DNA of 64,000 nt from a bacterium (lineage in GTDB: Bacteria > Electryoneota > Electryoneia > Electryoneales > Electryoneaceae). Of this stretch, positions 1 through 64,000 are shown one piece after another. Location of the stretch: contig JAHLLH010000014.1 of NCBI GenBank assembly GCA_020444265.1, forward strand, positions 8,339 through 72,338, written 5' to 3'. Made by a program: the position numbers and the translations under genes. How positions within the stretch are numbered: position 1 is the stretch's first letter; each line of letters begins with the position of its first letter. Under the pieces are notes generated by a model. That model saw only the letters and a list, made by a program, of their open reading frames with translations, made no database searches and was not told the origin of the DNA.

Positions 1-358
1 AATATTCTTCTCTCATCACTTCGGAGTAAGGTGCATATTTTTCCTGTTGTTCAATTATTATTTCAGCTATATCGGCCATTATCTCGCGAGGGGCAGTACT
101 TAATTGGCTGTATTCATTAAATAATACTATTATTATTAATTTATAAAGAGAATATTCAGCTTCTTCCAATATATCAACAATTCTATTCCTTTCCAATTCA
201 TTAGACGAGTACCTTGCCTCCAATGTATGGTAAAGCACTTCTGGGTACTCAAGCTCAGGATACATGCGTTGGATCTTATTGAACGTAACGGCCATAGCTT
301 TTGCGGTCGAACCGACTGAACCAAGACCGTGCTTAAGTATGAGTTTTCTTAATCCCAT
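1..358 (-). CDS. hypothetical protein, 5' part only (runs off the window); AT-rich, foreign-looking composition
   Basis: My own translation of the minus strand from the ATG at 358 gives MGLRKLILKHGLGSVGSTAKAMAVTFNKIQRMYPELEYPEVLYHTLEARYSSNELERNRIVDILEEAEY... with no stop before position 1. AT-rich codons contrast with the neighbouring GC-rich genes. The start lies 2 nt after the stop of the upstream gene. Confidence 0.4.
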   Translation of the reverse strand, partial: MGLRKLILKHGLGSVGSTAKAMAVTFNKIQRMYPELEYPEVLYHTLEARYSSNELERNRIVDILEEAEYSLYKLIIIVLFNEYSQLSTAPREIMADIAEIIIEQQEKYAPYSEVMREEY

Positions 359-360
359 AT

Positions 361-768
361 TTACCAGGCCGGGGTGGGATGTTTGGTAACGGTATGCGGT
401 TCTTTGCGGAAGGCGAAGACATAGAGCCGTTGCCCGGCCCCCTCGCCCTCGTTGCCATCGGTCCCCATTTCCTGCTGGAAATAGGCGGCAATCCCTTCGG
501 CGGCATCGGAGGACAACGCTTTTCGGTAAATCCAGAGATCCTGCTCCTTCACCACTCTGTGGAGAGTAAAGAGGCTCACAGCGGGGTTGGTGGAGGCCGA
601 CACGAACCAGTCGCCGGGGTCGCCTCCGCCCACCGTGATGTAGGAAAGAATCTCTGCTTCGATGAGGTGTTCATCCTTACCCATGAGCCACCTCGAGTTA
701 AGGGGAATGGGCGTTACAGCAGAAAGATAAGCATTCTTAACAAGCTCTCGCACCAGATACTCGCTCAT
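361..768 (-). CDS. hypothetical protein (135 aa)
   Basis: ORF with GC-rich codon usage and a protein-like composition. I recognise no family. Confidence 0.45.
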   Translation of the reverse strand: MSEYLVRELVKNAYLSAVTPIPLNSRWLMGKDEHLIEAEILSYITVGGGDPGDWFVSASTNPAVSLFTLHRVVKEQDLWIYRKALSSDAAEGIAAYFQQEMGTDGNEGEGAGQRLYVFAFRKEPHTVTKHPTPAW

Positions 769-1335
769 TTTTGGAACTTTCGTGGTTGAGGTCGGAGAAC
801 AGGTGAGAGAATGCGCTCAAACGGAGGCAGGGTCTGGAGTTGAGGGAAGAGGGTTTGGTAAGAGATGGTGACTGGTACACAAAGAGTGGATCGAGGGGAT
901 CTATCGACGTGCGGTTCTCTTGTCAGGTCGTGGATGACAGGTCGGCGACAAAGTGTACCTGTCACCGAACGTGAAAAAGCAAGCAGACACACTGCTTTCT
1001 CGTGACATGAAGAAACCCGGGCAAGCAAGATTGCCCGGGCCAACAGTACTAACCCCTCCAGACGCAAAGAACCCCCGGAGTATGGGGGGGGTTCCTCCGG
1101 GGGCTCGGTCGGACCGCCGAAGCAGTCCGAGACTCGTAATGCTATCGAAAACCAACGGGATTGGCTCCCGTGGTTTGCTCTCTAGCACTAGTATAAGGAG
1201 CCCCAAACTTTTTCGCAATTCCCTTCTATAAAGTTGTGCTCCTGAGAGGAGCTCTCCCCTCTCGCCAGCAGACTCTCGCGATATCAATGGGGCGTATTGA
1301 CTACCAACTGCAAATATGTTACTCTTAGGTCACAT

Positions 1336-2130
1336 ATGAATAAAGCGCAGACCGACATCCTTTGGAAAGCCCTCTCGGACCCGACCCGTAGAGCCCTGCT
1401 TGACCTGTTGCGTGAAGGGCCACGTACCACCGGCGAGCTGTGCGAACCCTTCAGGGTCAGCCGCTTTGCGGTGATGAAGCACCTCACGGTACTGCGTGAC
1501 GCTGGCCTGGTCCTGGTTCGTCCGGAAGGACGCGAGCGTTGGCACTACCTGAACGCTCTGCCGATCCGTGACCTGCTGGACGGCTACATCGACCGTTACA
1601 GTGGCCAGTGGGCAGACCGGATGTTGGGATTGCGTGACGCAGTTGAAGGATTGAGCCGATCCCCCTACCCCCTGGAGGGACCCATGAAAGAACTGCACAT
1701 TGAGCAGGATGTTTTGATCCAGGCTACACCCGAGGAAGTCTTCGACAAGCTGACCGGCGATGTCACCAGCTGGTGGAACCACGGCTTCAGCGAATCGCCT
1801 CACGCGATCAAACTCGAACCGCATGTCGGAGGCCGCTTCTACGAGGAGTTCGGCGGCGAAGGCGATGGAGCGTTGTATTGTACCGTCACCTACGTGGACC
1901 GTCCCCACTCCCTGTCGATGCAGGGCTCGATGGGCATGCGTGAACCGGTCACCGGGTCGATCAAGTTCGAGCTGGAAAAGGAGGGTGATGGTACTCGTCT
2001 CAAACTCTCCCACCATGCCTTCGGTCTGATTGACGACGAGAAAGAAGCCAACTATACCGTCGGCTGGAAGGTACTGCTGGGGGAACGGCTGAAACGTCTC
2101 GTCGAGACGGGGAACGCCGAGGAGAACTGA
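1336..2130 (+). CDS. ArsR/SmtB-family HTH transcriptional regulator fused to an SRPBCC (AHSA1-like) domain
   Basis: N-terminus LSDPTRRALLDLLREGPRTTGELCEPFRVSRFAVMKHLTVLRDAGLV is a winged-HTH ArsR motif. C-terminal half has the SRPBCC/Aha1 pattern (WWNHGFSESP...). I take the internal M (MNKAQTDILW) at 1336 as the start. Confidence 0.8.
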   Translation: MNKAQTDILWKALSDPTRRALLDLLREGPRTTGELCEPFRVSRFAVMKHLTVLRDAGLVLVRPEGRERWHYLNALPIRDLLDGYIDRYSGQWADRMLGLRDAVEGLSRSPYPLEGPMKELHIEQDVLIQATPEEVFDKLTGDVTSWWNHGFSESPHAIKLEPHVGGRFYEEFGGEGDGALYCTVTYVDRPHSLSMQGSMGMREPVTGSIKFELEKEGDGTRLKLSHHAFGLIDDEKEANYTVGWKVLLGERLKRLVETGNAEEN

Positions 2131-2194
2131 CGCGTCCCTTTTTTCCAAGAGGCAGCGATACCTCTCCTCGTACACTCTCGAGATACGTTTGCAT

Positions 2195-2242
2195 CCCAGA
2201 CAGTTTAAATCCCGCCGGGAGGCGGGATTTAAACTGTCTGGG
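2195..2242. terminator. perfect 22-bp-arm palindrome (CCCAGACAGTTTAAATCCCGCC GGGA GGCGGGATTTAAACTGTCTGGG); likely a terminator or REP-like hairpin
   Basis: Read directly from the sequence. It sits between the ArsR-SRPBCC gene and the SRPBCC paralog. Confidence 0.6.
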
Positions 2243-2277
2243 AGAACTTGCAGGGGAACCAGATACAGGGAGATGCA

Positions 2278-2835
2278 ATGAATCGACTGCTCTTGTTGTT
2301 GATCGCCGGATGGTTGACGCTACCGACGCCATCATCCGCCGAGGTGAAAAAATTGCCAACCGACCAACTCGGTGCCTGGGTGTTGACCAACGAGGTGATG
2401 GTGCCCGGCACCCCGGAAGCGGCCTACGATGCCTTCACCGGCGACATCTCCCCATGGTGGGACCACAGTTTTTCCGGCGATCCGGCAGCCTTTTACATCG
2501 ATGCCCGTCCCGGTGGCGGGTTCTACGAGTGGTTCGACGAGGATTCGCAGGATGGTGTGTTGCACGCCACCGTCATCACCGCTATGCGTGGCAAGCTGCT
2601 CCGTCTCGATGGCCCCCTTGGCCTGTCGGGCCGTGCGTTGAACTTTGTCACCACCCTCGCCTTCGAAGCAGTGGAGGACAGTACCCGTCTCACGGCTGTC
2701 GTCCACTGCTCCGGCGAGATCGACTCCAGCCTCGCCTCGATTGTCGATGGTGTCTGGTACCATTTCATCGGCGAGCGGTTTAAACCGTGGTACGAAGATG
2801 GCGCGCAAGGCAAGAAGGAAATGCCTTTGCAATAA
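2278..2835 (+). CDS. secreted SRPBCC/AHSA1-domain protein (paralog of the C-terminal domain of the upstream gene)
   Basis: Signal peptide MNRLLLLLIAGWLTLPTPSSA. WWDHSFSGDP and the rest of the pattern parallel the C-terminus of the 1336..2130 protein. Confidence 0.7.
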   Translation: MNRLLLLLIAGWLTLPTPSSAEVKKLPTDQLGAWVLTNEVMVPGTPEAAYDAFTGDISPWWDHSFSGDPAAFYIDARPGGGFYEWFDEDSQDGVLHATVITAMRGKLLRLDGPLGLSGRALNFVTTLAFEAVEDSTRLTAVVHCSGEIDSSLASIVDGVWYHFIGERFKPWYEDGAQGKKEMPLQ

Positions 2836-2853
2836 GAGGATATTGATGGGTTG

Positions 2854-2905
2854 CGGCAGGTCTCCCGACCTGCCGTATCCTCTGTCAGGTCGGGAGACCT
2901 GCCAG
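2854..2905. repeat. hairpin repeat, family D (GCAGGTCTCCCGACCTGCC ... GTCAGGTCGGGAGACCTGCC); related copies at about 44528-44585 and 49500-49555
   Basis: Inverted repeat seen in the sequence. The same motif recurs in two other intergenic regions. Confidence 0.5.
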
Positions 2906-2980
2906 AACAACCTTGTCCCAACAACAAAAACCCCGGCATTGAATTGCCGGGGCCAGTAGAATCGTAAAGTAGGTTGCCGT

Positions 2981-4117
2981 CTACCCAAGCAGCGCGAGGA
3001 ACACCCCTGCTGCAACCGCCGACCCGATGACACCCGCCACATTCGGCCCCATCGCCGCCATCAAAGGGTTCACCTTGCCATCCGTCTCGCTCGAGACAAA
3101 ATTCTGCACGACACGAGCCGCCATCGGCACCGCCGAAACACCTGCTGCCCCGATACAGGGGTTGATCTTCTTCTCTTTCGGCAACAACAGGTTGATCAGC
3201 TTCGCGAAAATCACACCACCAGCCGTCGAGAACCCGAAGGCCACCACACCGAGCACGAGGATTTTAATCGTCTCGACTCGCAGGAAGTTCTCCGCGCCCA
3301 TGGTCGCACCGATGGTGATGCCGAGGAAGATGGTGACAATGTCAATCAGCGCGCCTCCGGCGGTCTTCTTCAAGCGGTCGGTGACCCCACTTTCACGCAG
3401 CATGTTGCCGAACATCAGCATGCCCAACAGCGGAGCGCTGGCGGGGATACCGAGGATGGCGACAATACCGGTCACCACCGGGAAAATGATCACCGCAGTC
3501 CGTGATACCGGCTTCGCCTGCGGCATGTCGATCTGACGTTCCTTCTTCGTGGTCAGCAGACGAATAATCGGCGGCTGTATCACCGGAACGAGGGCCATGT
3601 AGCTGTAGGCCGCTACCGCAATCGCACCCAAAAGGTGCGGCGCGAGCTTGATCGCGAGGAAAATCGAGGTCGGACCATCGGCACCGCCGATGATGCCAAT
3701 CGCCGCCGATTCCTGCAGGGTGAAGCCCATCAGGTAGAAGGCGCCGAGTGCCGTCATGAAAATGCCGAGCTGCGCCGCCGCACCCAGAAGGAAGGTGAAG
3801 GGACGGCTCAACAGCGGACGGAAATCAGTCAGTACCCCGACACCCATAAAAATGATGGGCGGCAGCAATTCGGTCTTGATCCCGTTCTCGTAAATGGTTT
3901 GCAGCAACCCATGCTCTACCTCCATCCCCGCCATCATGTAGGAGAGGGGGAGGTTGGCGAGGATCGCGCCAAACCCGATCGGGATCAGCAGCAACGGTTC
4001 GAAATTTTTCTTGATCGCGAGGTAGATGAGCACCCCGCCGATCAGAATCATCACGAAGTTGCCGACCGACAAGTGGGCAAACCCGGAGGCCTGAATCAGT
4101 TGATTGAAAGTCGTCAT
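2981..4117 (-). CDS. oadB: sodium-ion-translocating decarboxylase beta subunit (oxaloacetate decarboxylase OadB)
   Basis: Polytopic membrane protein with the conserved blocks GIIGGADGPT, AVAAYSYMALVP, NPCIGAAGVSAVPMAARV and AMGPNVAGVIGSAVAAG typical of OadB/MmdB. Confidence 0.9.
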   Translation of the reverse strand: MTTFNQLIQASGFAHLSVGNFVMILIGGVLIYLAIKKNFEPLLLIPIGFGAILANLPLSYMMAGMEVEHGLLQTIYENGIKTELLPPIIFMGVGVLTDFRPLLSRPFTFLLGAAAQLGIFMTALGAFYLMGFTLQESAAIGIIGGADGPTSIFLAIKLAPHLLGAIAVAAYSYMALVPVIQPPIIRLLTTKKERQIDMPQAKPVSRTAVIIFPVVTGIVAILGIPASAPLLGMLMFGNMLRESGVTDRLKKTAGGALIDIVTIFLGITIGATMGAENFLRVETIKILVLGVVAFGFSTAGGVIFAKLINLLLPKEKKINPCIGAAGVSAVPMAARVVQNFVSSETDGKVNPLMAAMGPNVAGVIGSAVAAGVFLALLG

Positions 4118-4121
4118 CGGC

Positions 4122-5978
4122 TTAGCTCGGCTGAATGGTCATGATCGGCTTGGTCTTGCTCACATCATCGCCGATGTTGACATGCACCTCCTGGACCGTG
4201 CCAGCGACCGGAGCCTTCACCGCGTGGTTCGCTTTCATCGCCTCAACTTCGGCAACCTTCTGGCCTGCGGTCACCGTATCCCCCGCCTTGACAAAGAGAT
4301 CGACCACAGGTGAATCACCATCAAACGGGCTCATCACCTTTATACCGCCCGCCGCCGGAGCAGCAGTCGCTGCGGGCAGGGCTGCAGCAGGAGCGGCACC
4401 ACCACCGGGCATTTCGATGGTGACATTGAAGTTCCGTTCGACACCGTTCTCAACCACCTTGATATTGCTGACCACCGGACCGGCGGGCATCGCCGGGGCA
4501 CCGGCTGCGGGTGCTGCCGCAGGTGCGGCGGCCGGGGCCGGTTCTTCTTTCTTCTTCAACGGCAGGTCGATTTTCGGCTTGCCTGACAGCAGACGGATAC
4601 CCTCGTTCAGTTCCATCTTCTTGCCGGGAACCATTGCCGCAGCTACGAGGAAGACCGACTTCTCATCGGTGGGCAGGCCACGTTCCTCGAGCGCCTTCTT
4701 CGCTTCGGGCAGCACATCCGGCGCCTTCTCGAGCGGGTCGGTGTCAAGCACTGGCAGGTCGAGCTGTTCGCTGGCGATCTTTACGACTTCCGGGTCGCTG
4801 GGCAACGGAGTCTGGCCGAAGTAGCCGAGGACCGATTTGCCATACCCTGGATCGATTTTTTTCCAACGGCCGTAGAGCACATTGTTGAAGGCTTGCAGCC
4901 AATACTGCTGGCTACCCGGGGTAACCGAGGTCCAGGCACCGCCTGCTTCGACCACCACCGGGAATTCTTCGAGGACTTCGCTGTAACGGTCCAGGATCCC
5001 AGCCTTGACCATCATGTGGACATTCGGCCCAATCGCGCCGCCCGGCATCGGGAAGCCAACCACTCGTGCATCGGCGCTGGTCACCACGGGATTGAAGACA
5101 TAGTCGCTCAGCCCCTTGGTCAGAATATCCTCGATTTCACCCATCTTGCCAGCATCAACATCCAGCGAATAGCCGGTCCCCTTAAGCGCGTGCGCCATGG
5201 AACGGACATCCGGCTGGACGGTCCCGCTGGCGAGCGGACGGACCGACAGGTCAACGCCATCGGCGCCGCCTTCGATCGCGGCCATGTAGCAGGCGACTGC
5301 GGTTGATGCCGTGTCATGGGTATGTGCCCAGAGCGGTACTTCCGGCGGCAGGATCTTGCGAATTCCCTTGGCAGTTTCGTAGACCACCTGCGGCGGGGTG
5401 GTGCCGGAAGCATCCTTCATGCAGAGGCTGTCGAAATGGACGCCACTGTCGATGATCTTCTGCGCAATGTTGATGTAAAATTCCGGGGTGTGCGCCTTGG
5501 TCGAGATGAAGGGCAGCCCCATAAAGGCGACACAGACCTGGTGATGCATCCCGGCATCGACAATCGGCTGGCCGGTTTTCATCAGCAGGTTGACATCGTT
5601 CATAAAGTCAAAGTTGCGGTCCCAGGTGGTCCCATACTGTTTGTGCAACTTCGCCTGCAGCGAGAGCGCCTTGATGTTCTGGCCGGTCAGGGTGACGCCG
5701 GAGATGGAACGGGTCAAAATCTGCAGATCAGCTTCCGGGCCGACGACATCCCGCATCTTCTGCATCGTCTCAAAAGGATCTTCGCCGACATAGAAGTAGG
5801 GTGCCTGGTAACGGGCCCCGCCACCAAATTCGAAGTGCTTGATCCCGGCGGCGGCGGACGCCTCCATGGCCGGCTTGATGTCCTCGAAGCGGGTCTTGCC
5901 GCCGAACATCGACTGTAGACCGTCACGGAACGGCGTGAACATCACTCGAATCGTCTTGGGCTTCTCTGCGTAAATCAT
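4122..5978 (-). CDS. oadA: oxaloacetate decarboxylase alpha subunit (carboxyltransferase plus C-terminal biotinyl domain)
   Basis: Pyruvate-carboxylase-like 5S TIM-barrel N-terminus (HTHDTASTAVA... / MKDASG), then an Ala/Pro-rich linker, then a biotinyl domain (EAMKA.H). Confidence 0.9.
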   Translation of the reverse strand: MIYAEKPKTIRVMFTPFRDGLQSMFGGKTRFEDIKPAMEASAAAGIKHFEFGGGARYQAPYFYVGEDPFETMQKMRDVVGPEADLQILTRSISGVTLTGQNIKALSLQAKLHKQYGTTWDRNFDFMNDVNLLMKTGQPIVDAGMHHQVCVAFMGLPFISTKAHTPEFYINIAQKIIDSGVHFDSLCMKDASGTTPPQVVYETAKGIRKILPPEVPLWAHTHDTASTAVACYMAAIEGGADGVDLSVRPLASGTVQPDVRSMAHALKGTGYSLDVDAGKMGEIEDILTKGLSDYVFNPVVTSADARVVGFPMPGGAIGPNVHMMVKAGILDRYSEVLEEFPVVVEAGGAWTSVTPGSQQYWLQAFNNVLYGRWKKIDPGYGKSVLGYFGQTPLPSDPEVVKIASEQLDLPVLDTDPLEKAPDVLPEAKKALEERGLPTDEKSVFLVAAAMVPGKKMELNEGIRLLSGKPKIDLPLKKKEEPAPAAAPAAAPAAGAPAMPAGPVVSNIKVVENGVERNFNVTIEMPGGGAAPAAALPAATAAPAAGGIKVMSPFDGDSPVVDLFVKAGDTVTAGQKVAEVEAMKANHAVKAPVAGTVQEVHVNIGDDVSKTKPIMTIQPS

Positions 5979-6187
5979 TGTTTCTCCTCAATACGAGTCA
6001 CCTGGGCGCCCGGAAAATGATGGTTCACCGCGGCATCGATGGCCGCGACAACAATAGCATCCACACTGTGTTTCGCAACAGGAAACAGGCGGGTGATCAA
6101 TTGCATGACAAAGGCTAACAGGGTCAGAAGTGCGAAGACGGAGATGAAGGCAGTAGCACAAATCGTCGCCAAATCAAGCTGGGGCAT
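5975..6187 (-). CDS. oadG: oxaloacetate decarboxylase gamma subunit (small membrane anchor)
   Basis: 70-aa protein with one N-terminal transmembrane helix. Its start overlaps the oadA start codon region, and it sits first in the oadGAB order. Confidence 0.6.
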   Translation of the reverse strand: MPQLDLATICATAFISVFALLTLLAFVMQLITRLFPVAKHSVDAIVVAAIDAAVNHHFPGAQVTRIEEKQ

Positions 6188-6479
6188 CAGGTTGCCCTCC
6201 TCCTGGGTTGATGGTTTCAGCCCGGATCAATTATAGGGTGAAGAATACAGACTTTTTCCAGCCCTTTTCAACACGCAGGAGTGCCTAACTTGCACTTTTT
6301 TGAACAAAGTCTGTGTCCCGTCTCCCCGGGCACGGACGGCCTTTCACAAGACGACTAATATAATAAACCAATTGGAATTAGCGAGAGACGAGAGGGAGAT
6401 GTTTCGGGATTATAGTTGGGGAGCGGCGTGCCATGATTTGCCGATCGGGTGGCCCAACTTGCGAGCAAGTCGCGTAGAT

Positions 6480-6690
6480 TCATTCAGGCCGGATAGAAGT
6501 GGCTTGGGTGCCCCGTCACCCAAGCATGCCCATCAGCACGGTACTGCATCGCCCATGGGCTACTGCTGGTGAACAAACAGGATCGGGCCAGAGTGTAGCA
6601 CGGGCATCCTGCCCGTGCATCGCGCCAAGGCGCGACGGGGTTGTATCTTTCTTCGGTAAAAGAAACCCGGCATGGACAATTTGGACACTT
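6480..6690. repeat. composite intergenic repeat region that shares a core (CTACTGCTGGTGRACAAACAGRAT...) with 9840-10030
   Basis: Similar segments are present upstream of the alkylation-repair gene and downstream of maeB. This is also why the 6499 ORF start in the track is spurious. Confidence 0.4.
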
Positions 6691-6693
6691 CTG

Positions 6694-7785
6694 ATGGAAA
6701 CCCTGCTCAAAGACCGTTTTTTCAACCCGACCAGCCTGGCAACGTTTGCCGGTGAGATCGGGAAGCACTGTTCCGAGTTTGACCCGGAAACCTTTGTGGC
6801 GGCTGTCCAGTCCGGCGACTGGAAGGATCTCGAGCTGAAGCAACGGATGCGTCGCACGACCGAGGTGCTACACCGTACCCTGGACCGTCCCTATGCGGAG
6901 GCCTTGCCCATCCTGATGGACGCAGCGCCGGAGATTACCGGCTTCGAGGCGATGGTGCTGCCGGACTATGTCGAGGTCTACGGGCTCGAGGATTGGGACC
7001 GTTCCCTGCCCGCGCTGAAACACTTCACACGCTACTCCTCCTCCGAATTCGCCATCCGTCCCTACCTGAACGCCGATTTAGACCGTGCGATGGGGTTGAT
7101 GCGGGAGTGCGCGGGGGATGAGCATGAGAATGTGCGACGATTTGCCAGTGAGGGGTGCCGTCCGAGGTTGCCCTGGGCGGCGGCGGTGCCTGAGCTGAAA
7201 CGCGACCCCTCCCCCATCCTGCCCATCCTGGAGAGGTTGAAAGATGACCCATCAGAGTTTGTGCGGCGGTCCGTCGCCAACAACCTGAACGACATCTCGA
7301 AGGATTTCCCGGAACTGGTCCTTGAGATCGCCGGACGGTGGCACGGCACCTCGACCAACACCGACAAGCTACTCAAGCACGCGCTCCGTACCCTGCTGAA
7401 ACAGGGCAACACCACCGCCCTCGCCTTTTTCGGCACCGCCGACACAACCGGCCTGAGCATTGAGAACTATTCCCTCGGCACCGACCGCATCCAGATCGGT
7501 GGCGACGGCCGTTTGTCCTTCGAGCTAATCGTGGAGGGATCCAACCCGAAACAAGTGCGCCTCGAGTACGCGGTCTACTATGTCAAGGCCAACGGCGGCA
7601 CCTACAAAAAGGTCTTCAAGATCGCCGAAAAAGAATTCCCCCAAGGCCGTCACGAAATCACCCGCAAGTACCACTTCCAAAACCTCACCACCCGCAAGCA
7701 TTACCCCGGCGAGCATGTGATCGCCGTGCATGTGAATGGGGTGGAGATGGGGAGACGTAACCTGGTGTTGTTAGCTACTAAATAG
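6694..7785 (+). CDS. DNA alkylation repair enzyme (AlkD/AlkC-like HEAT-repeat protein) with a C-terminal extension
   Basis: METLLKDRFFNPTSLATFAGEI...FAIRPYLNADLDRAMGLMRECAGDEHENVRRFASEGCRPRLPWAAAVPELKRDPSPILPILERLKDDPSEFVRRSVANNLNDISKDFPELVLEIAGRW... matches the DNA_alkylation family pattern. I take the internal M at 6694 as the start. Confidence 0.7.
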   Translation: METLLKDRFFNPTSLATFAGEIGKHCSEFDPETFVAAVQSGDWKDLELKQRMRRTTEVLHRTLDRPYAEALPILMDAAPEITGFEAMVLPDYVEVYGLEDWDRSLPALKHFTRYSSSEFAIRPYLNADLDRAMGLMRECAGDEHENVRRFASEGCRPRLPWAAAVPELKRDPSPILPILERLKDDPSEFVRRSVANNLNDISKDFPELVLEIAGRWHGTSTNTDKLLKHALRTLLKQGNTTALAFFGTADTTGLSIENYSLGTDRIQIGGDGRLSFELIVEGSNPKQVRLEYAVYYVKANGGTYKKVFKIAEKEFPQGRHEITRKYHFQNLTTRKHYPGEHVIAVHVNGVEMGRRNLVLLATK

Positions 7786-7846
7786 CAGCTAACTTTTCGG
7801 TTATTATGGAGATAAAATACATACTTTTTGACTACTATTTACAGTA

Positions 7847-8389
7847 TCACCTTCTGGCTGATTCTCTAAGTTTATTTATGGCTTTCGATGACCCATCAAG
7901 TGAAAACCTAAAATACACACTGCCTTGACCATATATTTTTATCTCAATCAAACAAGTATTATACTTTCCTATCTTGCTGATAACACTGCTATCAGTCACA
8001 AAGTGAAGAAACTTAGATCCATAATCATGCGTCATTTGTACTTCTTCTATTTTGTCATCCCATTTTATTCTTGTTTTTATAAGTTCATAAGCCGCCATCG
8101 CTTTAGCATCTTCAAGATTTGGATCACTGGTAAGACCAATATATACCCATTCGTTATTTCCATCTGTTCCAATTCCGAGCCATGATTGTAGATCATTGTA
8201 TGGAAAGTCGAGTTTACGAGTTGGTTTGATTTCATCTGATGATAAGTACCATGTTGCAACATTTGTCATTTCATCTACAGATGAAGATGTATTCCAACCG
8301 GCCATAGCTGTATTCATACTTAATACTATCACTACAACGACAGAAAACACAAATCTATCTATACTCATAATACCTCCAACAGTAATCAA
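7847..8389 (-). CDS. hypothetical secreted protein on an AT-rich islet
   Basis: Signal-peptide-like N-terminus (VFSVVVVIVLSMNTAMA). The 7790-8500 region is markedly AT-rich compared with its surroundings. Confidence 0.5.
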   Translation of the reverse strand: MITVGGIMSIDRFVFSVVVVIVLSMNTAMAGWNTSSSVDEMTNVATWYLSSDEIKPTRKLDFPYNDLQSWLGIGTDGNNEWVYIGLTSDPNLEDAKAMAAYELIKTRIKWDDKIEEVQMTHDYGSKFLHFVTDSSVISKIGKYNTCLIEIKIYGQGSVYFRFSLDGSSKAINKLRESARR

Positions 8390-8461
8390 ATACTCAATCC
8401 TATCGTATCTGTCATTTCAACATCTCTTCCCCATCAATATCCGCATCCCTCAGAATCGACT

Positions 8462-8632
8462 TCAGAACCTTGGGTGCAGAATTTTTCCCGCATGAAATGG
8501 GACAGTCACGCGTTGGCCAGCTTCATTTTTCAGAATGAGATGGCTACCACTTGATCGCACTTGAGCAAATCCACGCTTCTCGAGGATGTGCAGGATTTCG
8601 CGGGCAGTGATACGTGGCAGTTTCGGACTCAC
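8462..8632 (-). CDS. hicA: HicA-family mRNA interferase toxin, apparently truncated by a 1-nt frameshift (56 aa; the conserved C-terminus lies in another frame up to about 8412)
   Basis: My own translation from GTG: VSPKLPRITAREILHILEKRGFAQVRSSGSHLILKNEAGQRVTVPFHAGKILHPRF*. A frame shifted by one nucleotide continues as KVLKSILRDADIDGEEMLK*, which is the normal HicA C-terminus. The GTG overlaps the hicB stop. Confidence 0.6.
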   Translation of the reverse strand: MSPKLPRITAREILHILEKRGFAQVRSSGSHLILKNEAGQRVTVPFHAGKILHPRF

Positions 8633-8853
8633 ACCGCCACCTCAAGTGTAGTCAGGCTGAGGGATTCCATCTTGGGAATGGGTTCGCCCGCCTCCAGACG
8701 ATCTTCAAGGTGCAGACGGATGGCATCCTTCAGGTTTGCGACAACTTCCTCATAGGAATCGCCCTGTGTGTAGCAACCGTCCAGTTCGGGCACTCGTGCA
8801 AACCAGCCGTCCTCGTCTTTCTCGATGACAGCAGTGAATTTATAGTCAGCCAT
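8629..8853 (-). CDS. hicB: HicB-family antitoxin (UPF0150)
   Basis: MADYKFTAVIEKDEDGWFARVPELDGCYTQGDSYEEVVANLKDAIRLHLEDRLEAGEPIP is the classic HicB N-terminal fold. The listed ORF extends to 8907, but the internal M at 8853 is the likelier start. Confidence 0.7.
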   Translation of the reverse strand: MADYKFTAVIEKDEDGWFARVPELDGCYTQGDSYEEVVANLKDAIRLHLEDRLEAGEPIPKMESLSLTTLEVAV

Positions 8854-8936
8854 TAATCCTCCGAGGGTAACGTCATACAAGATGGCCATGATTTCTGGCT
8901 GAATCAATTGTGATCAATGTTTTCCCGCACGTATGA

Positions 8937-9052
8937 CGTTAGTTCCAGACAGTCTCGAATTTTGCAACGAGTGCAGACTCATCTACCTCTCGCCAGCATC
9001 CAGCTCTTTCTATCTATCAACCTCGGAGACTGTCTGGAATAACGTCCACCCC
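8937..9052. repeat. MITE-like element, copy 1: about 110 bp bounded by inverted CCAGACAGTCTC cores (GTTAGTTCCAGACAGTCTCGAA ... GAGACTGTCTGGAATAAC)
   Basis: Terminal inverted repeats read directly. The outer arm matches the outer arm of copy 2 over 22 bp and the inner arm over 17 bp. Confidence 0.5.
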
Positions 9053-9508
9053 CATATCAAAATGCAGCACCTCTTGCCGGACCCCCAGTTTGGTGTAGAG
9101 GGCGATGGAGGGAGGGTCGTCGGAGTCGGCTTGGACGAAGATCACCCAGGCGCCGCGCTCCTGTGCGATTCCTTTCAGATGCTCGATCAAGGCGGTGGCG
9201 ATGGAGCTTGTCCGGTGTTATTCCAGACAGTCTCTGAGGTTCACCGAGGGAAGAACTCGTCACCTCAACGCACCGTTTGATGGCAGGACGAATGCTCGTC
9301 TTTCGAGACTGTCTGGAACTAACACCTGCCCCTCATGCGCGACCCGCGGGATGAAGGTGGAGCTGGCGAGCAGGGTGCGCAGGTAGCTGTCCGAAGGACG
9401 GTTCCCGCTGTAGGTGTCGGGGTCGTCGAAGGCCGCGGCGAAGCAGGATAGCAGAGCGTGCATCAAGTCGAGCTCATCGGGGCCGGGTTGGGTGATCTGG
9501 TAGGGCAT
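9050..9508 (-). pseudogene. AAC(3)-I-like GNAT N-acetyltransferase, interrupted by in-frame stops inside a repeat-bounded segment
   Basis: N-terminal part MPYQITQPGPDELDLMHALLSCFAAAFDDPDTYSGNRPSDSYLRTLLASSTFIP..AHEGQV and C-terminal part [58 protein letters not shown] together match the gentamicin-acetyltransferase AAC(3)-I-type GNAT fold. The two parts are in the same frame but separated by the 9218-9325 segment, which carries two stop codons. Confidence 0.6.
9218..9325. repeat. MITE-like element, copy 2 (GTTATTCCAGACAGTCTC ... GAGACTGTCTGGAACTAAC), lying inside the GNAT reading frame
   Basis: Same inverted-repeat termini as copy 1 but in mirrored order. Its internal sequence differs from copy 1. 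Confidence 0.5.
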
Positions 9509-9659
9509 GAGGATGCCCTTTGAATGGGGGGGCGTCAGATCTACGCTGTGCTAAAGACGTGACGGAACTTGAAAAAGGTACATCGGATAAGGGTGTCCGA
9601 TCCGTGATCGGACGATTTTATAGATGAATTGACTCGACTTGGCAAGCAAGTCGGGCCAC

Positions 9660-10055
9660 CCAGCCGTTGTCGAGTGTAGGCCGGATTCTTGAATCCGGCG
9701 AGGATGGGCAACGCCCATCGACCGCGTCGCGCCGTTGGCGCGAAGGGGTAAGATCTGATCGCCGGATTCAAGAATCCGGCCTACGTTTTACAAAAACCCA
9801 TCTTGCAAGCCAAGCCGGGGCACGTCCGCCCGTGGCCTGGGTGCTTGTCCCGTCATAGCCTCTGCGACGGCGGACCCCATCACCCAGGCGTGCACAGCAG
9901 CACAGAACCACCGGACCAACCTACTGCTGGTGGACAAACAGAATAGACCCGGCCCGCTAGGGCGAGCCGTGGCAAGCCCAGGCCGCAGGCCCGGGCCACG
10001 CACAACCATCCTGCCAGGCAAAAGAAACCCGGGCAACAAGATTGCCCGGGCCAGT
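9660..10055. repeat. cluster of hairpin repeats: CCGGATTCAAGAATCCGG (twice), CCGGCTTGCAAGCCAAGCCGGGGCAC, the family-E core, and the terminator hairpin AAACCCGGGCAACAAGATTGCCCGGGC (10025-10053)
   Basis: Each motif is an inverted repeat and recurs elsewhere in the window (24190-24230, 44612-44640, 49574-49608, 57800-57925, 60688-60730). Confidence 0.45.
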
Positions 10056-10118
10056 AATGGATAGCCAACTGGATACGATGAAACCCGGGGATGAAGCCCC
10101 GGGCCACCCGGAAACGGA

Positions 10119-12398
10119 TTACTTCTTCATCGCCATCTGCTGGACACAGCCAATGGCCGCGGTCGAGACAATCGCTTCGACATCGGCATCGTTGGAGAGC
10201 ACCTGCATTGGCAGGTCGAGGCCAGTGAGGATCGGGCCGATGGTGGTCGCGCCGCCGAGCTCTTTCATCAGACGGAAGGCGATGTTTGCCGAATTCAGAT
10301 CGGGGAAGAGCAGGCAGTTGGCGCCGCCGGTCAGGCTGGTGAAAGGAGATTCTTCCTTCATCAGCGAGTAGTTCACCGCCGCATCTCCCTGCATTTCACC
10401 TTCCACTTCCCAATCCGGATGCTTCGCTTTCAGCATCTCGGCTGCGGTACGCATTTTCACCGTCGTCGGATGTTTCACACTGCCGAAGTGGCTGAAGGAG
10501 AGCATGCCGATCCGTGGCGTGAAACCGAAGTCCTTGACCATCGCGTGCAGGTCTTCGCCAATCGTCACCAACTGCTCCGCCGTCGGATCGATGTTCATCG
10601 CCGTATCCGCGAAGAAGTAGTGCTGGTTGTTGACGATGACCATATGGACGCCGGCGACCACCTTACCGACACGACGTTCGCCCATGACACTCAACATCGG
10701 CCGGACCACGGTCGGGTAGTGACGGGTTTGCGCGGAGATGTAGACATCGGCATCCCCTTCGAGCACCATCATTGGGCCAAAGTAGAAGCGTGACTTCATC
10801 AAGCGCAGTGACTCGGCACGATCCACGCCTTTCCGTTGACGGTTCTGGTAGTACTTCTCGCTGTAGTTTTCCAGACGGCTGTCTGTTGCCGGGTCAACGA
10901 CTTCGTAATCCTTCAGATGCAGTTCGAGATCCTTGATCTTCGCGGCGATCTCGTCCTCGTTGCCCAGGAGCACCGGGGTGCCAATGCCTTCATCGGCGAT
11001 GATCTGGCTTGCACGCAGCACCTTCTCGCCGCTGCCTTCCGCGAAGACAATCCGGCTTGGCTGGGTCTTGGCGACCTGGACCAGGCGACGGACAATACGC
11101 TTCTCCGCCCCGAGCAGTTCTTCGAGATGGTCGCGATACCCATCCCAGTCGGTAATCTCGATACGTGCGACACCGGTATCAACCGCCGCCTTCGCGACCG
11201 CGAGGGCTTCCCAGGTCAAGACACGGGGATCGAAAGGCTTCGGGATGAGGTATTCACGGCCGTAGTGCAAACGGTCGACATTGTAGGCACGCAGCACCTG
11301 GTCCGGAACATCTTCTTTCGCCAGTTCGGCGAGGGCATGCGCAGCGGCGACCTTCATCTCTTCGTTGATCGCGGTCGCACGTACATCGAGTGCACCACGG
11401 AAGATGAAAGGGAAACCGAGGACATTGTTCACCTGGTTCGGGTAGTCGCTGCGACCAGTCGCCATGATGACATCGGGACGTGCCGCGATGGCATCGGGAT
11501 AGGTGATTTCCGGGTCAGGATTGGCCATCGCGAAGATGATCGGGTCCTTCGCCATCGACTTGACCATCTCCTGGGTCACAACATTGGCCACCGAAACACC
11601 AGCGAACATGTCGGCACCGTCCATCGCGTCCGCCAGGGTCCGCTTGTCGGTATCGGCCGCGAAGTAGGCTTTGTACTTGTTGTACTTCGGGTGGCCTTCC
11701 TGCAGGTCTTCACGTTCCTTGTAGAGCACGCCTTTGCTGTCGCACATCAGGATGTTCTCGTGCGACGCGCCCAGCGACTCATAGAACTTCGCACAGGCAA
11801 TCCCCGCCGCCCCGGCACCGTTCATCACAATCTTCAGCTTGGAAATGTCTTTGCCAATCAGGTCGCAGGCATTGACCAGTGCCGCGCCGCTGATGATCGC
11901 GGTGCCATGCTGATCGTCATGGAAGACCGGGATGTTCAAGCGCTCTTTGAGCGTCTCTTCGATGTAGAAGCACTCGGGTGCTTTGATGTCTTCGAGGTTG
12001 ATGCCGCCGAAGGTCGGCTCGAGCATCTCGCAGGCACGGATAATTTCATCGGCATCGTGCGTTTCCAGCTCGATATCGAAGACATCCACCTTGGCGAAAC
12101 GGTTGAAGAGGACGCCCTTGCCCTCCATCACCGGCTTGCCAGCCATCGCGCCAATGTCACCAAGTCCGAGGACTGCGGTACCGTTGGAGACAACTGCAAC
12201 AAGGTTACCCTTCGAGGTGTACTTGTAGGCATCCTCGGGGTTGTCTGCGATCTTCAGGCAGGGAACCGCCACACCTGGCGTGTAGGCCAGGGAGAGGTCA
12301 CGCTGGGTAAAACAAGGTTTTGTCGGGACTACTTTCACCTTACCTGGGGTTGGCTCGGAATGGTAGGCGAGCGCTTCCTGATCGTATGCCATCGTCAA
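10119..12398 (-). CDS. maeB: NADP-dependent malic enzyme (malic-enzyme domain plus C-terminal phosphotransacetylase-like domain)
   Basis: 759-aa two-domain architecture. The N-terminus ([60 protein letters not shown]) is characteristic of MaeB. Confidence 0.9.
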
Positions 12399-12679
12399 AC
12401 TCCTGAATAACGTGTGAAAAAGATTAAAACACGATCGGAGGGGTAGTGCGGGGGGCCGACGCTAAGCCTTCATCGTGATACATTCATCAATATACAAACC
12501 CTGTTTGACAGTCCCGATGGTAGCCTCTCCTATCTCTACGCGCAGATTATGGGCGGATCACCGTTCATAGCCAAGAGGTTCCACGATCTCAGGGGAATAC
12601 CTACCACCGCTTGCAGGACGAGTCCACACGGCACCATACTTCTGCGCCCCAAGCCAGTTTCCCCTAACCGGAGTACCTC

Positions 12680-13306
12680 ATGCTGCGCATCAACCTGTCG
12701 AAACAGGGTCAGGGAACAGGAACCTGGATCGCAACCGTTGCGATCGAACTGGTCCTGTTGGTCATCAGTATCCTGCTTGCGCTCAGTGTCAACAACTGGC
12801 GAGAGGATGCGAACAACCGTGATCTGGTCGCCTCCGCGTTGACAAGCATCCAGACCCAGATCGAGGAAAATCGTGACTCCACCGCTGTCATCCTGGAGGA
12901 GCATGAAGCCCTGCTTGATACGATTCAGAAAACGAAATACGGTCCGGAGTACCAGGGTAAATCCGCCCTGCAGGTGTTTGTCGAGCAAATGGGCGACGAT
13001 GGATTGGAGCTGACCATTCCGCTTCAATCCGCCTACAATACCGCTATTGCCAGCGGGGCCATGCGCTACATGGACTACCAGACAGCGAGCATGCTCGCCG
13101 GCCTGCATTCGATGGAAACAAACGGGGTCATTGTCGCGACCAGACGGCTGCAGGAAAATTTTCTCACAGCTGCCATGATCGACAGCTCCCAGGCACAGCT
13201 TCAGTTGCAACTGCTGACCATGTACCTTACGGACATTGTCTTTCAGGAACGTGCGATCATTGAGGAATACGACCGGGTTCTTGCTCGCATGGAGGGGACG
13301 GAGTGA
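12680..13306 (+). CDS. hypothetical membrane-anchored protein (single N-terminal transmembrane helix)
   Basis: Transmembrane segment IATVAIELVLLVISILLALSV. Its stop overlaps the GTG start of the downstream gene (GTGA), which I read as translational coupling. I prefer it to the overlapping antisense ORF 12536..13324. Confidence 0.5.
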   Translation: MLRINLSKQGQGTGTWIATVAIELVLLVISILLALSVNNWREDANNRDLVASALTSIQTQIEENRDSTAVILEEHEALLDTIQKTKYGPEYQGKSALQVFVEQMGDDGLELTIPLQSAYNTAIASGAMRYMDYQTASMLAGLHSMETNGVIVATRRLQENFLTAAMIDSSQAQLQLQLLTMYLTDIVFQERAIIEEYDRVLARMEGTE

Positions 13307-13887
13307 TCCGGGATGGCGACCCACTGATCATCGTCTCCGGCTTGCCACGCAGTGGCACGTCGCTGATGATGCAGATGCTTGCTGCGGGAGGGGTTCAAGT
13401 GGTCAAGGATAACCACCGGATTGCGGACGCGAACAACCCGCGTGGGTACCTCGAGGATAAACGAGTACGGAGTCTGCATCTCGATACAAGTTGGCTGGGG
13501 GAAGCGCGGGGGAAAGCGTTGAAAGTGGTCTCCCCGCTTTTGCACCTTCTGCCGGAGCAGTATCTCTATCGTATCCTCTTCATGGAACGTCCCCTCCCGG
13601 AAATCCTTCAGAGCCAACGTACCATGCTGCATCGAATAGGCCGTCCCGATGATACCCTCGATCTCGGCGACAAGTACCATCTTCACCTCAAGAAGCTGCT
13701 TCCCTGGATCGAAGAGCAGCCAAACATGGAGCTGCTACGCATCTCCTACCCCGAGCTGGTGGAGCGGACCAAGCCGGTGCTGGACGAGGTGAGCCGTTTC
13801 CTGGCGTTCCCGCTCGACCTCGTAGCCATGAAAGAGAGCGTCCGGAAAGAGCTCTACCGGAGTCGGGGAAAAACCAGCCGTATCTGA
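13303..13887 (+). CDS. sulfotransferase-family protein (P-loop PAPS-binding motif)
   Basis: IIVSGLPRSGTSLMMQMLAAGG resembles the 5'-PSB motif of sulfotransferases. Confidence 0.55.
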   Translation: MIRDGDPLIIVSGLPRSGTSLMMQMLAAGGVQVVKDNHRIADANNPRGYLEDKRVRSLHLDTSWLGEARGKALKVVSPLLHLLPEQYLYRILFMERPLPEILQSQRTMLHRIGRPDDTLDLGDKYHLHLKKLLPWIEEQPNMELLRISYPELVERTKPVLDEVSRFLAFPLDLVAMKESVRKELYRSRGKTSRI

Positions 13888-13984
13888 TCCCCGATTTGTC
13901 TCCCGAGTGTGGCAAACGCCAAATTATGTGCCCATCTTAGGGCAAGGATGACATGACAGGTCGGTAACTGAATTTGAGTCGCAC

Positions 13985-14875
13985 ATGAGCATTTCGTCAC
14001 CGGTTGATGCTGGCTTCCAGGTTCGTCTGGAAGAGACCCAGGATTTACCTGTTCTTCCCCAGCTGTATGCACAAGCTTTGCGGATTGCATCTGACCCCGA
14101 AGGCGACATCCAGCGACTTCAGGAAATACTTCAGCACGACCCCTCGTTAACCGCTCATATCCTGAAGATTGCCAACTCCGCCTATTATGGTTTCCCCAAC
14201 CGGATCGAATCGCTGCGCACCGCAATTGTCATGCTCGGCACCCTGGAAATCATCCGTCTGCTGACCGCCGCGTCGGCGCTTGCCGCCTTCCCACGTCAGC
14301 AGCTCTCCGCCGATTTTGACCCGATCCAGTTCTGGTACCAGAGCGCCGCCTGCGGTGAAGCCGCCGCCTTTCTCCGTCGCAAGCTGAACCTGCAACTGTC
14401 CGGAGATGTCTACACCGGTGGCCTGCTGCATGATATTGGTAAAATTCTGCTGGCAGCACGTTTCCAGGTCGAGTACGATCTCTGCCTGAGGTATGCCCGT
14501 CAACAGGACATCCCGTTACACATCGCCGAACAACGAATCCTTGGCATTGACCACGCCTCCATTGGCGGCCTGCTCGCCCTGCGCTGGGACCTCCCGGTGG
14601 CGCTGGTCGCGATGATTACTCACCACATGACCCCGGAAAAAGAATCCTATTATCCAGTCGAAGTCTCTCTCGTACATTTGGGAAATCGGATTGCGAAGCG
14701 GTTTGGGGAGACGGAGTCGGACAGTCATCCGATCCCGCTCGAAGAGGACCCCGCATGGAAGGTGATCGCCGGGCAACGGTGGCCGGATGCGATTGATGTA
14801 CCGGGTTTGATCGAGGCGAGCAAAGTTGAAGTGGAGCGGTCCGCCGAGATGATGAAGTCCCTGCTGTCGGACTGA
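13985..14875 (+). CDS. HDOD-domain signalling protein
   Basis: HILKIANSAYYGFPNRIESLRTAIVMLGTLEI...GGLLHDIGKILL matches the HDOD pattern. Confidence 0.75.
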   Translation: MSISSPVDAGFQVRLEETQDLPVLPQLYAQALRIASDPEGDIQRLQEILQHDPSLTAHILKIANSAYYGFPNRIESLRTAIVMLGTLEIIRLLTAASALAAFPRQQLSADFDPIQFWYQSAACGEAAAFLRRKLNLQLSGDVYTGGLLHDIGKILLAARFQVEYDLCLRYARQQDIPLHIAEQRILGIDHASIGGLLALRWDLPVALVAMITHHMTPEKESYYPVEVSLVHLGNRIAKRFGETESDSHPIPLEEDPAWKVIAGQRWPDAIDVPGLIEASKVEVERSAEMMKSLLSD

Positions 14876-14885
14876 CCTGCCTGAT

Positions 14886-16181
14886 TTATTTCACGTAGAC
14901 AAGTGGATGGACGATGGTGGTCCCCTCGTGGGACACCCGTACGTGGTAGCGCGCACTCGCAGCCTGTTCGGGTTGCCAGCTCAGCACCATCTCTCCCGGT
15001 TTCACCTTCCCCTCGAAGAGGGTCGCCACCCGTCGCCCGAGTAGATCAAACACCTCGACACGCATGCTTCCCGTTTTCTGAATCGAGAGGGTAAGCCGTG
15101 TGCTGGCATTAAACGGGTTCGGGGCCGCATGAACGAGCACCGGGCTTTCCGGCAGTTCGATGATCCGTTCCGGCTCAACCGCATTCGCCGTCCCGAAGGC
15201 GACGTTGATCATCTCCGCCACATGCAGCCAGCTGTCGATGTTGTCACGCAAGCCATCATAGGATTGCTCCATGTGGATGAACTGGCCGGTGGAGCGATCC
15301 GGATTGAGATCGCAGGCATCGCTGCTGCCGTTGATCAGGCGGCCCTGGGTGTTGGTAAAACCGACAAATCGTTCCCACGCGGGATCGATGTGCGCCGTTT
15401 TGAAGGTAAGAGTGTCGTCCTGGGCGATGAAGCTGTCCCGCACGTGACGGACCCAATCAAAGCCGCTGGGTGTGTAAGGGGTGCCGTTGCTCAGGATGAT
15501 GTGCGGGTCCCCATCCAGACGGCTGAAGCCGTGTAGCTGCAGGAAGACCATGCCGGGGTTAAAATCGAGCATCTCGAGGGTTGCCCCTTGCAAGGGGCCA
15601 TCGGCCGCATGAGCCTGGTCCGACTCACGGAACGGTTCCTCTTCCCCGCTACAGACCGAGGTCACCCCATCGCAGGGGCTGGCGTAGGGGCTTGAGCAAC
15701 GATGGGTGCCATTGATGTACAAGGCAGTTGCACCCGATGGCGCAAAGGCATGGATCGCCTGCGGACCGGTACGGAAATCGTACAGCGCGTGCGGGGCCTG
15801 GAGCATCAGGTAGGGATAGGGCGGATCATTGCGAAGCGCAAAGACTCCCCAGGGCATCGCTTCGGCGTCCGGGTCCCGTTCGAGCAAGACATAGATCGCG
15901 TCCCCATCGGTAATCGTGACCACCATGTAGCCAAAGATCGATGCCATCGACTCCGCGTTTACCAGGTCCCCATCGAGCAGGGAGGCGATACACTCACGCC
16001 AGGCGATCTGCTGCACCTCGCTCCCGGGGGTGTAGACGGTGTCGTTGGGTTGATCGGGGAACTCGGCAAAGAGCTGTTCGAGATGGATTTCGATCATCTC
16101 CGCGCGAGCGGAGACCGTCCCGAACCCGAGGGTGATCAACAGGGCGATGAGGGGGAGGATTCGTAGTCGCAGCGGAATCAT
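14886..16181 (-). CDS. secreted protein with a T9SS (Por) C-terminal sorting domain; function of the N-terminal region unknown
   Basis: Signal peptide, then a C-terminus NPFNASTRLTLSI...VEVFDLLGRRVATLFEGKV... typical of type-A T9SS sorting domains. Confidence 0.7.
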   Translation of the reverse strand: MIPLRLRILPLIALLITLGFGTVSARAEMIEIHLEQLFAEFPDQPNDTVYTPGSEVQQIAWRECIASLLDGDLVNAESMASIFGYMVVTITDGDAIYVLLERDPDAEAMPWGVFALRNDPPYPYLMLQAPHALYDFRTGPQAIHAFAPSGATALYINGTHRCSSPYASPCDGVTSVCSGEEEPFRESDQAHAADGPLQGATLEMLDFNPGMVFLQLHGFSRLDGDPHIILSNGTPYTPSGFDWVRHVRDSFIAQDDTLTFKTAHIDPAWERFVGFTNTQGRLINGSSDACDLNPDRSTGQFIHMEQSYDGLRDNIDSWLHVAEMINVAFGTANAVEPERIIELPESPVLVHAAPNPFNASTRLTLSIQKTGSMRVEVFDLLGRRVATLFEGKVKPGEMVLSWQPEQAASARYHVRVSHEGTTIVHPLVYVK

Positions 16182-16431
16182 TGTCTCGTTTGGAACCGTC
16201 CGTTTAACGCGTCAGACCAAAGATGTATTGGCGCATGGTTAACCTCAAAGTAGGCCACTCGAACTCCGTGCGCTACCATGCGATACCCCCACAGGCAGGA
16301 CGTGGAGACGGCGTTTCGCTCCGAGAACCACCAGGACCTCCATGCGGGACCGACCTGGGGCCCACGCATTGCCCGTCCCCTTCTCCGATCCTATATTGAG
16401 GCCCGGAAAGCGTTTGCCCGCTTCCAGGACC

Positions 16432-16514
16432 GGAGGATTAGCCTAATTGGTAAGGCAGCAGTCTTGAAAACTGCCGGGTTAACGCCCTTGGGGGTTCGAG
16501 TCCCTCATCCTCCG
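16432..16514 (+). tRNA. tRNA-Ser (anticodon UGA)
   Basis: GGAGGAT acceptor stem pairs with ATCCTCC, plus a G discriminator. Anticodon stem-loop is GCAGT-CTTGAAA-ACTGC, with a long variable arm and a T-arm GGGGGTTCGAGTCCCTC. CCA is not cleanly encoded (the gene is followed by CACCA). Confidence 0.8.
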
Positions 16515-16525
16515 CACCATCTGAA

Positions 16526-16558
16526 CCGGATAGCTGGATAACCTGGCTATCCGGTTTT
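16526..16558 (+). terminator. rho-independent terminator hairpin after the tRNA (CCGGATAGC...GCTATCCGG then TTTT)
   Basis: Stem-loop followed by a T-run, read from the sequence. Confidence 0.5.
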
Positions 16559-16634
16559 CCACTCTGGCTCACGACGAGAGCACCCCTGTCCGGGTGATGT
16601 TGCATTGCGGGTTAGTAGAGCCTACCATTTCGAG

Positions 16635-17105
16635 ATGGGATGGTATACTGAACTGAACTGGACCGCGAAGGTCACACGACTGGGGTTGATCCTTGTGATC
16701 ATCGCCATTTCTGTCGTGTTCCCGGCGTTTCATACCCATGCCGGGGAGGATTTGTTCGACCTTCCTGGAGAGATCCCTCAACACGAGCACCATCAGGCCC
16801 CCGTGGACCCGGACCATCATGGGCATGATCATGACCACCATCATCACCAAGCGGCTGATCCTCTTCCATCCAACCACACTCATTCACATCCCGATCATTA
16901 CCATCAGCAGGTTGATTTTGAGCTGACCCGGATTTTGACCGGGAGCACGCACCTTTCCTCTCCGTTGCTGACCCTTGTCGGCCGGGTGACGATTCCTTCG
17001 GATACACGCCCCAGGCATTCTCTGAGAGCGGTCCTGTCTAACGAACTGACTCCCCGTCAGGTTGATCGGGACAGCTTCGCGTCCCGTGCCCCGCCCCTCT
17101 CCTGA
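16635..17105 (+). CDS. small His-rich membrane-anchored protein, a putative metal-binding accessory of czc cluster 1
   Basis: Transmembrane helix (LGLILVIIAISVVF) followed by HEHHQAPVDPDHHGHDHDHHHHQ...HTHSHPDHYHQ. Its C-terminal part is similar to the small protein of cluster 2 (39418..39939). Confidence 0.55.
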   Translation: MGWYTELNWTAKVTRLGLILVIIAISVVFPAFHTHAGEDLFDLPGEIPQHEHHQAPVDPDHHGHDHDHHHHQAADPLPSNHTHSHPDHYHQQVDFELTRILTGSTHLSSPLLTLVGRVTIPSDTRPRHSLRAVLSNELTPRQVDRDSFASRAPPLS

Positions 17106-17172
17106 AGTACCCCTGTTTAATCGCTGTCTACACAGACATTTTCTATCGGTACTACAGGTAAGGACTGTGTTT

Positions 17173-18399
17173 ATGACTAGGTCATTAACGCGGTTGTCCC
17201 TGCTTGTCCTCCTCCTATATGTGGCAGGAACAGCAAGTTTTGCAGAGACGACACGCATCGACTTCTCGCAGCTGGATGATCTCACCCGGGAGCAGAGCCC
17301 TGAGCATCAGATCATCGAGCTGGACTATACTCGCACGCTTTCCGCGCGAGACCGTGAACTGCAATGGTCCAACCCCGCTCTCATGTTGGATCGTGAGGAT
17401 GTGGGAACCGCAGCCGAACTTCAGTTTTCTATCGGGAAAGACATCGAACTGCCCTGGGTCCGAACCCAACGTCGGGCTGGATGGAACCACACCGTCTCCG
17501 CTGCTGATCTGGATCGTCAGCAGCGAACCCGGGATCTTCTTGCTGAGGTTAAAACGGGTTACGTGCGCCTGAAACTGAACCAGGAGTACATCACCCACCT
17601 GGATCAGCTCCAGCAAACCCTTACACAGGTGCAGTCCATCGCTTCGGAAAAACGGGCTGAGGGACATCTTTCTGCGGTCGAGGAACGACTCATTCAGTTG
17701 GCAGTGATCTCCCTGAATCGAGATCGTCAGGAAGTCTTGCAAAAACAGCGTCGCACACGTGCTGACTGGATGACAAAAACCGGCTTTCACGAAAGTGACA
17801 CCCTCGAACTGGTAACACCCGTCTCTTTTGAATTGATTGACTTGAATCGCGAAGACTATGCCACCCAAACCCTGGCAAAGACCCCCGCCATCCGAGCGGG
17901 CCAGGAGCGGGAACAGGCGCTTGTAGCTCAGGTGGCAATGGCTCGAGCGAGCCTTGTCAGGTCCATCTCGGTGTACGGCGGCCTGAAACAGATTGATCCA
18001 GACTTCAACGGGTATGTCGCGGGTCTCTCCTTCCAATTACCGGTTTTGAACCAGAACAAAGCTGCCGTGCAGGGTTTTGAGGCAGAGCGAAACAGGGTCG
18101 AGATCGAAACCAGACGAACCACCCGCCGTCTATCCCTCGAAGCTGAAGGGCTGGTGCAGTCCGCCCTGGAGCTTCGCGATCAGCTTGCACCGATTGCAGA
18201 TCAGTTTGGTATGGGTGGAGAACACCTGGAACGTCTTGTCACCTCCTATGAGGAGGGCTGGATGGGACTTACGGAACTGCTCAACGCAATCCAGATCGAG
18301 ACGACCGGTTTGAGTGACTATCACTCGATGCTGGTCAGCTATTACGACACCCTGTTCAGGCTTGAAGCCTTGTCGGGGAAGACCCTGGTAAGGTTCTAA
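17173..18399 (+). CDS. TolC-family outer membrane efflux protein (CzcC/CusC-like)
   Basis: Signal peptide MTRSLTRLSLLVLLLYVAGTASFA. Coiled-coil, TolC-like composition. It sits ahead of the membrane-fusion and RND genes. Confidence 0.8.
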   Translation: MTRSLTRLSLLVLLLYVAGTASFAETTRIDFSQLDDLTREQSPEHQIIELDYTRTLSARDRELQWSNPALMLDREDVGTAAELQFSIGKDIELPWVRTQRRAGWNHTVSAADLDRQQRTRDLLAEVKTGYVRLKLNQEYITHLDQLQQTLTQVQSIASEKRAEGHLSAVEERLIQLAVISLNRDRQEVLQKQRRTRADWMTKTGFHESDTLELVTPVSFELIDLNREDYATQTLAKTPAIRAGQEREQALVAQVAMARASLVRSISVYGGLKQIDPDFNGYVAGLSFQLPVLNQNKAAVQGFEAERNRVEIETRRTTRRLSLEAEGLVQSALELRDQLAPIADQFGMGGEHLERLVTSYEEGWMGLTELLNAIQIETTGLSDYHSMLVSYYDTLFRLEALSGKTLVRF

Positions 18400-18410
18400 G
18401 GAGAAAAACG

Positions 18411-19985
18411 ATGCTTCGATTCAAATACATGCTTCCAGTTTTGCTGTTTGCCGCCCTGTTTGCGGTGGCGGGCTGCGGGAATTCCAGTGACAACCGTCCG
18501 ATGGAATCCGCTTCGCACGGTCATGATCATGGTGAAGCGGACGATCACGGGCACGAGCATGGCGAAGAAACAGGCCACGCCGAGGGGGACATGGAACGCC
18601 CCACCATTGCTGTGACTCAATGGACGGAGCAGATGGAATTGTTCATGGAGTACCCGGCGATGGTCGTCAACCAACCCGGTCGCTTCATCATCCACCTGAC
18701 CGTGCTGAATGGATTCCAACCTGTCCGTGAAGGATCGGTCCGTCTCCAGTTTATCTCGAGCGACGGACATGCTCATGATTTGATCGAAAATCAACTGTTG
18801 CGCGAGGGAATCTTTGCTCCCACCGTCTCCCTGCACGACACGGGCGACGCCGATTTCATCCTTACCTACAGCAGCCCGACTGTGCAGGACACTTTCCTGA
18901 TCGGCGGCTTCACCGTGTACCCATCAGTCTCGCAAATCCCGCATGAGGAAGAAGGGGGTGGGGATGAAATCGGGTTCCTGAAAGAGCAACAGTGGAAAAT
19001 CCCCTTCGCCACCGCCGAAGCGGAAGTCCGTGAGATCAAACGCTCGACCTGGGCGATTGGTGATGTTCTTCCTGATCCCAACGGCTACAGCGAGATCATC
19101 GCCCCTGTTGATGGGATCGTGCAAGTACTCGATGATGGTCACCTCGCGCTTCCCGGTTCGCGGGTGACACGAGGCGAAAAACTGGTCCGGATTCTCCCCC
19201 CCGTGCAGGGGAACAGTTGGGTAGCAGCGCGTCTCGCCTATGAACAGGCGGAAAAGGAATATGAACGCGCAAAGCGACTCCAGGAAAAGCAGGCCATCTC
19301 CGTTCGTGAATTTGAAGGGATTCGCAGCGACTACCTCGAGATGAAGGCGGGGTTTGAATCGCTGAACGGAAGCGCAAAATCGGATCGCCTCATCCTTGAA
19401 GCGCCAATCAATGGTACCGTGATCGACTGGCAAATTCGTCCCGGACAGCAGGTTACTGCCGGAACAAAACTGATGGCAATTGCCGATCCTTCCACAGTCT
19501 GGCTGCAAGTCAATGTGTATGAAGACGAGTACACTCAACTTGGTCGTCCAGTTGGCGCCTTCATCCGGACAGGGGGAGAAGGCCAGGGGTGGGTCGTTGG
19601 CGAAGCGGACATGAATGTTCTCACTACGGGCGGTGCCCTTGATCCGAAGACTCGCACCATCCCCGTCCTGCTTGAAATCGCCAACCGTGAAGGACGCTTG
19701 CGGATCAACGAATCCACTCCCGTTGAGCTGTACGCCTCACTGGGTAGCAGCTCTGTTGCGGTCCCACGCAGTGCCCTCTACGAGGATGAAGGGATGGATG
19801 TTGTCTTTGTCCAGGCGGGTGGAGAAGCCTTCGAAAAACGAGTGGTTCAGATTGGTCCCCATTACAATGACTGGGTATCGATCCTCTCTGGTATTGCGGA
19901 AGGGGAGCATGTCGTCACACGTGGCGGTTACCATGTCAAGCTCGCGTCCACTTCTGCCGAAATCGGTCATGGTCACGCTCACTGA
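18411..19985 (+). CDS. efflux RND periplasmic adaptor (CzcB/CusB-like membrane-fusion protein) with His-rich N- and C-termini
   Basis: N-terminal HGHDHGEADDHGHEHGEETGH, typical membrane-fusion beta-barrel and lipoyl motifs, and a C-terminal IGHGHAH. Confidence 0.85.
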   Translation: MLRFKYMLPVLLFAALFAVAGCGNSSDNRPMESASHGHDHGEADDHGHEHGEETGHAEGDMERPTIAVTQWTEQMELFMEYPAMVVNQPGRFIIHLTVLNGFQPVREGSVRLQFISSDGHAHDLIENQLLREGIFAPTVSLHDTGDADFILTYSSPTVQDTFLIGGFTVYPSVSQIPHEEEGGGDEIGFLKEQQWKIPFATAEAEVREIKRSTWAIGDVLPDPNGYSEIIAPVDGIVQVLDDGHLALPGSRVTRGEKLVRILPPVQGNSWVAARLAYEQAEKEYERAKRLQEKQAISVREFEGIRSDYLEMKAGFESLNGSAKSDRLILEAPINGTVIDWQIRPGQQVTAGTKLMAIADPSTVWLQVNVYEDEYTQLGRPVGAFIRTGGEGQGWVVGEADMNVLTTGGALDPKTRTIPVLLEIANREGRLRINESTPVELYASLGSSSVAVPRSALYEDEGMDVVFVQAGGEAFEKRVVQIGPHYNDWVSILSGIAEGEHVVTRGGYHVKLASTSAEIGHGHAH

Positions 19986-20014
19986 TCCAGCAACACACGT
20001 CGAAAGGAACCATC

Positions 20015-23000
20015 ATGTTAGATCGACTGATGCGGATCAGCCTGCGTAACCGACTCATTGTCCTGGTTGCTGCACTGGCGATCCTGATCGTTGGAACGCT
20101 CGTCACCTTAAACATGCCGGTGGATGTTTTCCCGGACTTGACAGCGCCTACGGTGACCATTCTGACCGAAGCACACGGAATGGCACCCGAGGAAGTGGAA
20201 AACCTGGTCACCTTCCCGATTGAGACTGTGGTCAACGGTGCTTCGGGAGTACGAAGGGTTCGGTCCAATTCCATCCAGGGACTCTCCACTGTTTGGGTGG
20301 AGTTTGACTGGGGGACAGACATCTATGTCGCCCGTCAGATCATCAACGAAAAACTGCAGATCATGCGGAACACTCTCCCCGGAGGGGTCGATCAGCCAGT
20401 TCTTGCGCCGATCACCTCGATCATGGGAGAAATTATGCTGGTCGGCCTGACCGCCGACACCACCTCCCCGATGGACCTCCGTACACTGGCGGAATTCACC
20501 GTGGGACGTCGGATTCAAGCGGTTCCCGGTGTTTCGCAGGTGCTGGTCTATGGCGGAGAAACCCGTCAGTACCAGGTTCTGGTTGATCCGTACAAGATCA
20601 CCGCTCGGGGGTTGACCTTAGATGAAGTTCTGGATGCGGTCCAGGAAGCAAACATTAACGCCACGGGTGGCCTGTTCATCTCCTCCGGGCAAGAATACCT
20701 GATTCGTGGTCTTGGACGGATCAACAACATCGCGGAGTTGAAGAAAACCGTCATCACCACCGAAGGCCATGTCCCGGTGCTGGTCGAGGATATCGCGGAT
20801 GTGGTGATTGGGCCTGCATTCCGTCTCGGGACAGCTTCGATTAACAACGAGAACGGCGTCCTACTGGTCATTGCGAAACAGCCCGAAGCGAACACTCTCA
20901 CTCTGACCGACAACATTCTGGAAACTCTTGATGGCCTTCGTGCATCGCTGCCCGTTGACATTTCCCTGCACACGGAGATTTTCCGGCAGTCGGATTTTAT
21001 TCAGACCGCCATTGACAATGTTCTGAGCGCATTGGGTGAGGGTGCGGTGCTGGTCACCATCATCCTTTTCCTCTTCCTGGTCAATGTCCGGACAACCGTT
21101 ATTTCCGTTCTTGCCATTCCCCTCTCGCTGGTCATTGCCTTCCTTTCACTGAAACTGCTGGGAATGTCGGTCAATACGATGACCCTCGGCGGCTTGGCGA
21201 TTGCGATTGGTGTCCTGGTAGATGACGCGATTATCTATGTGGAGAATGTCTACCGCCGCATCCGTCAGAATGCGGAAGTCCCGGAGGCGGATCGTCGTCC
21301 CTTCGTTGATGTTGTGGCCGATGCCTCCAGCGAAATCCGATCCCCGATCGCGATGGCAACCTTCATCGTAATCGTGGTCTTTATCCCTCTCTTTTTCCTG
21401 AGCGGGGTCGAAGGCCGGATGCTCAAGCCCCTCGGGTTTGCCTATGTAATCTCGATTCTCGCTTCGCTGCTGGTGGCAGTCACCGTAACCCCGGCGCTCA
21501 GCTCGTTTTTACTGCGGAACATCGATCAGAAGAAAGAGCATGGCGATAGCTGGTTCGTTCGACAGTTGAAAAAAGCCTACGAGCCGAGCCTTGTCTACTT
21601 CCTGAAGCACAAAGGGATCGTAATCGGTGTATCTGCTGCACTGGTGGTTCTTGCGATTAGCATCCTGCCTTTCTTCGGACGTTCTTTCCTGCCAGAGTTC
21701 AACGAGGGCACATTCAACATTTCTCTCGCCACCCTGCCGGGAACCTCACTCGAGGGATCACACGAGATTGGGGGGATGGTAGAGAGTATCCTCCTTTCAA
21801 ACGAGGCGGTGCTCTCAACCGCGAGGCGGACGGGACGTACCGAGTTGGATGAGCATTCGCTGGGTTCACACGCTCATGAACTTGAAGTGCAGGTCGATCT
21901 TAGCAACATCTCGAAACAGGAACTACTCGAGCAATTGCGATCTTCCCTCACAATGGTGCAGGGGACGAACATCACCATTGGTCAGCCGATTTCGCATCGG
22001 ATCGACCATATGCTTTCCGGGACACGTGCCGCTATCGCTGTAAAGCTCTTCGGACCTGACCTCTATTCGTTAAGGAGGTACGCTGAGCAGATCAGGCAGG
22101 AGATGGCCGAAGTGGAGGGCCTTGTCGACCTGTTTGTCGATCAGCAAACCGATGTCCCGCAGGTACGCATCACGGTGGACCGTGAACGGATGGCGATGTA
22201 CGGCCTTCGCTCTGCGGACTTGGACGAATTGATCGACGTAGCTTTCCTCGGTGCGAAAACATCCCAGGTGTATGAGGGCGATCACCGTTACGATCTGATC
22301 GTGCGGTACGCAGAGGATTACCGTGACGACCTCGAATCGATCCGGAACACCCTGATAGATGTTCCCACAGGCGGAGCGATTCCGCTGGAGATGGTGGCAA
22401 ATATCCGTGAAGACCGTGGCCCGAACTACATCAGCAGGGAGAACGTGCAACGGAAAATCGTTGTTCAGGCGAATGTGTCAGGACGGGACTTGCGGGGGGC
22501 GGTGGAAGAGATTCGGGAAAAGATCTCGACCAATCTCGATCTGCCACGTGGCTACCATGTCGAGTATGGCGGTCAGTTTGAGAGTGAGGAGCAGGCGACA
22601 CGGACCGTCTTACTGTTGAGCATCGTCTCGATTATCGCGATCCTCGTCGTCCTTTACCTCGAGTTCGGCAATTTCCGTCAGGCTTTCCTCGTCATGGTCA
22701 ACCTGCCCCTCGCCCTGATTGGAGGCATTGTCAGCATCTTCTTCACCGAGGGCATCATCTCCATCGCTTCCCTGGTCGGGTTCATCACCCTCTTCGGGAT
22801 AGCTGTGCGAAATGGGATCATGATGGTCTCCCATTACAATCACCTGATGAACCAGGAGGGGAAGACCCTGTACGAGGCGGTTGTGCAAGGCTCCATGGAA
22901 CGGCTGAGCCCGATCCTGATGACCGCGATGACCACCGGCCTCGCCCTGATTCCGCTTGCAATGGCTGCGGACAAACCGGGATCAGAACTGCAATCTCCCA

Positions 23001-23125
23001 TGGCTTTTGTCATCCTCGGCGGATTGCTTACTGCCACCTTCTTAAACCTCGCAGTCGTTCCCGCGATGTTCATGAAGTGGGGTGTCCAACCCGTGGATGA
23101 AGCAAAACACAAAGCGTATTTCTGA
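20015..23125 (+). CDS. CusA/CzcA-family heavy-metal efflux RND transporter
   Basis: 1036 aa with the heavy-metal-efflux RND architecture (two large periplasmic loops and the conserved GGLAIAIGVLVDDAIIYVEN motif). Confidence 0.9.
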   Translation: MLDRLMRISLRNRLIVLVAALAILIVGTLVTLNMPVDVFPDLTAPTVTILTEAHGMAPEEVENLVTFPIETVVNGASGVRRVRSNSIQGLSTVWVEFDWGTDIYVARQIINEKLQIMRNTLPGGVDQPVLAPITSIMGEIMLVGLTADTTSPMDLRTLAEFTVGRRIQAVPGVSQVLVYGGETRQYQVLVDPYKITARGLTLDEVLDAVQEANINATGGLFISSGQEYLIRGLGRINNIAELKKTVITTEGHVPVLVEDIADVVIGPAFRLGTASINNENGVLLVIAKQPEANTLTLTDNILETLDGLRASLPVDISLHTEIFRQSDFIQTAIDNVLSALGEGAVLVTIILFLFLVNVRTTVISVLAIPLSLVIAFLSLKLLGMSVNTMTLGGLAIAIGVLVDDAIIYVENVYRRIRQNAEVPEADRRPFVDVVADASSEIRSPIAMATFIVIVVFIPLFFLSGVEGRMLKPLGFAYVISILASLLVAVTVTPALSSFLLRNIDQKKEHGDSWFVRQLKKAYEPSLVYFLKHKGIVIGVSAALVVLAISILPFFGRSFLPEFNEGTFNISLATLPGTSLEGSHEIGGMVESILLSNEAVLSTARRTGRTELDEHSLGSHAHELEVQVDLSNISKQELLEQLRSSLTMVQGTNITIGQPISHRIDHMLSGTRAAIAVKLFGPDLYSLRRYAEQIRQEMAEVEGLVDLFVDQQTDVPQVRITVDRERMAMYGLRSADLDELIDVAFLGAKTSQVYEGDHRYDLIVRYAEDYRDDLESIRNTLIDVPTGGAIPLEMVANIREDRGPNYISRENVQRKIVVQANVSGRDLRGAVEEIREKISTNLDLPRGYHVEYGGQFESEEQATRTVLLLSIVSIIAILVVLYLEFGNFRQAFLVMVNLPLALIGGIVSIFFTEGIISIASLVGFITLFGIAVRNGIMMVSHYNHLMNQEGKTLYEAVVQGSMERLSPILMTAMTTGLALIPLAMAADKPGSELQSPMAFVILGGLLTATFLNLAVVPAMFMKWGVQPVDEAKHKAYF

Positions 23126-23141
23126 TTCACCCTGCTTGTGC

Positions 23142-23188
23142 ACGACACGTGTACCCCGGCTTGATTTCAAAGCTGGGGCACGTGTCGT
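23142..23188. terminator. bidirectional terminator hairpin between the convergent czcA and the FRD-like gene
   Basis: ACGACACGTGTACCCCGGCTT...AAGCTGGGGCACGTGTCGT, an imperfect inverted repeat. Confidence 0.5.
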
Positions 23189-23237
23189 TTCGGACAAAGA
23201 GATGCATCGCCAAGCGTTCACCTTTCATCGCAAGGAG

Positions 23238-24104
23238 TTAGAAAATCCAGGTGTATCCAAAGAGGGCGGCGACCACGATGTGAATAGCCAGGATGATGAA
23301 CATGACGATGGCGAAGGGACGGTGGATGACATGCCAGTAGTGAAGGATTTTCTGGGAGACCTGGAGGAAACGCATCCGTCGCTTGAGAAGGGTTCGCCGA
23401 CGAACCAGGTCGATGATATCCTTGATTTCCTTATTGCCGAGCGAGGCGCGCTTTTTCAATTCACCCCGTAACCCGGACAACGCAAGACGCAGCCGAACAT
23501 CCTGCCCGATCCAAGTGAAGATAGCTGCGAAACCAGTCTTCCGTTTCGAGACCGGGACAACATCCTCGTGCAGCTTCTCAATCAGTTCCTCGTCCACCCC
23601 GTGCACATCGCGGATCTGCCCCATCAACTCGTCATCGAGTTGTTCGAGCTGCTCGCCGGACATTGCGGCACCGGAGAGGCTGCGTGGAATCTGCAAGTAG
23701 ACATAGCGCCCGAGGAACCCCGACAGGGCCACCGCGAGCATTGACCAGAAGGCAATGGCGACAATGCCGCCGAACTTGAAGGTGGTGTGGAAAATGACCA
23801 GGATCGGCCCGGTGATGCCCATCCAGATATGGACATCCAGCCAGTGACGCAGGTTGCCCCAATCCTGCATGAAACGGAAGTGTTTCCGTGCGATGTAAAG
23901 CAGCAGCATTGACATCAGGATCGCCCCGGCGATGCCGAGCGCGTGCCCGATAAATCCTCCCGCCTTCCAGTCGGTGTGCAGGTCACTGTGGGGACGTTCT
24001 GTCAACGGAAGAGAGTAGTAATCCCAGCCGTGGTAGAGAATCCAGGCTACAACGATGCCGGTCAGGGAATAGAGAAAGATCATCAGAAAGCGGTGGAAGC
24101 GCAT
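23238..24104 (-). CDS. polytopic membrane protein with two bis-His pairs at 14-residue spacing (ferric-reductase-like di-heme-b fold); putative
   Basis: DVHIWMGITGPILVIFH and WHVIHRPFAIVMFIILAIH sit within predicted transmembrane helices. This resembles the His spacing of the FRD, MsrQ and YedZ superfamily. Confidence 0.45.
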   Translation of the reverse strand: MRFHRFLMIFLYSLTGIVVAWILYHGWDYYSLPLTERPHSDLHTDWKAGGFIGHALGIAGAILMSMLLLYIARKHFRFMQDWGNLRHWLDVHIWMGITGPILVIFHTTFKFGGIVAIAFWSMLAVALSGFLGRYVYLQIPRSLSGAAMSGEQLEQLDDELMGQIRDVHGVDEELIEKLHEDVVPVSKRKTGFAAIFTWIGQDVRLRLALSGLRGELKKRASLGNKEIKDIIDLVRRRTLLKRRMRFLQVSQKILHYWHVIHRPFAIVMFIILAIHIVVAALFGYTWIF

Positions 24105-24254
24105 TGGGGAAGATGCCTTTCAACTGGTTTTTTTCACAGCCACTACAATAAGGTACCCCAGCTTGTCTTGCCAAGCCGGGATTTCGTTTTGGTAAAAAGA
24201 GACCCGGCTTGCAAGTCAAGCCGGGGCACCCAGATTATGACCTTCTGTTTCCAG

Positions 24255-25877
24255 CTAGAGCCGGTACCCCACCTCAAGGTAGACACGGTTCGAGGCGAGG
24301 TTGTCGCCTCGGTACGCCTCGCCATAGACCGAGGTGTACCACGACCTTGCGAGGGTCATGCTCGCGCCCAGCTTGGCAAAGGAGTAGGTCACCTTCCCAC
24401 CCGCAGAAAGGTCATACCGACTTTGCCCGACCTGACCGTTCAGATAGACCGTGCGGAAGAGGTACCGTGTGAGCTGGAGCGAGGGCTGCATACCTGTGCT
24501 GTACCGATTCTCGAAGGTGTTGATCTGTGCGGTGATCTTCACCCCGCTGCCGAGCAGGTCACGTTGGCTGATCCCACCCAGCAAGGTACGTGTGTCCTGG
24601 CTGTCCCCTTCGCGTAGACGAAGGCCAGCACGTGTGAACAAGCGCATCCCGAAGGGGAAGATATAGCTCGCTCCTGCACGGTACCCTTGACGCAAGGCAT
24701 CGTCGAAGAGGCTGTCAGGCGTGTCACGGGTCTCATAGGTACGCACCTGGGTACGATTGTCATAGCCGATGTCCAACGAGAGGTCGTCCACCGGACGCCA
24801 TCGTCCCGTCAGCAGCAGATTGCTCATGCCGAACGATTGCCCTTCGACATCCTTCCGCCAGCCTCGATAGACCTCAAGCTCGCCACTCTGGTAGAGGCTC
24901 CAGGTCCGTCCCCCGCTCAGTTGAAGCTGTTCGTAGAGGTATTCCTGGCTGATGGTGCCCGAGTTGTACCGTCCCGCAAAAGCGAGGGTCGCAGCAAGAC
25001 GTGTCGTCTCCCAGCTTCCTCGTTCGATGGCCGCATACACTCCGCCTTTGGTCTCATCGGTGCCAGGACGTGAGGTGCGGTAGTCCGGCTGGGTTCCGGC
25101 AAACAGGCCGTATGAGAAACGTTCCTGCTGCTGCATCTCGAAGTGAAGTCCGTCGATGGTGCCTATGCCTGCGAAACGATTAGAGAGAATCCTGCCAGCG
25201 TTGTAGTGCAGCGGAGAGGATGGATTGTCGTATCCGAAAGAGACCTCGTAAACACGGTTGAACCATTCGCTCTGGGTATCGGGCGAGAGATCGGATGCGC
25301 GCTGAACGCGTCGGCTGCGGAAACGGAGATTCAGGGTGTAGTAAGAGTTGAAGAGGTTTTCGGCGCGGAGACGGCCTGTCAGGGAGGGCTCTGTGACATC
25401 GTAATTGGTCGCTTCGAGGTCGTCCTGAATCATTACCTGAACGCCGAGTCGGCCTGAAAGGCGTGCACGAGGACGTTCCTGCTCAACGGTCCTCACAACC
25501 TGACGCTTTGTCCCTGTGGACGGGGTAACTGCGACAGAATCCTCTTCGGTGACTTCGGCCTCTTCCGGCATAACCTCGCCACTTGCGGCGACGGTTGCAC
25601 GATCCCCCACTTGCACCGGACCACCTTCGACCAGCTTGCAGACAGCAGTTGTCCCCGCAAGATAGGTTACCTCGAGGGTGGCGACAGTCGACCCTTCGCG
25701 CTCGATCTGGACCCTATCACCTACCGCAATGCCCTGATCGCTGCCAGCATCGAGGTAGATGCCCGAGGCGGAGACATATTTTACCGTTGTCGCCAGATCA
25801 CTCGCCAGGGCGCTTCCCAAGCCACCCAGCAGTCCAATCAGCAAAACCAGCCAACCTGCTCTGAGAAAAACCTTCAT
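24255..25877 (-). CDS. outer-membrane beta-barrel protein (porin-like component of the cytochrome operon)
   Basis: Signal peptide, then 540 aa with an alternating hydrophobic and aromatic beta-strand pattern, rich in G, Y, R and T. Last gene of the multiheme cytochrome operon, 4 bp after MHC3. Confidence 0.65.
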   Translation of the reverse strand: MKVFLRAGWLVLLIGLLGGLGSALASDLATTVKYVSASGIYLDAGSDQGIAVGDRVQIEREGSTVATLEVTYLAGTTAVCKLVEGGPVQVGDRATVAASGEVMPEEAEVTEEDSVAVTPSTGTKRQVVRTVEQERPRARLSGRLGVQVMIQDDLEATNYDVTEPSLTGRLRAENLFNSYYTLNLRFRSRRVQRASDLSPDTQSEWFNRVYEVSFGYDNPSSPLHYNAGRILSNRFAGIGTIDGLHFEMQQQERFSYGLFAGTQPDYRTSRPGTDETKGGVYAAIERGSWETTRLAATLAFAGRYNSGTISQEYLYEQLQLSGGRTWSLYQSGELEVYRGWRKDVEGQSFGMSNLLLTGRWRPVDDLSLDIGYDNRTQVRTYETRDTPDSLFDDALRQGYRAGASYIFPFGMRLFTRAGLRLREGDSQDTRTLLGGISQRDLLGSGVKITAQINTFENRYSTGMQPSLQLTRYLFRTVYLNGQVGQSRYDLSAGGKVTYSFAKLGASMTLARSWYTSVYGEAYRGDNLASNRVYLEVGYRL

Positions 25878-25881
25878 CAGC

Positions 25882-27411
25882 TCACCGTTCTTTCGGGCTG
25901 TCTATGCGGGCGGGATGCAGGAGACGATCATCCTCGGCCCGTCCATCGGGATGGCAATCATAACAGGCGGCGCTGTCGTAGACATACCCCCCCACATCAT
26001 CGTGCTCATCGTTCATCTCGGACTGACTGTGCTCATGACATGAGATGCAGGTAAACACCTGGTAGTTGCTCGTATTCGGGTGACATTCGGAGCAACTGGC
26101 CCACTCGTTGCGATGTTCTCCCGAGTAGATCGGGAACCACTGGGAATCGTGGTTGAAGTTCGCATTGTCCCAGGAAATCGTATTGTGGCAGCTGTCGCAA
26201 TCCTGCGGGAAGCCCGCGGCAGCATGGTCTGGGTCCGTGGTGGTATTGTAGTCCGCCTCGTGACAAAAGAAGCAGTCCGAAGGGGTGTTGACATACCCCG
26301 CTGTATGGCAGAGGCTGCAATCGAGACCAACATGAGCCCCCGTCAGGGGAAAGTCGGTCTGCGAATGGTCAAAATCGGCATCGTCCCAGGTGACTGTCGA
26401 GTGGCATAATACACAATCAAGCGGGAAGTTTTCCTGCACATGATCGGGATCGGTCGTCCCCTCGAAATCGGCTTGGTGGCAAGCATAACACTCGGATGGT
26501 GTGCCAGTGTAACCAGATGCATGGCATTGGAGACAATCGAGGGGCTGGTGTGCACCAGTCAGCGGAAACGCAGTGTCGTGGTGATCAAAGACGATTCGAT
26601 CCCAACCGAGCGCCGTATGGCAGAGGACACAATCGGTTGGATACTGATCAGCAACATGGTTCGGGTCAGTCGTGCCCTCATAATCCGCCTGGTGACAGGC
26701 ATAGCAGGCGGAGCTACCGATGGTGTAGTCTCCGCCGGTATGGCACTCGACACAGACCAGCAGCGCATGCTGACCAACCAGCGGAAAACCTGTCCGGCCA
26801 TGGTCGAAGATCGACTCTTCCCACTTCTGCACCCCATGACAGCTGCTGCAATCGGCATCGAATCCTGCTTGCACATGGTTGGGGTTGGTGGTCGCCCGGT
26901 AGCTATCCCAGTGGCAGGTCTGGCACGTCGTCGAGAGGGCACGATACTGCCCGGAGGCATGGCACGCCTGGCAGTCCAGCGGCGCATGGACCCCGACCAA
27001 CGGGAACCGTGTCTCCTGGTGCATCAGGCGGAAACGGGACTCATCACTCCAGCCCAAAGGTGAATGGCACTCCTCGCAGGATCGTCCGAATTCGCCACGA
27101 TGGATGTCGGTGTGGCAGGCCGCGCAGTTCGTTGAAACGTCCAGAAAAACAGGATCCGTGTGACACAAGGCGCAGGCGACACCCTTGTGAAATCCTTCTA
27201 ACGGGTAGTTGGTGTCCCTGTCATGGTCGAAGCGCAGCACGGGCAGAAGCTGGTCCCATCCCTCGGTGCCATGGCAGGCGCTGCACTCGAGCTCCATATC
27301 GCCGTGTGGGTTGGTCCCGGTCTGCAACGGCGTGGCGTCAGCAACTCCGACCAGCAGCCCCAACATCAGCACGACGAGGGGGGATCGTCTTGATGTCAAC
27401 AATCGTTTCAT
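25882..27411 (-). CDS. multiheme c-type cytochrome, about 19 CxxCH motifs (MHC3; paralog of the C-terminal part of MHC2)
   Basis: Signal peptide. I counted 19 CxxCH motifs. The C-terminal ~110 aa are nearly identical to the MHC2 C-terminus (...SDCFFCHE.DYN...QWFPIYSGEHRNEW.SCSECHPN...FTCISCHEH...ACYDCHPDGRAEDDRLL). Confidence 0.9.
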   Translation of the reverse strand: MKRLLTSRRSPLVVLMLGLLVGVADATPLQTGTNPHGDMELECSACHGTEGWDQLLPVLRFDHDRDTNYPLEGFHKGVACALCHTDPVFLDVSTNCAACHTDIHRGEFGRSCEECHSPLGWSDESRFRLMHQETRFPLVGVHAPLDCQACHASGQYRALSTTCQTCHWDSYRATTNPNHVQAGFDADCSSCHGVQKWEESIFDHGRTGFPLVGQHALLVCVECHTGGDYTIGSSACYACHQADYEGTTDPNHVADQYPTDCVLCHTALGWDRIVFDHHDTAFPLTGAHQPLDCLQCHASGYTGTPSECYACHQADFEGTTDPDHVQENFPLDCVLCHSTVTWDDADFDHSQTDFPLTGAHVGLDCSLCHTAGYVNTPSDCFFCHEADYNTTTDPDHAAAGFPQDCDSCHNTISWDNANFNHDSQWFPIYSGEHRNEWASCSECHPNTSNYQVFTCISCHEHSQSEMNDEHDDVGGYVYDSAACYDCHPDGRAEDDRLLHPARIDSPKER

Positions 27412-27444
27412 CGGGTTTCGATGTTCATCCGAATCATCTCTCGT

Positions 27445-30327
27445 TTACCGTTCTTTCGGGCTGTTTATTCGCGGGTGTTTCAGCAGACGATCATCCTCGG
27501 CACGTCCATCCGGGTGGCAGTCATAGCAGGCGCTGCTCTCGTAGATATACCCACCCACATCATCATGCTCGTCATCCATGTCATTCTGGTTGTGCTCGTG
27601 GCAGGAGATGCAGGTGAAGACCAGGTAGTTGTCCGGGTTCGGATGGCACTCGGAACAGCTGTCCCACTCGTTGCGATGTTCCCCGGAATAGATCGGGAAC
27701 CACTGCGCATCGTGGTTGAAATTTGCATCATCCCAGGTCACCGTATTATGGCAACTTTCGCAGGTCTGCGGGAACCCGGCAGACTGATGGTTCGGATCGT
27801 CGGCACCATTGTAGTCATCTTCATGACAGAAGAAGCAGTCTGAAGGCGTATTGGTGTAACCTTGGGAATGACAAAGGTTGCAGTCGAGACCATTGTGCGA
27901 TCCGGTCAACGGCCAGCCCGTGTCGCTATGATCAAACAGTGGCGCACTCCAATCAGCCGTGGTATGGCATTCGGTGCAAACCTGCCCGAAGCCGGCATCG
28001 CTATGGTTCGGGTCGGAAACCCCGTTGTAATCCTCCTCATGGCACGACCAGCAATCAGAGGGGGTGCCGGAAAAACCATCAGCATGGCAAAGATTGCAGT
28101 CAATGGAGGTGTGCGCCCCGGTCAATGGCCAGCCGGTATCACCGTGATCAAACAACGGTGCGTTCCAGTCAGCGGTGGTGTGGCACTCGGTACAATCTTG
28201 TCCGAAGCCGGCATCGCTGTGGTTCGGGTCGGCCACCCCGCTGTAGTCCTCTTCATGGCATGACCAGCAATCTGATGGAGTACCACTGAACATGGTTGCA
28301 TGACAGAGGTTGCAATCGAGTGACGTGTGCGCTCCGGTCAACGGCCATTCAGTGTAGCTGGCATGGTCGAAGTCGTCCGCATCCCAATCCTCTGTCGTGT
28401 GGCACTCGGTGCAGTCGTGTGGGTAGTTCAGCGCCACATGATCCGGATCGTCCGTGCCCTCATAATCCGCCTGGTGGCAGGACCAGCAGTCAGTCGGTGT
28501 GCCGACATAACCATCCGAATGACACAAACTGCAATCGAGAGTACGGTGGGCACCGGTCAACGGGAAATCGGTCTGATCATGGTCGAAGGTGGACTCATCC
28601 CAATCGCTCGTATTGTGGCAGATCGAGCAGTCGGTCGGGAACCCTTCTGCGACATGGTTCGGGTCGTCCGTGCCCTCGTAATCCGCCTGGTGGCAGGCGT
28701 AGCAGTCTGTCGGTGTGCCGGCATAGACACCACCGATGTGACAGAGTGCGCAATCGACATTACGGTGTTCGCCCGTCAAGGGGAAGTTGGTCTGGTCGTG
28801 ATCGAAATCCGCCCCTTCCCAAGTGATCGTCGTGTGACAGAGTGTGCAGTCCATCGGGTAGTTCTGCACCTCGTGGTCCGGATCCTCCGTTCCACGATAA
28901 TCTTCCTCATGGCACGACCAGCAATCATCCGGCGTGTCGGCATAGACCCCTTCAACATGACAGAGGTTGCAGTCGACATTGATGTGCTCACCGGTCAACG
29001 AATAATTGGTCTGGGCATCATGGTTGAAATTCGAGGGGGTCCACTCCGCCGTGGTGTGGCAGAGCGTGCAGTCGAGATCGAAGCTGTCCGGGTTGTGAAT
29101 CGGATCCTCGACCTCGGTGTAATCCGCCTCATGGCAGGAATAGCAATCATATGCGGTACCGTTGAACCCCTCCGCATGACAATCCGCGCACCCCAGTTCC
29201 AGATGGGCACCGTCGATGGTAAAATTGGTTTCGCTATGGTCGAAATCGGCGGGGGTATACGCCATTGTTGTATGGCACATTGTGCAGTCGAAATCGAACG
29301 CACCGTCCACATGGTTCGGGTCGTCCACACTCTCGTAGTCTTCACGGTGACAGCCAACACACTGGTCCGGGGTGCCGGTGTACTGGGCTTCGTGGCAGAG
29401 AGCACAATCGAGCGTCGTATGGGCACCGTCCAAGGGGAAACTGGTCAGGTCATGGTTGACGAAATCCGCCGGGGTCCAGGCGATGGTCGTGTGGCAGAGC
29501 TGGCACATCGTATTGAAGGCCGGACCGCTATGGTCCGGGTCAACTGTTCCTGCGAAGTCAGTATGATGGCAGGCATCGCACTCGTTGGAAACTTCGGTGT
29601 ACGCCTGACCAGCCACATGGCAGAGGGCGCAATCGCGGACAGCATGCCCGCCGGTCAACGGAAAGCTTTGGGTGTGGACAAACTGCACATCCGGGCCACC
29701 CCAATCGCCTCCGCCATCACCGCCAGCCTGGGTGACCCCATGACACTCGCTGCAATCGGTCGGAAAACCAGCCGCTGAATGGTCGGGATCGGTAGTGGAC
29801 TGGTAGGTATCGAGGTGGCAGGTGATGCACTCGGTGGAGAGGTCGCGGTACTCGCCGGACGCATGGCACGCCTGGCAATCGAGACCGGCATGGACCCCGA
29901 CCAGTGGGAACCGTGTCTCCTGGTGCATCTGACGGAACATCGGTTCATCCTGCCAATTCTGCGGCGAATGGCACTGATCGCAGGAGTTCCCGAACTGCCC
30001 CTCGTGGATGTCCGTATGGCAGGAAAAGCAGTCGGTGTCAGCATCACGGAAGACAAGACTCGTGTGGCAGGAGGAGCAGGCTACTTGCCCGTGCTGTCCT
30101 TCGAGCGGGTAACGGGTGTCGGCATCGTGGTTGAACAGGAGGACCGGTAGCAGACGATCCCATCCTTCGGTGCCATGGCAGTCATTGCAAGCCAAATCGA
30201 TCGGACCGTGCGGATTGTCCCCGTTCTGGGTAAACCCGGCAAGGGCCGATGAACCGATTGTCAGCAGGATCAGGCCCGCTAGCAGGACCACGGAGAATGT
30301 TCGCTGCAAAGTCACGTGTCTCATCAT
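27445..30327 (-). CDS. giant multiheme c-type cytochrome, about 37 CxxCH motifs, with internal near-identical tandem repeats (MHC2)
   Basis: I counted 37 CxxCH motifs. A repeating unit of roughly 60 aa (DC.LCH...GTP.DCWSCHEEDY.G..DPNHSDAGFGQ.CTECHTTADW.APLFDH.DTGWPLTG.H) occurs several times. I take the start at MMRHV (30327), which leaves a 28-nt gap to MHC1. Confidence 0.9.
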   Translation of the reverse strand: MMRHVTLQRTFSVVLLAGLILLTIGSSALAGFTQNGDNPHGPIDLACNDCHGTEGWDRLLPVLLFNHDADTRYPLEGQHGQVACSSCHTSLVFRDADTDCFSCHTDIHEGQFGNSCDQCHSPQNWQDEPMFRQMHQETRFPLVGVHAGLDCQACHASGEYRDLSTECITCHLDTYQSTTDPDHSAAGFPTDCSECHGVTQAGGDGGGDWGGPDVQFVHTQSFPLTGGHAVRDCALCHVAGQAYTEVSNECDACHHTDFAGTVDPDHSGPAFNTMCQLCHTTIAWTPADFVNHDLTSFPLDGAHTTLDCALCHEAQYTGTPDQCVGCHREDYESVDDPNHVDGAFDFDCTMCHTTMAYTPADFDHSETNFTIDGAHLELGCADCHAEGFNGTAYDCYSCHEADYTEVEDPIHNPDSFDLDCTLCHTTAEWTPSNFNHDAQTNYSLTGEHINVDCNLCHVEGVYADTPDDCWSCHEEDYRGTEDPDHEVQNYPMDCTLCHTTITWEGADFDHDQTNFPLTGEHRNVDCALCHIGGVYAGTPTDCYACHQADYEGTDDPNHVAEGFPTDCSICHNTSDWDESTFDHDQTDFPLTGAHRTLDCSLCHSDGYVGTPTDCWSCHQADYEGTDDPDHVALNYPHDCTECHTTEDWDADDFDHASYTEWPLTGAHTSLDCNLCHATMFSGTPSDCWSCHEEDYSGVADPNHSDAGFGQDCTECHTTADWNAPLFDHGDTGWPLTGAHTSIDCNLCHADGFSGTPSDCWSCHEEDYNGVSDPNHSDAGFGQVCTECHTTADWSAPLFDHSDTGWPLTGSHNGLDCNLCHSQGYTNTPSDCFFCHEDDYNGADDPNHQSAGFPQTCESCHNTVTWDDANFNHDAQWFPIYSGEHRNEWDSCSECHPNPDNYLVFTCISCHEHNQNDMDDEHDDVGGYIYESSACYDCHPDGRAEDDRLLKHPRINSPKER

Positions 30328-30355
30328 CTTCCCCTTTCCACACTGGGTAAACCAT

Positions 30356-32092
30356 TTACCCGCGTGTCCCCTCCATCTGCGGAACCGTGCTGCCATGGCA
30401 ATCGGAACACTCCATGCCGAGCGGCTTGTAGATCACCATCTCGCTGCCATCGCTTCGCATCACCGGCTTATGGCACTGGTTGCACTCCACCTTGATGTGA
30501 GCACCATCGAGTTGGAATCGGCTATCCCGGTTGTGCACAAATTCCAGCTCCTTCCAGCCCGCAGGCTGGTGGCAACGATCACAGGTGGTCTCGGTTTCGC
30601 CTTGGTCCATTCGTACAAACTGATCGCCGTGGATGTTGTCATGACAGCCGGCGCAGGTCATCTCAAGCGGTTTCATCCAGACAACCTGTTCCCCTTCCTG
30701 CTCAATGGTGTGGCATTCGAGGCAGAGGATTTCGCGGTGCTGTCCTTCGAGCGGGAATCGTGCCAGACTGTGGTCAAAGCTGGTACGATGCCAGGTATCT
30801 GTCGAGTGGCAGTACTCGCAGCCGTTCTTATCGACCCAGATGTTGAGCTGGCCCTGGTGGATGTCCTCATGGCATGCCTGGCAGGTCGTCATCTCCCAGG
30901 CAAACTGGGCATAGCTGCCATCGTCATCCTCCATCACCTGCGCATGGCAGAGGTTGCAGGGAACGGCAAAATGGCTGCCGGTCAGGGGATAGTCCGATTG
31001 CTGGTGCTGCTCAAAGCCATAATCGGCCGGGATGAAGCCCTCTACTGTGTGGCAGCTTTCGCACGCACCACCATCACTGCGCCCAGCGAACTGCCCGCGA
31101 TGTTCATCGTCGTGGCAATCGGTGCACCCGGCGAACTTGAGCGGATCGGTCATCACACCCGTTGTGTGGCACTCCTTGCAGTCAACATCGATATGTTTTC
31201 CACGCAGGGGATAAGTCGTCTTGTCGTGATCAAACTGCTCGTCCTTGACTTGTTGGAAGCTCGCGGTCGTGTGACATTTGGTACAGTTGGCCCCGAAACG
31301 GCCCTCGTGCTTGTCCTCATGACAGTTGACGCAGCTTGAGTACTCGAGGCCCTGGTAGTGCGAATATTGGCCGACATGCTCGGCTTTCTGGAGCAGGTTC
31401 GAATTGACCGCTGGAGCTTCCTGCCAGGGGTGGCATTTTTCGCAGGAGACATCGGTGTGCTTGCCGTCCAAACGGTACTTCGCATCGTCGTGGTTAAACC
31501 CGGATGCCGGGGTCCAGCCCTCCATCGTGTGGCAGGTAAGGCAATCATCGGTGAGTTGATTACGGTGTTCATCGACATGGCAGGTGACACACGCTTTGTC
31601 CAGGCCGAGGTGGGTACGATCCTTGTCGATGCTGTCATCGTTCCCGAAACGATCCGCCTGCTGGAACCGTGCCACATGACAATCGGCACAATCTTCTTCC
31701 GCATGCTTGCCTTCGAGGGGATACCCGGTCAGGGTGTGGTCAAAGTTGTCCTGTCCCTCTGTCCAGAAAATGAGCTCGTAATCCCGTCCGTGATGTTCCG
31801 AGTGGCACGATGCGCAGGTTTTATCCGTGACCTCAGCGGAAGCATGGTAGCCGCTGCCCTCATCCATCCGGGTTTGGATGGCAGTATGGCAGACAAGACA
31901 CTTCTCGTTGGTCACCGCCTCACCCAGCTGGTGGCAGTTGGTGCAGTTGCGGATCCCTTCCAGCTCTTCATGATAGCCGGACAGCTTACCGGGAGAAATC
32001 TGGGCCAGTGATGGCACCGCCCAAAGCAGCATTAATGCCACAATGGACATGCTTCGTGTCCAGCACCCAGTACCCTGCCGCATGTTCTTCAT
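30356..32092 (-). CDS. multiheme c-type cytochrome, about 20 CxxCH motifs (MHC1)
   Basis: Signal peptide MKNMRQGTGCWTRSMSIVALMLLWAVPSLAQ. I counted 20 CxxCH motifs. Confidence 0.9.
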   Translation of the reverse strand: MKNMRQGTGCWTRSMSIVALMLLWAVPSLAQISPGKLSGYHEELEGIRNCTNCHQLGEAVTNEKCLVCHTAIQTRMDEGSGYHASAEVTDKTCASCHSEHHGRDYELIFWTEGQDNFDHTLTGYPLEGKHAEEDCADCHVARFQQADRFGNDDSIDKDRTHLGLDKACVTCHVDEHRNQLTDDCLTCHTMEGWTPASGFNHDDAKYRLDGKHTDVSCEKCHPWQEAPAVNSNLLQKAEHVGQYSHYQGLEYSSCVNCHEDKHEGRFGANCTKCHTTASFQQVKDEQFDHDKTTYPLRGKHIDVDCKECHTTGVMTDPLKFAGCTDCHDDEHRGQFAGRSDGGACESCHTVEGFIPADYGFEQHQQSDYPLTGSHFAVPCNLCHAQVMEDDDGSYAQFAWEMTTCQACHEDIHQGQLNIWVDKNGCEYCHSTDTWHRTSFDHSLARFPLEGQHREILCLECHTIEQEGEQVVWMKPLEMTCAGCHDNIHGDQFVRMDQGETETTCDRCHQPAGWKELEFVHNRDSRFQLDGAHIKVECNQCHKPVMRSDGSEMVIYKPLGMECSDCHGSTVPQMEGTRG

Positions 32093-32122
32093 GGTCCTTC
32101 TACCCCCTGCTGCCCAGTTCGG

Positions 32123-33436
32123 TCAAGATTCCCCGAATTTCCGTGTGAACTGCACGCCAACTCGCTCCAGAAACGCCGTCGGCAACTCCCCACCCGCGAA
32201 GATGAAAACCTGGTCATTGGGCAGTGTCACTGTCTCGCCAGCCTTGTCGAGGATGACTGCATCATCGAGGATTTCTTTCACCTCGGACAGCAAAATGAGT
32301 TCGATCTTGCCAGACTCTACCGCCTTGTCGAGACGATCTTTGTTGCCTTCTTTGATACGGAAAATGCGGTCACGGCGGTAGGAAAGATGGACCGTGTTGC
32401 CCTCTACATCGCTCAGGGCTACCGCCGCTTCCACTGCGCTGTCACCTCCACCGACCACGAGAATGTTTAGGTCGTGGTACTTCTCCGGATTCAGCATCCG
32501 GTAAGCGACCTTTGAAGCTTTTTCCCCCGGGCAGCCCAGTTTACGCGGGCTGCCGCGACGTCCAATCGCGAGCAGCACACGTTTTGCCTCGAACGTCTCG
32601 CCTTGCGCTGTGGTCACTGTGAAATGACCATTCGTTTTCTCGACCGTTTCCACCTTCTGTCCGGCATGCACCTTTAAATCGGCCACGCTGAAGATTTCGC
32701 TGAAGAGCTCCAGCAGTTTTTCTTTTTGCACTTCACGCAGTTTCAGTTTGCCGTAGATCGGCAAATCAACAGGTCGTGTCATCACCAGCTTACGTCGCGG
32801 ATAGGTGAGGACTGTTCCGCCCAGATCTTCCTGATCGACAATCGCAAAGTTTATCTTCTCGGTCCGTGCCGCCAACGCCGCACCCAACCCCGCTGGTCCT
32901 GCACCGACAATCACCAGGTCGAGCACTTTCTCCGCTCGTTTCTTCTCGTCTAGGCTCTTCGCGATGAACTGCGCCGCCTGGATGCCCTGGGTCATCGCAT
33001 TGCGAATCAACCCCATTCCACCCAGTTCACCAGCAATGTAGACTCCAGCCACATTCGTTTCGAATGTGCCCTTCAAGTGAGGGATGTCCACCCCTCGTTT
33101 TTCCGTGCCAAAGACGAGGGAAATTGCCTCTACCGGACAGGCGGCATGGCACATCCCATGGCCGATGCAGCGTGATGGATTGATCAAAGCACCGCGGTTG
33201 TTGATCAGGCCGAGCACATCCTGTTCAGGACAGGCACGGACACAAGCGCCGGAACCAATGCAGGTGTTGGGGTCAATCACGGGATGGAGGGAGACCGGTT
33301 CATCGAGGCCGAGTTCGATGGCCTTCTTCAGGGTGGTGGCCGCTTTCTCACTTTTGCGACGTTCCCGCAGCCAGTAGAGTGCGGGCACAAGAATGGTCAG
33401 CAAACCGACAACGACATAGATTAACACCTCGAGCAC
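32123..33436 (-). CDS. membrane-anchored fusion of a 2x[4Fe-4S] ferredoxin and an FAD/NAD(P)-binding oxidoreductase
   Basis: N-terminal transmembrane helix, two 4Fe-4S motifs (CIGSGACVRACP and CIGHGMCHAACP), then pyridine-nucleotide-disulfide-oxidoreductase Rossmann motifs (VIVGAGPAGLGAA and ILVVGGGDSAVEAA). First gene of the cytochrome operon. Confidence 0.8.
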   Translation of the reverse strand: MLEVLIYVVVGLLTILVPALYWLRERRKSEKAATTLKKAIELGLDEPVSLHPVIDPNTCIGSGACVRACPEQDVLGLINNRGALINPSRCIGHGMCHAACPVEAISLVFGTEKRGVDIPHLKGTFETNVAGVYIAGELGGMGLIRNAMTQGIQAAQFIAKSLDEKKRAEKVLDLVIVGAGPAGLGAALAARTEKINFAIVDQEDLGGTVLTYPRRKLVMTRPVDLPIYGKLKLREVQKEKLLELFSEIFSVADLKVHAGQKVETVEKTNGHFTVTTAQGETFEAKRVLLAIGRRGSPRKLGCPGEKASKVAYRMLNPEKYHDLNILVVGGGDSAVEAAVALSDVEGNTVHLSYRRDRIFRIKEGNKDRLDKAVESGKIELILLSEVKEILDDAVILDKAGETVTLPNDQVFIFAGGELPTAFLERVGVQFTRKFGES

Positions 33437-33673
33437 GGCCGCCTCAGAGTTAGGGAATCAGAACACTGAAACCTAAATAAATCTCAGGTATTCAGCACGG
33501 CTGCGATCCCCCCGACTGCCATTTCCAGCCCGCCGTATATATTCCTGCTAATTCTCTATAAAATATGGAATAGCAAATAGATGTGCTGCTGACAACACAG
33601 TGTTTTACTCTCCTAACAACAAAAATAAACGGGGGCTAAACTCCCTGTCACCTCCTTCTCTTCTTTGTCTAAA

Positions 33674-33701
33674 TCAACGGCTGCGCAGAAGCGCAGCCGT
33701 T
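33674..33701 (-). terminator. terminator hairpin downstream of the RND2 gene (CAACGGCTGCGC agaa GCGCAGCCGTTG)
   Basis: Perfect 12-bp stem in the region between the RND2 stop and the promoter region of the cytochrome operon. Confidence 0.5.
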
Positions 33702-33745
33702 GGTCATACTTTAACGGTGTAATTTAGGAGTTGTAAGATTGCCGC

Positions 33746-36700
33746 TCATCTTGGATCAACCTTCATCCTTGATTCGAGTCGTCCCTCGAACCACTTGTAG
33801 AAGGCTGGTAGCACGAGCAGGGTCAGCAAGGTCGAGGTAACGAGGCCACCGACAACGACGGTCGCCAGGGGACGCTGCACCTCGCTACCGGTACCAGTCG
33901 CGAAGAGCAACGGGGTCAGGCCGAGGGCAGTGGTGACAGCGGTCATCAGCACGGCACGCATTCTAAGCATGGCGGCCTTGACCGACGCCTCGTCCAGCGC
34001 AATACCTTCCTTTCGTAACCCGTTCAGGGTGCTCAGCAGGACCATGCCGTTCTCGAGCGCTATCCCGAACAGGGCGATAAACCCTACCGATGAAGGCACC
34101 GACAGGTTCTGCCCGCTGATCCACAGCGCAAGAATGCCACCCACAAGTGCAAGGGGAATATTGAGCAAAATCAGCAGGGTGTTTTTCAGCGAATTGAAGC
34201 TTGTGTAAAGAAGCAGCGTAATGAGCAGCAGGGTAATCGGTACTACCACAGCAAGCCGTTTGTTGGCCTCCTGCTGCAAACGGAACTGCCCACCCCAAGT
34301 CACCAGGTAGCCAGCAGGCAAATCAACCTCCCTGGCGATCACCTGCTCTGCTTCAGCGACGAACGACCCGATGTCACGTTCTTCGACATTACACTGGATC
34401 GAGATGAAGCGTTGGTTGTCCTCACGTGTAATCTGTCGTGGGCCAGTAATGGTCTGGACATCCGCAAGCTGATCCAACGGCACCAGCAATCCGTCCGGAG
34501 TTGGTACAAGGATCGAACGAATCGCCTCTGGTGTACTACGTGCCTCCTCACGGTAGCGAACGACGATGTCGAAGCGACGAATCCCTTCGAAAATCTGACC
34601 CGCTTCCTCGCCGCCAACCGCCGCCGCAACCACTTCCTGGACATCTGCGATTGGAACACCGTAGCGAGCAATCGCTTCACGGTCAATTTGTACAAGTAAC
34701 TGAGGGGTGCCGCTAATCTGATCGACCTGGACATCACGAGCGCCGGGTACGGTTTGCAGCGCAAGGGCAATCTCATCAGCAGATGCTTTCAGCTGATCAA
34801 GATCATCGCCAAATAGTTTCACGGCCAGTTCTGCCTTCACCCCTTCCAGCAACTCATCGATGGTGGCCGCAATGGGCTGTGTGAAGCTGACGCGAGTCCC
34901 TGGGACATTACCAAGATCACCACGGATCAGGTCGACCAACTCCGGCTGGCTGCTTACACGCCACGTCGATTCATCGCTCAGCAACACGTACATTTCGACA
35001 CTGTTAACCGGATCGGTATGAGCGCCAACTTCCCCTCGTCCAATCCGGCTGACCACCTCTTCGACTTCGGGAATATCCATCAGGCGACGTTCCACAATCA
35101 TCGCCATCCGTTTGCTCTCCTCCAGCGCGATGGAGGGCGCCAGGGTGAGCCGGATCAGGAGGGTGCCCTCCTGAAGCTGAGGAGTAAACTCACTGCCGAG
35201 CTGGGTTACCCCAACACCACCCGTCAGCAACAGCACCACCACCAGCAGTACGGCCAGGCTTCGTCGTGAGATGAACTTTCGCAGCAGTGGTTCATAGAGT
35301 CGATTGAGCCCATTGATCATCTTCGACGAAACGGATCTGTCCCTTGAGCGATATCGTCTCCTCATCAACAAACTCGCCAGCACTGGCACCGCAACAATTG
35401 CATAGACTAACGATCCCGCCATCGCATAACCGATAGTCCAGGCCAGTGGACGGAACGTCTTCCCTTCCACGCCCTGCAAAGTCATGATCGGCGAGAAGAC
35501 AACGAGAATAATCAGGATCGAAAAGGTGACGGGACGCAGCACTTCGCCTGCGGCATCGAGGACAATTTGCCTGCGGTCCCCCATTCCCGAACTCTGCTGC
35601 AAACGTCGGTCAATGTTCTCGACCAGCACGACGGCACCATCGACCATCATCCCGATAGCAATCGCCAGTCCACCGAGCGACATCAGGTTGGCGGAAATAC
35701 CGGTTTGACGCATCAGCAGGAAAGCAAACAGCACGGAGAAAGGGATCGAGAGTGCAACGACAAGGCTGGGACGCCATCCGCCCATGAAGAGCAGGATGAC
35801 TAGAATGACAAGGACAACGCCTTGGCCCAGGGCGGAAAGAACGGTTGATACCGCAGCATCGACCAGACTTTTCTGGTCGTAATAGGGAACGATCCGGACC
35901 CCTTCTGGTAGAATCGTGTTGACCTCGTCCAGCTTCTTCTCAACTCGTTCAATCACAGACGAGGTGTTGCTTCCAAATAGTTTGATCACCTGCCCTGCAA
36001 CCACCTCTTCCACACCATTGTGGGTCTGGAGGCCACGACGTATCGCGCCACCTTCACGCACGTTGGCGATGTCATGAAGGTGGATCGGCACACCATCCAC
36101 CGACTTGACCACAACTCGATTCAGGTCATCAATACTTTTGGCCAAGCCAACTGAGCGGACGATATACTCTTCCGCGTTCTCCTCGACAAACTGCGCGCCG
36201 GTGTTGAGGTTGTTGGCTTTCAACGCCTCCACCACCTCGTGCAGACGGATGCCATACCTCAGCAGGGATGCGGGATCCACCACCACCTGGAATTGCTTCT
36301 CCCAGCCACCGATTCCAAGTACTTCGGTAACACCTGGTACGGTCTGGAGGTGGTACTTGATCAACCAATCCTGGATGCTGCGCAGCTCGGTCAGGGAACG
36401 TGTTCCGGTGGTATCCTCGAGGTAGTAGAAGAGGACGAGGCCCATTCCGGTCGAGATCGGTCCCATCTCCGGGTCACCAAAGCCTTCCGGGATCTGGTCA
36501 CGCGCCTCCTGCAAGCGTTCGTTGACCAATTGCCGTGCGAAGTAGATGTCCACGTCATCCTCGAAGTAGACATTCACCACCGACAGCCCGAAGTTGGAAA
36601 CCGAACGTACTTTTGTCAGGCCCGGCAAGCCGTTCATCACCGTTTCAACTGGATAGGTGATGTAGGTTTCCACCTCTTCCGGCGCCAATCCCTCGGTGAC

Positions 36701-36853
36701 GGTAAATACTTGCACCAGGTTGGGCGAGACATCCGGGAAGGCATCAACAGGCAGATCTCGGTAGGCTATCCAGCCCGCTCCCATGGTCAGCAGAAACAGC
36801 ACCACCACAAGCAGACGACCGGAGAGAGCGGATCGTACAATTCGATTCAGCAT
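33746..36853 (-). CDS. CusA/CzcA-family heavy-metal efflux RND transporter (second, paralogous copy)
   Basis: 1035 aa, same architecture and motifs as 20015..23125 (GGLAIAIGMMVDGAVVLVEN). Confidence 0.9.
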   Translation of the reverse strand: MLNRIVRSALSGRLLVVVLFLLTMGAGWIAYRDLPVDAFPDVSPNLVQVFTVTEGLAPEEVETYITYPVETVMNGLPGLTKVRSVSNFGLSVVNVYFEDDVDIYFARQLVNERLQEARDQIPEGFGDPEMGPISTGMGLVLFYYLEDTTGTRSLTELRSIQDWLIKYHLQTVPGVTEVLGIGGWEKQFQVVVDPASLLRYGIRLHEVVEALKANNLNTGAQFVEENAEEYIVRSVGLAKSIDDLNRVVVKSVDGVPIHLHDIANVREGGAIRRGLQTHNGVEEVVAGQVIKLFGSNTSSVIERVEKKLDEVNTILPEGVRIVPYYDQKSLVDAAVSTVLSALGQGVVLVILVILLFMGGWRPSLVVALSIPFSVLFAFLLMRQTGISANLMSLGGLAIAIGMMVDGAVVLVENIDRRLQQSSGMGDRRQIVLDAAGEVLRPVTFSILIILVVFSPIMTLQGVEGKTFRPLAWTIGYAMAGSLVYAIVAVPVLASLLMRRRYRSRDRSVSSKMINGLNRLYEPLLRKFISRRSLAVLLVVVLLLTGGVGVTQLGSEFTPQLQEGTLLIRLTLAPSIALEESKRMAMIVERRLMDIPEVEEVVSRIGRGEVGAHTDPVNSVEMYVLLSDESTWRVSSQPELVDLIRGDLGNVPGTRVSFTQPIAATIDELLEGVKAELAVKLFGDDLDQLKASADEIALALQTVPGARDVQVDQISGTPQLLVQIDREAIARYGVPIADVQEVVAAAVGGEEAGQIFEGIRRFDIVVRYREEARSTPEAIRSILVPTPDGLLVPLDQLADVQTITGPRQITREDNQRFISIQCNVEERDIGSFVAEAEQVIAREVDLPAGYLVTWGGQFRLQQEANKRLAVVVPITLLLITLLLYTSFNSLKNTLLILLNIPLALVGGILALWISGQNLSVPSSVGFIALFGIALENGMVLLSTLNGLRKEGIALDEASVKAAMLRMRAVLMTAVTTALGLTPLLFATGTGSEVQRPLATVVVGGLVTSTLLTLLVLPAFYKWFEGRLESRMKVDPR

Positions 36854-36862
36854 ACTCCCTCC

Positions 36863-38077
36863 CTAGTGAGCGTGACCATCGCCAAATGCGCTTTTACCCT
36901 GCTCAGCCTTCAGTACGAACGCATTGTCTGACACATAGGTCTGGCCTGCCTCAAGCCCTTCCCTGATCTCAAGCAAGGAGCCATTTTCCATCCCGATCTG
37001 AACCTGCACCGGGTGGTATTCATCCCCCTCCTGAACGTAAAGGTGCGGTTCGTTCTCGAGCTGGACGAGGGCAGACTTGGGGACTGCTACCGCCACTTCG
37101 ACAGGTTCGGTGAAGACATGGATGGTGACAAACAGGCCGGGGTTGAACCGCCCGTCAACGTTGTCGATTTCGGCACGGACTCGCGCGGTACGAGTCTCTT
37201 CCCCGACAATGGGTCCCACGTAGTCGAGATAGCCTTCCGCTGTTGGAATGCCGTATCCTGCATCAATGCGCACCTTCATCCCTTTCCGAACCAACCCGAG
37301 ATCGCGTGGATAGAGGTCGCCTTCCACCCAAACCCTCGACAGATCGGCGATGACAAACCCTTCATCCATATCTCCGACACGCTGGCCATTCACCAGAGAC
37401 CGCCGAATCACTTCACCATCCATCGGGGCACGGAGTTCGTAATGGGAGAGTTCGAGGTTCTCCTCCTTCGGCAGCCTCGCAATACGATCCTCATCAATGT
37501 TCATGGCGTGCAGGGTCTGCTCCGCTGTACGCAGCTCGATTCGCGCCTGTTGAAGATCGCGTTCCGCAGACTGCAGCTCTTCGACCGAGGTGATCCCATC
37601 ATCATGCAATGATTTCACGCGCTGGTAGTTGGAATCGGCAAGACGCAGTTGTTCGAGGCTTTCGAGGTAGATCGATTTGGCGTCGGCAAGCTGCTGGCTG
37701 TGCAACACAGCGAGGACATCGCCCGCGCGTACATGATCTCCCTCACGTACGTTAATCTTCCAGACATTCCCCGGGACCAATGGTGTGACATGAGCCATAC
37801 GGTCCGTGTTAATCCGTACGTCGCCGGGGAGATCGATCTCGCGGTAGAGAGTCCCACTTCCGGCAATGGCGAGCTGGATGCCGAATTCCTCCAGCTGGTC
37901 CAGAGTGAAATGAACACCACTTTCACCCTCCTCATGATCATCAATCTCACCCGCTTCTTGCTCGTGGTCATGACCCTCATGGGAGTCGATCTCGTGGTTG
38001 CTTCGAGAACATCCTGCCAGTAAAAGCACAAGGGCGAGGAAGGCAATCCCTCGTATCGTCTTCATGTATGTCATCAT
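36863..38077 (-). CDS. efflux RND periplasmic adaptor (membrane-fusion protein) with His-rich termini
   Basis: Lipoprotein signal (LLLAGCS), N-terminal HEIDSHEGHDHEQEAGEIDDHEEGESG, C-terminal GDGHAH. Paralog of 18411..19985. Confidence 0.85.
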   Translation of the reverse strand: MMTYMKTIRGIAFLALVLLLAGCSRSNHEIDSHEGHDHEQEAGEIDDHEEGESGVHFTLDQLEEFGIQLAIAGSGTLYREIDLPGDVRINTDRMAHVTPLVPGNVWKINVREGDHVRAGDVLAVLHSQQLADAKSIYLESLEQLRLADSNYQRVKSLHDDGITSVEELQSAERDLQQARIELRTAEQTLHAMNIDEDRIARLPKEENLELSHYELRAPMDGEVIRRSLVNGQRVGDMDEGFVIADLSRVWVEGDLYPRDLGLVRKGMKVRIDAGYGIPTAEGYLDYVGPIVGEETRTARVRAEIDNVDGRFNPGLFVTIHVFTEPVEVAVAVPKSALVQLENEPHLYVQEGDEYHPVQVQIGMENGSLLEIREGLEAGQTYVSDNAFVLKAEQGKSAFGDGHAH

Positions 38078-39324
38078 CGGATATTCTCCCCCTCTTCGGG
38101 TTGCAGAATGGAACGACCCGAGAGGCTGTCAAGGGTGATGTGAGTGTGAACGAGATCGCGCAGGGTGTCGAGGTAGTCAAGACGACGTTCCAGCCAGGTG
38201 CGTTGTGCAACCAACACATCCACATAGGATGCCCGCCCGGCCGCGTAACTGGTTCGCGCAAGAGTGAGGACCTGCTCGCTGGTTGGCAGCAGAGTGGTTT
38301 GGAAGGTGGAAGCACGTTCTCGCCTCGCGAGATAGACCTCGACCTGCTCCTCCCAATCTGCCTGCATTTCGAGTTCAAGTTGACGGGTGTCGCTTTGGGC
38401 AATCCGTTCCCGCGCCACCGCCGCTTGATGTTCTCCGACTCCACCTAAGGCGAACCAGAAGGGGATACTCATCCCGATCTCGCCCCCCCATTGGGAAGCT
38501 TCTGAATCCGTCGGGAGATGCTGACGAAACCCACGTATCTCGAAGGTCGGCAACCAACCGTTCGCGGCGATGGTCCGATCTCGTTCACGAGCGGTTACTT
38601 CTTGTCTCGACCACATCAGTCTGGGGCTTCTCTGCCACTCCGTCGACAGTGCCTCGGGTAGCCAGATAGAATCATAGGGAGCCGCCAGTGGCCGACGAGG
38701 ATCGTCCTGACCGGTCAAGGCTTTCAAATGTGCCCAGCAACCCTTCAGACGAGCTCGTTCAACCTGTAAATCCGCTTGAACCTCAGCCGCTTCGGCATGG
38801 GCACGGCTCGCATCAAGGTCCGGGATTCGACCCACCTCATTCATGCGCTGGAATGTGTTCGCCTGGCTGTCAACACTAGCGGCAAAGGTTGTCAAGATCA
38901 CCAGGCGTTCCTGCTCATACCAGGCATCTGCAAAGGCACGTCTCACCTGGTGCTCGAGGTCGAGCAGCATGCTCTTCCGCTGCTGACGCGCCGATTCGAC
39001 TCGAGCATTTTCCCGCTGCAACCGCCAGACCGTACGCAAAGGAAAATCAAAGTCCTGCTGAACTGCGATCCGTCGCTCTTCATACTCACCGAACCCCGCA
39101 CCGGAAGGAATCCCTTCCAGCTCGTAGCTCACTTTTGGTGCTTCCGGGGAAAGGGTAGCACGTCTTGTACCATGTGCTTCTGCTTCGATCGCATCAGCTC
39201 GTTCACTTGCCGGGTGGTTCTCCAGCGCCGCGCGAGCGGCCTGCTGGACAGTCCAGGGAGTGGTGGCAGCGGCCATACTCCAACCCATGACCAGACCCAG
39301 GACGACCACAAACAATCGTCTCAT
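38074..39324 (-). CDS. TolC-family outer membrane efflux protein (CzcC-like), cluster 2
   Basis: Signal peptide MRRLFVVVLGLVMGWSMAAA. Overlaps the start of the membrane-fusion gene. Paralog of 17173..18399. Confidence 0.8.
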   Translation of the reverse strand: MRRLFVVVLGLVMGWSMAAATTPWTVQQAARAALENHPASERADAIEAEAHGTRRATLSPEAPKVSYELEGIPSGAGFGEYEERRIAVQQDFDFPLRTVWRLQRENARVESARQQRKSMLLDLEHQVRRAFADAWYEQERLVILTTFAASVDSQANTFQRMNEVGRIPDLDASRAHAEAAEVQADLQVERARLKGCWAHLKALTGQDDPRRPLAAPYDSIWLPEALSTEWQRSPRLMWSRQEVTARERDRTIAANGWLPTFEIRGFRQHLPTDSEASQWGGEIGMSIPFWFALGGVGEHQAAVARERIAQSDTRQLELEMQADWEEQVEVYLARRERASTFQTTLLPTSEQVLTLARTSYAAGRASYVDVLVAQRTWLERRLDYLDTLRDLVHTHITLDSLSGRSILQPEEGENIR

Positions 39325-39417
39325 GATATACAACCTCTGTTCACCGACAGAGATTTCCCATCGGTGGATGTTCACGTAAACCGTTTAAAGTCAATTTGAA
39401 TAAAGGAGGAGCTGAGA

Positions 39418-39939
39418 TCAGCTCAGCAGAACCACTGTGAGGTCCGACGTGGGGTTGGACAGCGCGAAATGACTCGCTTCTTGAATGAGGGAGGCAGAAG
39501 GAGTGTAGAGTACAGATGCAGAGGAAAGAGTAGGATTGCCAATCACGGCCAAACGAGTTTCAAGCGGCTTTGGCTTGGGTTGCGAGCGATCCAGGTGGAA
39601 TCTCCCAAGCTTGATCACGACATCCGAACAGGGATGCAAATCGTCCATGTGATTGGCAGGATTATCGAAATGAAGATCATCGTCCGTGCAGGATGGTGCG
39701 ATGAGGGATTGCTCGCAGAATGCATTGATGCTCGACTCGTAGGCCACATGTCCGCTGGACGTACCCGTGCAGAGCATGATCAGCCCATCTCCCGCGAGGG
39801 AGAAGAAGAGGCTGAACAACAGCAAAGGTACCAAAACCAGTCGAATACGACCCACGAACGTCCTCCATCTGCCTGACACGCTTGAGTATACGGTGTGACT
39901 ACGAAGCTGTTCCACTCTTGGGAGACATGTAGGAGACAT
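39418..39939 (-). CDS. small Cys/His-containing secreted or membrane protein, a putative metal-binding accessory of czc cluster 2 (start uncertain)
   Basis: Hydrophobic leader LVLVPLLLFSLFFSLAG. C-terminal region ...TRLAVIGNPTLSSASVLYTPSASL... resembles ...TRILTGSTHLSSPLLTLVGRVTIPS... of the cluster-1 His-rich protein. Confidence 0.45.
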   Translation of the reverse strand: MSPTCLPRVEQLRSHTVYSSVSGRWRTFVGRIRLVLVPLLLFSLFFSLAGDGLIMLCTGTSSGHVAYESSINAFCEQSLIAPSCTDDDLHFDNPANHMDDLHPCSDVVIKLGRFHLDRSQPKPKPLETRLAVIGNPTLSSASVLYTPSASLIQEASHFALSNPTSDLTVVLLS

Positions 39940-40019
39940 CTGCCCTCGATAGTCCGAAGGGATCGTTTCGTCTTTGTTCTGCTATATCTTACTACCGACG
40001 ATAATCACGGGAGGATTGC

Positions 40020-40313
40020 ATGAAACGAGCATTGTTACTGGGGGTGTTGCTGCTGATGATCATGCTGGTTGCCGGTTGTGCAGCGGGGCCCAATGGTTTT
40101 GAAGATCAAGCGGACGGAAACGGCGATCTGGCTGGGTTCTGGATGGGCCTCTGGCACGGCTTCATTATCTTTTTCAGCTTCATCATTTCGCTGTTCAATG
40201 ATGCCGTCCAGGTATATGAGGTTCACAACACTGGCGGCTGGTACAATTTCGGCTTCCTGCTGGGAGCATCCGCCTTCTTTGGCGGTGGCGGGAAAGCAAG
40301 CTGCAAGAGGTAG
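40020..40313 (+). CDS. small lipoprotein/membrane protein, hypothetical
   Basis: Lipobox LVAGC followed by a hydrophobic helix. Confidence 0.5.
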   Translation: MKRALLLGVLLLMIMLVAGCAAGPNGFEDQADGNGDLAGFWMGLWHGFIIFFSFIISLFNDAVQVYEVHNTGGWYNFGFLLGASAFFGGGGKASCKR

Positions 40314-40393
40314 AGTGTCCATCATACGTCATACAAAACGCCCCTCGAGCAGATCGGGGGGCGTATTTCGTGTGTACAATATGGTACTTCAGG

Positions 40394-40681
40394 CTACGAG
40401 GCGGTCACCTGACGTTCATTCATCAGGTTCTGCAGCTCGATCCCCTTATTGAACTTCACCACAAGATCGAGATGAGTCGTATACCCAGAATGGTTGTCGC
40501 AGAGCCACGAGTAGAGGAGCGTGTCGATCAACTTCTCGGCGCTCGCAAATTCTCCCCTGGCAATCATCGTTTCCGCGACAATACGAACGTCGCTCAGAAT
40601 CGTGTTCAATTCTTCCTTCTCCACCCGCTTCGGAGCGGGTGCCTCAAGGATCTCGAACAAACGTGCTTCAAGTGCTGGCAT
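40394..40681 (-). CDS. hypothetical protein (95 aa)
   Basis: ORF with protein-like composition. No family recognised. Confidence 0.35.
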   Translation of the reverse strand: MPALEARLFEILEAPAPKRVEKEELNTILSDVRIVAETMIARGEFASAEKLIDTLLYSWLCDNHSGYTTHLDLVVKFNKGIELQNLMNERQVTAS

Positions 40682-41074
40682 TGGACTTTCCCCTTCACTG
40701 CTTATTCATGCTACCAGGTTTCCCTGTATAGCTGGAATGGAACAGATACCATCTGTCCCCACGCCATTCCTGTATCAAGTGTACGTGACTTGTCTAACTG
40801 ATCGTGTGACCCAGTTCACTCCGGCTGTTAAGAGCCCCAAAAACTCGTAATACTGTCTCTCCGAGTAGATCCTTGCACCCTGAAATGCAACATAAGGTTC
40901 CCCTGTTTTCTCCAATTGGTACCAAGAGAATTCGCAGGCTGCCCGTAGATCATTTTGGACTGCAAGAATGGGCTCTCCCTGTTTCCAAATGATGCGATTT
41001 TTGTTTGAAATGTGCGAAAAAGAGTTGCTGGAGCAGAAAAAGAGCTGAATCGCTTCGCCGGATGTGACGATCTA

Positions 41075-42211
41075 CTAGTTCTTTGAGGCGAGACCAATGG
41101 GACTGAAAGTCCAGCTCAGTCCCATGGCAAACTGGTTGTGCTCCTGGATCAGGACCGTGAAGCCGGGTGCCCACTTGTGGCGAGTCAGCACCCCAGGATA
41201 GACATTGAGGCGAGTTTTGTAACCGCGCGCACCACCAAAGATAACTGAGGCAAGCAGTGAGTTGTTGCGGTCCAGAAATATCCCGCTGGTGACAATCAAG
41301 GTCGCGGACTCGACACGGACACCGTTGCTCCCGGTTACATCCGACTTGATATCCTTCACCGCCCAGCCGCCACCGACTGAAATTGTATTTTGTGAATCAA
41401 GGCGATACGAGCCCCCGACCATCCCTTCCGTACCCGTCAGGTAAAAAATGCCATATCGGTCCGCCCACGGGAGGAAATATTTGAACGAGAACTTCATCCC
41501 GCTGTTGAGCAGTTCTCCCGTCCCCGGCACATAAACCGCCTGGAAAGGCCATGCGGTGAGATTCAAATCATGCGCGAAAAAGGTGGCCACCCTTGGATTG
41601 CTGAAGAGGATATAAGCTGCTGGCCCGAAGATGTAGAGGTCTGCAATTGGATCAACTGTCGGCGCGTCGTAGTGACGGATTTCCATCACCTCGTTCAAGT
41701 AGTGCATCCCGATGTTGGCAGCGAGGGACCAGGCATGGGGATAGGGGTAGCCATGGTACTCAAAGTATTCAGTCGCGGCGACATGCAGCATCCCGCCACC
41801 AATCAGATGAAGCTTGTAATTGGGCCAGTACTGGACATCCGTCATCCGAACACTTGTCGGAATAACTTCCGTCCGTAGAAAACGATCCCACCCGATTTTC
41901 CCAATGACATAACCAGGCCGTTCAAGGTTCCACATCAGGTTGCGATGGGCTTCGTAGAAGGGAAATTCCGCCAGGTTGTTATTACGGTTGGTAATCTGCA
42001 TGATGGCCATCGAGTAACCGATGGTCATCGAGAAGGGATTAAACGACGCCTCGGTACCATAGCTATAGCCGTGGTAGTAAAGGTTGTCGAGGTTCGGTTC
42101 CCGTTCCTCGGCTTGCAGCATCCCCGGAAGCAGAAGCACGAGGAAGAGGGCAACCCCGAACCAACGGGACCCAGATGTCTGTGTGTCGGGGGGACACATC
42201 GGCTTATGCAA
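41075..42211 (-). CDS. hypothetical secreted/outer-membrane protein
   Basis: Signal-peptide-like segment WFGVALFLVLLLPGMLQA. Tyr/Gly-rich beta-type composition. A 13-bp inverted repeat (CCAATGGGACTGA/TCAGTCCCATGG) overlaps its 3' end. Confidence 0.5.
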   Translation of the reverse strand: MHKPMCPPDTQTSGSRWFGVALFLVLLLPGMLQAEEREPNLDNLYYHGYSYGTEASFNPFSMTIGYSMAIMQITNRNNNLAEFPFYEAHRNLMWNLERPGYVIGKIGWDRFLRTEVIPTSVRMTDVQYWPNYKLHLIGGGMLHVAATEYFEYHGYPYPHAWSLAANIGMHYLNEVMEIRHYDAPTVDPIADLYIFGPAAYILFSNPRVATFFAHDLNLTAWPFQAVYVPGTGELLNSGMKFSFKYFLPWADRYGIFYLTGTEGMVGGSYRLDSQNTISVGGGWAVKDIKSDVTGSNGVRVESATLIVTSGIFLDRNNSLLASVIFGGARGYKTRLNVYPGVLTRHKWAPGFTVLIQEHNQFAMGLSWTFSPIGLASKN

Positions 42212-42505
42212 CTCCGGTCGATCAGAACGTCAGGCACATCGAGAGGTGATGGAAACGCATCACATCGGGGCCAACCACGGTTCAGCAGGTCACGAATATA
42301 CGTTAGAACCTCGGTAGAACCCATCGTTGTGACATGAAACACTCGGAGGAGGACGAAACTCCGTTCCTTGTTGGTTCTTCCACCGTTCAAACCGTTTTGG
42401 CCCGACGGGCTCCCTCTGACTGACAGAGTTGATTCTCAAGCGTGGGCTGTTTGTATTTCAATTCCTCTCTGCTACATTTCCGCTAAGCCATTGTGAATGC
42501 CAATC

Positions 42506-42543
42506 TTACGTAATTCTGTAAGCGAATTACAACATTACAGTAA
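42506..42543. promoter_or_regulatory. candidate operator upstream of the acyl-CoA ligase gene: palindrome TTACGTAA plus inverted repeat CTGTAA-N13-TTACAG
   Basis: Read directly in the AT-richer leader, about 40 bp upstream of the start codon at 42568. Confidence 0.3.
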
Positions 42544-42567
42544 ACCTTTGTCGTGGAGTGATCGGCG

Positions 42568-44310
42568 ATGCACGTCTTCGAAAGCAAGTTGTTGCCTGCC
42601 AAAGAGCTGTTTCCCCTGGGTGAACTGGCGGGACGTAGCGCAACCCGTTATGGCAACAAACCCGCCATGCGCGCAAAGCGTGATGAAAAGTGGCATGAGT
42701 GGACCTACAACGATCTCGCGGAAAAGGTCAACGCACTTGCGAAATGGTTGATCGAGGTCGGCATCCAGCCGGGCGATCATGTGGCAGTGGTTGGGGAGAA
42801 CAGTCCCCAATGGGAAGCCAGCTACCTGGGTATCCAGCGTGCTGGTGCGGTCTGCATCCCGATTGACCGGATGTTGCCCGCCTCCGGGATTCGTCACATC
42901 CTCGCCGATTCTGGCAGCCGTCTTCTCTTCGCCGACCCCCATTTTCTAAGCATGCTTGGGGAAGTCGAAGGTGTCCCGACCCTCAAACGGACGATCTCGC
43001 TGCACGAAACCGTCTCGAGCACGCCGCATACCTTCAGCGCGCTTGTCGAAGCAGGCCAGGCCCTGGACCATGCGTTTCCCTCCCGCGATCTGGACGATCT
43101 CGCGGCCATCCTCTATACGTCAGGAACCACCGGCCACTCGAAAGGTGTGATGCTTTCCTCGCGCAACATTCTTTCGAATGCGATGGCCGCCGGACGAGTC
43201 TTCGCCTGCACACCGGATGATGTCTTCCTCTCTGTTCTGCCGGTCCACCACAGTTTTGAAGCAACCGCCGGGTTCATTTTCCCGCTCTTCAACGGGGCCA
43301 GCATCAGCTTTGCTCCCAGCCTTGCCGGACCGGAAATTGTCGCTTCGATCCGTGAAACAGGCGTCACCTACATGTGCGGCGTGCCACTGCTGTTTGAAAA
43401 GATGCAGGCAGGCGTGCTGCGCAACGTGCGCAAAGCAGGCAAACGCAAGGAGCGGTTGTTCCACACGATGATGAAGGTGGTTGCGGCGGGTGAAAAGCTG
43501 GGCCTCAAGCTGGGTGTCCCGATTTTCCGTGGTATGCGTGAACAGGCAGGTCTGTCCAGCATTCGCTACTTCCTCTCCGCCGGTGGTCCGCTCGACCCGG
43601 AGATCGGACAGTTCTTCAACCGTCTCGGCCTGACCACGTTCCAGGGCTATGGCCTCACCGAAACCAGCCCCTGCACCCACTTGTCGCCGGATTGGAAGAT
43701 TCGCCATGAGTGCGTTGGCCCCGCCCTTCCAGGTGTCGAGTGCAAGATCCTCAAGCCGGATGCCCAGGGGATCGGCGAAGTCTGTGTCAAGGGTCCGAAT
43801 GTCTTCCTCGGCTACTACAAAAACCCGGAGGCGACGGCGGCCTGTTTCACTGAGGATGGCTGGTTCCGTACCGGCGACCTCGGGATCGAGCACTCGGATG
43901 GCTACCTGCAGATCACAGGTCGTGCCAAGGCGCTGATTGTAACGGCGGGCGGAAAAAATGTCTTCCCGGAAGAGCTGGAGTTCTACCTCAACCGGATGCG
44001 TTTCATCGCCGAATCGGTCGTTGTTGGCATCAAGCGCAAGTTGGGTGTCGGCGAGGAAGTGGGCGCGTTGATCTATCCAGACTACGAACAGATCGACCTG
44101 CATGACGAGGAGACCGGGAAAAAGTCTACCGCCGATGACATTCGCCAAATGGTCAGCGATGAGATCAAGAAGGCGATGAAGCAGGTGGCGGAATACAAGA
44201 AGATCAAAACGTTCCGTGTCTTCGACAGCGAGTTCCAGAAAACCACCAAACGCACGATCAAACGGTTCCTCTACAATGGTGATATGATCGAGATGGAGGG
44301 GCAGAATTAG
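42568..44310 (+). CDS. AMP-dependent synthetase/ligase (long-chain-fatty-acid--CoA ligase-like)
   Basis: AMP-binding signature LYTSGTTGHSKGV, plus the TGD and GGKN motifs of adenylate-forming enzymes. Confidence 0.85.
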   Translation: MHVFESKLLPAKELFPLGELAGRSATRYGNKPAMRAKRDEKWHEWTYNDLAEKVNALAKWLIEVGIQPGDHVAVVGENSPQWEASYLGIQRAGAVCIPIDRMLPASGIRHILADSGSRLLFADPHFLSMLGEVEGVPTLKRTISLHETVSSTPHTFSALVEAGQALDHAFPSRDLDDLAAILYTSGTTGHSKGVMLSSRNILSNAMAAGRVFACTPDDVFLSVLPVHHSFEATAGFIFPLFNGASISFAPSLAGPEIVASIRETGVTYMCGVPLLFEKMQAGVLRNVRKAGKRKERLFHTMMKVVAAGEKLGLKLGVPIFRGMREQAGLSSIRYFLSAGGPLDPEIGQFFNRLGLTTFQGYGLTETSPCTHLSPDWKIRHECVGPALPGVECKILKPDAQGIGEVCVKGPNVFLGYYKNPEATAACFTEDGWFRTGDLGIEHSDGYLQITGRAKALIVTAGGKNVFPEELEFYLNRMRFIAESVVVGIKRKLGVGEEVGALIYPDYEQIDLHDEETGKKSTADDIRQMVSDEIKKAMKQVAEYKKIKTFRVFDSEFQKTTKRTIKRFLYNGDMIEMEGQN

Positions 44311-44312
44311 AG

Positions 44313-44645
44313 GTGGTCATTACCCCGGACTTGATTCGGGGTCCTGAAAATGATCTTCGCCAGCAGGATGGATACTGGATCCCGGATCAAGCCGGGATGA
44401 CAGACAAAGTGGCCCAGGGCTTCAGCCCTGGGCCACTCTCTTGCGAAACAAAGGAAATCCGGGCTACAAGATTGCCCGGTACAGATCTATACACCCTACT
44501 TCCTTTTGCGGGTACGTGTGAACACGTTCTGTCAGGCCTCCTGACCTGACAGAAATGCGACAGGTCGGGAGACCTGCCGCAACAAGGGACGTAAGACTTT
44601 CCTGCCGGGATTGAAACCCGGGCAGGGGACTGCCCGGGCCACACG
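44313..44645. repeat. intergenic hairpin-repeat cluster (CCCCGGACTTGATTCGGGG; family D; two AAACCCGGGC...GCCCGGG terminator hairpins)
   Basis: Several inverted repeats that recur elsewhere in the window. Confidence 0.45.
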
Positions 44646-44649
44646 ATTG

Positions 44650-46431
44650 TTACTTCCCTTTACGTGGGGAACGAGTCACCTTGCCGTCGCGTCGTTGCAA
44701 GTCTCGCGGCTTGCGATTGTCGCGTGGTTTGCGACTGCCACGTGATGCGGTGTGCCGCACAGGGTTGATTGAAATCTTCAGCGGTTGGCCGACCACTTTG
44801 ACCCGTCCCAACTCATCCATCACGTCCTCAGGCATCCCATCCGGCAGATCGACGACGCTGAACTGGTCCTCGATGATGATCTTGCCGACATACTTGCCAT
44901 CCAACCCCGCCTCATTGGTGATTGCGCCGACCAGGTTGCCCGCCTTGACACCGTGCGCATGCCCCACCTCAACACGGTACTGGACCATCGTGTATTCATC
45001 GATCCGTTCAGGTTCCGAAGGGCGATCTTTCCTGGTGCGGGGACGTGAGGCTCCATTATCCCCCGCCGAATTCGTTCTGCGGGGTTTGGTCTCCACACTT
45101 TCGACCATCGTCTTCACGGGCGATTGCCCGGCGCTCAGCAGATGCAATGCAGCTGCTGCGATGGTTTCAGCATCCAATTTTATAGTCGCGGCGAGCTGGT
45201 GGACCATGGACTCGTAGCTGCTCAAATCATTCGATTTGACCACCCCTTCGAGCCGTCCAACCAATTGCTCGAGACGTTTCTGGGCGAGGTCTTCCGCCTT
45301 CGGCATCTCGTAGACACCGATCCCCTGGCGGGTTGCCTTCTCAATTGTGCGTAGCATGCTCTTGTCACGATGCGACATGAAAATGATCGCCTCGCCGGTG
45401 CGTCCCGCACGACCTGTTCTCCCAACGCGATGGATGTACGCTTCCGCATCGTGAGGAATATCGTAGTTGATCACATGGCTGATGCGCTCCACATCGAGGC
45501 CGCGCGCTGCGACATCGGTCGCCACCAGCACATTGATCCTGCCCGCTTTGAGGTTGTCAACCGTTCGTTCACGTTGATTTTGCGGGATGTCACCGTTCAA
45601 CGGTGCCGCATTGAAGCCACGTCCCACCAGTTTCTCCGCCAGTTCAACGGTCGCATTTCGTGTCCGGACAAAGACAATCACCCCCTCGGTCGTTTCCACC
45701 TCGAGGATACGGCTCAGCGCATCGAGCTTGTGCATCCCCTTGATCAGCCAGTAGCGCTGGTTGATGGTGGCCGCAGTGGTGGTTTTTGTTTTGACGGTGA
45801 TTTCCAACGGCGACTGCATGAATCGTTTCGCGATTTTGCGGATGCCGGCCGAAATGGTCGCTGAAAAGAGGGCCATCTGACGCTTTTCCGGGGCACGTTC
45901 CAGGATCCATTCAACATCCTCCTGGAAGCCCATTTGCAGCATCTCATCGGCCTCGTCCAGCACGATGCAGCTGATCTGATCGAGACGCAGGGTTTCGCGA
46001 CGCATGTGGTCCATGACACGGCCCGGTGTGCCGACGATGATCTGTGCCCCCTTTTTTAAGGCACGAGTCTGGTCACGCATGTTCGCACCGCCATACACCG
46101 GCAGGATGCTGACGTTTTTGAGGAACATGGAGAACTGCTCGAAGGCGTCCGCCACCTGGATGGCGAGTTCACGCGTCGGGGTCAGGACAAGCACCTGCGG
46201 TGCTTTAAGCTGTGGGTCGAGGTAGTTCAATAGTGGTAGAGCGAAAGCGGCTGTTTTGCCTGTACCGGTCTGTGCCTGGCCAAGAATGTCCTGTCCCGCC
46301 AGCATCGGCGCGATGGTTTGTTCCTGGATGGTGGTCGGTTCGGTGTAGCCGAGGTGGTCGACAGCACGCAGGAGTGCGGTGCCGAGGCCCAGAGATTCGA
46401 ATCCGGGCAGAGTGGTGCCTTGATCTGACAT
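44650..46431 (-). CDS. deaD: DEAD-box ATP-dependent RNA helicase (DeaD/CsdA-like) with a C-terminal DbpA-type domain and an R/K-rich tail
   Basis: Q-motif, AQTGTGKT, DEAD and SAT motifs, and a C-terminal Arg-rich tail. Confidence 0.9.
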   Translation of the reverse strand: MSDQGTTLPGFESLGLGTALLRAVDHLGYTEPTTIQEQTIAPMLAGQDILGQAQTGTGKTAAFALPLLNYLDPQLKAPQVLVLTPTRELAIQVADAFEQFSMFLKNVSILPVYGGANMRDQTRALKKGAQIIVGTPGRVMDHMRRETLRLDQISCIVLDEADEMLQMGFQEDVEWILERAPEKRQMALFSATISAGIRKIAKRFMQSPLEITVKTKTTTAATINQRYWLIKGMHKLDALSRILEVETTEGVIVFVRTRNATVELAEKLVGRGFNAAPLNGDIPQNQRERTVDNLKAGRINVLVATDVAARGLDVERISHVINYDIPHDAEAYIHRVGRTGRAGRTGEAIIFMSHRDKSMLRTIEKATRQGIGVYEMPKAEDLAQKRLEQLVGRLEGVVKSNDLSSYESMVHQLAATIKLDAETIAAAALHLLSAGQSPVKTMVESVETKPRRTNSAGDNGASRPRTRKDRPSEPERIDEYTMVQYRVEVGHAHGVKAGNLVGAITNEAGLDGKYVGKIIIEDQFSVVDLPDGMPEDVMDELGRVKVVGQPLKISINPVRHTASRGSRKPRDNRKPRDLQRRDGKVTRSPRKGK

Positions 46432-46539
46432 GGTTGTGTCCTGTTATGGGTTCAGCGCAAACTGCGCTGTGACGAGCACCTTTCGCGATGCTCGAATCCA
46501 TGCTTCCCATAACACACAACGCTACCAACTCGTGGTCAG

Positions 46540-46990
46540 GCGATGAATCTCTGGTTGGTATCCCGGGTTGAGCCACGATCACTCACTCGGGAGATAGACC
46601 AAATACGATGGGGTCGATGGATTGCGCCGGATGAAATACATCCGGAATCTGTCCGGCAATTGTACGACAATGACACGCTGTATCCTAGCGGTATTTCATC
46701 GGGTTGGAGCATTGGTACGATCCTCCCAAGGATGTGTTCCGGCCGGGCCTGTCCTATCCGTCCCACGTTGTCATCCCCAGCTCGCATGCCTGCTTCAGCG
46801 GGCACGTGACCGAAGGGAACTCGCCAAAGGCGAGCGAGCGTCGGGGATTCCCTGGGGCTGTGAACCAAGGTGTGTTCCTCAACCAACGGGGATGCCCGAC
46901 GCCCCCAACAGCAACACCGTGCCGGTAATTACCGGCATGGGGCCTGGGCATGACAGGTTATTGAAGAGATGAAGGCGCCTACCATGGCCC
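46540..46990. repeat. family-E composite repeat (GTCATCCCCAGCTCGCA..., GTGACCGAAGGGAAC...); related copies at 55806-55930, 57705-57900, 60550-60690 and 63980-64000
   Basis: Shared sequence blocks visible across five intergenic regions. Confidence 0.4.
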
Positions 46991-47094
46991 TGCGCTACGC
47001 TCCTGGCAAGGACGTAGGTTCGTAACTAATTTTAGATTTGGCTGTCCTAACCCTATTCCGCGAGCCGAACCAACAGCGAGAATAAGGGAAGGGA

Positions 47095-49467
47095 ATGGCC
47101 ATGATGCTATGGATCCGCAAGACGTTACGAGGCCTTTGGAGGGATAAAAGTTTTACCGCCATCAGCCTCGGGGGATTGGTTGTCGCAACCGCATCGGCAG
47201 TCATGATCGTAGCGTACGTTCAGACCGCCCTGCATTGGGATCAACTCGGCCCTCAAAGTGACCGGGTTTATCGTGTGGTCATGCACACAATCCACCAGGG
47301 ACTTGGCGAGCAGACAAGCGCCGCTAGCATGCCGCCGCTGGGGCCTGCGCTTCAGGATCGTTTCAGCGACATTCAGTTGAGCGCACGATACATCAAATCC
47401 TCTCCCCTGCCCGTACGCCAGGGGGACAAAACCACGAACCTTGCACACCCTGCATTCGTCGATTCTACTTTCCTGCAGCTCTTCCCTTTCCCCCTTATTT
47501 ACGGTGATCCCGAAACTGCACTGAACGTTTCCGATGGCATCCTCTTGCGAGAGGATGTTGCCAAGCGATACTTCGGTGACAAAAACCCGGTCGGTGAATT
47601 CATCGACATCATGGGGGATTGCAAGGTGACCGGGGTTTACCAGATTCCCTCAAATGGTTCCCACCTGAATCCAGAAGCATTGTTCCCGATTTCAGCACAC
47701 GGGGCACCAGCAGAAGCGTTTGAATACTGGGGACGCAGTTGGTTGGCGACCTATGTGATGCTCGCGAAGGGGGTGCCTGCCGAACAAGCTATTTCTCGAC
47801 TGGCCGAAATTGATGAACTCGCTACGGATGATGGCAGCTTGCTGCTTGATCTGCAACCTCTTGATGCAGTGCATCTCGAATCGGGCGACATCACCCACCA
47901 GGTCGAGAACTTCAATCAGGGCAGCCGTCTGGACCTCACACTTCTCATCAGTGTGGGCCTTGCGCTTCTCTTGCTGAGTTCGCTGAATTTTGCCAACCTC
48001 TCGACAGCACGTGCCCTGGCGAGACGGACCGATTGGTCGATTCACCGCGTCCTGGGCGCTGGTCGTGGACGTCTTGCCATGCAGGCTGTCGGCGAAACCC
48101 TCTTTCTTACCACCATTGCCATCGCTTTATCGCTGCTGCTGGCAAAGCTGACCGTGCCAGGGGCGTCAACTTTAACAGGACAGGTTTTGATCCTCCACCT
48201 GACGGATCCCATCCTGCTGAGTATGCTTGCTGCATTGCTCGTGTTTGTTGCATTGGTTTCAGCGCATTATCCGCTGTTTGTCTCCTCGCAGGCCCACCTG
48301 GAACTGCAGTCCCAAACGACTGTCGGGGCACCAAGATTCGGCCGTCTGCTGGTCGCAATTCAAATGGCAGTCTGTGTCATGCTTCTGTTCGGGCTGACCG
48401 GATTCATGCACCAGTATCGCTTCCTTACCCATTCGGACCTCGGGTACCGTACCGATGAAATCATCAACATTCACGCCTCCCAGCGTGTTCTTCGTCAGAA
48501 GGGCGACTTCTTGCTCAATGAGCTGCGAGCCATGCCCGGCGTGGCGCAAGCAAGCATCACTCCCCAATCCCCCATTGGATTTGGCAATCAATTCGATGTC
48601 GTACCGGAAGGGACCAGCAAGTCTGACAATTGGATTTTCGAGTACATGCTGCTGGATGGTGAAGCGCTGACGATGTTCGACCTCGAACTGGTCCAGGGCA
48701 GGTTTTACTCGGATGAGCGCGCCGGGGATACGAGCTGGGATCCAGACCACCGCGGTTCTGTTTTGCTGAACGAAGAGGCGGTGAAACGTCTCGGTTGGAC
48801 AAATCCGATCGGAAAACAAATCGAGGTTGGAGCGCCGGATGTTGGTACAGTCGTAGGAGTGGTCCGTGATTTCCACAACTACTCGCTACGCGAAGCCATA
48901 CCACCGATGGTTTTATTCGACTATCCGGCTTGGAATAGCCGTGTACTGGTCCGGTTCGAACCTGGCGATCACCGCGCCACTCTCGCGAACATTGAGGCGC
49001 TCTGGCAGCAGGAAGATGGTGCCCATCCGTTTCGCTGGGAATATATCGACCAGGCACTGCAATCGAGGTATATGACCGAACAACGGCTGATCAATTTGAT
49101 GAGTCTTTTCGTGGTGGTTGGTCTCGTGGTCGCCCTGTTTGGAATCGTTGGCCTGACAGGGTATGCAGTCCAGCGGAGGCAGCGTGAGATCGCCGTGCGC
49201 AAGGTGCTGGGTGCAAGTGAAATACAGATTCACGCTTTGCTGGGACGCTCCATGATCTGGTTGGTGGGGTTCGGAACCATCATCGGAATGCCCCTCGGCG
49301 TCTACGGACTTTCCCGGTGGCAGGAGCAGTTCGCCTATCATGCCTCGTCCACCATCTGGACTCTCTCCGCACCGATTGTCACCTTGCTGATCGCGGCGTT
49401 GCTTACCACCTACCTGGTGGCACGCAGGGCGGCACAAAGCAACCCGACAAAGGTGCTAAGGTCGTAG
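47095..49467 (+). CDS. ABC transporter permease, FtsX/MacB-like (two FtsX domains plus MacB-type periplasmic domains)
   Basis: 790 aa with an N-terminal transmembrane helix, large periplasmic domains and two four-helix FtsX blocks. No partner ATPase gene is adjacent. Confidence 0.8.
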   Translation: MAMMLWIRKTLRGLWRDKSFTAISLGGLVVATASAVMIVAYVQTALHWDQLGPQSDRVYRVVMHTIHQGLGEQTSAASMPPLGPALQDRFSDIQLSARYIKSSPLPVRQGDKTTNLAHPAFVDSTFLQLFPFPLIYGDPETALNVSDGILLREDVAKRYFGDKNPVGEFIDIMGDCKVTGVYQIPSNGSHLNPEALFPISAHGAPAEAFEYWGRSWLATYVMLAKGVPAEQAISRLAEIDELATDDGSLLLDLQPLDAVHLESGDITHQVENFNQGSRLDLTLLISVGLALLLLSSLNFANLSTARALARRTDWSIHRVLGAGRGRLAMQAVGETLFLTTIAIALSLLLAKLTVPGASTLTGQVLILHLTDPILLSMLAALLVFVALVSAHYPLFVSSQAHLELQSQTTVGAPRFGRLLVAIQMAVCVMLLFGLTGFMHQYRFLTHSDLGYRTDEIINIHASQRVLRQKGDFLLNELRAMPGVAQASITPQSPIGFGNQFDVVPEGTSKSDNWIFEYMLLDGEALTMFDLELVQGRFYSDERAGDTSWDPDHRGSVLLNEEAVKRLGWTNPIGKQIEVGAPDVGTVVGVVRDFHNYSLREAIPPMVLFDYPAWNSRVLVRFEPGDHRATLANIEALWQQEDGAHPFRWEYIDQALQSRYMTEQRLINLMSLFVVVGLVVALFGIVGLTGYAVQRRQREIAVRKVLGASEIQIHALLGRSMIWLVGFGTIIGMPLGVYGLSRWQEQFAYHASSTIWTLSAPIVTLLIAALLTTYLVARRAAQSNPTKVLRS

Positions 49468-49494
49468 CGCAGGGGATCTGGGTACTCTTAGCTG

Positions 49495-49610
49495 TTCCGT
49501 CAGATCTCCTGACCTGACAGAAAATGCGGCAGGTCGAGAGACCTGCCGCAACGGTGAATCAGCGTTGTCGTAATGTGAAGAAACCCGGGCAACAAGATTG
49601 CCCGGGCTGC
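49495..49610. repeat. family-D hairpin repeat plus the bidirectional terminator hairpin AAACCCGGGCAACAAGATTGCCCGGGC
   Basis: Read directly. It sits between the convergent permease and hydrolase genes. Confidence 0.45.
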
Positions 49611-49620
49611 TCACGTTCCA

Positions 49621-50580
49621 TCAGTTCACGTACATGAAGTCGATGATCGCAGCGTTGACTACACGGTCCTTTTCGAACTGGACAAAGTGACCCGCGTGGT
49701 TTACCATCACAAGCTTCGCGCCAGGAATTTTTCGTTCCGCAATCTTGCCTACATCACGGCTGCGACCAGCATGCAGGTAGGGATTCGGAATCAACCCATC
49801 CTGCTCGCCGAAAATCACCAGGGTCGGCTGCGTGATGAAACCGAGCTTGTCGCTGGTCGGTTCGTCCACCATCGCGTGGATATTTCTCGAAACAGCGTAG
49901 GCATAGTCCTCAAAGTCAGACGCTCCCTTGACCTGGATCCGGTCGGACACCATGAATTCGGCACCTTGTGGGTAGTCGAAGAAATTGCGCTTCAGGTTGA
50001 TGTCGATCTGACGGATACTGGCATCTTTAGTCAGTTCGGGGACAGCCACCTTGCGGAACCAGTCCTTTTCGCCATCGTTGAAATCTTCAATACCAGCGGG
50101 AGCGATCAGGATGAGGTTGTCCACTCGATCCGGGTATTTCAACGCGGCATGAATTGAGATCTGGCCGCCCATTGAATGACCCACCCAGGTTGCCTTGTCG
50201 ATCCCAAGTTGGTCAAGCATCTGGACCATCACATCAGCGTAGAATTGCATCCCGTAGGGATAATCTTCTTTCTGCGAATAGCCATAGCCGGGCAGGTCGA
50301 CCGCGATGACACGAAAATTACGTGCCAGCACAGGAATATTCCTGCTCCAACCTTTGGCATTGCTGCCAAGGCCATGGATTAACAACAAGGTCTCGTCGCC
50401 AACGCCGGTGTCAATGTACCCAATCTTGATGTTTCTGACTTGGGCAAAGTTGACGGTGTAGCCGTAATCAATCTGGTGAAACTCTTTCGCGTTCATCCGG
50501 TAGAACCTCGAAGTCGCGGAACAACCGATCGTCCCAACGAGGAGCGCGGCGAGCATCAGGATCAGGATTGCTTTTTTCAT
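49621..50580 (-). CDS. alpha/beta-fold hydrolase, secreted lipoprotein
   Basis: Lipobox (GTIGC). Nucleophile elbow GHSMGG and the HGLGSN oxyanion region. Confidence 0.8.
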   Translation of the reverse strand: MKKAILILMLAALLVGTIGCSATSRFYRMNAKEFHQIDYGYTVNFAQVRNIKIGYIDTGVGDETLLLIHGLGSNAKGWSRNIPVLARNFRVIAVDLPGYGYSQKEDYPYGMQFYADVMVQMLDQLGIDKATWVGHSMGGQISIHAALKYPDRVDNLILIAPAGIEDFNDGEKDWFRKVAVPELTKDASIRQIDINLKRNFFDYPQGAEFMVSDRIQVKGASDFEDYAYAVSRNIHAMVDEPTSDKLGFITQPTLVIFGEQDGLIPNPYLHAGRSRDVGKIAERKIPGAKLVMVNHAGHFVQFEKDRVVNAAIIDFMYVN

Positions 50581-50595
50581 CGTCTCGTCTCCTGG

Positions 50596-52137
50596 TTAGA
50601 ACATGATCCACTTGAGGGTCGCGAACACGGTCCACGGATCGTCTGGACTTTCGCTGTTGCTCACACCATTAGTCGTTGCAGAATCGTAGAATCCGCCGAG
50701 TGTCATGTAAGCAGCATGCAGCTCAAGATCGAGGAATACCTTCGGAGAATAGCGGAGGTTAAGGTTTACCTCGGTGCCCATCAAGCTGCCAGCGCCAGGA
50801 ACGGAAACACTCGAATTCGCCATACCCACCGCTGATTTGATACGGAGCTTGTTCGGCACGATGTCATAAGCCGCGCTCAACACTCCTGCCGTTAAACCAT
50901 AGCCCATATTCTGGATATCAATCGTCGCGCCGACATAGCGGTTGACCACCGTACCGTGCGCCATCAGCAAGTATAGACCATGGCTGAAGAACACTGCGCC
51001 GGGGCTCGTCCAGTTGTTACCTGTAAGGACGCCCGAGTAGGTGTCATCTGTGATCCCGTTGTCGTCGCCACTGGTGTAGATACCGTCGAATGCAACAAAA
51101 TCATTTGTCGTGCGACCATACTTGTAGGCGAGACGCAAATTGGCGGCATATCCCATCACATCCACATCTTGTGAAGCGGAGGTGACCTTACCGTAGTTCA
51201 ACACAGCAAAACCGTTGTAACCAAATCGTCCCTGGGTTGCTAGCGGATCGCCGAAGAAGCTGGTTCCGATCCAGAAAATGTCTGCTTCGTAGGGATCGGA
51301 CAGCGCGAACCGGAAGGTGCCGTTGTAGCCAGTCAAGGCGCTGGTCAGACCCTGGCCATAACCAACAATCCCGCCCTCGCCATTGGCACGGTCACGCAGG
51401 TACATCAGCGAGAAGCCGATGGTGTTCTTCACATCAAGATTGTACTCAGTCGCCGCCTCGAACAGCTGAACATCGTCCTTCTGTTCGGTGTTGTTCTCAT
51501 AAAGCTGGTACGCCCCCAGCTTATGGAACCAGCGGACATCAGGAGCCCAGTGGGCGCTGATGCCTGTAGCGTCCGACCCGAAGAAGGCTAATCGATAGCC
51601 CTTGTAAACCAGGTGGTCAGTTGGTGTCAGATAAGGAACCCGGACATTGTCATAAAGACGAAGCAAACCAATGTTGATCCATGTGTATTTCGACGGATGA
51701 ATTTCCGCGAAGAGATTTTGAGTTTGCATGTTCACAGCATCTGCCGCAAAAGCACCCCCAACATTTCCCCCCGTCGTGTAATTCTTGTCCCCCATGGTCC
51801 AATCGAACTCGAAAGACATGCGCATCTTCGCCCAACCGTTTAGCACACGGGGCGCGTAGGTGATCATGGGCATGAAGCGCTGTTCGGTGAAACTCGCGAT
51901 CGAGTCGGACGTATGCGTGGTGTTCCCACCGAAGAGACGTCCGACAACCTGACCCGCGAACAGTGTGTTCTTCGGGGAGATGTTGGTTTGTTCCGAACGT
52001 ACGAGGTAGTAACCGATGAAGCTGAATTCTCCCGGTTCTTCTCGTTCTTTCTTCAGAGGATAGTCGGCCTCGGTCTGGGTAAATCCTGTCGGTACCAGCA
52101 ACAGCAAGCCGATCAGGAGAAGGAGCATTTTTTTCAT
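50596..52137 (-). CDS. outer-membrane beta-barrel protein (function unknown; the C-terminal residue is Phe)
   Basis: Signal peptide MKKMLLLLIGLLLLVPTGFTQ. C-terminal ...TLKWIMF is a typical outer-membrane-protein terminus. Confidence 0.6.
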   Translation of the reverse strand: MKKMLLLLIGLLLLVPTGFTQTEADYPLKKEREEPGEFSFIGYYLVRSEQTNISPKNTLFAGQVVGRLFGGNTTHTSDSIASFTEQRFMPMITYAPRVLNGWAKMRMSFEFDWTMGDKNYTTGGNVGGAFAADAVNMQTQNLFAEIHPSKYTWINIGLLRLYDNVRVPYLTPTDHLVYKGYRLAFFGSDATGISAHWAPDVRWFHKLGAYQLYENNTEQKDDVQLFEAATEYNLDVKNTIGFSLMYLRDRANGEGGIVGYGQGLTSALTGYNGTFRFALSDPYEADIFWIGTSFFGDPLATQGRFGYNGFAVLNYGKVTSASQDVDVMGYAANLRLAYKYGRTTNDFVAFDGIYTSGDDNGITDDTYSGVLTGNNWTSPGAVFFSHGLYLLMAHGTVVNRYVGATIDIQNMGYGLTAGVLSAAYDIVPNKLRIKSAVGMANSSVSVPGAGSLMGTEVNLNLRYSPKVFLDLELHAAYMTLGGFYDSATTNGVSNSESPDDPWTVFATLKWIMF

Positions 52138-52225
52138 GACCGTACCTTCGGTGAAATGACCGTCTTGAAACAAGGAACACATCCCCCGGCATAGCCGGGG
52201 GATGTAGAAAAACATTCAGACACGG

Positions 52226-52747
52226 CTACTCACGAATATAGGTCTGAACATTGGTGCCGCTAACGGTTGTCCCGAAACCATCCGACGGAACCGGCGGAGT
52301 GGCGAGGTTCGGAAGAACCACTTCCAGCCAGAGAGTGTCGGGGGTGGCATCGACAATCTTGATGATGCCTTCTTGCACGTAGGCCTGGGCTTCGGTGTAG
52401 TTGAGGGAGATGCTGTAGATGTCGTTCTCGGGAGCCTCACCTAATTCGAATGTACCGACCTGGTTTGGCATCCAGTCGCTGAAGGAAAGACTGTCAATGG
52501 TACGGTGTTCTTCCGTGGTCACCTGGGTCTCGGTGAAGGTCACACGAACCGTATCGGTACCGTAGAACCCAACCAACAGCGGGGCGACATTTGCACCGGC
52601 ACTGACCCAACTACCTACCATCATTTCTTGCATCGTCGGCTCGGATGGACCGGTGCCGTTATCATCATCGTCATCATCGCTGCAACCAACGGCAAAGACC
52701 ATTGCCATGGCCAGCATCATCACCAACAGCAGATTCCACTTCTTCAT
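52226..52747 (-). CDS. lipoprotein, hypothetical
   Basis: MKKWNLLLVMMLAMAMVFAVGCSDDDDDD carries a lipobox. Confidence 0.55.
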   Translation of the reverse strand: MKKWNLLLVMMLAMAMVFAVGCSDDDDDDNGTGPSEPTMQEMMVGSWVSAGANVAPLLVGFYGTDTVRVTFTETQVTTEEHRTIDSLSFSDWMPNQVGTFELGEAPENDIYSISLNYTEAQAYVQEGIIKIVDATPDTLWLEVVLPNLATPPVPSDGFGTTVSGTNVQTYIRE

Positions 52748-52769
52748 GCTTGCCTCCTTTGTCCTGCGT

Positions 52770-54290
52770 TTACTCCCTGGAAAGCTCCCGTAACGCAATA
52801 CGGTTGATCTTCCCTGCATCGTTTTTTGGCAGATCGTCGATCTGGGTGTAGTGCCTGGGTGTTTTAAACGTCGCAAGCTGCCCCTTGCAGTACGTTTTCA
52901 GTTCCTCACCATCGAGGGACTCACCCGGTTTGGTGCTGTAAAACGCATGGCCCACCTCGCCCCACTGCTCGTCAGGAACACCGATCACAGCAACTTCGTG
53001 GACGGCGGGGTGGGTGTAGAGAAAACGTTCAACATCGGCGGGATAGACATTTTCACCCCCGCTGATGTACATGTTCTTTTTACGGTCAACCACACTGTAG
53101 AATCCTTCCGGATCCCGTATCACCATGTCGCCAGTGTGGAACCAGCCATCGGTGATGGCTTCGGCGGTCTTGTCCGGTTTGCGCCAGTAACCTGGGGTGA
53201 CCATCGGGCCACGCATCCACAACTCACCGACTTCGTCTGCTCCGCATTCACGGTGCCCGTCCATCACCTTCGCATCGACATAAAAATTGGGGAAACCGAT
53301 CGAGCCACGTTTCCGAATCGCATCATCCTGGTGCAAACTGAAGCAGTTGGGGCCGACTTCGGTGAGGCCATACCCTTGACGGATCATCACCCCGCGTTCG
53401 TGCCAGGTGTTGATCAAGGGTTCCGGCATGGGCGCGCCGCCAACTATCGCATAGCGCACACTACCCAGGTCGGTCTTGGCGAACTGCTCCGTATCGGCCA
53501 TCATTTGCAGCATCGTCGGCACGCCGAAAAGCAGGGTCGTCTTCTCCTGTTCCATCAGCTCGAGCACCAGTTCTGGCTCGAATTTCTGCAAGAGAGTATG
53601 TGATGCTCCATGATGGAAAAACGGAGTCAGCAACACATTCCAGCCGCCCGTGTGGAAGAAGGGCGCATAGGATTGGGTGTGGTCGCTGCTGGTCAGGTCC
53701 AAGCGCAGACCGGTATTGATCGAGTTCCAGAAGAGCATTTTGTGGGTGATAATCGCACCCTTGGATAAACCTGTCGTCCCGGCGGTGTAGAGGATCATCA
53801 CCGGGTCAGATTCTTCGATCGCTTGTGCGGGCTCGTAGACTTCCGCTTCAACATTCTCCGTCAGGAAATGTTCCAGATCGTCGAACGGCAACACATTGGG
53901 GATCGCCTTCAAGGTCTCGAGCTGACGGGCCGAATCCTCGTACGCCTTCTCAAAGAGGAAGAGAGCTGGTTCGGCATCATCAATCAAGGTGTCCAGCTCA
54001 CGTGGCATTAAGCGGAAGTTGAGCGGAACCATAATGATGCCGCTTTTGACACACGCTTCGAATAAAAGGACATACTCGGCACGATTCCGGCTGTAGACCG
54101 CCGCACGATCCCCCTTACTCAACCCCAGTTCACCGGTCAGGTGATGGGCAAGGGCATTGGCACGGCGATTGAACTCGGCATAGGACCACGAGAGATCACG
54201 ATCATGCTCTCGCAGCGCCATGCGGGTAGGCGTATACAGCGCCCAACGTTTGATCCAGTCGGTCTCAGGCCGGAACATCATCTCCCCCAT
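52770..54290 (-). CDS. AMP-dependent synthetase/ligase (acyl- or aryl-CoA ligase)
   Basis: YTAGTTGLSKG, the GYGLTE motif and a C-terminal GKI.R adenylate-forming signature. Confidence 0.85.
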   Translation of the reverse strand: MGEMMFRPETDWIKRWALYTPTRMALREHDRDLSWSYAEFNRRANALAHHLTGELGLSKGDRAAVYSRNRAEYVLLFEACVKSGIIMVPLNFRLMPRELDTLIDDAEPALFLFEKAYEDSARQLETLKAIPNVLPFDDLEHFLTENVEAEVYEPAQAIEESDPVMILYTAGTTGLSKGAIITHKMLFWNSINTGLRLDLTSSDHTQSYAPFFHTGGWNVLLTPFFHHGASHTLLQKFEPELVLELMEQEKTTLLFGVPTMLQMMADTEQFAKTDLGSVRYAIVGGAPMPEPLINTWHERGVMIRQGYGLTEVGPNCFSLHQDDAIRKRGSIGFPNFYVDAKVMDGHRECGADEVGELWMRGPMVTPGYWRKPDKTAEAITDGWFHTGDMVIRDPEGFYSVVDRKKNMYISGGENVYPADVERFLYTHPAVHEVAVIGVPDEQWGEVGHAFYSTKPGESLDGEELKTYCKGQLATFKTPRHYTQIDDLPKNDAGKINRIALRELSRE

Positions 54291-55779
54291 CTTTCCTGAG
54301 AATCAAGTACAACGCACCCCCCACCACGACGGATGCGACAATCGCCATCGACGAGGCAACGCCGGGGTTCTGCCCACTGGCAAGGGTGCCTGGAATCTGA
54401 ACATTGCCCAAGCTGATCCAGAAATGAACGACAATCGCGGTAATCGATGCAGCCACCGGGGCGATGGTCGGCACACCCTTCAAAAACATCCCGAACAAGA
54501 TGGGCAGGAAGGCCGCGCTGAAATAGGCGTAGACACCGTTCTGTGCGAAAATAGCAACCGACAACTTCGGAGCGACCAGTTGACGATGGGCCAACCAGAT
54601 GCTGACCCCCGCCAGCAGCACAATCGCCACCTTGTTCAACAGGAAGAGACGCGTTTCACGGGCGTCGGTCTCAGCAGGCAGGTAGCGTCCGAAGAGCGGC
54701 TCGACAATGTCTTTGGTGATCGTGGTCGAGATTGATTGGATCAGCCCTTCCAGCGTCGAAATACCCGCCGACAACAGACCCATCACCACCAGCAGACCGA
54801 CAAAGACCGGGAATTCCCTCACCACGTAGGCCGAGATAACACCGTCCATCTTCAGCGCCTCACCCTCCAGCATCATCTCCGGGAAGGTGATACGTGCATA
54901 CAGACCCACGACGACAACACTGAAGAAGATCATCTCGGTGATGATCCCGGCAGTCAGGTACTTGTTGACATCGCTATCCGTCTTCAGCAGCAGGCTCTTG
55001 GTGATAATGTGCGGCTGGCAGACAATCGCCACCCCGACAATCATCTGGGTGACAATGATTTCAAACCAGTCACGGAAGAGGAAACTTTCCGGGTTGGTCG
55101 CGGTGGCGAGGTTGGGGTCAATGGCGCGAAGCTTGTCGAGGAAACCGTGGACCCCGTTGCTGAAGTGCTCGTAGCCCGACCCAAGCAGGATAAAGGCGAC
55201 AATCAGCATCAGGACAGCCTGGATGGTGTTGGTGTAGACCATCGAATTGGCGCCGCCGAACATCATGTAGCCGAAGATGAAGGCAACTACCCCAAACAGC
55301 GCCCAGGTTTCCGAGATGTCGAGCGTCTTTGAAAGCACCTTGACCAGACCGACAACAATCAGCACGATAAAGGTGACCAGCAGCAGGCTGAGGAAGGCGA
55401 AAAAGAGGCCGTAGCCCTTGCTCTTGTACCTGGTCCCCATCCACTGCGCCATCGAAAGCGCTTTGACAGAAGAGCCGTGCTTACGGAACCCTTTGGTCAG
55501 GACGACAAGCGAGATCATCGCCGCCAAAGGCAGGGCGAGGGCATAGGAGATCACCCCGGAAACACCATAGAGGGCAATGAAACCCGGGTTGATGATGAAG
55601 GTAGCGGCGGAGGTCATTGAGGCGGCGAGGGCGAGGCCGACAGCGATCGGGCTGAAGGCAATCGAACCGACCGCATAGTCCGCCATGCTGCTGTTCTTTT
55701 TCGCGCCACGCACGACAAAGAACAGCACAACAGCCATGTACGCCAGGATCAGCACCCAGCCCGCTGTTACCAGGTTCAT
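54265..55779 (-). CDS. sodium:solute symporter (SSF) family transporter
   Basis: About 13 transmembrane helices with an SSF-like pattern. Its 3' end overlaps the ligase start by 26 nt. Confidence 0.8.
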   Translation of the reverse strand: MNLVTAGWVLILAYMAVVLFFVVRGAKKNSSMADYAVGSIAFSPIAVGLALAASMTSAATFIINPGFIALYGVSGVISYALALPLAAMISLVVLTKGFRKHGSSVKALSMAQWMGTRYKSKGYGLFFAFLSLLLVTFIVLIVVGLVKVLSKTLDISETWALFGVVAFIFGYMMFGGANSMVYTNTIQAVLMLIVAFILLGSGYEHFSNGVHGFLDKLRAIDPNLATATNPESFLFRDWFEIIVTQMIVGVAIVCQPHIITKSLLLKTDSDVNKYLTAGIITEMIFFSVVVVGLYARITFPEMMLEGEALKMDGVISAYVVREFPVFVGLLVVMGLLSAGISTLEGLIQSISTTITKDIVEPLFGRYLPAETDARETRLFLLNKVAIVLLAGVSIWLAHRQLVAPKLSVAIFAQNGVYAYFSAAFLPILFGMFLKGVPTIAPVAASITAIVVHFWISLGNVQIPGTLASGQNPGVASSMAIVASVVVGGALYLILRKDGGDDVPA

Positions 55780-55934
55780 GCTCTATCCTCTTCTATCATC
55801 TGCCTCTCCTCCTGTCATCCCCAGCGCGCCCCACGTTCCGTCAGGTCCCCGAGCCTGACGGATGATCACGCGCCAAGCGCGCGAAGCGTTGTGTCAGACG
55901 TGGGCGTCTGACACAACGCTTCTCACAACCGGCA

Positions 55935-56942
55935 CTACCACCGGAACACCGAACAGGCGAAGGCAAGACCGCCGCCGGAACCCATGAATGCGACCAGGTC
56001 ACCCCGTTTCAGCTTTCCCAGTTCGTCTGCTTCCGCCAAAGCCATCGGGATGCAGGCAGAGCCGGTGTAGCCGTAACGGTCCATCACCGTATGTGTCTTC
56101 TCCATCCCGAGCCCGAGGTTGTCGAGGGTCTCACGGATCGAGTTGATGTTGATCTGGGTGAAAAAAATCATCGAGAGATCTTCGATGGCATACCCGGCAT
56201 CCTCGACCGACTCACGGACCATCTTCGTCCACATTGTCGGGTTGATCTCTTTCGGAAACTTCTTGACGAATTTCAGCAGATGGTCGCCGTTGGCCACCAC
56301 TTCCGGGGTGACAGGCGTTCTGGTCCCACCTGCGTAGATGCCCATCCACTCGTTGTACTGCCCTTCGGTCGCCAAGCGGCTTGCCAGCCAACCGGCATCC
56401 TCATCCGTCGCTTCCAGCAGCGCACAACCTGCACCGTCCGCGAAGAGGGTCACCGTCTTCTTGTCCGTCAAATTGAGGAACTTCGACATCGCATAGGCCC
56501 CGACCACAAGGACGAACTTGTAGCGAGGGTCGGCCTGGATGTACTTGGCGCCCATGTCCAGCGCGGTGACAAACCCGGCGCAGGCGGTGTTGATGTCGAA
56601 ACTACCTGCTTTGCTGGCGCCCAGACGATCCTGCACGACCGATGCGGTCGAGGGACTGACAAATTCCGGAGTATCCGTCGAGACGATGATCAGGTCGAGC
56701 TGGTCAGCACCGATTCCACCCTTCTCGAGGGTACTCTTCGCTGCGCGTTCCACCAGGTCCGCTGTCGACTCGTCCGGGCCGCACCAGCGACGTTCACGGA
56801 TCGTCAGGTTCTCTTCCAGCCAGGTGCCGACATCTTCGCCGAGCTGCTCATTGAACCATTCATTCGGTACCACCTTGTCCGGTGCGTACATCCCGGTTGC
56901 GCGGATACGGGCATTTCGCTTCGTCACATCACTCTCCATCAT
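55935..56942 (-). CDS. 3-oxoacyl-ACP synthase III (FabH-like KAS III)
   Basis: Active-site Cys context (NTACAGF) and the C-terminal H...N region of KAS III. Confidence 0.85.
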   Translation of the reverse strand: MMESDVTKRNARIRATGMYAPDKVVPNEWFNEQLGEDVGTWLEENLTIRERRWCGPDESTADLVERAAKSTLEKGGIGADQLDLIIVSTDTPEFVSPSTASVVQDRLGASKAGSFDINTACAGFVTALDMGAKYIQADPRYKFVLVVGAYAMSKFLNLTDKKTVTLFADGAGCALLEATDEDAGWLASRLATEGQYNEWMGIYAGGTRTPVTPEVVANGDHLLKFVKKFPKEINPTMWTKMVRESVEDAGYAIEDLSMIFFTQININSIRETLDNLGLGMEKTHTVMDRYGYTGSACIPMALAEADELGKLKRGDLVAFMGSGGGLAFACSVFRW

Positions 56943-57677
56943 CTACAGGACAATTCCGCCATCGACACTGAGTGTGGTGCCGTTGACAAAGGAGGATTCG
57001 TCGGATGCGAGGAAAACAAAGGCATTGGCGATGTCCACCGGTTCGCCCAAACGACCCAGCGGGGTCTTGTCACGCATCATGTCGAGCACCTTCTCCGGCA
57101 TCTTCTTCACCATTTCGGTGGCAATGAAACCGGGGGCGATGGCATTGGCACGGACTCCCTTACGTCCCAGTTCACGCGCCCAGACCTTGGTCATGCCCAT
57201 GACGGCGGTCTTGGTGGCGACATAGTTGGTCTGTCCGAAGTTGCCATAAAGCGCGACAACAGAACTGGTGCTGATGATCGAACCCGATCCCTGGGCCACC
57301 ATCTGCTTTGCCGCTGCCTGCCCACAGAGGAAAACACCCTTCAGGTTGACATCGATCACCTGGTCGAACTGCTCTTCGGTCATCTTCATCAGGGTTGCGT
57401 CACGTGTGATCCCAGCGTTGTTCGCGAGGACATCAACACCACCCCACTTCTCAACCACACCATTCACCGCAGCTTGCACACCTGCTGCATCGGCGGTGTT
57501 GACCTTCCGAAATTCTACTTTGTCGCCGAGTTCCGATGCGGCAGCGTTGCCCGCTTCCTCGTTAACATCCCAGATCGAGACCTTTGCGCCTTCTTCGACA
57601 AAACGATCCACGATGGCCCGTCCAATCCCGGACGCTCCTCCGGTGACAATCGCGACTTTCCCTTCGAGCCTTGCCAT
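56943..57677 (-). CDS. SDR-family 3-oxoacyl-ACP reductase (FabG-like)
   Basis: TGGASGIG Rossmann motif, NNAG, and the Y..K catalytic dyad. Adjacent to the FabH-like gene. Confidence 0.85.
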   Translation of the reverse strand: MARLEGKVAIVTGGASGIGRAIVDRFVEEGAKVSIWDVNEEAGNAAASELGDKVEFRKVNTADAAGVQAAVNGVVEKWGGVDVLANNAGITRDATLMKMTEEQFDQVIDVNLKGVFLCGQAAAKQMVAQGSGSIISTSSVVALYGNFGQTNYVATKTAVMGMTKVWARELGRKGVRANAIAPGFIATEMVKKMPEKVLDMMRDKTPLGRLGEPVDIANAFVFLASDESSFVNGTTLSVDGGIVL

Positions 57678-57699
57678 TGCTGCTCCTGTTCTGCTCTAC

Positions 57700-57930
57700 T
57701 TGTATGTGTCATCCCAAACCTGAGCTGGGATCGCGTTTCTGTTTTGGTTGTGCTGATATGCACGCTTGGGTGACGGGGCACCCAAGCCACGACAACCGCG
57801 TGCCCCGGCTTGGTTTGCAAGCCGGGTTCTGTAACCAATTCACCAGGTGTTACCACGCCGCGCCCCAAGCGCGATGAGGCCGAGGGCTGTGCTCATCCTC
57901 GCCGGATTCGAAGAATCCGGTCCACATCTT
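57700..57930. repeat. composite hairpin-repeat region (families E, C and A: GGGTGACGGGGCACCCAAGCC, GCCCCGGCTTGGTTTGCAAGCCGGG, CCGGATTCGAAGAATCCGG)
   Basis: Several inverted repeats with copies elsewhere in the window. Confidence 0.45.
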
Positions 57931-57932
57931 GA

Positions 57933-58436
57933 TCAAGCCGACTTCTGCAACCCGCGAACCTCGTCCCATTCCTTCATGAATGCACCGAGATGCTTCATCA
58001 TCAGGCTATAAAATTGTTCCATCTCCTCGATGCGAGCGGTAAACGCAGCGAGGTCCTCCTCTTTACCGGGACGAACGATCTCGTCTTTCGTTGCACCATC
58101 AAGCCGTTTATGGAATCGTTTTGCGAGGGTGAGATTGCCCCGCAGCAAAGCGGCATGGTTCCCGAACGCATGACCGAATATGTCAGAATCGGCCTCGTAG
58201 AAATCCTTGCGGTTGCCCGGCTTGTTGTGACGGTGGACGAGGCGGTGGTCACGCAACCGTCCCATCACCTGGCTGACCGGGCCTTTGCTGACTCCCAGCT
58301 CGCTAGTGATGTCGTCCAGGCTGAGCGGTTTGCTGCTGGCCAGCAGCAGGCCAACCACGTGTCCCATCAGCTTGGGCAACCCGAACAGTTGGTAGGCCTC
58401 CCCAAATTCCTGTATCCAGTCCTGCCGCAGTGTCAT
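57933..58436 (-). CDS. GbsR/MarR-family transcriptional regulator
   Basis: Winged-HTH region LPKLMGHVVGLLLASSKPLSLDDITSELGVSKGPVSQVMGRL is GbsR-like. Confidence 0.6.
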   Translation of the reverse strand: MTLRQDWIQEFGEAYQLFGLPKLMGHVVGLLLASSKPLSLDDITSELGVSKGPVSQVMGRLRDHRLVHRHNKPGNRKDFYEADSDIFGHAFGNHAALLRGNLTLAKRFHKRLDGATKDEIVRPGKEEDLAAFTARIEEMEQFYSLMMKHLGAFMKEWDEVRGLQKSA

Positions 58437-58624
58437 CGCCCGCCCCTCGTATCGTTTGAAACATTTCAAATGTTGGAAAGTAGCAAAGAAAAGTCAAGCC
58501 CTTGAGGCACGATAGAGCATTGCTTCGCCTCCTGCTCCGAGACTGGCACTCGTCCTTTACCAGCCTGAACAGAACGAGGGACAGCACAAGCTGCCCCTCG
58601 TTTTTTTGTTCAGGTATCAATGAA

Positions 58625-59485
58625 TCACTTCACAAGTGTTACCCGTGTCGATCCCTGCCATCCGTCATCCGTCGCTAACCGGATGATGTATGTACCGGAT
58701 GAAACATCCGGACTCCAGCTCATCTGGAACACACCAGCTTCCGCAGTTCGAGGCGACAAGGAGGCAACCTCGCGCCCAAGCAAATCATGAACGGTCATGG
58801 AAACCGTTGCTGCAGTAGTGAGATTTACCTGTACGGTGGTCGAAGCATTGAACGGGTTCGGCCAAGCTGGTAGCATGGTGTGCATATTGGGTAAAAACGC
58901 TTCCTGAGGGACGGTCGATGTCAGCGCAGTGGCAGAAGCTTGCGTCAGGTAGATACGATCCCCGAATTCTGTCTCATCCCCGTCCGCAGCATTCCCGGCG
59001 AGGTAGAAGATGATCTCCCCGAGATCCTGCTCCGGGGCGGTCCATTCAAACGACCATTCCACCCCACCTGTACTTCCCGGCATTGTCCCAGCAGATGTAT
59101 GCTCGACAAAATCAGCGTTGTTCTCATTGGGGTTCGGGTTAAACCCGCGCAGCTTCTGGGTATTGACTTCATCGGTCACAGTCAATTCGCCGGCCTGCTC
59201 AATCTCGTCATACATCGAGGAAAACTGGAACCCCCATCGGCTGGCATCAGGATCTTCCAGCCCAATGGTGAGGGTATACGTCTCACCAGGCTGGTAGGTC
59301 TCAGGAACATTCCAGCTCAGGGATCCTGTGCCACTGTTTACCTCAAAGCTGTTGTGGCAGGCGGTGCAATTCCGCTGGATGGGGGGTGTGCCGTTGTTCC
59401 CTGTCCACGGACCATCAGAAAATGCAACGGATGTCGCAGTGAGGGTGAACAGCAGGATAGAGGTGAGAACTGTCTGTTTGATCAT
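58625..59485 (-). CDS. T9SS-sorted secreted protein carrying a single CxxCH motif (putative cell-surface monoheme c-type cytochrome / DOMON-like)
   Basis: Signal peptide. NCTACHN lies near the N-terminus. C-terminus WPNPFNASTTVQV...VHDLLGREVASL... is a T9SS type-A sorting domain. Confidence 0.6.
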   Translation of the reverse strand: MIKQTVLTSILLFTLTATSVAFSDGPWTGNNGTPPIQRNCTACHNSFEVNSGTGSLSWNVPETYQPGETYTLTIGLEDPDASRWGFQFSSMYDEIEQAGELTVTDEVNTQKLRGFNPNPNENNADFVEHTSAGTMPGSTGGVEWSFEWTAPEQDLGEIIFYLAGNAADGDETEFGDRIYLTQASATALTSTVPQEAFLPNMHTMLPAWPNPFNASTTVQVNLTTAATVSMTVHDLLGREVASLSPRTAEAGVFQMSWSPDVSSGTYIIRLATDDGWQGSTRVTLVK

Positions 59486-59598
59486 GGGGCCTCCAATGAT
59501 CGGAATATGCCCCGGCTCCAGCTGTATACTACTGTTTAGGGCCTCCTAACTCAAACGATTTATCAGATGGAGGTCACTATTAATCTCTGAAGGCTGGC

Positions 59599-60417
59599 TT
59601 AGTCACTCCTTTTTCGCATCAACAGAAACCCAGCGGCGACAAACAGCAGGATCATGCCGAAACTCTCGATGGTGGGCATCACACAGGCTTCGCCCGAGGG
59701 CAGTACCTGGATGGCATTTGAGGTCAGCAAACCGGTAAGCAGCACACCGCCCACGGTTTGCGCCACAACGACCGGCCAGATCGTCCCGGACCGTCTCCGC
59801 AGCTCACCAAAGACCAGCGAGAGGGCGATGGTGCCGAGCAGGAAACGGGGTACAAGGGTCAGCAGCGACTCGTTGGTATAGGGAGTGATGACCGCCAGGT
59901 AAGGCAGATGCCACAAACCCCAGACCGCCCCGGTTGTCAAGTGATTGGCAAGGGGGGTCCAACCGAGGCCCTCCAGCTTCGGTGTGAGGTAGCCACGAAA
60001 TCCGCTCTCTTCGAAGATATTCTGCACGAGTTGCGGCAGGATCGCGAGGGCACCCAACTTCAGCGCCAAGTCCCACGCGCCGTCCCCACCGGGGGTGATC
60101 ACCACCTTGAAGAGACCGCCGACCAGCAGCACCAGCAGAACCGCAAAGGGAAAAAGCAGCAGCCCGAAGAGGTACCAGATACCACTTCCACGCTTTACCG
60201 GTTTCCACCCGATGTCGCTCCACCCTTCCTTCCGAACCGCTCGCAACAGGAACGAAGCAATCATCGGTGCCAGCAGCCAGAGGAGCATTCCCGGTTGCTG
60301 ACCAGGAGCAGCGGAGAGGGAGGTATCCAGCAATCGTCCCAACCACCCGAGCAGAAGGACGAGGACGATGAAGAGGAAAACGGACAGCAACGAGGAACGT
60401 CGGTTCGAGTCGGTCAT
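59599..60417 (-). CDS. CPBP-family intramembrane glutamic endopeptidase (CAAX protease / Abi-like)
   Basis: EESGFRGY (EExxxR motif), FxxxH and WGLWHLP motifs within transmembrane helices. I take the start at MTDSNRR, because the longer listed ORF runs into repeat DNA. Confidence 0.7.
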   Translation of the reverse strand: MTDSNRRSSLLSVFLFIVLVLLLGWLGRLLDTSLSAAPGQQPGMLLWLLAPMIASFLLRAVRKEGWSDIGWKPVKRGSGIWYLFGLLLFPFAVLLVLLVGGLFKVVITPGGDGAWDLALKLGALAILPQLVQNIFEESGFRGYLTPKLEGLGWTPLANHLTTGAVWGLWHLPYLAVITPYTNESLLTLVPRFLLGTIALSLVFGELRRRSGTIWPVVVAQTVGGVLLTGLLTSNAIQVLPSGEACVMPTIESFGMILLFVAAGFLLMRKRSD

Positions 60418-60539
60418 GCAGAGGCCTCTAGCAGGTTTGAGGGGACGATCGGCTCGCGGGTAATGTATGTCATCTCGTGTGTTCCGGCGCTTGCATTGAG
60501 GGCTTCCCAGATCAAAAGGGGAGGCGCCACAATTTTCGC

Positions 60540-60735
60540 TCCACCCCATCCCACATGTCATCCCCAGCACGCAATCCGGCGTCAGCCGGATCGTGACCGA
60601 AGGGAACCTGCGGGCGTTGGGGATCCCCCGGGGCATCGCACCACCCCGACCATAGCTCACCCCAAAGGCTATCACCTGTTGAACTGGCAAAAGAAACCCG
60701 GCTTGCAAGCCAAGCCGGGGCACCCATAGGGTAGG
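60540..60735. repeat. family-E/C hairpin repeats (CATGTCATCCCCAGCACGCA..., GTGACCGAAGGGAACC..., AAACCCGGCTTGCAAGCCAAGCCGGGGCACC)
   Basis: Read directly. Copies occur elsewhere in the window. Confidence 0.4.
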
Positions 60736-60766
60736 ACATCACATGCCAAGCGGTACGCGATCAACC

Positions 60767-62428
60767 TTACACCCGGTGCTCGTCGCGAAGCAGATCGTTT
60801 ACCGTCTTAACCGGGGTGAACGTGTGGACCGGCACCTCGACAAAAACCGAGTTCCAGTGCGCCATCGCACCGTTCCAGAGCCCCGGCAGCTCGAGCGCTT
60901 TCAGGGGACGACCCTGGAAGGATTTGGACGAGATAAAGACCGTCTCCGGATCGCGATACTTCGACAGATCGAACTTTTTGCCCTTGTAGTCACGCAGCCC
61001 GCAAACAAGATCGACCGGGTTGAAGTGGGTCGCCGCTTCGAGAATGCTCTGCTGCTTCGGATCGTCCGTGTTGATCTGACTCGTTTCGACAATCTGACGT
61101 GTGGTCTCGCCGGAGGAATCGGTCACCCAGAAGGGCCCGCCACCCGGTTCACCCGTGTTCGGAACCATACCGCAGACGCGCAGGGGGCGATGGAGACGAT
61201 CCACCAGCCAGTCACGCTTTTTATCCAATTTCCAACGTTCCCAACCGGTCGGCATCTGTGCACCAAGGGTGTCCACGGTCCACTCGGCAATCTCGGTCAG
61301 CACTGCCCCGCTCGACTTCCCTTTTATAACTTCCTTCAGGTAGTCAAAAACCTGCTGCTGGATATGGACGAGGAAGCCTGCAAGCACCTTCTTCCGAAAG
61401 AGCTTGTTATCCGCAGCAGGCCGTGGTACAACGTTATCGATGTTCTTGATCAGGACGATATCCGCATCGAGCTCGTTCAGGTTGTCGAGCAGCGCACCAT
61501 GCCCGCCCGGACGGAATACCAGCTTACCCTCGTCGTCACGGAAAAGCTCATTCTCCGGGGTTACCGAAATGGTATCGGTGGAGGGTTTCTGGACAGAGTA
61601 GCCGAGCTCAACATCAAAATCATCTTCCTCGGCCACCTCGCCGATGAAGGTTTTCAGCGACACATCGATTTTTTCGCTGGTACCCGGCGGAACGGTAAAA
61701 TGGATGCGAACAATCCCATCAGCATCGCTGACCAGCTCGATCCCCTCCAGCACCTGCTCCTCGAAAGCAGTGTGAGCATGATCCCCATGAAGATGGAAAA
61801 GCACCATCCCCTTTGGCACACTGGCGAACCCGAGTCCCTTGTCAGTCAGCAGGTACTCGATGATGGTGTGAACTGCGCCCTCCGCAAGCAGCTCATCCAC
61901 ATCCAGATCATCGGCTTTCAGCCGTTTCACCAGTTCCGGGTAGAAGGCAAAACGGCTAAGGCTGCGGATGAATCGAAGGCCAAAGACAGCCGCTGCTTCA
62001 TTGGCATTGGCACGTTCCTCAAGCTTCCCCATCGTCAATCCGGGGTAGGTATTGTAGAGAGCGAGCAGGTCACGGAACATTCGGCTTGCTGCCCCGGACG
62101 CGGGGACAAATTTGCTGAACCGTCCTTTATCCGCTGCCTGGCTGAACGCCTGGATCATGGCCGGTTCCTGGTCTAGATGGAGACGGACGATACCATCTTC
62201 GATAACACATGGACGGATCAGGTTGACCGGTTGCGGGCCACGACGGAAGAGTTCGATCTGTCGCTTGATTTCTTTCTCATCCAGACCGTGGTCTTTGATC
62301 TGTTTGCGATCGGCTTTGCTGAACAACTCTCCTCCGGGTTGTACCCATCCAGGTTCGCTTCGCGGGATAGAAAAGTGGATCAAGCTACAACTTTTCCCCC
62401 TCTGCAACAAGCGATCAGGGACCTTCAT
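60767..62428 (-). CDS. DUF4301-family protein (start uncertain)
   Basis: FSKADRKQIKDHGLDEKEIKRQIELFRRGPQPVNLIRPCVIEDGI resembles the N-terminal block of DUF4301 proteins, as far as I recall it. Confidence 0.45.
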   Translation of the reverse strand: MKVPDRLLQRGKSCSLIHFSIPRSEPGWVQPGGELFSKADRKQIKDHGLDEKEIKRQIELFRRGPQPVNLIRPCVIEDGIVRLHLDQEPAMIQAFSQAADKGRFSKFVPASGAASRMFRDLLALYNTYPGLTMGKLEERANANEAAAVFGLRFIRSLSRFAFYPELVKRLKADDLDVDELLAEGAVHTIIEYLLTDKGLGFASVPKGMVLFHLHGDHAHTAFEEQVLEGIELVSDADGIVRIHFTVPPGTSEKIDVSLKTFIGEVAEEDDFDVELGYSVQKPSTDTISVTPENELFRDDEGKLVFRPGGHGALLDNLNELDADIVLIKNIDNVVPRPAADNKLFRKKVLAGFLVHIQQQVFDYLKEVIKGKSSGAVLTEIAEWTVDTLGAQMPTGWERWKLDKKRDWLVDRLHRPLRVCGMVPNTGEPGGGPFWVTDSSGETTRQIVETSQINTDDPKQQSILEAATHFNPVDLVCGLRDYKGKKFDLSKYRDPETVFISSKSFQGRPLKALELPGLWNGAMAHWNSVFVEVPVHTFTPVKTVNDLLRDEHRV

Positions 62429-62622
62429 GGCTGAAAACAGGGACCCACTGTCGAAAATCGTCTAACTCGTGCTCCAGGTGTCACTTTGCAAAGGTGACAG
62501 ACTTCCTTACCCTCTAGTGGATTGATTCACGATAGGATCATATCAGGTAAAACACACCACCCGTCGTGACCGGGAGCACCTCGACTCTGTGACCGGGCCC
62601 GAAGCTGCCAACCTTTTGTGAG

Positions 62623-63702
62623 ATGACGATGAATCCTTCTCCACCTTTCCGCTGCCAGGTGAAACTGCTGGCCATCCTGCTGGTCTGCATCCTTGCCCCT
62701 GCTTTGACTTGGGCAAATACGCCAAAAGGGTACGTTTGCACCAGGACTACATCCCCTGTTCAGATTGACGGTTCGCTGGATGAATTCGTCTGGCAGGAGG
62801 CGAGTTGGAGTGAACCTTTTGTCGACATACAGGGCGAGGGACTGCCGGAACCGAGGTTTAAGACGGTGGTCGCAATGACCTGGGATGACAGCTTTTTCTA
62901 TGTCGCGGCTCGAATGGAAGAACCCCACCTCTGGGCGACCTATAACCAACGGGACATGGTGATTTACCACGAGAACGATTTCGAGGTCTTCATCGACCCG
63001 GACGGGGACACGCATAACTATTACGAGCTCGAGGTGAACGCACTCAACACGGTCTGGGATTTGCTGTTGACCAAACCGTACCGTGATGGTGGCCACGCCA
63101 TCGACCATTGGGATATCGGCGGTCTGAAAACGGCTGTTCAACTCGATGGCACCCTTAACAATCCCACCGACACCGACACAGGCTGGACCGTCGAGATCGC
63201 TTTCCCGTGGGATGCTCTCTCCGAAGCGGCAGGCAAACCCACCCTTCCGCAGCCCGGAGACCAGTGGCATGTCAATTTTTCACGTGTCCAATGGCATATC
63301 GAGCCGGACGGTAAACAGGGGTACCGGAAGCAGATCAACCCGGAAACGGGTGAGTCCTACCCAGAGGACAATTGGGTCTGGTCCCCTCAGGGTGAAATTG
63401 CCATGCACATGCCGGAAAAGTGGGGAGTTGTCCAGTTTGCCGACTCGGTTCGAAACCGTCTCCACCCGCTCCCCTACGCAGAGGAACGCGATCTGCTGTG
63501 GACCATTTACAACCGTCAACAGGAACACCATGCAAAACATGGCGCCTATGCAGACCTCAACAAGATCCGCTATGGCCTGCTAACCCATTCTGCCGACCCA
63601 ACCATTACTCTTTATCCGGGTGGTTTTATAGCCTCGCTGAATGTGTACGGCGGCACCTTGACGATCCGTGAGGATGGCCTGATTCGAGTGGTGCGGGATT
63701 AG
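62623..63702 (+). CDS. secreted carbohydrate-binding family 9 (CBM9/DOMON-like) protein
   Basis: Signal peptide, then VQIDGSLDEFVWQEASWSEPFVDI...YYELEVNALNTVWD, a CBM9-like pattern. Confidence 0.5.
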   Translation: MTMNPSPPFRCQVKLLAILLVCILAPALTWANTPKGYVCTRTTSPVQIDGSLDEFVWQEASWSEPFVDIQGEGLPEPRFKTVVAMTWDDSFFYVAARMEEPHLWATYNQRDMVIYHENDFEVFIDPDGDTHNYYELEVNALNTVWDLLLTKPYRDGGHAIDHWDIGGLKTAVQLDGTLNNPTDTDTGWTVEIAFPWDALSEAAGKPTLPQPGDQWHVNFSRVQWHIEPDGKQGYRKQINPETGESYPEDNWVWSPQGEIAMHMPEKWGVVQFADSVRNRLHPLPYAEERDLLWTIYNRQQEHHAKHGAYADLNKIRYGLLTHSADPTITLYPGGFIASLNVYGGTLTIREDGLIRVVRD

Positions 63703-64000
63703 TAATATGCCGGATCAAATGTCAGACAGACTGTCACCCCGGACTTGATCCGGGGTCCAGCATCCACTCTGAAAGCAGTCTCTGCTGGTCAAATCCGAGG
63801 CCGAAATTACATGGCGGAGTGAGCCCCGAAGCACTGCGTGACGTGTCGCTGGGGGCCGAATGAGGAGCCTCGTTCAGGCGAAGGATGCTGGATCACGGGT
63901 CAAGTGTACAGACTCGGCACATAGGGAACAGGTGTATCGGAAGATAGGTAACACTCTTACACGTGCCATGCCACCCACATATCATCCCCAGCTCGCAACA
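63703..64000. repeat. intergenic hairpin repeats (CCCCGGACTTGATCCGGGGTCC; a family-E start ATCATCCCCAGCTCGCA at the window edge)
   Basis: Inverted repeats with copies at 44313-44345 and 46768 onwards. Confidence 0.35.

Follow-up and report, generated by a model that had tools for sequence, protein, structure and literature searches.

Two unlike HME-RND efflux operons and a multiheme cytochrome cassette in a variable block at tRNA-Ser(UGA)

Described systems and the layout of the locus

The described efflux systems closest to those considered here are ZneCAB (HME3a) and CzcCBA (HME1) of Cupriavidus metallidurans, with their tripartite C-B-A architecture, CusCFBA (HME4) of Escherichia coli, which is associated with Cu(I)/Ag(I) and has a small periplasmic accessory protein encoded in its operon, and NieA of Cupriavidus neocaledonicus STM 6070, encoded within nieIC-cep-nieBA, where the function is itself a proposal. 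Two further points of reference are the porin-cytochrome conduits, Mtr of Shewanella and Pcc of Geobacter, and the tRNA-associated genomic islands, including metal-resistance islands. Likenesses to all of these are found in the window, the whole stretch of 64,000 nucleotides that was analysed, where two four-gene HME-RND operons on opposite strands flank a six-gene cytochrome operon. Together they form a variable block of ~23.4 kb (16518 to ~39990), which starts directly at the 3' end of tRNA-Ser(UGA) (16432-16515, plus strand; ARAGORN, Rfam tRNA 61.6 bits) and is followed on the right by a first conserved gene, for a small lipoprotein (40020-40313, plus strand). The gene content and orientation are as claimed in the preliminary description: each cluster encodes a small ORF, an outer-membrane factor, an adaptor and a pump, cluster 1 on the plus and cluster 2 on the minus strand; the translations display the His-rich N-termini of the adaptors and their ends, GHGHAH in cluster 1 and GDGHAH in cluster 2; and both pumps are of the CusA/CzcA type, with TIGR00914 scores of 797 (pump 1) and 1139 bits (pump 2) against a curated cut-off of 701.

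Hairpins are present at three sites, and the genes are thus read as separate transcription units. The first, CCGGATAGC...GCTATCCGG followed by TTTT (16526-16558, plus strand, read from the sequence), is likely the terminator of tRNA-Ser; at the post-tRNA position the related contig L065 has another hairpin, unlike this one. A GC hairpin at 23151-23177 lies where the cluster 1 pump gene and m1, which closes the cytochrome operon, converge; it is kept 3' of m1 in the relative L005 and marks where the cluster 1 module ends on the right. The third, AACGGCTGCGC-TTCT-GCGCAGCCGTT, also a GC hairpin read from the sequence (minus strand, coordinates approximately 33665-33700), stands 3' of the cluster 2 pump gene and is likely a terminator dividing cluster 2 from the cytochrome operon.

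Two efflux operons of different classes

Cluster 1 starts with a gene for a small, membrane-anchored protein with 21 histidines in its translation (16635-17105), a candidate periplasmic metal-binding accessory protein that found no match in a Pfam/NCBIfam search. In L014 and L068 the outer-membrane gene likewise has a His-rich ORF upstream of it, and L069/L070 have a small unannotated ORF in the analogous position. The TolC-like outer-membrane factor (~17170-18399; Pfam OEP 27 bits) sits in an ORF that opens at 17062, its start likely being the ATG that precedes the signal peptide. The adaptor (18411-19985, 524 aa; TIGR01730 112 bits) is built, in order, from a lipoprotein signal, the His-rich stretch, an extra N-terminal region of ~150-190 aa that matches no known family, a CzcB-like core and the C-terminal tail. 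The Pfam HlyD_D23 match covers only residues 210-433 and the match to ZneB in the PDB only residues 249-506. The extra region is retained in L014. This adaptor has more than 1189 homologues, the best of which, itself aside, are just 60-65% identical and are scattered across several FCB-group phyla.

The signature motifs of pump 1 (20015-23125) place it in a NieA-like class of HME-RND transporters. Transmembrane helix IV reads AIGVLVDDAIIYVEN, with the pattern AIG-x3-DDA-x3-VEN that is common to NieA, and alignment to ZneA puts E/H/E/H/H at ZneA positions 136/602/610/654/658, the same residues as are proposed for the proximal site of NieA. Two of the three distal positions are also the same (Q, L), the H-x4-H loop is HSLGSHAHE against HAEGVHASE in NieA, and the H-x3-H motif is HRIDH against HRLDH. 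These motifs match the NieA rows of the signature table (Fig. S7, PMC7060636) and recur in the pumps of L014 and L068. Pump 1 is thus predicted to be NieA-like by every signature of the class that was tested, a likeness that rests on motifs and extends to a system whose own function is proposed. Both the nie and the cluster 1 operons start with a small extra gene, although that of cluster 1 encodes an extremely His-rich protein, unlike its nie counterpart. Cluster 1 also differs in that it has no separate 'cep' gene between the outer-membrane and adaptor genes, the adaptor being extended at its N-terminus instead, and in its host, an uncultured FCB-group bacterium rather than a betaproteobacterium.

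Pump 2 (33746-36853) is of another kind. Its helix IV, AIGMMVDGAVVLVEN, follows the pattern AIG-x3-DGA-x3-VEN, the proximal-site positions lie in HTDPVNSVE and ATIDE, and the residues at the five ZneA positions are L/H/E/A/E; neither the methionine triad of CusA nor DFG was found in the alignment. By these features pump 2 belongs to a different HME-RND subclade from pump 1, one that is uncharacterised. The accompanying adaptor (36863-38077, 404 aa) is ZneB/CzcB-like, with Pfam HlyD_D23 at 150 bits and the NCBIfam models IhpB (206 bits) and CzcB/NccB (183 bits) each under its cut-off. It is preceded by a TolC-like outer-membrane factor (38074-39375; Pfam OEP 117 bits) and a small ORF (39418-39939) whose translation has a signal or membrane segment, five cysteines and seven histidines; the public gene call gives this ORF 145 aa (39418-39855), and no family was matched in a Pfam/NCBIfam profile search.

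Among solved structures ZneA (4K0E) and ZneB (3LNN) are the best matches for both pumps and both adaptors, with 717 and 507 bits for the pumps and 114 (cluster 2) and 54 bits (cluster 1) for the adaptors, and the C-B-A architecture is likewise common to both clusters. The Glu at ZneA position 610 is kept in the two pumps, and pump 2 has Asp-Glu at 657-658. However, where ZneA and CzcA have DFG in helix IV both window pumps have AIG and so lack the first aspartate of the D-D-E triad, and the carboxylate proximal site of ZneA gives way to histidines in pump 1 and to the mixed set above in pump 2. With CusA the pumps share the HME-RND family and the A-x-G that opens the helix IV motif, and pump 2 is highly similar to it by score (697 bits). 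Yet the DAA...IEN of CusA is found in neither, its triad M573/M623/M672 is replaced by R/S/E in pump 2 and S/A/H in pump 1, and the small proteins of the window, though placed in their operons like the accessory protein of CusCFBA, are not CusF-like, their Pfam search having given no match.

The cytochrome cassette

The cytochrome operon (23238-33436, minus strand) encodes three cytochromes with 76 heme motifs altogether. Its first gene, m6 (32123-33436), specifies a membrane-anchored protein with 2x[4Fe-4S] ferredoxin and FAD/NAD(P)-binding oxidoreductase domains (Pfam Fer4_10, Pyr_redox_3), and the homology with L005 reaches 33617, thereby including the promoter region. There follow the multiheme cytochromes c, m5 (30356-32092), m4 (27445-30396) and m3 (25882-27411), with 20, 37 and 19 CxxCH motifs by count; m4 has 72-aa internal repeats, and as its counterpart in L001 is called as 960 aa its start would be near 30327. 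The product of m2 (24255-25877) is a predicted outer-membrane beta-barrel that has a signal peptide; in its AlphaFold model (pLDDT 81) a small beta domain at the N-terminus is followed by the barrel, with ~22-24 strands. Foldseek matched it to generic outer-membrane barrels, a Pfam search gave no match, and 61 homologues were found. Last is m1 (23238-24104), whose 288-aa membrane protein gives a weak match below the Pfam cut-off (DUF4405 / cytochrome b-like) and is conserved in relatives (93% in L005, 80% in L002).

From its gene content the operon reads as a self-contained electron conduit predicted to span the envelope. It is this central cassette alone that resembles the Mtr and Pcc conduits, in having a predicted barrel gene beside very large multiheme cytochromes, which themselves weakly match the DmsE/MtrA family as well as MtrC domains. 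The cassette differs from these conduits in its barrel, which by sequence matches no known family, in its far higher heme numbers, and in two further components, the FeS-flavoprotein and the small membrane protein, which is b-type-like. L012 and L014 are 85% identical from exactly the m6 start to the m1 stop with unrelated flanks, and the operon is found in other contexts in L002, L006, L007 and L067; these two observations define it as a discrete cassette.

How the block may have been assembled

How did three such units come to lie side by side at one tRNA gene? In each of three related genomes the locus looks different. L065 shares its flank genes and tRNA-Ser with the window, and its matches are all collinear: 1545-4037 with window 16104-13618 (77%), 1125-1277 with the tRNA-Ser region at 16516-16366 (93%) and 73-908 with 40914-40063 (74%). 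As the homologue of the 40020-40313 gene comes only ~180 bp after the tRNA, this is an empty site from which the whole block is absent. L005 matches the window at 80% identity confined to 33617-23239, lacks cluster 1, and upstream of m6 has another pump, an RND-outer-membrane fusion 24% identical to pump 1; ~130 nt past the m1 stop codon it enters a tRNA-Ser, of which it has the final 29 nt. The sample that gave L005 also gave L064, which begins in the other half of a tRNA-Ser(UGA) and continues with the left-flank genes of the window at 79% identity. All of these relatives are known from short contigs of metagenomes. L005 and L064 are separate and both break inside the tRNA; read together, these two represent the closest relative, in an intermediate state. 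There is a small residual chance that the 29 nt in L005 come from a second tRNA-Ser gene sharing that 3' end. On the left, homology to both L065 and L005 stops at ~16517.

The proposal of a horizontally acquired island at the tRNA gene thus holds as far as a variable block at the tRNA-Ser 3' end, absent from L065 and borne out by synteny in the relatives, but not as a single acquisition, since the modules have separate histories and transcription signals. Like tRNA-associated islands the block has the tRNA 3' end as its site, is absent from a relative, and carries mosaic cargo with metal-resistance genes; it departs from them in three respects. A search of the block for integrases and transposases found none, the search for a direct repeat of the tRNA 3' end, suggested beforehand as a check, likewise found none, and the GC, GC3, codon usage and 4-mers of the block are the same as those of its flanks. 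For these reasons the mechanism and direction of the changes rest on parsimony over three lineages with small identity differences.

We consider it probable that tRNA-Ser(UGA) is a hotspot and that the block beside it is a variable mosaic, built stepwise from three independent modules and without duplication. Module A (16.6-23.15 kb, plus strand) is a NieA-like tripartite HME-RND efflux operon: besides the small membrane-anchored His-rich protein it specifies a duct for the outer membrane, a long adaptor that is His-rich at its tails, and a proton-driven pump with histidines forming its proximal site on the periplasmic side. Module B (23.15-33.65 kb, minus strand) comprises the FeS-flavoprotein, three cytochromes, outer-membrane barrel and small membrane protein, and module C (33.65-39.95 kb, minus strand) is a second HME-RND operon, of the uncharacterised subclade and with a ZneB-like adaptor. 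The cassette would already have stood beside tRNA-Ser in the common ancestor of the window genome and its closest relative; module A would then have been inserted between tRNA and cassette, and module C would have arrived at the far end, or replaced another pump there, in this lineage. The flanks are 79.4% identical between window and L064, 76.9% between window and L065 and 75.2% between L064 and L065, and on the tree that this implies a single gain is the simplest account of cluster 1, and likewise of cluster 2.

That the whole block is instead ancestral, ordinary chromosome, lost entirely by L065, with L005 losing cluster 1 and swapping cluster 2, is unlikely. Its composition, indistinguishable from the flanks, and the absence of mobility genes and att repeats would fit such a history, as would the cluster-1-type operon that adjoins the cassette in the distant L014, where the divergence from the window's cluster 1 (pump 76%, adaptor 57%, outer-membrane factor 39% identical) is of the same order as what the cassette genes show (65% to 39%). 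However, cluster 1 would have to be lost precisely and independently at least twice, in L005 and L065, against a single gain, ~80 adaptor homologues from other phyla are nearer to the window's cluster 1 adaptor than that of L014 is, the L014 operon has the opposite orientation relative to the cassette, and the cassette occurs in unrelated contexts in L002, L006, L007, L012 and L067.

The preliminary description further suggested that metal efflux is coupled with reduction, and one could picture pumps that export metal ions which extracellular metal reduction releases, reduces or mobilises in the periplasm, with adjacency under selection; we regard this as improbable. An HME-RND operon does abut each end of the cassette, some RND system lies within 10 kb of it in L005, L045 and L047, and in L014 a cluster-1-type operon stands directly 3' of m1 in what is apparently an independent arrangement. 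Against this, a genome scan gave 56 related cassette loci, many with short fetched flanks, and only three had genes like either cluster within ~10 kb; the other 53 had none within the fetched flanks, as was the case in the additional metagenome relatives L002-L004 and L067. Conversely, three independently sampled cluster-1-type modules (L068, L069/L070 and L071-L073) are found in chromate, arsenic or thiol-redox contexts with no cytochromes nearby. The type of neighbouring pump also differs between the window and its closest relative, terminator-like hairpins part the units, and no shared regulator or riboswitch was found, Rfam included.

Least tenable is a single acquired island, part of which would come from one czcCBA-like cluster being duplicated in inverted orientation about the cytochromes, a reading that we think very improbable: the start at a tRNA, the shared gene order on opposite strands, the His-rich adaptor ends with the same final HAH and the common TIGR00914 membership of the pumps speak for it, but C-B-A order and such tails are general in these operons (there being >1000 homologues of the cluster 1 adaptor), and in L005 the cassette is present while cluster 1 is missing and another pump stands where cluster 2 would be. 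The pairwise alignment proposed to date the duplication gave only fragments of 15-62 nt by blastn and thus no DNA similarity, the only noticeable common stretch being 26 nt that encode the C-terminal H-x-H-A-H tail. The pumps are 37% identical and the adaptors 25%, between the outer-membrane proteins nothing significant was obtained (best E 0.07), and comparison of the small proteins gave no match. By phmmer pump 2 scores 717 bits against ZneA and 697 against CusA but 687 against pump 1, and among the 150 representatives listed from 50%-identity clusters, ~140 score higher against pump 2 than pump 1 does. The clusters had been taken for paralogs unless their pumps were of different subfamilies; the class signatures differ, and the pumps fall into different HME-RND subclasses.

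On the stepwise reading the cytochrome neighbourhood of the pumps is most likely fortuitous, although chance would not easily account for the adjacency in L014 as well, so that a functional link retains some plausibility. Both pumps may be expected, from their sequences, to export periplasmic or cytoplasmic metal cations; judged by analogy with NieA and the histidine motifs proposed there, the probable cargo of module A is divalent ions of the Ni/Co type.

Modules of the block beside tRNA-Ser(UGA)

The block that extends from 16518 to ~39990 of the window is composed of three modules, namely an efflux cluster on the plus strand (cluster 1), a cytochrome cassette on the minus strand and a second efflux cluster, also on the minus strand (cluster 2). 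It follows tRNA-Ser(UGA) (16432-16515, plus strand), the only tRNA called and one recovered by both ARAGORN and Rfam, whose own hairpin and T-run lie at 16526-16558 on the same strand. Cluster 1 begins with the gene for a small protein (16635-17105) that is membrane-anchored and contains 21 histidines, and goes on to encode an outer-membrane factor of the OEP family (~17170-18399), a 524-aa adaptor matching HlyD_D23/RND_mfp (adaptor 1, 18411-19985) and a 1036-aa RND pump of TIGR00914 (pump 1, 20015-23125). Cluster 2 comprises a small ORF (39418-39855/39939), whose product is hydrophobic at its N-terminus and has 5 Cys and 7 His, and genes for an OEP outer-membrane factor (38074-39375), a 404-aa HlyD_D23/RND_mfp adaptor (adaptor 2, 36863-38077) and a 1035-aa TIGR00914 pump (pump 2, 33746-36853). 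In each cluster the adaptor and outer-membrane factor genes adjoin the pump gene, and both adaptors have His-rich N-terminal stretches, with C-termini that read GHGHAH in adaptor 1 and GDGHAH in adaptor 2.

The cassette between them runs on the minus strand from m6, a membrane-anchored ferredoxin/flavin oxidoreductase (32123-33436), through the multiheme cytochromes m5 (30356-32092, 20 CxxCH motifs), m4 (27445-30396, 37 motifs) and m3 (25882-27411, 19 motifs) to m2, a 540-aa protein without a family match (24255-25877), and m1, a small membrane protein with a weak DUF4405/cytochrome b-like match (23238-24104). The gene inventory of the preliminary description, with its tRNA-Ser(UGA), its two four-gene RND clusters on opposite strands, the cytochrome operon between them and the His-rich adaptor ends, is therefore correct. 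A search for riboswitches and other RNAs upstream of the pumps with Rfam at E<=1 returned the tRNA alone. The sequence of the window is also present in the Logan assembly of SRR14069905. In the left flank (2981-5978 and 10119-12398) there are genes for the beta and alpha subunits of oxaloacetate decarboxylase and for a malic enzyme fused to a phosphotransacetylase-like domain; these belong to ordinary central metabolism and so support a chromosomal context.

States of the locus in related genomes

The locus is found in three states in three related genomes. The first is an empty site, seen in L065, a 4-kb ENA scaffold with a flank ~77% identical to that of the window, where the HDOD and 431-aa genes are present together with tRNA-Ser(UGA), the region of the tRNA being 93% identical to the window over 153 nt. 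Only ~180 bp past this tRNA come homologues of the small lipoprotein gene (40020-40313) and the 95-aa gene (40394-40681) that lie to the right of the block, collinear with the window, such that the whole of 16518 to ~39990 is absent. As the intergenic sequence has diverged in L065, the right junction can be placed only between 39940 and ~39995.

The second state is that of the closest relative, represented by two contigs of one sample, L005 and L064. The first of these (Logan ERR15087788) is 80% identical to the window over 33617-23239 only, which corresponds to the cytochrome operon and its upstream region, and ~130 nt past the m1 stop, beyond a conserved hairpin, it stops in a perfect 29-nt match to the 3' end of tRNA-Ser, oriented as expected. 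L064 begins in the other half of a tRNA-Ser(UGA) and runs on from there, at 79% identity, into the genes for the 431-aa and HDOD proteins. Since the one contig ends in the tRNA and the other starts in its other half, cluster 1 is absent between tRNA and operon in this relative. Upstream of m6 in L005 there is no cluster 2 and, instead, an RND pump that shares 24% identity with pump 1 across 322 aa. At L005:1-2314 (ERR15087788_93843) an RND permease is fused in frame to a TolC-like outer-membrane-factor domain, giving a called product of 1477 aa. The window itself represents the third state, with cluster 1, the cytochrome operon and cluster 2.

The flanks are 79.4% identical between the window and L064, 76.9% between the window and L065 and 75.2% between L064 and L065, values that weakly suggest L065 as the outgroup. 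With L065 in that position, one gain each of clusters 1 and 2 in the lineage of the window would be the simplest explanation, and the cytochrome operon would have been either gained before the lineages of the window and L005 split or lost in L065. A further candidate outgroup, L066, a relative with 57% identity in a flank protein, proved uninformative, its locus being rearranged and its contig ending in the tRNA. An exact look-up of the right-flank lipoprotein for strain-level polymorphism gave the contig of the window and no other. Used by itself as query, the left-flank protein found nothing in a metagenome scan, although alignment-based scans did give relatives. Just past the tRNA-Ser 3' end in L005 (12720-12760) the sequence 'CGGATCAACTCGAACCAC' resembles the 3' part of the tRNA, 'GGATGAGGGACTCGAACCCC', with nothing similar in the window; it could represent a degenerate partial copy of the tRNA, forming an att-like scar where tRNA and cassette meet.

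How far does this amount to a genomic island? The preliminary description had proposed a horizontally acquired or rearranging one, and in favour of this the block starts at the 3' end of a tRNA, is missing from the same site in a related genome (L065) and has a partial state in L005 and L064. The relatives thus do differ at this tRNA, but not by one unit, as the closest relative holds the cytochrome operon without cluster 1. Other marks of an island are lacking. Pfam detected no integrase, recombinase, transposase or other mobility domain in the ORFs of the block and its 6-kb flanks, nor did permissive scanning of small ORFs at 39.4-42.2 kb reveal any mobility gene. The direct repeat of the tRNA 3' end that had been suggested near 40-42 kb was not recovered: probes of 16 and 25 nt with <=3 mismatches found nothing above chance in the whole window, a repeat search over 14-46 kb gave no repeat family containing the tRNA, and a 9-mer search likewise gave nothing above chance. 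Base composition and the suggested profile of codon usage did not bear out a foreign block either, with a GC of 0.55-0.58 and a codon-usage distance of 0.09-0.12 as against 0.105 +/- 0.021 in the flank genes; by GC, GC3, codon usage and 4-mer profiles alike the block is not separable from its flanks. The island proposal is supported in a weaker form: the block is best seen as a mosaic variable region with an empty site in one relative, built up by repeated gains and replacements at a hotspot beside the tRNA, where the enzymology of insertion leaves no visible trace in the sequence.

The two efflux clusters and their pump classes

Are the two clusters, which face each other across the cassette, copies of one another? 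They had been described as a large inverted duplication of paralogous czcCBA-like operons. A pairwise comparison of the arms by blastn gave nothing beyond fragments of 15-62 nt, and the sole visible stretch of DNA common to both is 26 nt that code for the C-terminal H-x-H-A-H tail. At the protein level the pumps are 37% and the adaptors 25% identical, no significant match links the outer-membrane factors (best E 0.07), and none of any kind links the small proteins. In phmmer comparisons the score of pump 2 is 687 bits against pump 1, as compared with 717 against Cupriavidus ZneA and 697 against E. coli CusA, and ~140 of the 150 listed 50%-identity cluster representatives (1003-679 bits) outscore pump 1 against pump 2. 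A segmental inverted duplication is rejected on these grounds, the arms not being alignable as DNA and pump 1 not being the closest homologue of pump 2. The same description had regarded membership of different RND subfamilies as incompatible with paralogy; the two pumps do fall in different subfamilies, and the duplication reading is thereby refuted. The result corrects an attractive but mistaken reading: look-alike efflux operons that face each other need not be a duplication.

Both pumps score above the curated whole-protein cut-off of TIGR00914 (CusA/CzcA), set at 701 bits, with 797 bits for pump 1 and 1139 for pump 2. The motif of transmembrane helix IV (TMH IV) in heavy-metal RND (HME-RND) proteins, x-x-G-x3-D-x-x-x3-[VIM]-E-N, is present in each (AIGVLVDDAIIYVEN in pump 1 and AIGMMVDGAVVLVEN in pump 2). 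The charged residues of this motif serve proton/cation antiport. The first Asp of DFG, as in the HME1-3a motif, is missing from both. For class assignment the pumps were aligned residue by residue to ZneA and CusA, with the class-assigning positions taken from PMC7060636 (Fig. S7). In TMH IV pump 1 reads AIG-VLV-DDA-IIY-VEN and pump 2 AIG-MMV-DGA-VVL-VEN. At ZneA positions 136/602/610/654/658 the residues are E, H, E, H, H in pump 1 and L, H, E, A, E in pump 2, with a 602-610 loop of HSLGSHAHE and HTDPVNSVE and a 654-658 segment of HRIDH and ATIDE, respectively.

The NieA rows of that figure have AIG-x3-DDA-x3-VEN, E H E H H, HAEGVHASE and HRLDH, and define a class labelled 'HME5?' (class 6), proposed as new and putatively nickel-exporting (PMC7060636). 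Pump 1 has the NieA-class TMH IV signature AIG-x3-DDA-x3-VEN, together with His at ZneA 602, 654 and 658, an H-x4-H loop, H-R-[LI]-D-H and E at 136, within a proximal-site alignment that carries a one-residue ambiguity around position 610. These signature residues would place pump 1 in the NieA-like histidine class. The nie operon is arranged nieI - nieC - cep - nieB - nieA, whereas cluster 1 consists of a small ORF, outer-membrane factor, long adaptor and pump, without a separate cep gene. Adaptor 2 is ZneB-like over its full length (114 bits); adaptor 1 matches ZneB over residues 249-506 only (54 bits), and its extra N-terminal region, which has no match in Pfam or PDB, might correspond to the separate cep gene. 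Residues ~60-205 of adaptor 1 are conserved in cluster-1-type adaptors, for instance in RPTIAVTQWT[ED]QMELFMEYPAM and LREGIFAPT.

Among the other classes, a CusA-type (HME4) assignment fails for both pumps, as M573/M623/M672 are replaced by R/S/E in pump 2 and S/A/H in pump 1, and the TMH IV form A-[VI]-G-x3-DAA-x3-IEN by DGA...VEN and DDA...VEN, respectively. The CzcA/CnrA/ZneA type (HME1, 2, 3a; DFG-x3-D[GS][AS]-x3-[VM]E[NA] with a carboxylate proximal site) likewise fails for both, which have AIG and different proximal sites. For pump 2 the nearest class, by TMH IV only, is HME3b (HmyA-like: AIG-x3-DGS-x3-VEN, DPQGQNEST, DRVDE), from which it departs with DGA, HTDPVNSVE and ATIDE. Its nearest cluster representatives share AIG, His at 602, Glu at 610 and [D]E at 657-658. 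Lying outside the CzcA/CnrA/ZneA, CusA and HmyA signatures and having these residues in common with its nearest representatives, pump 2 is placed in an uncharacterised HME subclade. Like the fused permease of L005, many of the top database matches to pump 2 are long (1420-1490 aa), with an outer-membrane-factor-like tail in P0285 and an adaptor-like tail in P0291. The NCBIfam names IhpA and IhpB for the adaptor and outer-membrane factor of cluster 2 were not adopted, the scores (206 against a cut-off of 450 bits, and 40 against 650) lying far under the cut-offs.

CusCBA and ZneCAB are tripartite, proton-driven pumps that span the envelope. From this established knowledge and the family assignments, each cluster is expected to form such a pump, in which an RND trimer in the inner membrane, driven by the proton gradient via Asp/Asp(Gly)/Glu of TMH IV, would be joined through a hexameric adaptor to an outer-membrane duct. 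The histidine-lined proximal site, the His-rich adaptor tails and the small His-rich protein, taken by analogy with the NieA proposal, point to borderline divalent ions as putative substrates of cluster 1, namely Ni(II), Co(II) and possibly Zn(II) or Cu(II).

The cytochrome cassette and its flanking pumps

The three multiheme cytochromes m3, m4 and m5 have 76 CxxCH motifs in total and are encoded next to a predicted outer-membrane beta-barrel, in a porin-cytochrome layout. The AlphaFold model of the barrel protein m2 (pLDDT 81) shows, after a signal peptide, a small beta domain and a barrel of ~22-24 beta-strands; its fold matches are generic, to outer-membrane barrels in general, and neither Pfam nor NCBIfam matches it to the MtrB/PioB or Pcc barrel families. 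The cassette would read as an electron conduit from a cytoplasmic-face FeS-flavoprotein through 76 hemes to the outer-membrane barrel. GC hairpins occur after the cluster 2 pump gene and between m1 and the pump gene of cluster 1, which are convergent, and an AT-rich region of ~250 nt, conserved with L005, precedes m6, from which the three modules look like separate transcription units. Two related GC hairpins, at 23151-23177 and 24203-24229 (CCCCGGCTTG...CAAGCCGGGG), with 27-nt arms 81% complementary, bracket m1, and as the latter sits between m2 and m1, m1 may be transcribed apart from the other cassette genes.

Species-representative genomes, scanned by alignment, gave 56 cassette loci; a scan of the genome collection with the m2 protein alone found nothing. 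Relatives of the operon belong to FCB-group lineages, namely Calditrichota, Zixibacteria, KSB1 and Candidatus Electryonea clarkiae. In closer relatives the cassette has unrelated surroundings: it lies between a DUF374 gene and a tRNA-Arg with a photolyase gene in L002, adjoining genes for a DEAD-box helicase and an ArsR-family protein in L006, among secretion-tail proteins in L007 and followed by a fucosidase-like gene in L067. In two of the species-representative genomes (L012:3289-12428 and L014:3328-12467) the start of m6 and the stop of m1 are the exact limits of a nucleotide identity of 85%, with unrelated flanks on both sides, and the cassette therefore behaves as a discrete transferable or relocatable unit. 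Within it, m3 and m4 (25882-30396) are built of 216-219-nt repeats (72 aa), and their last 300 nt are 81% identical (25884-26183 and 27447-27746). A single longer gene replaces m3 and m4 in L002 and L006, so that cytochrome number and size vary among relatives.

A tRNA lies within ~100-500 bp of the cassette in the window (tRNA-Ser), in L002 (13165-13239, tRNA-Arg CCU) and in L014 (3152-3225, tRNA-Gln CUG). As a general property of the cassette, tRNA adjacency is rejected, as it is confined to the window, the L002 group and L014 among ~58 loci, with none in ~50 more distant ones. A DbpA-type DEAD-box helicase is encoded at 44650-46431 of the window, ~4.7 kb beyond the block, and a copy 61% identical (L006:4-1752) lies directly beside the cassette of L006 in the other relative orientation; this proximity may be a remnant of older synteny or coincidence.

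Is the placement of efflux pumps beside the cassette functional, as was proposed in suggesting that metal efflux is coupled to metal or extracellular reduction? A tblastn search with all 14 window proteins found cluster-like genes within the fetched flanks of 3/56 cassette loci, many of the other contigs being short. These are a cluster-1-type operon directly after m1 in L014, a pump 41% identical to pump 2 that starts ~7 kb beyond the barrel gene in L045, and an adaptor with an outer-membrane factor in L047. Adaptor 1 itself has >1189 homologues at E<=1e-40, the best non-self matches being only 60-65% identical and coming from Zixibacteria, Krumholzibacteriota, Eisenbacteria, Bacteroidota and unnamed bacteria. 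Among these homologues the adaptor of L014, with 55% identity, ranks ~80th, and the efflux modules of L014 and the window were thus probably not inherited together with the cassette. The four-gene layout of cluster 1 recurs at three loci sampled without regard to cytochromes (L068, L069/L070 and L071-L073), of which L068 also has AVG/AIG-VLV-DDA-IIY-VEN, HRIDH and HS[LM]GSHAHE; the neighbours are ChrB/EamA/FmdE genes or arsenic-resistance and thiol-redox genes, with cytochromes in none. The cluster-1-type module is common and usually located away from the cytochrome cassette, and the proposed coupling is left unsupported by the 3/56 loci and the three sampled modules.

A cluster-1-type operon does lie directly beside the cassette in two lineages, the window and L014, in opposite orientations and with adaptors that are not mutual closest relatives. 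This double occurrence exceeds a simple chance estimate and, with two cases only, is a lead. It would be quite surprising, in our judgement, if the NieA-like efflux operon and the cassette proved to be real functional partners, with the pump clearing ions mobilised by a metal-reducing conduit and the tRNA-Ser site assembling modules without a resident integrase.

For studies of giant cytochrome cassettes, the cassette is a discrete unit of which the flanking pumps are not a part. Metal-efflux cargo in a tRNA-adjacent variable region is of an already known type, and current understanding is not overturned. The points of modest interest are the three-state locus, a clean case of the stepwise build-up of such a region in an uncultured FCB-group bacterium, and the FCB-group efflux module, by which a widespread combination of small His-rich protein, long adaptor and histidine-site pump is placed in a putative NieA-like histidine class, while a second HME subclade without an assigned substrate, that of pump 2, is flagged.

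What the first reader, a model, noticed from the sequence alone, without database searches (positions are those of the whole stretch)
23238..33745. Candidate novel porin-cytochrome extracellular electron-transfer (or metal-reduction) conduit in a T9SS-bearing lineage
A single minus-strand operon runs, in transcription order, from 33436 to 24255. Its first gene is a transmembrane-anchored 2x[4Fe-4S]-ferredoxin/FAD-NAD(P) oxidoreductase. Three secreted multiheme c-type cytochromes follow, with about 20, 37 and 19 CxxCH motifs (about 76 heme sites in total). The last gene is a 540-aa outer-membrane beta-barrel. A polytopic membrane protein with ferric-reductase-like bis-His pairs follows immediately. 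Multiheme cytochromes combined with an outer-membrane barrel is the defining layout of MtrCAB, PioAB and Pcc-type electron conduits. Here the cytochromes are far larger, the proposed electron-input module is unusual, and the cell also has T9SS. I do not recognise this architecture as a described system. The cytochromes use the paired-CxxCH style seen in Geobacter-type cytochromes.
Basis: partly seen in the sequence, partly recalled or inferred. Interest (0 to 1): 0.9.

Follow-up and report, generated by a model that had tools for sequence, protein, structure and literature searches.

The report
PCC3-like porin-cytochrome conduit with NAD(P)H input
This six-gene cluster most likely builds a wire of about 76 haems that carries electrons from NAD(P)H inside the cell, across both membranes, to acceptors outside; the same uncharacterised cluster occurs in hundreds of Bacteroidota-group species, including cultured ones.

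Summary
Five tightly spaced minus-strand genes encode a membrane-anchored ferredoxin/FAD-NAD(P)H reductase, three multihaem cytochromes with 20, 37 and 19 CxxCH motifs, and a 540-aa protein modelled as a 22-strand outer-membrane barrel. A five-helix protein with two conserved His-x13-His pairs follows.

The gene set is strongly co-conserved. Of 40 species loci with full flanks, all 40 have the reductase and cytochromes and 37 have the barrel. They span Bacteroidota, Ignavibacteriota, Calditrichota, Zixibacteria, KSB1 and Marinimicrobia. The cluster is also on a plasmid of cultured Emticicia oligotrophica.

The architecture is not undescribed. It matches "PCC3" (He et al. 2017), predicted from proteobacterial genomes and never tested. 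PCC3 has a porin, a roughly 21-haem periplasmic cytochrome, a repeat-built cytochrome with variable haem number, and a roughly 300-aa inner-membrane protein with SGxxG and two Wx3Hx13H motifs.

Three things appear new: the fused ferredoxin-reductase gene with an invariant CxxHxxCxxxCP motif, a smaller barrel family that has no Pfam model, and the spread across the FCB group.

Best reading: NAD(P)H → FAD → Fe-S → two b haems → 20-haem relay → repeat cytochrome in the barrel → outside. No step has been tested biochemically.

The parts
32123..33436 (-). g1: membrane-anchored ferredoxin / FAD-NAD(P)H reductase (437 aa). It has an N-terminal TM helix, a dicluster Fer4 domain with motifs CIGSGACxxxCP and CIGHGMCxxxCP, and a thioredoxin-reductase-fold flavoprotein domain with no CxxC.
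   Evidence: Pfam Pyr_redox_3 9.7e-42 and Fer4_10 6.8e-12. Best solved relatives are YpdA/Bdr (7a7b, 7e-27) and TrxR-type ferredoxin-NADP reductases. In 76 homologues the His of the second motif is invariant, the equivalent position of the first motif is S, C or T, none has a CxxC in the FAD domain, and 75 keep the N-terminal hydrophobic helix.
30356..32092 (-). g2: secreted 20-haem cytochrome c (578 aa), the constant member of the cluster. The mature N-terminus is QISPGxL.
   Evidence: 20 CxxCH. Pfam Cytochrome_C7 1.2e-21 and c3_2 2.4e-20. Weak sub-threshold similarity to the DmsE/MtrA decahaem family (45 bits against a cut-off of 192). A 20-haem ORF is present in 67 related loci, with a conserved signal-peptide cleavage site and no consistent lipobox: only 3 of about 69 N-termini match a loose lipobox pattern, and the window protein does not.
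27445..30327 (-). g3: secreted 37-haem cytochrome c built from about 12 trihaem repeats of 72-73 aa, with constant N- and C-terminal modules. The ORF extends to 30396, but the likely start is 30327.
   Evidence: 37 CxxCH with a spacing pattern of about 32-15-25. Pfam Cytochrome_C7 1.8e-36. 25 aa per haem and pI 4.3. Neighbouring repeats 684-755 and 756-827 are about 89% identical. An RBS lies before the ATG at 30327.
25882..27411 (-). g4: secreted 19-haem paralogue of g3 (509 aa) with about 6 trihaem repeats and the same terminal modules.
   Evidence: 19 CxxCH. The N-terminal about 170 aa are 66% identical to g3 and the C-terminal 160 aa are 77% identical. The only solved relative is a weak hit to the GSU1996 hexahaem fragment 3ouq (E = 0.003).
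24255..25877 (-). g5: outer-membrane protein (540 aa) with a signal peptide, a small periplasmic beta domain (28-97), a linker and a 22-strand beta barrel (139-539).
24203..24225 (-). Terminator-like hairpin (9 bp stem, 7 G-C pairs, T-rich tail) between g5 and g6. A promoter-like site follows at 24174-24145.
   Evidence: with the sequence. The overall counts of such sites in the region are not above shuffled expectation, so this is only a candidate.
23238..24104 (-). g6: inner-membrane protein (288 aa) with 5 TM helices and a roughly 100-aa cytoplasmic helical insert. It is a putative dihaem b-type cytochrome with motifs W88xxxH92x13H106 (TM3), S128GxxG132 (TM4) and W257xxxH261x13H275 (TM5).
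33437..33745 (-). Upstream intergenic region that presumably holds the cluster's own promoter. It lies behind a hairpin that ends the preceding RND efflux operon.
   Evidence: Sequence: GC-rich hairpin AACGGCTGCGC-TTCT-GCGCAGCCGTT near 33700-33675, and a GAGG site before the GTG start. One sigma-70-like match at 33651-33622. The promoter assignment is an inference.

Best explanation
The region encodes a PCC3-type electron conduit that spans the whole cell envelope. It has an unusual, probably quinone-independent, input.

Proposed path:
1. g1 sits on the cytoplasmic face of the inner membrane. It oxidises NAD(P)H on its FAD and passes electrons through two Fe-S clusters. One cluster has an invariant His ligand and is the likely exit cluster.
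2. g6 carries electrons across the inner membrane on two stacked b haems. H92/H261 would hold the cytoplasmic-side haem and H106/H275 the periplasmic-side haem.
3. The constant 20-haem cytochrome g2 takes electrons from g6 and relays them through the periplasm.
4. The repeat-built cytochromes g3 and g4 (37 and 19 haems, about 25 aa per haem) work with the 22-strand barrel g5 to take electrons across the outer membrane. They then pass them to extracellular acceptors such as Fe(III)/Mn(IV) minerals, humics or other cells.

Shown here: the domain content, the motifs, the fold predictions and the co-conservation.

Inferred: cofactor loading, which partner contacts which, which cytochrome sits in the barrel, surface exposure, the direction of flow and the acceptor.
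For: (1) Components and motifs are as listed under parts.

(2) The five component types stay together while gene order changes. This holds in loci found through the barrel, down to 27% identity, and through g6. Among 40 GTDB species loci with full 10-kb flanks, 40 have g1, 40 have cytochromes with at least 8 haems, and 37 have the barrel. In one of the three exceptions an 87-haem ORF runs off the end of the locus.

(3) The architecture and the IMP signature match PCC3 as published (PMC5566968; PMC9900912).

(4) The IMP family is homologous (hhalign 99.6%) to IMPs on proteobacterial plasmids. There the neighbouring gene is a different, non-homologous NAD(P)H flavo-Fe-S reductase (FAD_binding_6 + NAD_binding_1 + Fer2), followed by a 7-haem cytochrome c. 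Two unrelated NAD(P)H reductases next to the same IMP and a periplasmic multihaem cytochrome point to NAD(P)H as the IMP's electron source, as in NOX, FRE and STEAP enzymes.

(5) g1 has no redox-active CxxC in 0 of 76 homologues, so it is a ferredoxin-NADP-reductase-like enzyme and not a disulfide reductase.

(6) All haems can be bis-His ligated, there is no CxxCK, and the aa-per-haem ratio of about 25 is that of wire-type rather than catalytic cytochromes.

(7) The second cytochrome varies from 8 to at least 87 haems among species while the first stays at 20. A fixed periplasmic width cannot explain that range. An extracellular extension can (inference).

(8) Energetics (inference): exporting electrons from NAD(P)H is downhill and is helped by the inside-negative membrane potential. 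Reducing NAD(P)+ from outside would be uphill on both counts.
Against: - There are no experimental data for this cluster or for PCC3. The 2025 Sideroxydans preprint still calls PCC3 "functionally unverified".
- None of the cytochromes is consistently a lipoprotein or carries a recognised signal for crossing the outer membrane. Surface exposure is therefore unproven.
- The best structural match of g6 is CybB, a quinone-reactive cytochrome b561. He et al. proposed quinone coupling and inward flow for PCC3.
- In this window g6 lies behind a terminator-like hairpin and is not adjacent to g1.
- Hosts include aerobes such as Emticicia and Saprospiraceae. Anaerobic mineral respiration therefore cannot be the only role.
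Confidence: 0.55

Rival explanations
1. Same hardware, but coupled to quinones. g6 acts as a menaquinol:cytochrome c oxidoreductase, like the b-type domain of CbcL or like CybB, FdnI and HyaC. g1 is either an NAD(P)H:quinone reductase partner or a regulatory or repair accessory. The conduit would then be a branch of the respiratory chain.
Against: Two unrelated NAD(P)H flavo-Fe-S reductases are found fused into the same gene neighbourhood with this IMP family. This is hard to explain if the IMP is fed from quinol. g6 also has an invariant haem-ligand pair on the cytoplasmic side and a conserved cytoplasmic insert that could dock a partner. No quinone site could be identified or excluded.
Confidence: 0.2
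2. A periplasm-confined system. The cytochromes would serve as an electron store (capacitor) or as a periplasmic reductant supply for metal or oxidant detoxification. The barrel would be an ordinary channel or anchor that does not carry electrons.
For: The cytochromes have no lipid anchor and no recognised outer-membrane export signal. The barrel resembles generic porins most closely. The window cluster lies between two CusA/CzcA heavy-metal efflux systems. The proteobacterial reductase-IMP-cytochrome triads have no annotated outer-membrane barrel in the regions examined and sit in metal-resistance islands. A capacitor role has been suggested for large cytochromes.
Against: A barrel of this one family accompanies the giant cytochrome in 37 of 40 full-flank loci. 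It is usually immediately downstream, with a 4-bp gap in the window. Cytochromes of 40 to 87 haems would be several times longer than the periplasm is wide (inference from roughly 1 nm per haem in GSU1996-type chains, from my own knowledge).
Confidence: 0.12
3. Inward electron uptake, for example Fe(II) or mineral oxidation, as hypothesised for PCC3 in iron-oxidising Gallionellaceae. Electrons would enter through the barrel and cytochromes and reach the inner membrane through g6.
For: PCC3 was discovered in Fe(II) oxidisers and modelled in that direction. The IMP gene of one PCC3 copy rises when Sideroxydans CL21 oxidises iron. Multihaem chains are reversible in principle.
Against: The FCB version always carries an NAD(P)H-type reductase. 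Reducing NAD(P)+ (about -320 mV) from Fe(II) against an inside-negative potential is strongly uphill (inference). The hosts are mostly organotrophs. No carbon-fixation or Fe-oxidiser marker genes were seen in the window.
Confidence: 0.08

Closest known systems
PCC3 porin-cytochrome c cluster (He et al. 2017, Front Microbiol 8:1584; Sideroxydans, Leptothrix and other Alpha-, Beta- and Gammaproteobacteria). Predicted from genomes only.
   Same: Both have four components: an outer-membrane barrel, a periplasmic cytochrome with about 21 haems (20 here), a repeat-built cytochrome with low aa-per-haem ratio and a very large, variable haem number (10 to 85 there; 8 to at least 87 here), and an inner-membrane protein of about 300 aa. 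That protein has 5 TM helices, SGxxG on TM4 and Wx3Hx13H on TM3 and TM5.
   Different: The version here has an added gene for a membrane-anchored Fer4 + TrxR-fold NAD(P)H flavoprotein. It is present in all 40 full-flank loci and is not reported for PCC3. The barrel has 22 strands and 540 aa, whereas PCC3 porins are described as having up to 42 predicted strands. The hosts are FCB-group bacteria, not Proteobacteria. This window has two repeat cytochromes. Direct sequence homology to Slit_0867-0870 could not be tested.
MtrCAB / MtoAB / PioAB
   Same: The logic is the same: a multihaem cytochrome is associated with an outer-membrane barrel to move electrons across the outer membrane. The C-terminal half of g2 has weak similarity to DmsE/MtrA decahaems.
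NOX / FRE / STEAP ferric-reductase superfamily, including bacterial NOX5 and SpNOX
   Different: The reductase is a separate polypeptide of a different fold (thioredoxin-reductase-like, not FNR-like), and two Fe-S clusters sit between the flavin and the haems. The membrane protein has 5 TM helices, not 6. The acceptor is a multihaem cytochrome c rather than O2 or Fe(III) chelates.
Tmc / Hmc transmembrane redox complexes of sulfate reducers (from my own knowledge)
   Same: A periplasmic high-haem cytochrome c is linked through a membrane cytochrome b to a cytoplasmic Fe-S protein.
   Different: The protein families differ (CCG-domain Fe-S subunits, NarI-like cytochrome b). These complexes have no flavin/NAD(P)H domain and no outer-membrane barrel. 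The accepted direction of flow there is inward.
Geobacter c7-polymer cytochromes (GSU1996 family; NCBIfam nanowire_3heme)
   Same: g3 and g4 are chains of trihaem c7-like units (Pfam Cytochrome_C7). There is a weak hit to the GSU1996 fragment 3ouq.
   Different: The chains here are far longer (6 to 12 units in the window, up to about 29 in relatives). They have conserved terminal modules and are genetically coupled to a barrel and an inner-membrane module.

Membership tests
PCC3 (He et al. 2017) | Conserved inner-membrane protein of about 300 aa with five TM helices, SGxxG on TM4 and Wx3Hx13H on TM3 and TM5 | tested here: met
   g6 is 288 aa with five modelled TM helices and motifs W88xxxH92x13H106, S128GxxG132 and W257xxxH261x13H275. 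These residues are invariant in 36-40 homologues. Definition taken.
PCC3 (He et al. 2017) | Periplasmic multihaem cytochrome with about 21 haems (21-27 in Gallionellaceae) | tested here: met
   g2 has 20 CxxCH and a Sec signal peptide. A 20-haem ORF is found in 67 related loci, and 23 haems in some. Periplasmic location is inferred.
PCC3 (He et al. 2017) | Second cytochrome with a very large, variable haem number, internal repeats and a low aa-per-haem ratio | tested here: met
   g3 has 37 haems and g4 has 19, built from 72-73-aa trihaem repeats at about 25 aa per haem. The range in relatives is 8 to at least 87. Extracellular location cannot be tested here.
PCC3 (He et al. 2017) | Adjacent outer-membrane beta-barrel porin, described as mostly very large (up to 42 predicted strands) | tested here: inconclusive
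   A barrel gene lies 4 bp downstream of g4, but the model has only 22 strands. Whether it is homologous to PCC3 porins is unknown.
PCC3 (He et al. 2017) | Sequence homology to reference PCC3 proteins (for example S. lithotrophicus ES-1) | not tested
Only homology of g6 to other proteobacterial IMPs was shown.
MtrAB / PioAB / MtoAB | Porin of the MtrB_PioB family (26 strands) sheathing a DmsE-family decahaem | tested here: not met
MtrCAB / Geobacter Pcc (OmcB-type) | Surface cytochrome is a lipoprotein | tested here: not met
   The window cytochromes have no lipobox. Their signal-peptidase-I-type cleavage sites (…AQ|ISPG, …AQ|SPHG) are conserved across about 120 homologous N-termini, of which about 9 match a loose lipobox pattern.
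Ferric-reductase (FRD, PF01794) / NOX-type transmembrane domain | Two bis-His b-haem sites from His pairs about 13 residues apart on two TM helices | tested here: met
   Motifs and invariance. Fold matches to CybB, STEAP and NOX5 TM domains. Haem binding itself cannot be tested here.
Ferric-reductase (FRD, PF01794) / NOX-type transmembrane domain | Pfam family membership and six TM helices with a fused FAD_binding_8/NAD_binding_6 domain | tested here: not met
   The window protein has no PF01794 hit, only sub-threshold DUF4405 and Ni_hydr_CYTB hits. It has five TM helices. The reductase is a separate gene with a different fold. A few homologues do carry PF01794.
Thioredoxin-reductase-like ferredoxin-NADP reductase / YpdA | Two Rossmann motifs (FAD and NAD(P)H) without a redox-active CxxC | tested here: met
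   GAGPAG and GGGDSA motifs are conserved, and 0 of 76 homologues have a CxxC in the flavoprotein domain. PDB hits are 7a7b, 2zbw and 5ygq. The scores are far below the YpdA and TrxB equivalog cut-offs (157 against 340), so this is a relative and not a member of those named families.
Catalytic multihaem reductases (NrfA, Hao, sulfite reductase type) | Catalytic haem signature (CxxCK, or a haem lacking a distal His) and family HMM hits | tested here: not met
   No CxxCK is present and there is enough His for bis-His ligation of all haems. No Nrf, Hao or octahaem family hits.

The most novel reading that the evidence does not exclude
The FCB-group cluster is a quinone-independent, NOX-like "electron exhaust". 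Cytoplasmic NAD(P)H would be wired through a His-ligated Fe-S flavoprotein and a dihaem b protein to single-polypeptide haem wires. The length of those wires would be tuned by trihaem repeat number (about 10 to more than 87 haems). They would thread a dedicated 22-strand barrel and extend tens of nanometres outside the cell.

If so, this would be a major unrecognised route of extracellular electron transfer. It would occur in Bacteroidota, Ignavibacteriota, Calditrichota and their relatives, including aerobes and plasmid-borne copies. It would also identify the long-missing inner-membrane entry mechanism of PCC3-type conduits.
Probability: 0.4. Interest if true: 0.85.

Novelty: new variant of a known kind. 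Interest (0 to 1): 0.68.

Why it matters
- Porin-cytochrome conduits are how Gram-negative cells exchange electrons with minerals, electrodes and partner cells. How electrons enter PCC3-type conduits at the inner membrane is unknown, and PCC3 itself has never been tested.
- This cluster places an NAD(P)H flavo-Fe-S reductase next to the PCC3-type inner-membrane protein in hundreds of species. A second, unrelated NAD(P)H reductase plays the same positional role on proteobacterial plasmids. Together these give a concrete, testable mechanism: NAD(P)H-fed, possibly quinone-independent electron export.
- It would explain the "undescribed" giant cytochromes reported from Bacteroidota in wastewater (PMC11495043).
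- It would also widen the set of organisms expected to reduce metals or humics or to interact with electrodes.
- Cultured carriers exist: Emticicia oligotrophica DSM 17448 (plasmid pEMTOL02) and Maribellus sediminis Y2-1-60. Experiments are therefore feasible.

Tried and rejected
- MtrCAB or Geobacter Pcc membership was rejected (see membership tests). The Pcc cluster reported for Ignavibacterium album (14-haem periplasmic cytochrome of 400 aa) has a different composition.
- Catalytic nitrite- or sulfite-reductase-type cytochromes were rejected. There are no catalytic motifs or family hits.
- T9SS export of the cytochromes was rejected. They have no Por_Secre_tail domain, although the window does hold a T9SS cargo protein.
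- A strict "3n+1 haems" rule for the variable cytochrome holds only partly. 54 of 99 complete cytochrome ORFs with at least 8 haems and a count other than 20 fit it, against about 33 expected by chance. Split ORFs in long-read MAGs and other paralogues blur the count.
I found no paper describing this cluster in the FCB group or linking PCC3 to an NAD(P)H reductase. The library lacks most subscription journals, so an existing description cannot be excluded.
- The Ace Lake, Caldithrix, Melioribacter, Bothnian Sea bioreactor and Brownlee Reservoir papers contained nothing relevant.
- The promoter and terminator scan was not above shuffled expectation overall. Only the hairpin after g5 is noted, as a candidate.
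- Taxonomy of the source stayed unresolved. The exact protein matches are to an NCBI MAG labelled only "bacterium" (KQI63_16485 and KQI63_16490). The nearest g6 relatives are labelled Calditrichaeota or unclassified.

Full report
**Observation**

In transcription order they are:

| Gene | Coordinates | Length | Content |
|---|---|---|---|
| g1 | 32123-33436 | 437 aa | TM-anchored ferredoxin / FAD-NAD(P)H reductase |
| g2 | 30356-32092 | 578 aa | 20 CxxCH |
| g3 | 27445-30396 | 983 aa as ORF | 37 CxxCH |
| g4 | 25882-27411 | 509 aa | 19 CxxCH |
| g5 | 24255-25877 | 540 aa | outer-membrane barrel |
| g6 | 23238-24104 | 288 aa | five-helix membrane protein |

- The counts of 20, 37 and 19 are exact. 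There are no CxxCK or longer-spaced motifs, and each protein has enough His for bis-His ligation of every haem.
- The likely start of g3 is the ATG at 30327, which follows an AAGGGG site, so g3 does not overlap g2.
- Gaps between g1 and g5 are 4 to about 33 bp.
- The 150-bp gap before g6 holds a GC-rich hairpin with a T tail (24225-24203) and a promoter-like site. In this genome g6 may therefore be transcribed separately.

**Individual parts**

*g1.*
- It has an N-terminal hydrophobic helix followed by a Lys/Arg-rich stretch, which places the rest of the protein in the cytoplasm. A Fer4 dicluster domain and a Pyr_redox_3 flavoprotein domain follow.
- The closest solved relatives are YpdA/Bdr and thioredoxin-reductase-type ferredoxin-NADP reductases.
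- In 76 homologues taken from related loci, none has the redox-active CxxC of thioredoxin reductases. The FAD and NAD(P)H glycine motifs are conserved.
- The two cluster motifs are not canonical. The second is C-[VI]-G-H-G-x-C-x-x-x-C-P, with His invariant in 76 of 76. The first has Ser, Cys or Thr at the equivalent position. "2x[4Fe-4S]" is therefore only roughly right. One cluster is probably His-ligated, as in the distal clusters of hydrogenases that hand electrons to partner proteins (my own knowledge). The other may be a [3Fe-4S] or a Ser-ligated cluster.

*g2, g3 and g4.*
- All hit Cytochrome_C7 and c3-type Pfam families. They do not reach the thresholds of the MtrA/DmsE, MtrC or Paired_CXXCH families.
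- g3 and g4 are paralogues with 66-77% identical terminal modules. They differ in the number of 72-73-aa trihaem repeats, about 12 against about 6. Two neighbouring repeats in g3 are about 89% identical, which indicates recent unit duplication.
- At about 25 aa per haem and pI 4.3-4.7 they are extreme "wire" cytochromes.
- The signal peptides end in …AQ|ISPG for the 20-haem type and …AQ|SPHG for the repeat type in most homologues. The window g3 ends …ALA|GFTQNGDNPHG. There is no consistent lipobox and no T9SS C-terminal domain.

*g5.*
- AlphaFold2 models it at pLDDT 88 as a small N-terminal beta domain, a disordered linker and a 22-strand barrel.
- There is no Pfam, NCBIfam or PDB sequence match.
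- A profile search finds 3767 clusters at E <= 1e-3 and 1170 at E <= 1e-30. This is a large family without a model.
- From standard barrel geometry (n = 22, shear number about 24) I estimate a Cα-Cα diameter near 40 Å. That is the size class of TonB-dependent receptors, whose barrels hold a plug domain of about 150 aa, so a slim haem chain could fit. This is an inference. I could not inspect the model's lumen.

*g6.*
- It models as a five-helix protein with a long cytoplasmic helical insert.
- H92, H106, H258, H261 and H275 are invariant.

**Co-conservation**

- *From the barrel.* Relatives down to 27% identity sit next to a g1 homologue, a g6 homologue and multihaem cytochromes, in several different gene orders.
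- *From g6.* The same set appears in a 4-Mb JGI contig and in an Ignavibacteria MAG.
The best 80 loci come from:
  - Bacteroidota (Prolixibacteraceae, Saprospiraceae, Draconibacterium, Flavobacteriales and the isolate Maribellus sediminis);
  - Ignavibacteriota, Calditrichota, Zixibacteria, KSB1, Marinimicrobia, Krumholzibacteriia and a few others.
- *Counts.* Scoring these loci with my own HMMs gave the following for the 40 loci with full 10-kb flanks: all 40 have g1, all 40 have cytochromes with at least 8 haems, and 37 have the barrel.
- *Haem numbers.* One cytochrome has exactly 20 haems in 67 loci. The other ranges from 8 to at least 87.
- *Usual order.* The commonest order is g6-g1-MHC20-MHCvar-barrel.

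**Comparison with what is known**

- *The match to PCC3.* He et al. 2017 (PMC5566968) described "PCC3" in Alpha-, Beta- and Gammaproteobacteria. It comprises:
  - a porin;
  - a periplasmic cytochrome with a median of 21 haems;
  - an "extracellular" cytochrome with a median of 34 and up to 85 haems, built from repeats with a very low aa-per-haem ratio;
  - a conserved inner-membrane protein of about 300 aa with five TM helices, SGxxG on TM4 and Wx3Hx13H on TM3 and TM5, interpreted as a ferric-reductase-like dihaem b protein.
- *g6 fits that description.* It carries precisely these motifs, and the cytochrome pair fits as well.
- *Status of PCC3.* Later work in Gallionellaceae repeats the model. 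As late as 2025 PCC3 was still called functionally unverified.
- *Consequence for novelty.* The architecture is a described, though purely predicted, kind.
- *What I did not find.* Ten literature searches gave no report of it in the FCB group and no report of an NAD(P)H reductase gene in it. A 2024 survey calls the giant Bacteroidota cytochromes "undescribed". RefSeq annotates the Emticicia genes only as hypothetical, "NAD(P)-binding domain-containing" and "cytochrome c3 family".

**Evidence on mechanism from plasmids**

A tblastn search of g6 against plasmids gave two informative results.

- *Emticicia.* The whole cluster lies on plasmid pEMTOL02 of the cultured aerobe Emticicia oligotrophica DSM 17448, in the order ccsA-g6-g1-MHC23-MHC40-barrel. 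The same motifs CIGSGAC…CP and CVGHGAC…CP are present. The cluster is therefore mobile and is available in a culturable host.
- *Proteobacteria.* Plasmids of Bradyrhizobium BTAi1, Legionella pneumophila and Methylophaga pinxianii carry a three-gene module. Many Sphingobium plasmids also gave matches to g6 and to g2, but I did not inspect their gene context. The module consists of:
  - a 610-670-aa reductase with FAD_binding_6, NAD_binding_1 and Fer2 domains;
  - a g6-like IMP with Hx13H, SGxxG and Wx3Hx13H;
  - a 7-haem cytochrome c.
  It often lies in metal-resistance regions or next to pentose-phosphate genes.
- *Homology.* The IMPs of the two lineages are homologous (hhalign 99.6%, E = 7e-25). 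The reductases are not.
- *What this implies.* Two unrelated NAD(P)H-flavin-Fe-S reductases recruited next to the same membrane protein and a periplasmic multihaem cytochrome are the strongest available argument that the IMP is fed from cytoplasmic NAD(P)H, as in NOX, FRE and STEAP enzymes. On this view the FCB cluster equals that inner-membrane export module plus a giant cytochrome and a barrel.

**Most likely mechanism (confidence about 0.55 for the whole chain)**

NAD(P)H → FAD (g1) → two Fe-S clusters, with the His-ligated one as exit → inner b haem (H92/H261) → outer b haem (H106/H275) of g6 → 20-haem g2 in the periplasm → repeat cytochrome(s) g3 and g4 associated with barrel g5 → extracellular acceptor.

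- *Direction.* It is inferred from energetics. Export from NAD(P)H is downhill and is aided by the inside-negative potential. The reverse would be uphill on both counts.
- *Physiological role.* Such a path would not build proton-motive force by itself. It would act as an electron sink that regenerates NAD(P)+, which suits fermentative or facultative organotrophs.
- *Length variation.* The 8 to at least 87 haem range of the second cytochrome, against a constant 20-haem partner, is easier to explain by an extracellular extension than by a periplasmic span.
- *Open points.* It remains unknown which cytochrome occupies the barrel, how it gets there without a lipid anchor or known export signal, and what the acceptor is.

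**Rivals**

| Rival | Weight |
|---|---|
| Quinol-coupled operation of g6 | 0.20 |
| Periplasm-confined storage or detoxification | 0.12 |
| Inward electron uptake | 0.08 |

- *Quinol-coupled.* Supported by the match to CybB and by He et al.'s own model.
- *Periplasm-confined.* Supported by the missing export signals, the generic look of the barrel and the heavy-metal context.
- *Inward uptake.* The role originally proposed for PCC3 in iron oxidisers.

Evidence for and against each is given in the rival entries.

**Verdict**

- The interpretation as a porin-cytochrome electron conduit is well supported by anatomy and co-conservation.
- The claim of an undescribed architecture is only partly right. 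I rate it a new variant of a known, still untested kind (PCC3).
- The variant adds an informative feature, the NAD(P)H ferredoxin-flavoprotein. That makes the open question of the conduit's inner-membrane entry point directly testable in cultured hosts.

Noticed in passing
window 17062-23125 (+) and 33746-39375 (-): The cytochrome cluster lies between two complete RND efflux systems. Both pumps pass the CusA/CzcA heavy-metal family threshold (797 and 1139 bits against a cut-off of 701). The adaptor at 36863-38077 has His-rich termini. Related clusters in other genomes do not share these flanks.
   Followed up: partly
window 58625-59485 (-); also 14886-16181 (-): A secreted protein combines a choice-of-anchor V domain with a T9SS type-A sorting domain (39 bits against a cut-off of 23). 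A second ORF is borderline (22.6 bits). This confirms that the lineage uses T9SS, but it is unconnected to the cytochromes.
   Followed up: yes
L089 (Emticicia oligotrophica DSM 17448 plasmid pEMTOL02, NC_018749.1 78197-90781): The complete cluster (g6, g1, 23-haem and 40-haem cytochromes, barrel) is plasmid-borne in a cultured aerobic oligotroph. A fused cytochrome c biogenesis gene ccsA precedes it and a GW-domain protein follows. This suggests horizontal mobility as a self-contained unit.
   Followed up: partly
L090 9946-13436; L091 8070-11847; L092 6037-9508: Plasmids of Bradyrhizobium BTAi1, Methylophaga pinxianii and Legionella pneumophila carry a triad: an FNR-type reductase with a 2Fe-2S domain, a g6-like inner-membrane protein and a 7-haem cytochrome c (DUF1622 follows in Methylophaga). 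They lie next to copper or heavy-metal resistance genes or to zwf, gnd and tal. Many Sphingobium plasmids also match g6 and g2, but their context was not inspected. The function of the triad seems uncharacterised.
   Followed up: partly
L006 (JGI 3300033154 contig), 4941-9624 and 12107-18877: One metagenomic contig carries two copies of the cluster components: two g6, two g1, two barrels (one with an N-terminal FlgT_C-like extension) and several cytochromes.
   Followed up: no
window 27445-30327, protein residues 684-755 and 756-827 of g3: Two adjacent 72-aa trihaem repeats are about 89% identical, much closer than the other repeats. This indicates a recent tandem duplication and a mechanism for changing haem number.
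   Followed up: partly
window 2981-5978 (-) and 10119-12398 (-): Beta and alpha subunits of a Na+-translocating oxaloacetate decarboxylase, and a MaeB-type malic enzyme with a PTA domain (possibly NADP-linked). These point to an anaerobic or fermentative carbon metabolism that could supply NAD(P)H. A MaeB-type gene also lies near the cluster in L004.
   Followed up: no
window 60767-62428 (-) and 50596-52215 (-): A full-length DUF4301 protein (E = 1e-190) of unknown function. Also a 539-aa ORF with no Pfam hit and only a faint similarity to a Desulfovibrio-type trimeric porin.
   Followed up: no
L001 (ENA contig_16221), 3152-9846: In this long contig the g6, g1 and cytochrome genes are broken into many short ORFs, while the barrel is intact. 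This looks like frameshift errors of a long-read assembly rather than pseudogenisation.
   Followed up: no

Follow-up and report, generated by a model that had tools for sequence, protein, structure and literature searches.

A cytochrome of tandem three-haem units in a conserved operon that may encode an electron conduit of variable length

Long multihaem cytochromes (MHCs) serve as biological wires in mineral respiration, in electrode biofilms and in electron transfer between species, and almost all knowledge of them comes from Geobacter and Shewanella. Among the closest described systems are the Geobacter poly-c7 'nanowire' cytochromes GSU1996, GSU0592 and GSU2210, each a single polypeptide of concatenated three-haem modules of about 70-80 aa; a His-Met ligated haem IV in each domain is a feature of GSU1996. 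An origin of the GSU1996-type proteins by module duplication has been proposed (PMC11492766). Porin-cytochrome conduits, namely MtrCAB of Shewanella, the OmaB/OmbB/OmcB (Pcc) system of Geobacter and MtoAB/PioAB, combine multihaem cytochromes with an outer-membrane barrel. Larger MHCs, with 33-53 haems and genes beside those of porins, have been described from groups that include Ignavibacteria and Bacteroidetes (Arbour et al. 2020, PMC7399161; He et al. 2019, PMC6344600). In the available text of these two reports, haem number differs between close relatives, the proteins are read as wires or capacitors, and extracellular electron transfer is the role linked to large MHCs that vary in haem number and are encoded in putative porin-cytochrome clusters of Ignavibacteria, Bacteroidetes, Burkholderiales and Chloroflexi.

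The locus analysed here lies in a 64,000-nt window of a metagenome-assembled genome (GCA_020444265.1, contig JAHLLH010000014.1), and all coordinates are positions in that window. Six cluster genes, all on the minus strand like every feature located below, are separated by gaps of 4-150 nt. The same gene set was carried by the closest relative, L001, by a second related locus, L002, and by most of 77 loci from GTDB species genomes; the operon was found in Bacteroidota, Ignavibacteriota, Calditrichota and relatives. Judging from the sequences, the cytochrome MHC2 would be, with a probability of about 0.7, the length-variable wire of this conserved operon, which is most likely a porin-cytochrome-type trans-envelope electron conduit.

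The MHC2 gene (27445..30327), defined from its open reading frame, Pfam matches and database identity, encodes a secreted c-type cytochrome of 960 aa with 37 CXXCH motifs. The reading frame is open up to 30396, and the start at 30327 was supported by an alignment in which the N-termini of orthologs matched the MMRHV start. The product was identical to NCBI MCB2200999.1 (KQI63_16500) and to a Logan record. The 37 motifs are accompanied by 80 His residues, of which bis-His ligation would need 74. Pfam Cytochrome_C7 (PF14522) matched five stretches of the protein (125.1 bits, gathering threshold 24.8) and Cytochrom_CIII also scored well above its cutoff (87 bits). A signal peptide with a hydrophobic core and an ALA-G site was read off the sequence at aa 1-31 (30235-30327); the signal-peptide N-termini MMRHVTLQRTFSVVLLAGLILLTIGSSALA/G and MKRLLTSRRSPLVVLMLGLLVGVADA/T, identified in the same way, are consistent with the export on which haem attachment depends. 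By motif and His counts MHC2 is a multihaem c-type cytochrome (class III-like) exported via Sec and bis-His ligated at every haem, with haem binding predicted from the CXXCH motifs.

The motifs were arranged in 12 three-haem modules plus one terminal haem (3 + 10x3 + 4 = 37). From the motif layout, the signal peptide is followed by a degenerate first unit, the N-terminal three-haem module (29983..30189, aa 47-115). Segmentation and an identity matrix then delimited ten tandem three-haem units of 72-83 aa each (27763..29982, aa 116-855). Each contains three CXXCH motifs and three invariant distal His, and a typical unit is 72-73 aa (216-219 bp) long with CXXCH spacings of 32/15/25. In an alignment of the 14 units of MHC2 and its paralog MHC3, the invariant positions were C1, C4, H5, H17, G26, H28, C33, C36, H37, C49, C52, H53, P63 and H65. 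The C-terminal four-haem module (27448..27762, aa 856-960), delimited by alignment and bearing the signature FPIYSGEHRNEW...CHPDG, consists of one unit and one extra terminal haem. This module was 58-90% identical across six aligned sequences and 51-68% identical, as the best tblastn segment, in the 77 genome loci, which span phyla.

Internal periodicity was evident in a self-comparison of 25882-30396, as an earlier note on this DNA had proposed together with haem counts of 37 for MHC2 and 19 for MHC3, both of which were borne out. The best lag in MHC2 was 216 nt, followed by 1092, 435, 657 and 219 nt; repeat families were spaced 216-222 nt apart, and Tandem Repeats Finder reported a period of 216 at 27868-28347 (2.2 copies, 76% matches). 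The note's description of the repeat did not survive measurement: the unit had been put at about 60 aa (about 180 bp) and its copies called near-identical, whereas the 14 units are longer, as given above, and were mostly 35-60% identical in protein and 52-77%, mostly about 60%, identical in DNA. The pair of blocks cited as an example, 28080-28180 and 28200-28290, shared only a 16-nt chance match and was 54% identical in register (+216).

Although the architecture of MHC2 resembles that of the GSU1996-type proteins, and the Cytochrome_C7 model scores significantly on it, MHC2 has far more modules (12) and belongs to a barrel-containing operon. The His-Met ligated haem IV is lacking from its units, in which all three haems are His/His; no conserved Met was present in the 14-unit alignment. 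The ligand/motif order of the unit is HH-C-C-H-C, unlike that of PpcA, which we take to be HH-C-H-C-C. A profile of the unit searched against the PDB gave E-values of 0.1 or worse (0.14-0.8 for PpcA), and hhalign assigned a probability of only 27% to the match with PpcA. TIGR04257, the c7 triheme domain, gave no match to MHC2 and 26.9 bits to MHC3, compared with a cutoff of 40. On these TIGR04257, PpcA profile and hhalign scores, a canonical c7 or GSU1996-type unit was rejected. For neither MHC2 nor MHC1 did profile searches find a solved structure with a detectable relationship in sequence. An AlphaFold2 model of MHC2 aa 639-960 was of low confidence (pLDDT 57, pTM 0.29) and returned zero Foldseek matches in the PDB; because this C-terminal third was modelled so poorly, the rod-like geometry of MHC2 is an assumption by analogy with GSU1996.

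The youngest duplication in MHC2, identified by Tandem Repeats Finder and by identity, comprises two 216-nt copies (27901..28332), one at 28117-28332 (aa 666-737) and the other at 27901-28116 (aa 738-809). It is out of step with the unit boundaries, and unit 9 is therefore a chimera of the N-terminal part of unit 10 and the C-terminal part of unit 8. The best pair of units was 82% identical in protein and 72% in DNA in the unit register, and 89% and 77%, respectively, in the true duplication register. Both L001 and L002 have a single copy at this site. The MHC2 ortholog of L001, with 34 haems, is shorter by exactly one 72-aa unit, which is missing at the chimeric unit-9 junction. L002 has its own independent duplication of units 6/7, elsewhere in the gene, with 90% nucleotide identity.

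The earlier note had read the periodicity as recent duplication, within and between genes, that made MHC2 and MHC3 fast-evolving in this strain and prone to collapse and homologous recombination. The periodicity is real, one pair of units is 82-89% identical in protein, and units that are 90-100% identical do occur in other family members. However, third-codon-position identity in the youngest pair was 0.49, compared with 0.50 expected at saturation and with 0.60 between the window and its L001 orthologs; pS was 0.53-0.88 over all unit pairs, and exact direct repeats in 25882-30396 reached 24 nt at most. Because synonymous sites are saturated, recent duplication, very improbable on all the evidence, was rejected for this genome; an origin by duplication stood, and the last unit gain in this genome is ancient. 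Even less probable is that the unit copy number was collapsed or expanded during assembly. The source is a metagenome-assembled genome, and 100% identical units, possibly affected in this way, are present in some other MAGs. Nevertheless, with exact repeats no longer than 24 nt there is no realistic risk of collapse in MHC2 or MHC3, contrary to the hazard of collapse and recombination foreseen earlier. The frame was intact, the motif series was perfectly regular, the haem count fitted 3n+1, the same 960-aa product was recorded in both NCBI and Logan, and the L001 and L002 orthologs were collinear except for one clean unit.

The paralog MHC3 (25882..27411; open reading frame, motifs and NCBI MCB2200998.1) encodes 509 aa with 19 CXXCH motifs and 41 His. 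It has its N- and C-terminal modules in common with MHC2, with four units in between compared with ten. The last 110 or so residues of the two proteins had been described as nearly identical; their C-terminal 105 aa showed 81% identity at the protein as well as the DNA level, and dS was about 1.2. Over the N-terminal six haems, MHC2 orthologs were 81.5-93.6% identical to each other and MHC3 was 67% identical to them, which places the N-terminal module of MHC3 outside all MHC2 orthologs (67% compared with 82%). An ortholog of MHC3 that is about 87% identical was present in L001, and none was found in L002. Paralogy was thus upheld by the common end modules, but MHC3 is not the recent paralog that had been supposed, given its ortholog in L001 and the position of its N-terminal module; by these comparisons, it arose before the split from L001.

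Haem number varied among 56 complete genes of the family taken from MAGs of Bacteroidota, Ignavibacteriota and Calditrichota. The number ranged from 19 to 94, corresponding to up to about 31 modules, and was 3n+1 in 53 of the 56; a pair of units with at least 90% nucleotide identity was present in 17. A profile of the C-terminal module matched 1510 representatives of protein clusters formed at 50% identity, and in the species-genome collection 203 candidate stretches code for a relative of this module. The construction of MHC2 from copies of a haem-binding unit duplicated within the gene is supported, as is the interpretation of the family as a haem wire of variable length, both of which the earlier note had suggested. 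Wire length would shift in quanta of one 72-aa three-haem module, via unequal recombination between units. In the available text of PMC7399161 and PMC6344600, the MHCs are described without mention of a three-haem unit, a 3n+1 rule, conserved end modules or flavoprotein and cytochrome-b partners of the kind seen here.

The gene upstream of MHC2 encodes MHC1 (30356..32092), identified by motif count and Pfam as a 578-aa, 20-haem cytochrome. A 20-haem reading frame was located upstream of the variable cytochrome gene in nearly all loci; MHC1 carried 20 haems in almost all of them, and 18 and 19 in two. Pfam Mtrc-MtrF_II-IV_dom matched it with 45 bits (cutoff 30), and its C-terminal half weakly resembled MtrA/DmsE and MtrC domains. 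The TIGR03508 model (MtrA/DmsE decahaem) gave 45.3 bits for MHC1 and 39.8 bits for MHC2, compared with a cutoff of 192; since the match to MHC1 spans profile positions 3-254 of 258 but lies below the cutoff, it denotes resemblance and not membership.

Next to MHC1 in most loci was a gene (32123..33436 in the window) for a membrane-anchored FeS-flavoprotein of 437 aa, recognised by Pfam (Pyr_redox_3, 1e-41; Fer4_10, 7e-12). This protein has a TM helix at its N-terminus, a Pyr_redox domain that binds FAD/NAD(P) and a pair of cluster motifs of the ferredoxin type; it has no export signal. It was 44-54% identical among loci, and its Cys/His and GxGxxG residues were conserved.

A second membrane protein, of 288 aa (23238..24104), is a putative di-haem b-type cytochrome of the DUF4405/ferric-reductase-like kind, on the basis of weak Pfam matches and His pairs. 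The matches, to three families of one clan, were below cutoff: DUF4405 (23.4 compared with 26.7 bits), Ni_hydr_CYTB (17.6 compared with 30.1) and Ferric_reduct (13 compared with 28). The pairs H92/H106 and H261/H275, each 14 residues apart, lie on two TM helices, and their conservation across 55 loci was at least 90%. Like DUF4405, MsrQ and the ferric-reductase di-haem b cytochromes, the protein has two TM His pairs; it differs from them in that TM4 and TM5 are joined by a cytoplasmic loop some 100 aa long. DUF4405 has been shown experimentally to bind haem b (PMC11334425). The partners of DUF4405-type proteins are flavinylated proteins, whereas the partners here are multihaem c cytochromes.

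The variable cytochrome was followed in nearly all loci by the gene for an outer-membrane beta-barrel protein (540 aa; 24255..25877 in the window), an adjacency kept in most of the 77. An AlphaFold2 model built from a 51-sequence alignment (pLDDT 85.4) predicted a signal peptide, a small N-terminal beta domain, a disordered linker and a 22-strand barrel, and Foldseek matched it only to outer-membrane barrels. No Pfam family matched the protein, none of the 51 family members matched MtrB_PioB (PF11854), and MtrB was absent from the top 50 Foldseek matches. Thus, neither Pfam nor Foldseek detected homology to MtrB/PioB in this barrel of 22 predicted strands, to which a disordered linker joins the N-terminal beta domain. 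The operon differs from MtrCAB-type conduits in other respects as well: its cytochromes have 20 and 19-94 haems and not 8-12, the lipoprotein outer cytochrome is missing, and the FeS-flavoprotein and the di-haem-b-like protein occur where known conduits have a quinol dehydrogenase of the CymA/ImcH/CbcL type. The predicted function is the same, electron transfer across the envelope.

If the products work together as a complex, the conduit would consist of the cytoplasmic, membrane-anchored FeS-flavoprotein, the di-haem-b-like inner-membrane protein, MHC1, the variable wire or wires (in this genome MHC2 and MHC3) and the 22-strand barrel. A reductant in the cytoplasm, probably NAD(P)H, would give up electrons that pass via FAD to the FeS clusters of the flavoprotein, then via the b haems across the inner membrane to MHC1. 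From there they would follow the closely packed haems of MHC2 and MHC3 and then go through the barrel, or onto it, to reach an acceptor outside the cell, for which metal oxides, humics and partner cells are candidates; flow in the reverse direction could also occur. On the gene neighbourhood, the input may be NAD(P)H-fed and quinone-independent, which would be unusual among known conduits.

A wire to the exterior has to be weighed against a periplasmic location, in which MHC2 and MHC3 would be an electron store ('capacitor') or a periplasm-spanning relay and the barrel would pass only a shorter cytochrome or a soluble shuttle. Sequence inspection of MHC2 revealed only the Sec signal, and no lipoprotein box, T9SS C-terminal domain or other recognisable surface-export signal; storage is a role put forward for long MHCs in the available text of PMC7399161 and PMC11492766, and a roughly five-fold variation in wire length is as compatible with a trait for capacity as with one for distance. 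However, the wire gene is almost always directly upstream of the barrel gene and the C-terminal module is the most conserved part of the protein, which together suggest a fixed docking partner, and by analogy with GSU1996 and on general knowledge an extended rod of 37 to 94 haems would exceed the width of the periplasm. We therefore regard periplasmic confinement as unlikely, although it is the strongest of the alternatives. Somewhat less probable still is a conduit that runs inwards, as in MtoAB/PioAB, with electrons drawn from extracellular Fe(II), a cathode or a syntrophic partner. The architecture is symmetric, Mtr-type conduits are known to operate either way (for example, PMC11429942), and the very acidic surface of MHC2 (net charge about -152) would attract cations such as Fe2+. 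This extreme acidity is, however, specific to the lineage and not a family-wide trait; a cytoplasmic end point at an NAD(P)-type flavoprotein would make the flow uphill from most extracellular donors, and the host clades are tied to Fe(III) or anode reduction in the available text of PMC7399161.

For annotation, the lesson is that periodicity visible in a cytochrome need not mean recent duplication: in MHC2 it has been kept at the protein level while synonymous sites have become saturated. With the outward wire as the preferred reading, the locus is a well-preserved example of a widespread, uncharacterised family whose carrier clades are abundant in sediments, sludge and anode biofilms and have no model system. 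More tentatively, the cluster could be an undescribed, self-contained conduit of the Bacteroidota-Ignavibacteriota-Calditrichota, fed directly by a cytoplasmic NAD(P)H-type FeS-flavoprotein via a di-haem b protein so that the quinone pool is bypassed, with an outermost single-polypeptide wire tuned by evolution in three-haem quanta from 19 to 94 haems (3n+1). The input module of the family is possibly quinone-independent, and a natural length series built from one module is a ready-made test of how transport scales with wire length. If this proposal is true, wire length would be an adaptive, heritable trait, fitted to the distance or capacity needed in each species.

MHC2, the 37-haem cytochrome gene of the window, encodes a modular multihaem wire within a porin-cytochrome-like operon. 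The cytochrome region consisted of six co-directional minus-strand genes with intergenic gaps of 4-150 nt, which encode an FeS-flavoprotein (32123-33436), the cytochrome MHC1 (30356-32092; 578 aa, 20 CXXCH motifs), MHC2 (ORF 27445-30396, supported start 30327; 960 aa, 37 CXXCH motifs), MHC3 (25882-27411; 509 aa, 19 CXXCH motifs), a barrel protein without a Pfam family (24255-25877; 540 aa) and a membrane protein (23238-24104; 288 aa). No other ORF in the window carried two or more CXXCH motifs. The 960-aa MHC2 product is identical to NCBI entry MCB2200999.1 (KQI63_16500), and the same sequence was also recorded from Logan; this identity and the CXXCH counts confirmed the coordinates and the haem numbers (about 37 for MHC2, 19 for MHC3) of the earlier note.

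The CXXCH motifs of MHC2 followed a regular 32/15/25 spacing series. Cutting at every third motif yielded ten units of 72-83 aa in MHC2 (aa 116-855) and four in MHC3. Across these 14 units, 14 positions were invariant, namely the three CXXCH motifs together with H17, H28, H65, G26 and P63. Since each unit therefore provides six histidines for three haems, bis-His ligation of the unit haems is indicated. The N-terminal three-haem segment of MHC2 was a degenerate unit and its C-terminal 105 aa consisted of a unit with an additional haem; the haem numbers thus resolve as 37 = 12x3+1 and 19 = 6x3+1. In the DNA of the MHC2 gene, self-similarity peaked at a lag of 216 nt, the same period was reported by Tandem Repeats Finder (27868-28347, 2.2 copies, 76%), and DNA repeat families spaced 216-222 nt apart showed 60-87% identity over 20-77 nt. 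The periodicity proposed earlier was thus real, with a unit of 72 aa (216 bp) and not about 60 aa (180 bp).

MHC2 and MHC3 were extremely acidic and almost Lys-free, the remaining operon proteins being near neutral; MHC2 contains 172 Asp and Glu residues against 20 Lys and Arg, with only two Lys, for a net charge of approximately -152. Since the family median was only -2 per 100 aa, this extreme acidity is a trait of the lineage formed by the window and two related contigs that carry relatives of the operon, L001 and L002. In six MHC2 units Thr-Pro-Ser/Thr directly preceded the third CXXCH motif (aa 430, 538, 610, 683, 755 and 827; consensus GTPxDCxxCH). The same short motif has been described as haematite-binding in outer-membrane cytochromes; in MHC2 it could equally be structural.

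In contrast to the earlier note, which described the repeats as near-identical and recently duplicated, unit pairs were mostly 35-60% identical in protein and 52-77% in DNA, with Nei-Gojobori pS values of 0.53-0.88. The segments that it had offered as an example of near-identical 180-bp blocks (28080-28180 and 28200-28290) shared only a 16-nt chance match. The youngest duplication lay off the unit boundaries (copy 1, aa 666-737, 28117-28332; copy 2, aa 738-809, 27901-28116), and its copies were 89% identical in protein and 77% in DNA. Identity at their third codon positions was 0.49, compared to the 0.50 expected for identical amino acids with the codon usage of this gene, and synonymous sites are therefore saturated. 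Unit 9 is thereby a chimera of the N-terminal part of unit 10 and the C-terminal part of unit 8, as expected of unequal crossing-over. Duplication within and between the genes was upheld, its recency was not. Furthermore, the longest exact direct repeat in all of 25882-30396 was 24 nt; for this reason assembly collapse and efficient homologous recombination, both raised earlier as hazards, are not realistic concerns in MHC2 and MHC3.

MHC3 is a paralog of MHC2, as had been suggested, but not a recent one. The two products share their N- and C-terminal modules. Their C-terminal 105 aa, previously said to be nearly identical over the last ~110 aa, had an identity of 81% in protein and likewise in DNA (dS ~1.2), and their N-terminal 161 aa were 66% identical. 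The whole operon, including MHC3, was present in L001 (Logan ERR15087788), with orthologs that share 80-94% of their residues and 79-85% of their nucleotides with the window; L002 (JGI 3300027690) had the operon and no MHC3, with orthologs 63-85% identical in protein. In the C-terminal module, identity between MHC2 and MHC3 (81%) equalled that between the MHC2 proteins of the window and L002 (80%), and in the N-terminal module MHC3 fell outside all of the MHC2 orthologs (67% versus 82-94%). These comparisons place the origin of MHC3 before the split of the window from L001 and at about the age of the L002 split. Recent gene conversion between the C-termini of MHC2 and MHC3 was rejected, as paralog identities were the same within and between genomes (81-83%).

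The MHC2 gene of L001 was collinear with that of the window and encoded 34 haems, the missing stretch being exactly one unit of 72 aa located at the chimeric junction. The L002 gene also lacked the duplication seen in the window and had its own duplication of units 6/7 (90% nucleotide identity), again giving 37 haems. A search of 5.8 billion proteins returned more than 2,700 relatives at E <= 1e-10, the best 120 of which were 813-1,679 aa long, and a profile of the C-terminal module matched 1,510 cluster-50 representatives, the longest among the matches listed being 2,321 aa. A first scan of genome contigs with the barrel alignment found no relative; loci were found by a second scan with the C-terminal module, in which back-translated patterns of its alignment matched 203 candidate stretches in 185,579 species genomes. 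Among the GTDB species representatives retrieved, the best identity of this module to the window was 68%, so the source organism of the window was not one of them; judged by its neighbours, it is probably a Calditrichota-like member of the FCB group. All 77 loci listed of the 203 candidates came from MAGs, nearly all titled Bacteroidota, Ignavibacteriota or Calditrichia, the lone exceptions being Delongbacteria, Alphaproteobacteria and an unclassified 'bacterium'.

Haem counts in the 56 complete wire genes taken from these loci were 19, 22, 25, 28, 31, 34, 37, 40, 43, 46, 49, 55, 58, 61, 64, 70, 79, 91 and 94; the 3n+1 rule held in 53 of the 56 genes (exceptions 32, 32 and 39). At least one unit pair with 90% or greater DNA identity was carried by 17 of the 56, and four had units that were 100% identical. 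The highest unit-pair DNA identity of the window (0.72-0.77) lay at the family median of 0.76. Gain and loss of units is thus recurrent in the family, in which the window represents an old state. The proposal of a haem wire of variable length was borne out at this level, with 19-94 haems across the family, one unit fewer in L001 and a separate duplication in L002.

Giant members of the family (L054, L060, L061 and L062; 39-91 haems) contained units with 100% identical DNA, and these assemblies, unlike the window, are really at risk of copy-number error. In P0065, P0084 and other homologs from the protein search, the FPIYSG C-terminal-type module recurred internally (period 222 aa in P0065), and in several loci, including L003, L014, L016 and L061, the module match lay mid-ORF, a pattern suggestive of repeats of a higher order or of two wires fused end to end. 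In several loci the barrel gene was separated from the long wire by extra short wire genes (10-13 haems).

Most related loci encoded the 288-aa membrane protein, the FeS-flavoprotein, an MHC1-type cytochrome, the variable wire and the barrel protein, and some had additional wire genes beside the variable wire. The flavoprotein showed no export signal; basic residues follow its N-terminal TM helix, and it combines two ferredoxin motifs with a TrxR-like FAD/NAD(P) domain. The second Cys of each motif was replaced (C59-x2-S-x2-C65-x3-C69-P and C90-x2-H93-x2-C96-x3-C100-P), a feature kept in 60 loci that points to 3Fe-4S clusters or to unusual cluster ligands. Models of DUF4405, cytochrome b561 and ferric reductases matched the 288-aa protein weakly; haem b binding has been demonstrated for DUF4405 (PMC11334425). 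Two of its helices each carried a pair of His residues 14 residues apart (H92/H106 and H261/H275), a putative di-haem b signature that was kept in 55 loci; H54 and H258 were likewise kept in 55 loci. A charged loop of ~100 aa separates TM4 and TM5. The gene lies upstream of the flavoprotein gene in most other loci and downstream of the barrel gene in the window. Cytochromes of the MHC1 type in related loci nearly always had 20 haems in ~530-550 aa. The C-terminal half of MHC1 resembled MtrC domains II/IV (45 bits against a cutoff of 30) and aligned to nearly all of the DmsE/MtrA decahaem model, the latter at 45 of 192 bits and so far under the membership cutoff.

The model of the 540-aa barrel protein, built from a 51-sequence alignment, had a pLDDT of 85.4; it comprised a signal helix, then a small beta domain (27-97) joined by a disordered linker (99-131) to 22 strands (139-539). 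Foldseek matched it only to outer-membrane barrels (ushers, chitoporin, the Occ family and AlgE; TM 0.2-0.45); MtrB was not in the top 50 matches, and none of the 51 family members matched Pfam MtrB_PioB. The beta domain, which sits on ~30 aa of disordered linker rich in Glu, Pro and Thr and had weak FlgT_C matches in 16 of the 51 homologs, could serve as a plug or in periplasmic docking.

This gene set would provide a complete path from cytoplasmic reductant to the outer membrane, and the operon looks like a putative porin-cytochrome conduit. By the tests of membership applied, however, its proteins fell outside the Mtr and Pcc families. The placing of a cytochrome in the barrel, the periplasmic or surface site of MHC2 and MHC3 and the direction in which electrons flow are inferred. 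On either side the operon is flanked by a complete RND efflux system of the CusA/CzcA type with all three components (OEP, HlyD_D23-type adaptor and ACR_tran pump), at 17062-23125 (plus strand) and 33746-39375 (minus strand). An RND system likewise lies upstream in L001; a functional tie of the operon to these metal-efflux systems was rejected, as such flanks are not kept in L002 or most other loci. A 431-aa ORF at 14886-16181 (minus strand) had a weak match to the T9SS C-terminal sorting domain (Por_Secre_tail, E 0.026), which is consistent with an FCB-group host, and a clear Por_Secre_tail protein was encoded near the L002 operon.

The unit of MHC2 is not a canonical c7 domain: the TIGR04257 model was not reached, the unit profile matched PpcA in the PDB at E 0.1 or worse (hhalign probability 27%), and the MHC2/MHC3 units have no conserved Met. 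The order of ligands and motifs also differs from that in PpcA. Sequence searches of all PDB chains with MHC2, the unit profile and MHC1 gave no significant match. An AlphaFold2 model of MHC2 aa 639-960, from a 32-sequence in-register alignment, had a pLDDT of 57 and no Foldseek match in the PDB; this low confidence is probably due to the haems missing from the model. In architecture, MHC2 comes closest to the GSU1996-type c7-domain polymer (PMC11492766).

Two reports (PMC7399161, PMC6344600) describe large MHCs of 33-53 haems beside porin genes in Ignavibacteria, Bacteroidetes, Burkholderiales and Chloroflexi, with haem-number variation between close relatives, and duplication-rich, fast-evolving cytochrome repertoires are known from Geobacter (PMC12977616). 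The I. album Pcc cluster (Shi et al. 2014) is distinct from the present one and has a 14-haem periplasmic cytochrome. Literature on DUF4405 and on multihaem cytochromes of Ignavibacteria, Bacteroidota, Calditrichota and Melioribacter yielded general large-MHC and PCC reports and no account of this wire family; neither the unit and its 3n+1 series nor the conserved end modules nor the flavoprotein/cytochrome-b partners were found described in the searchable literature.
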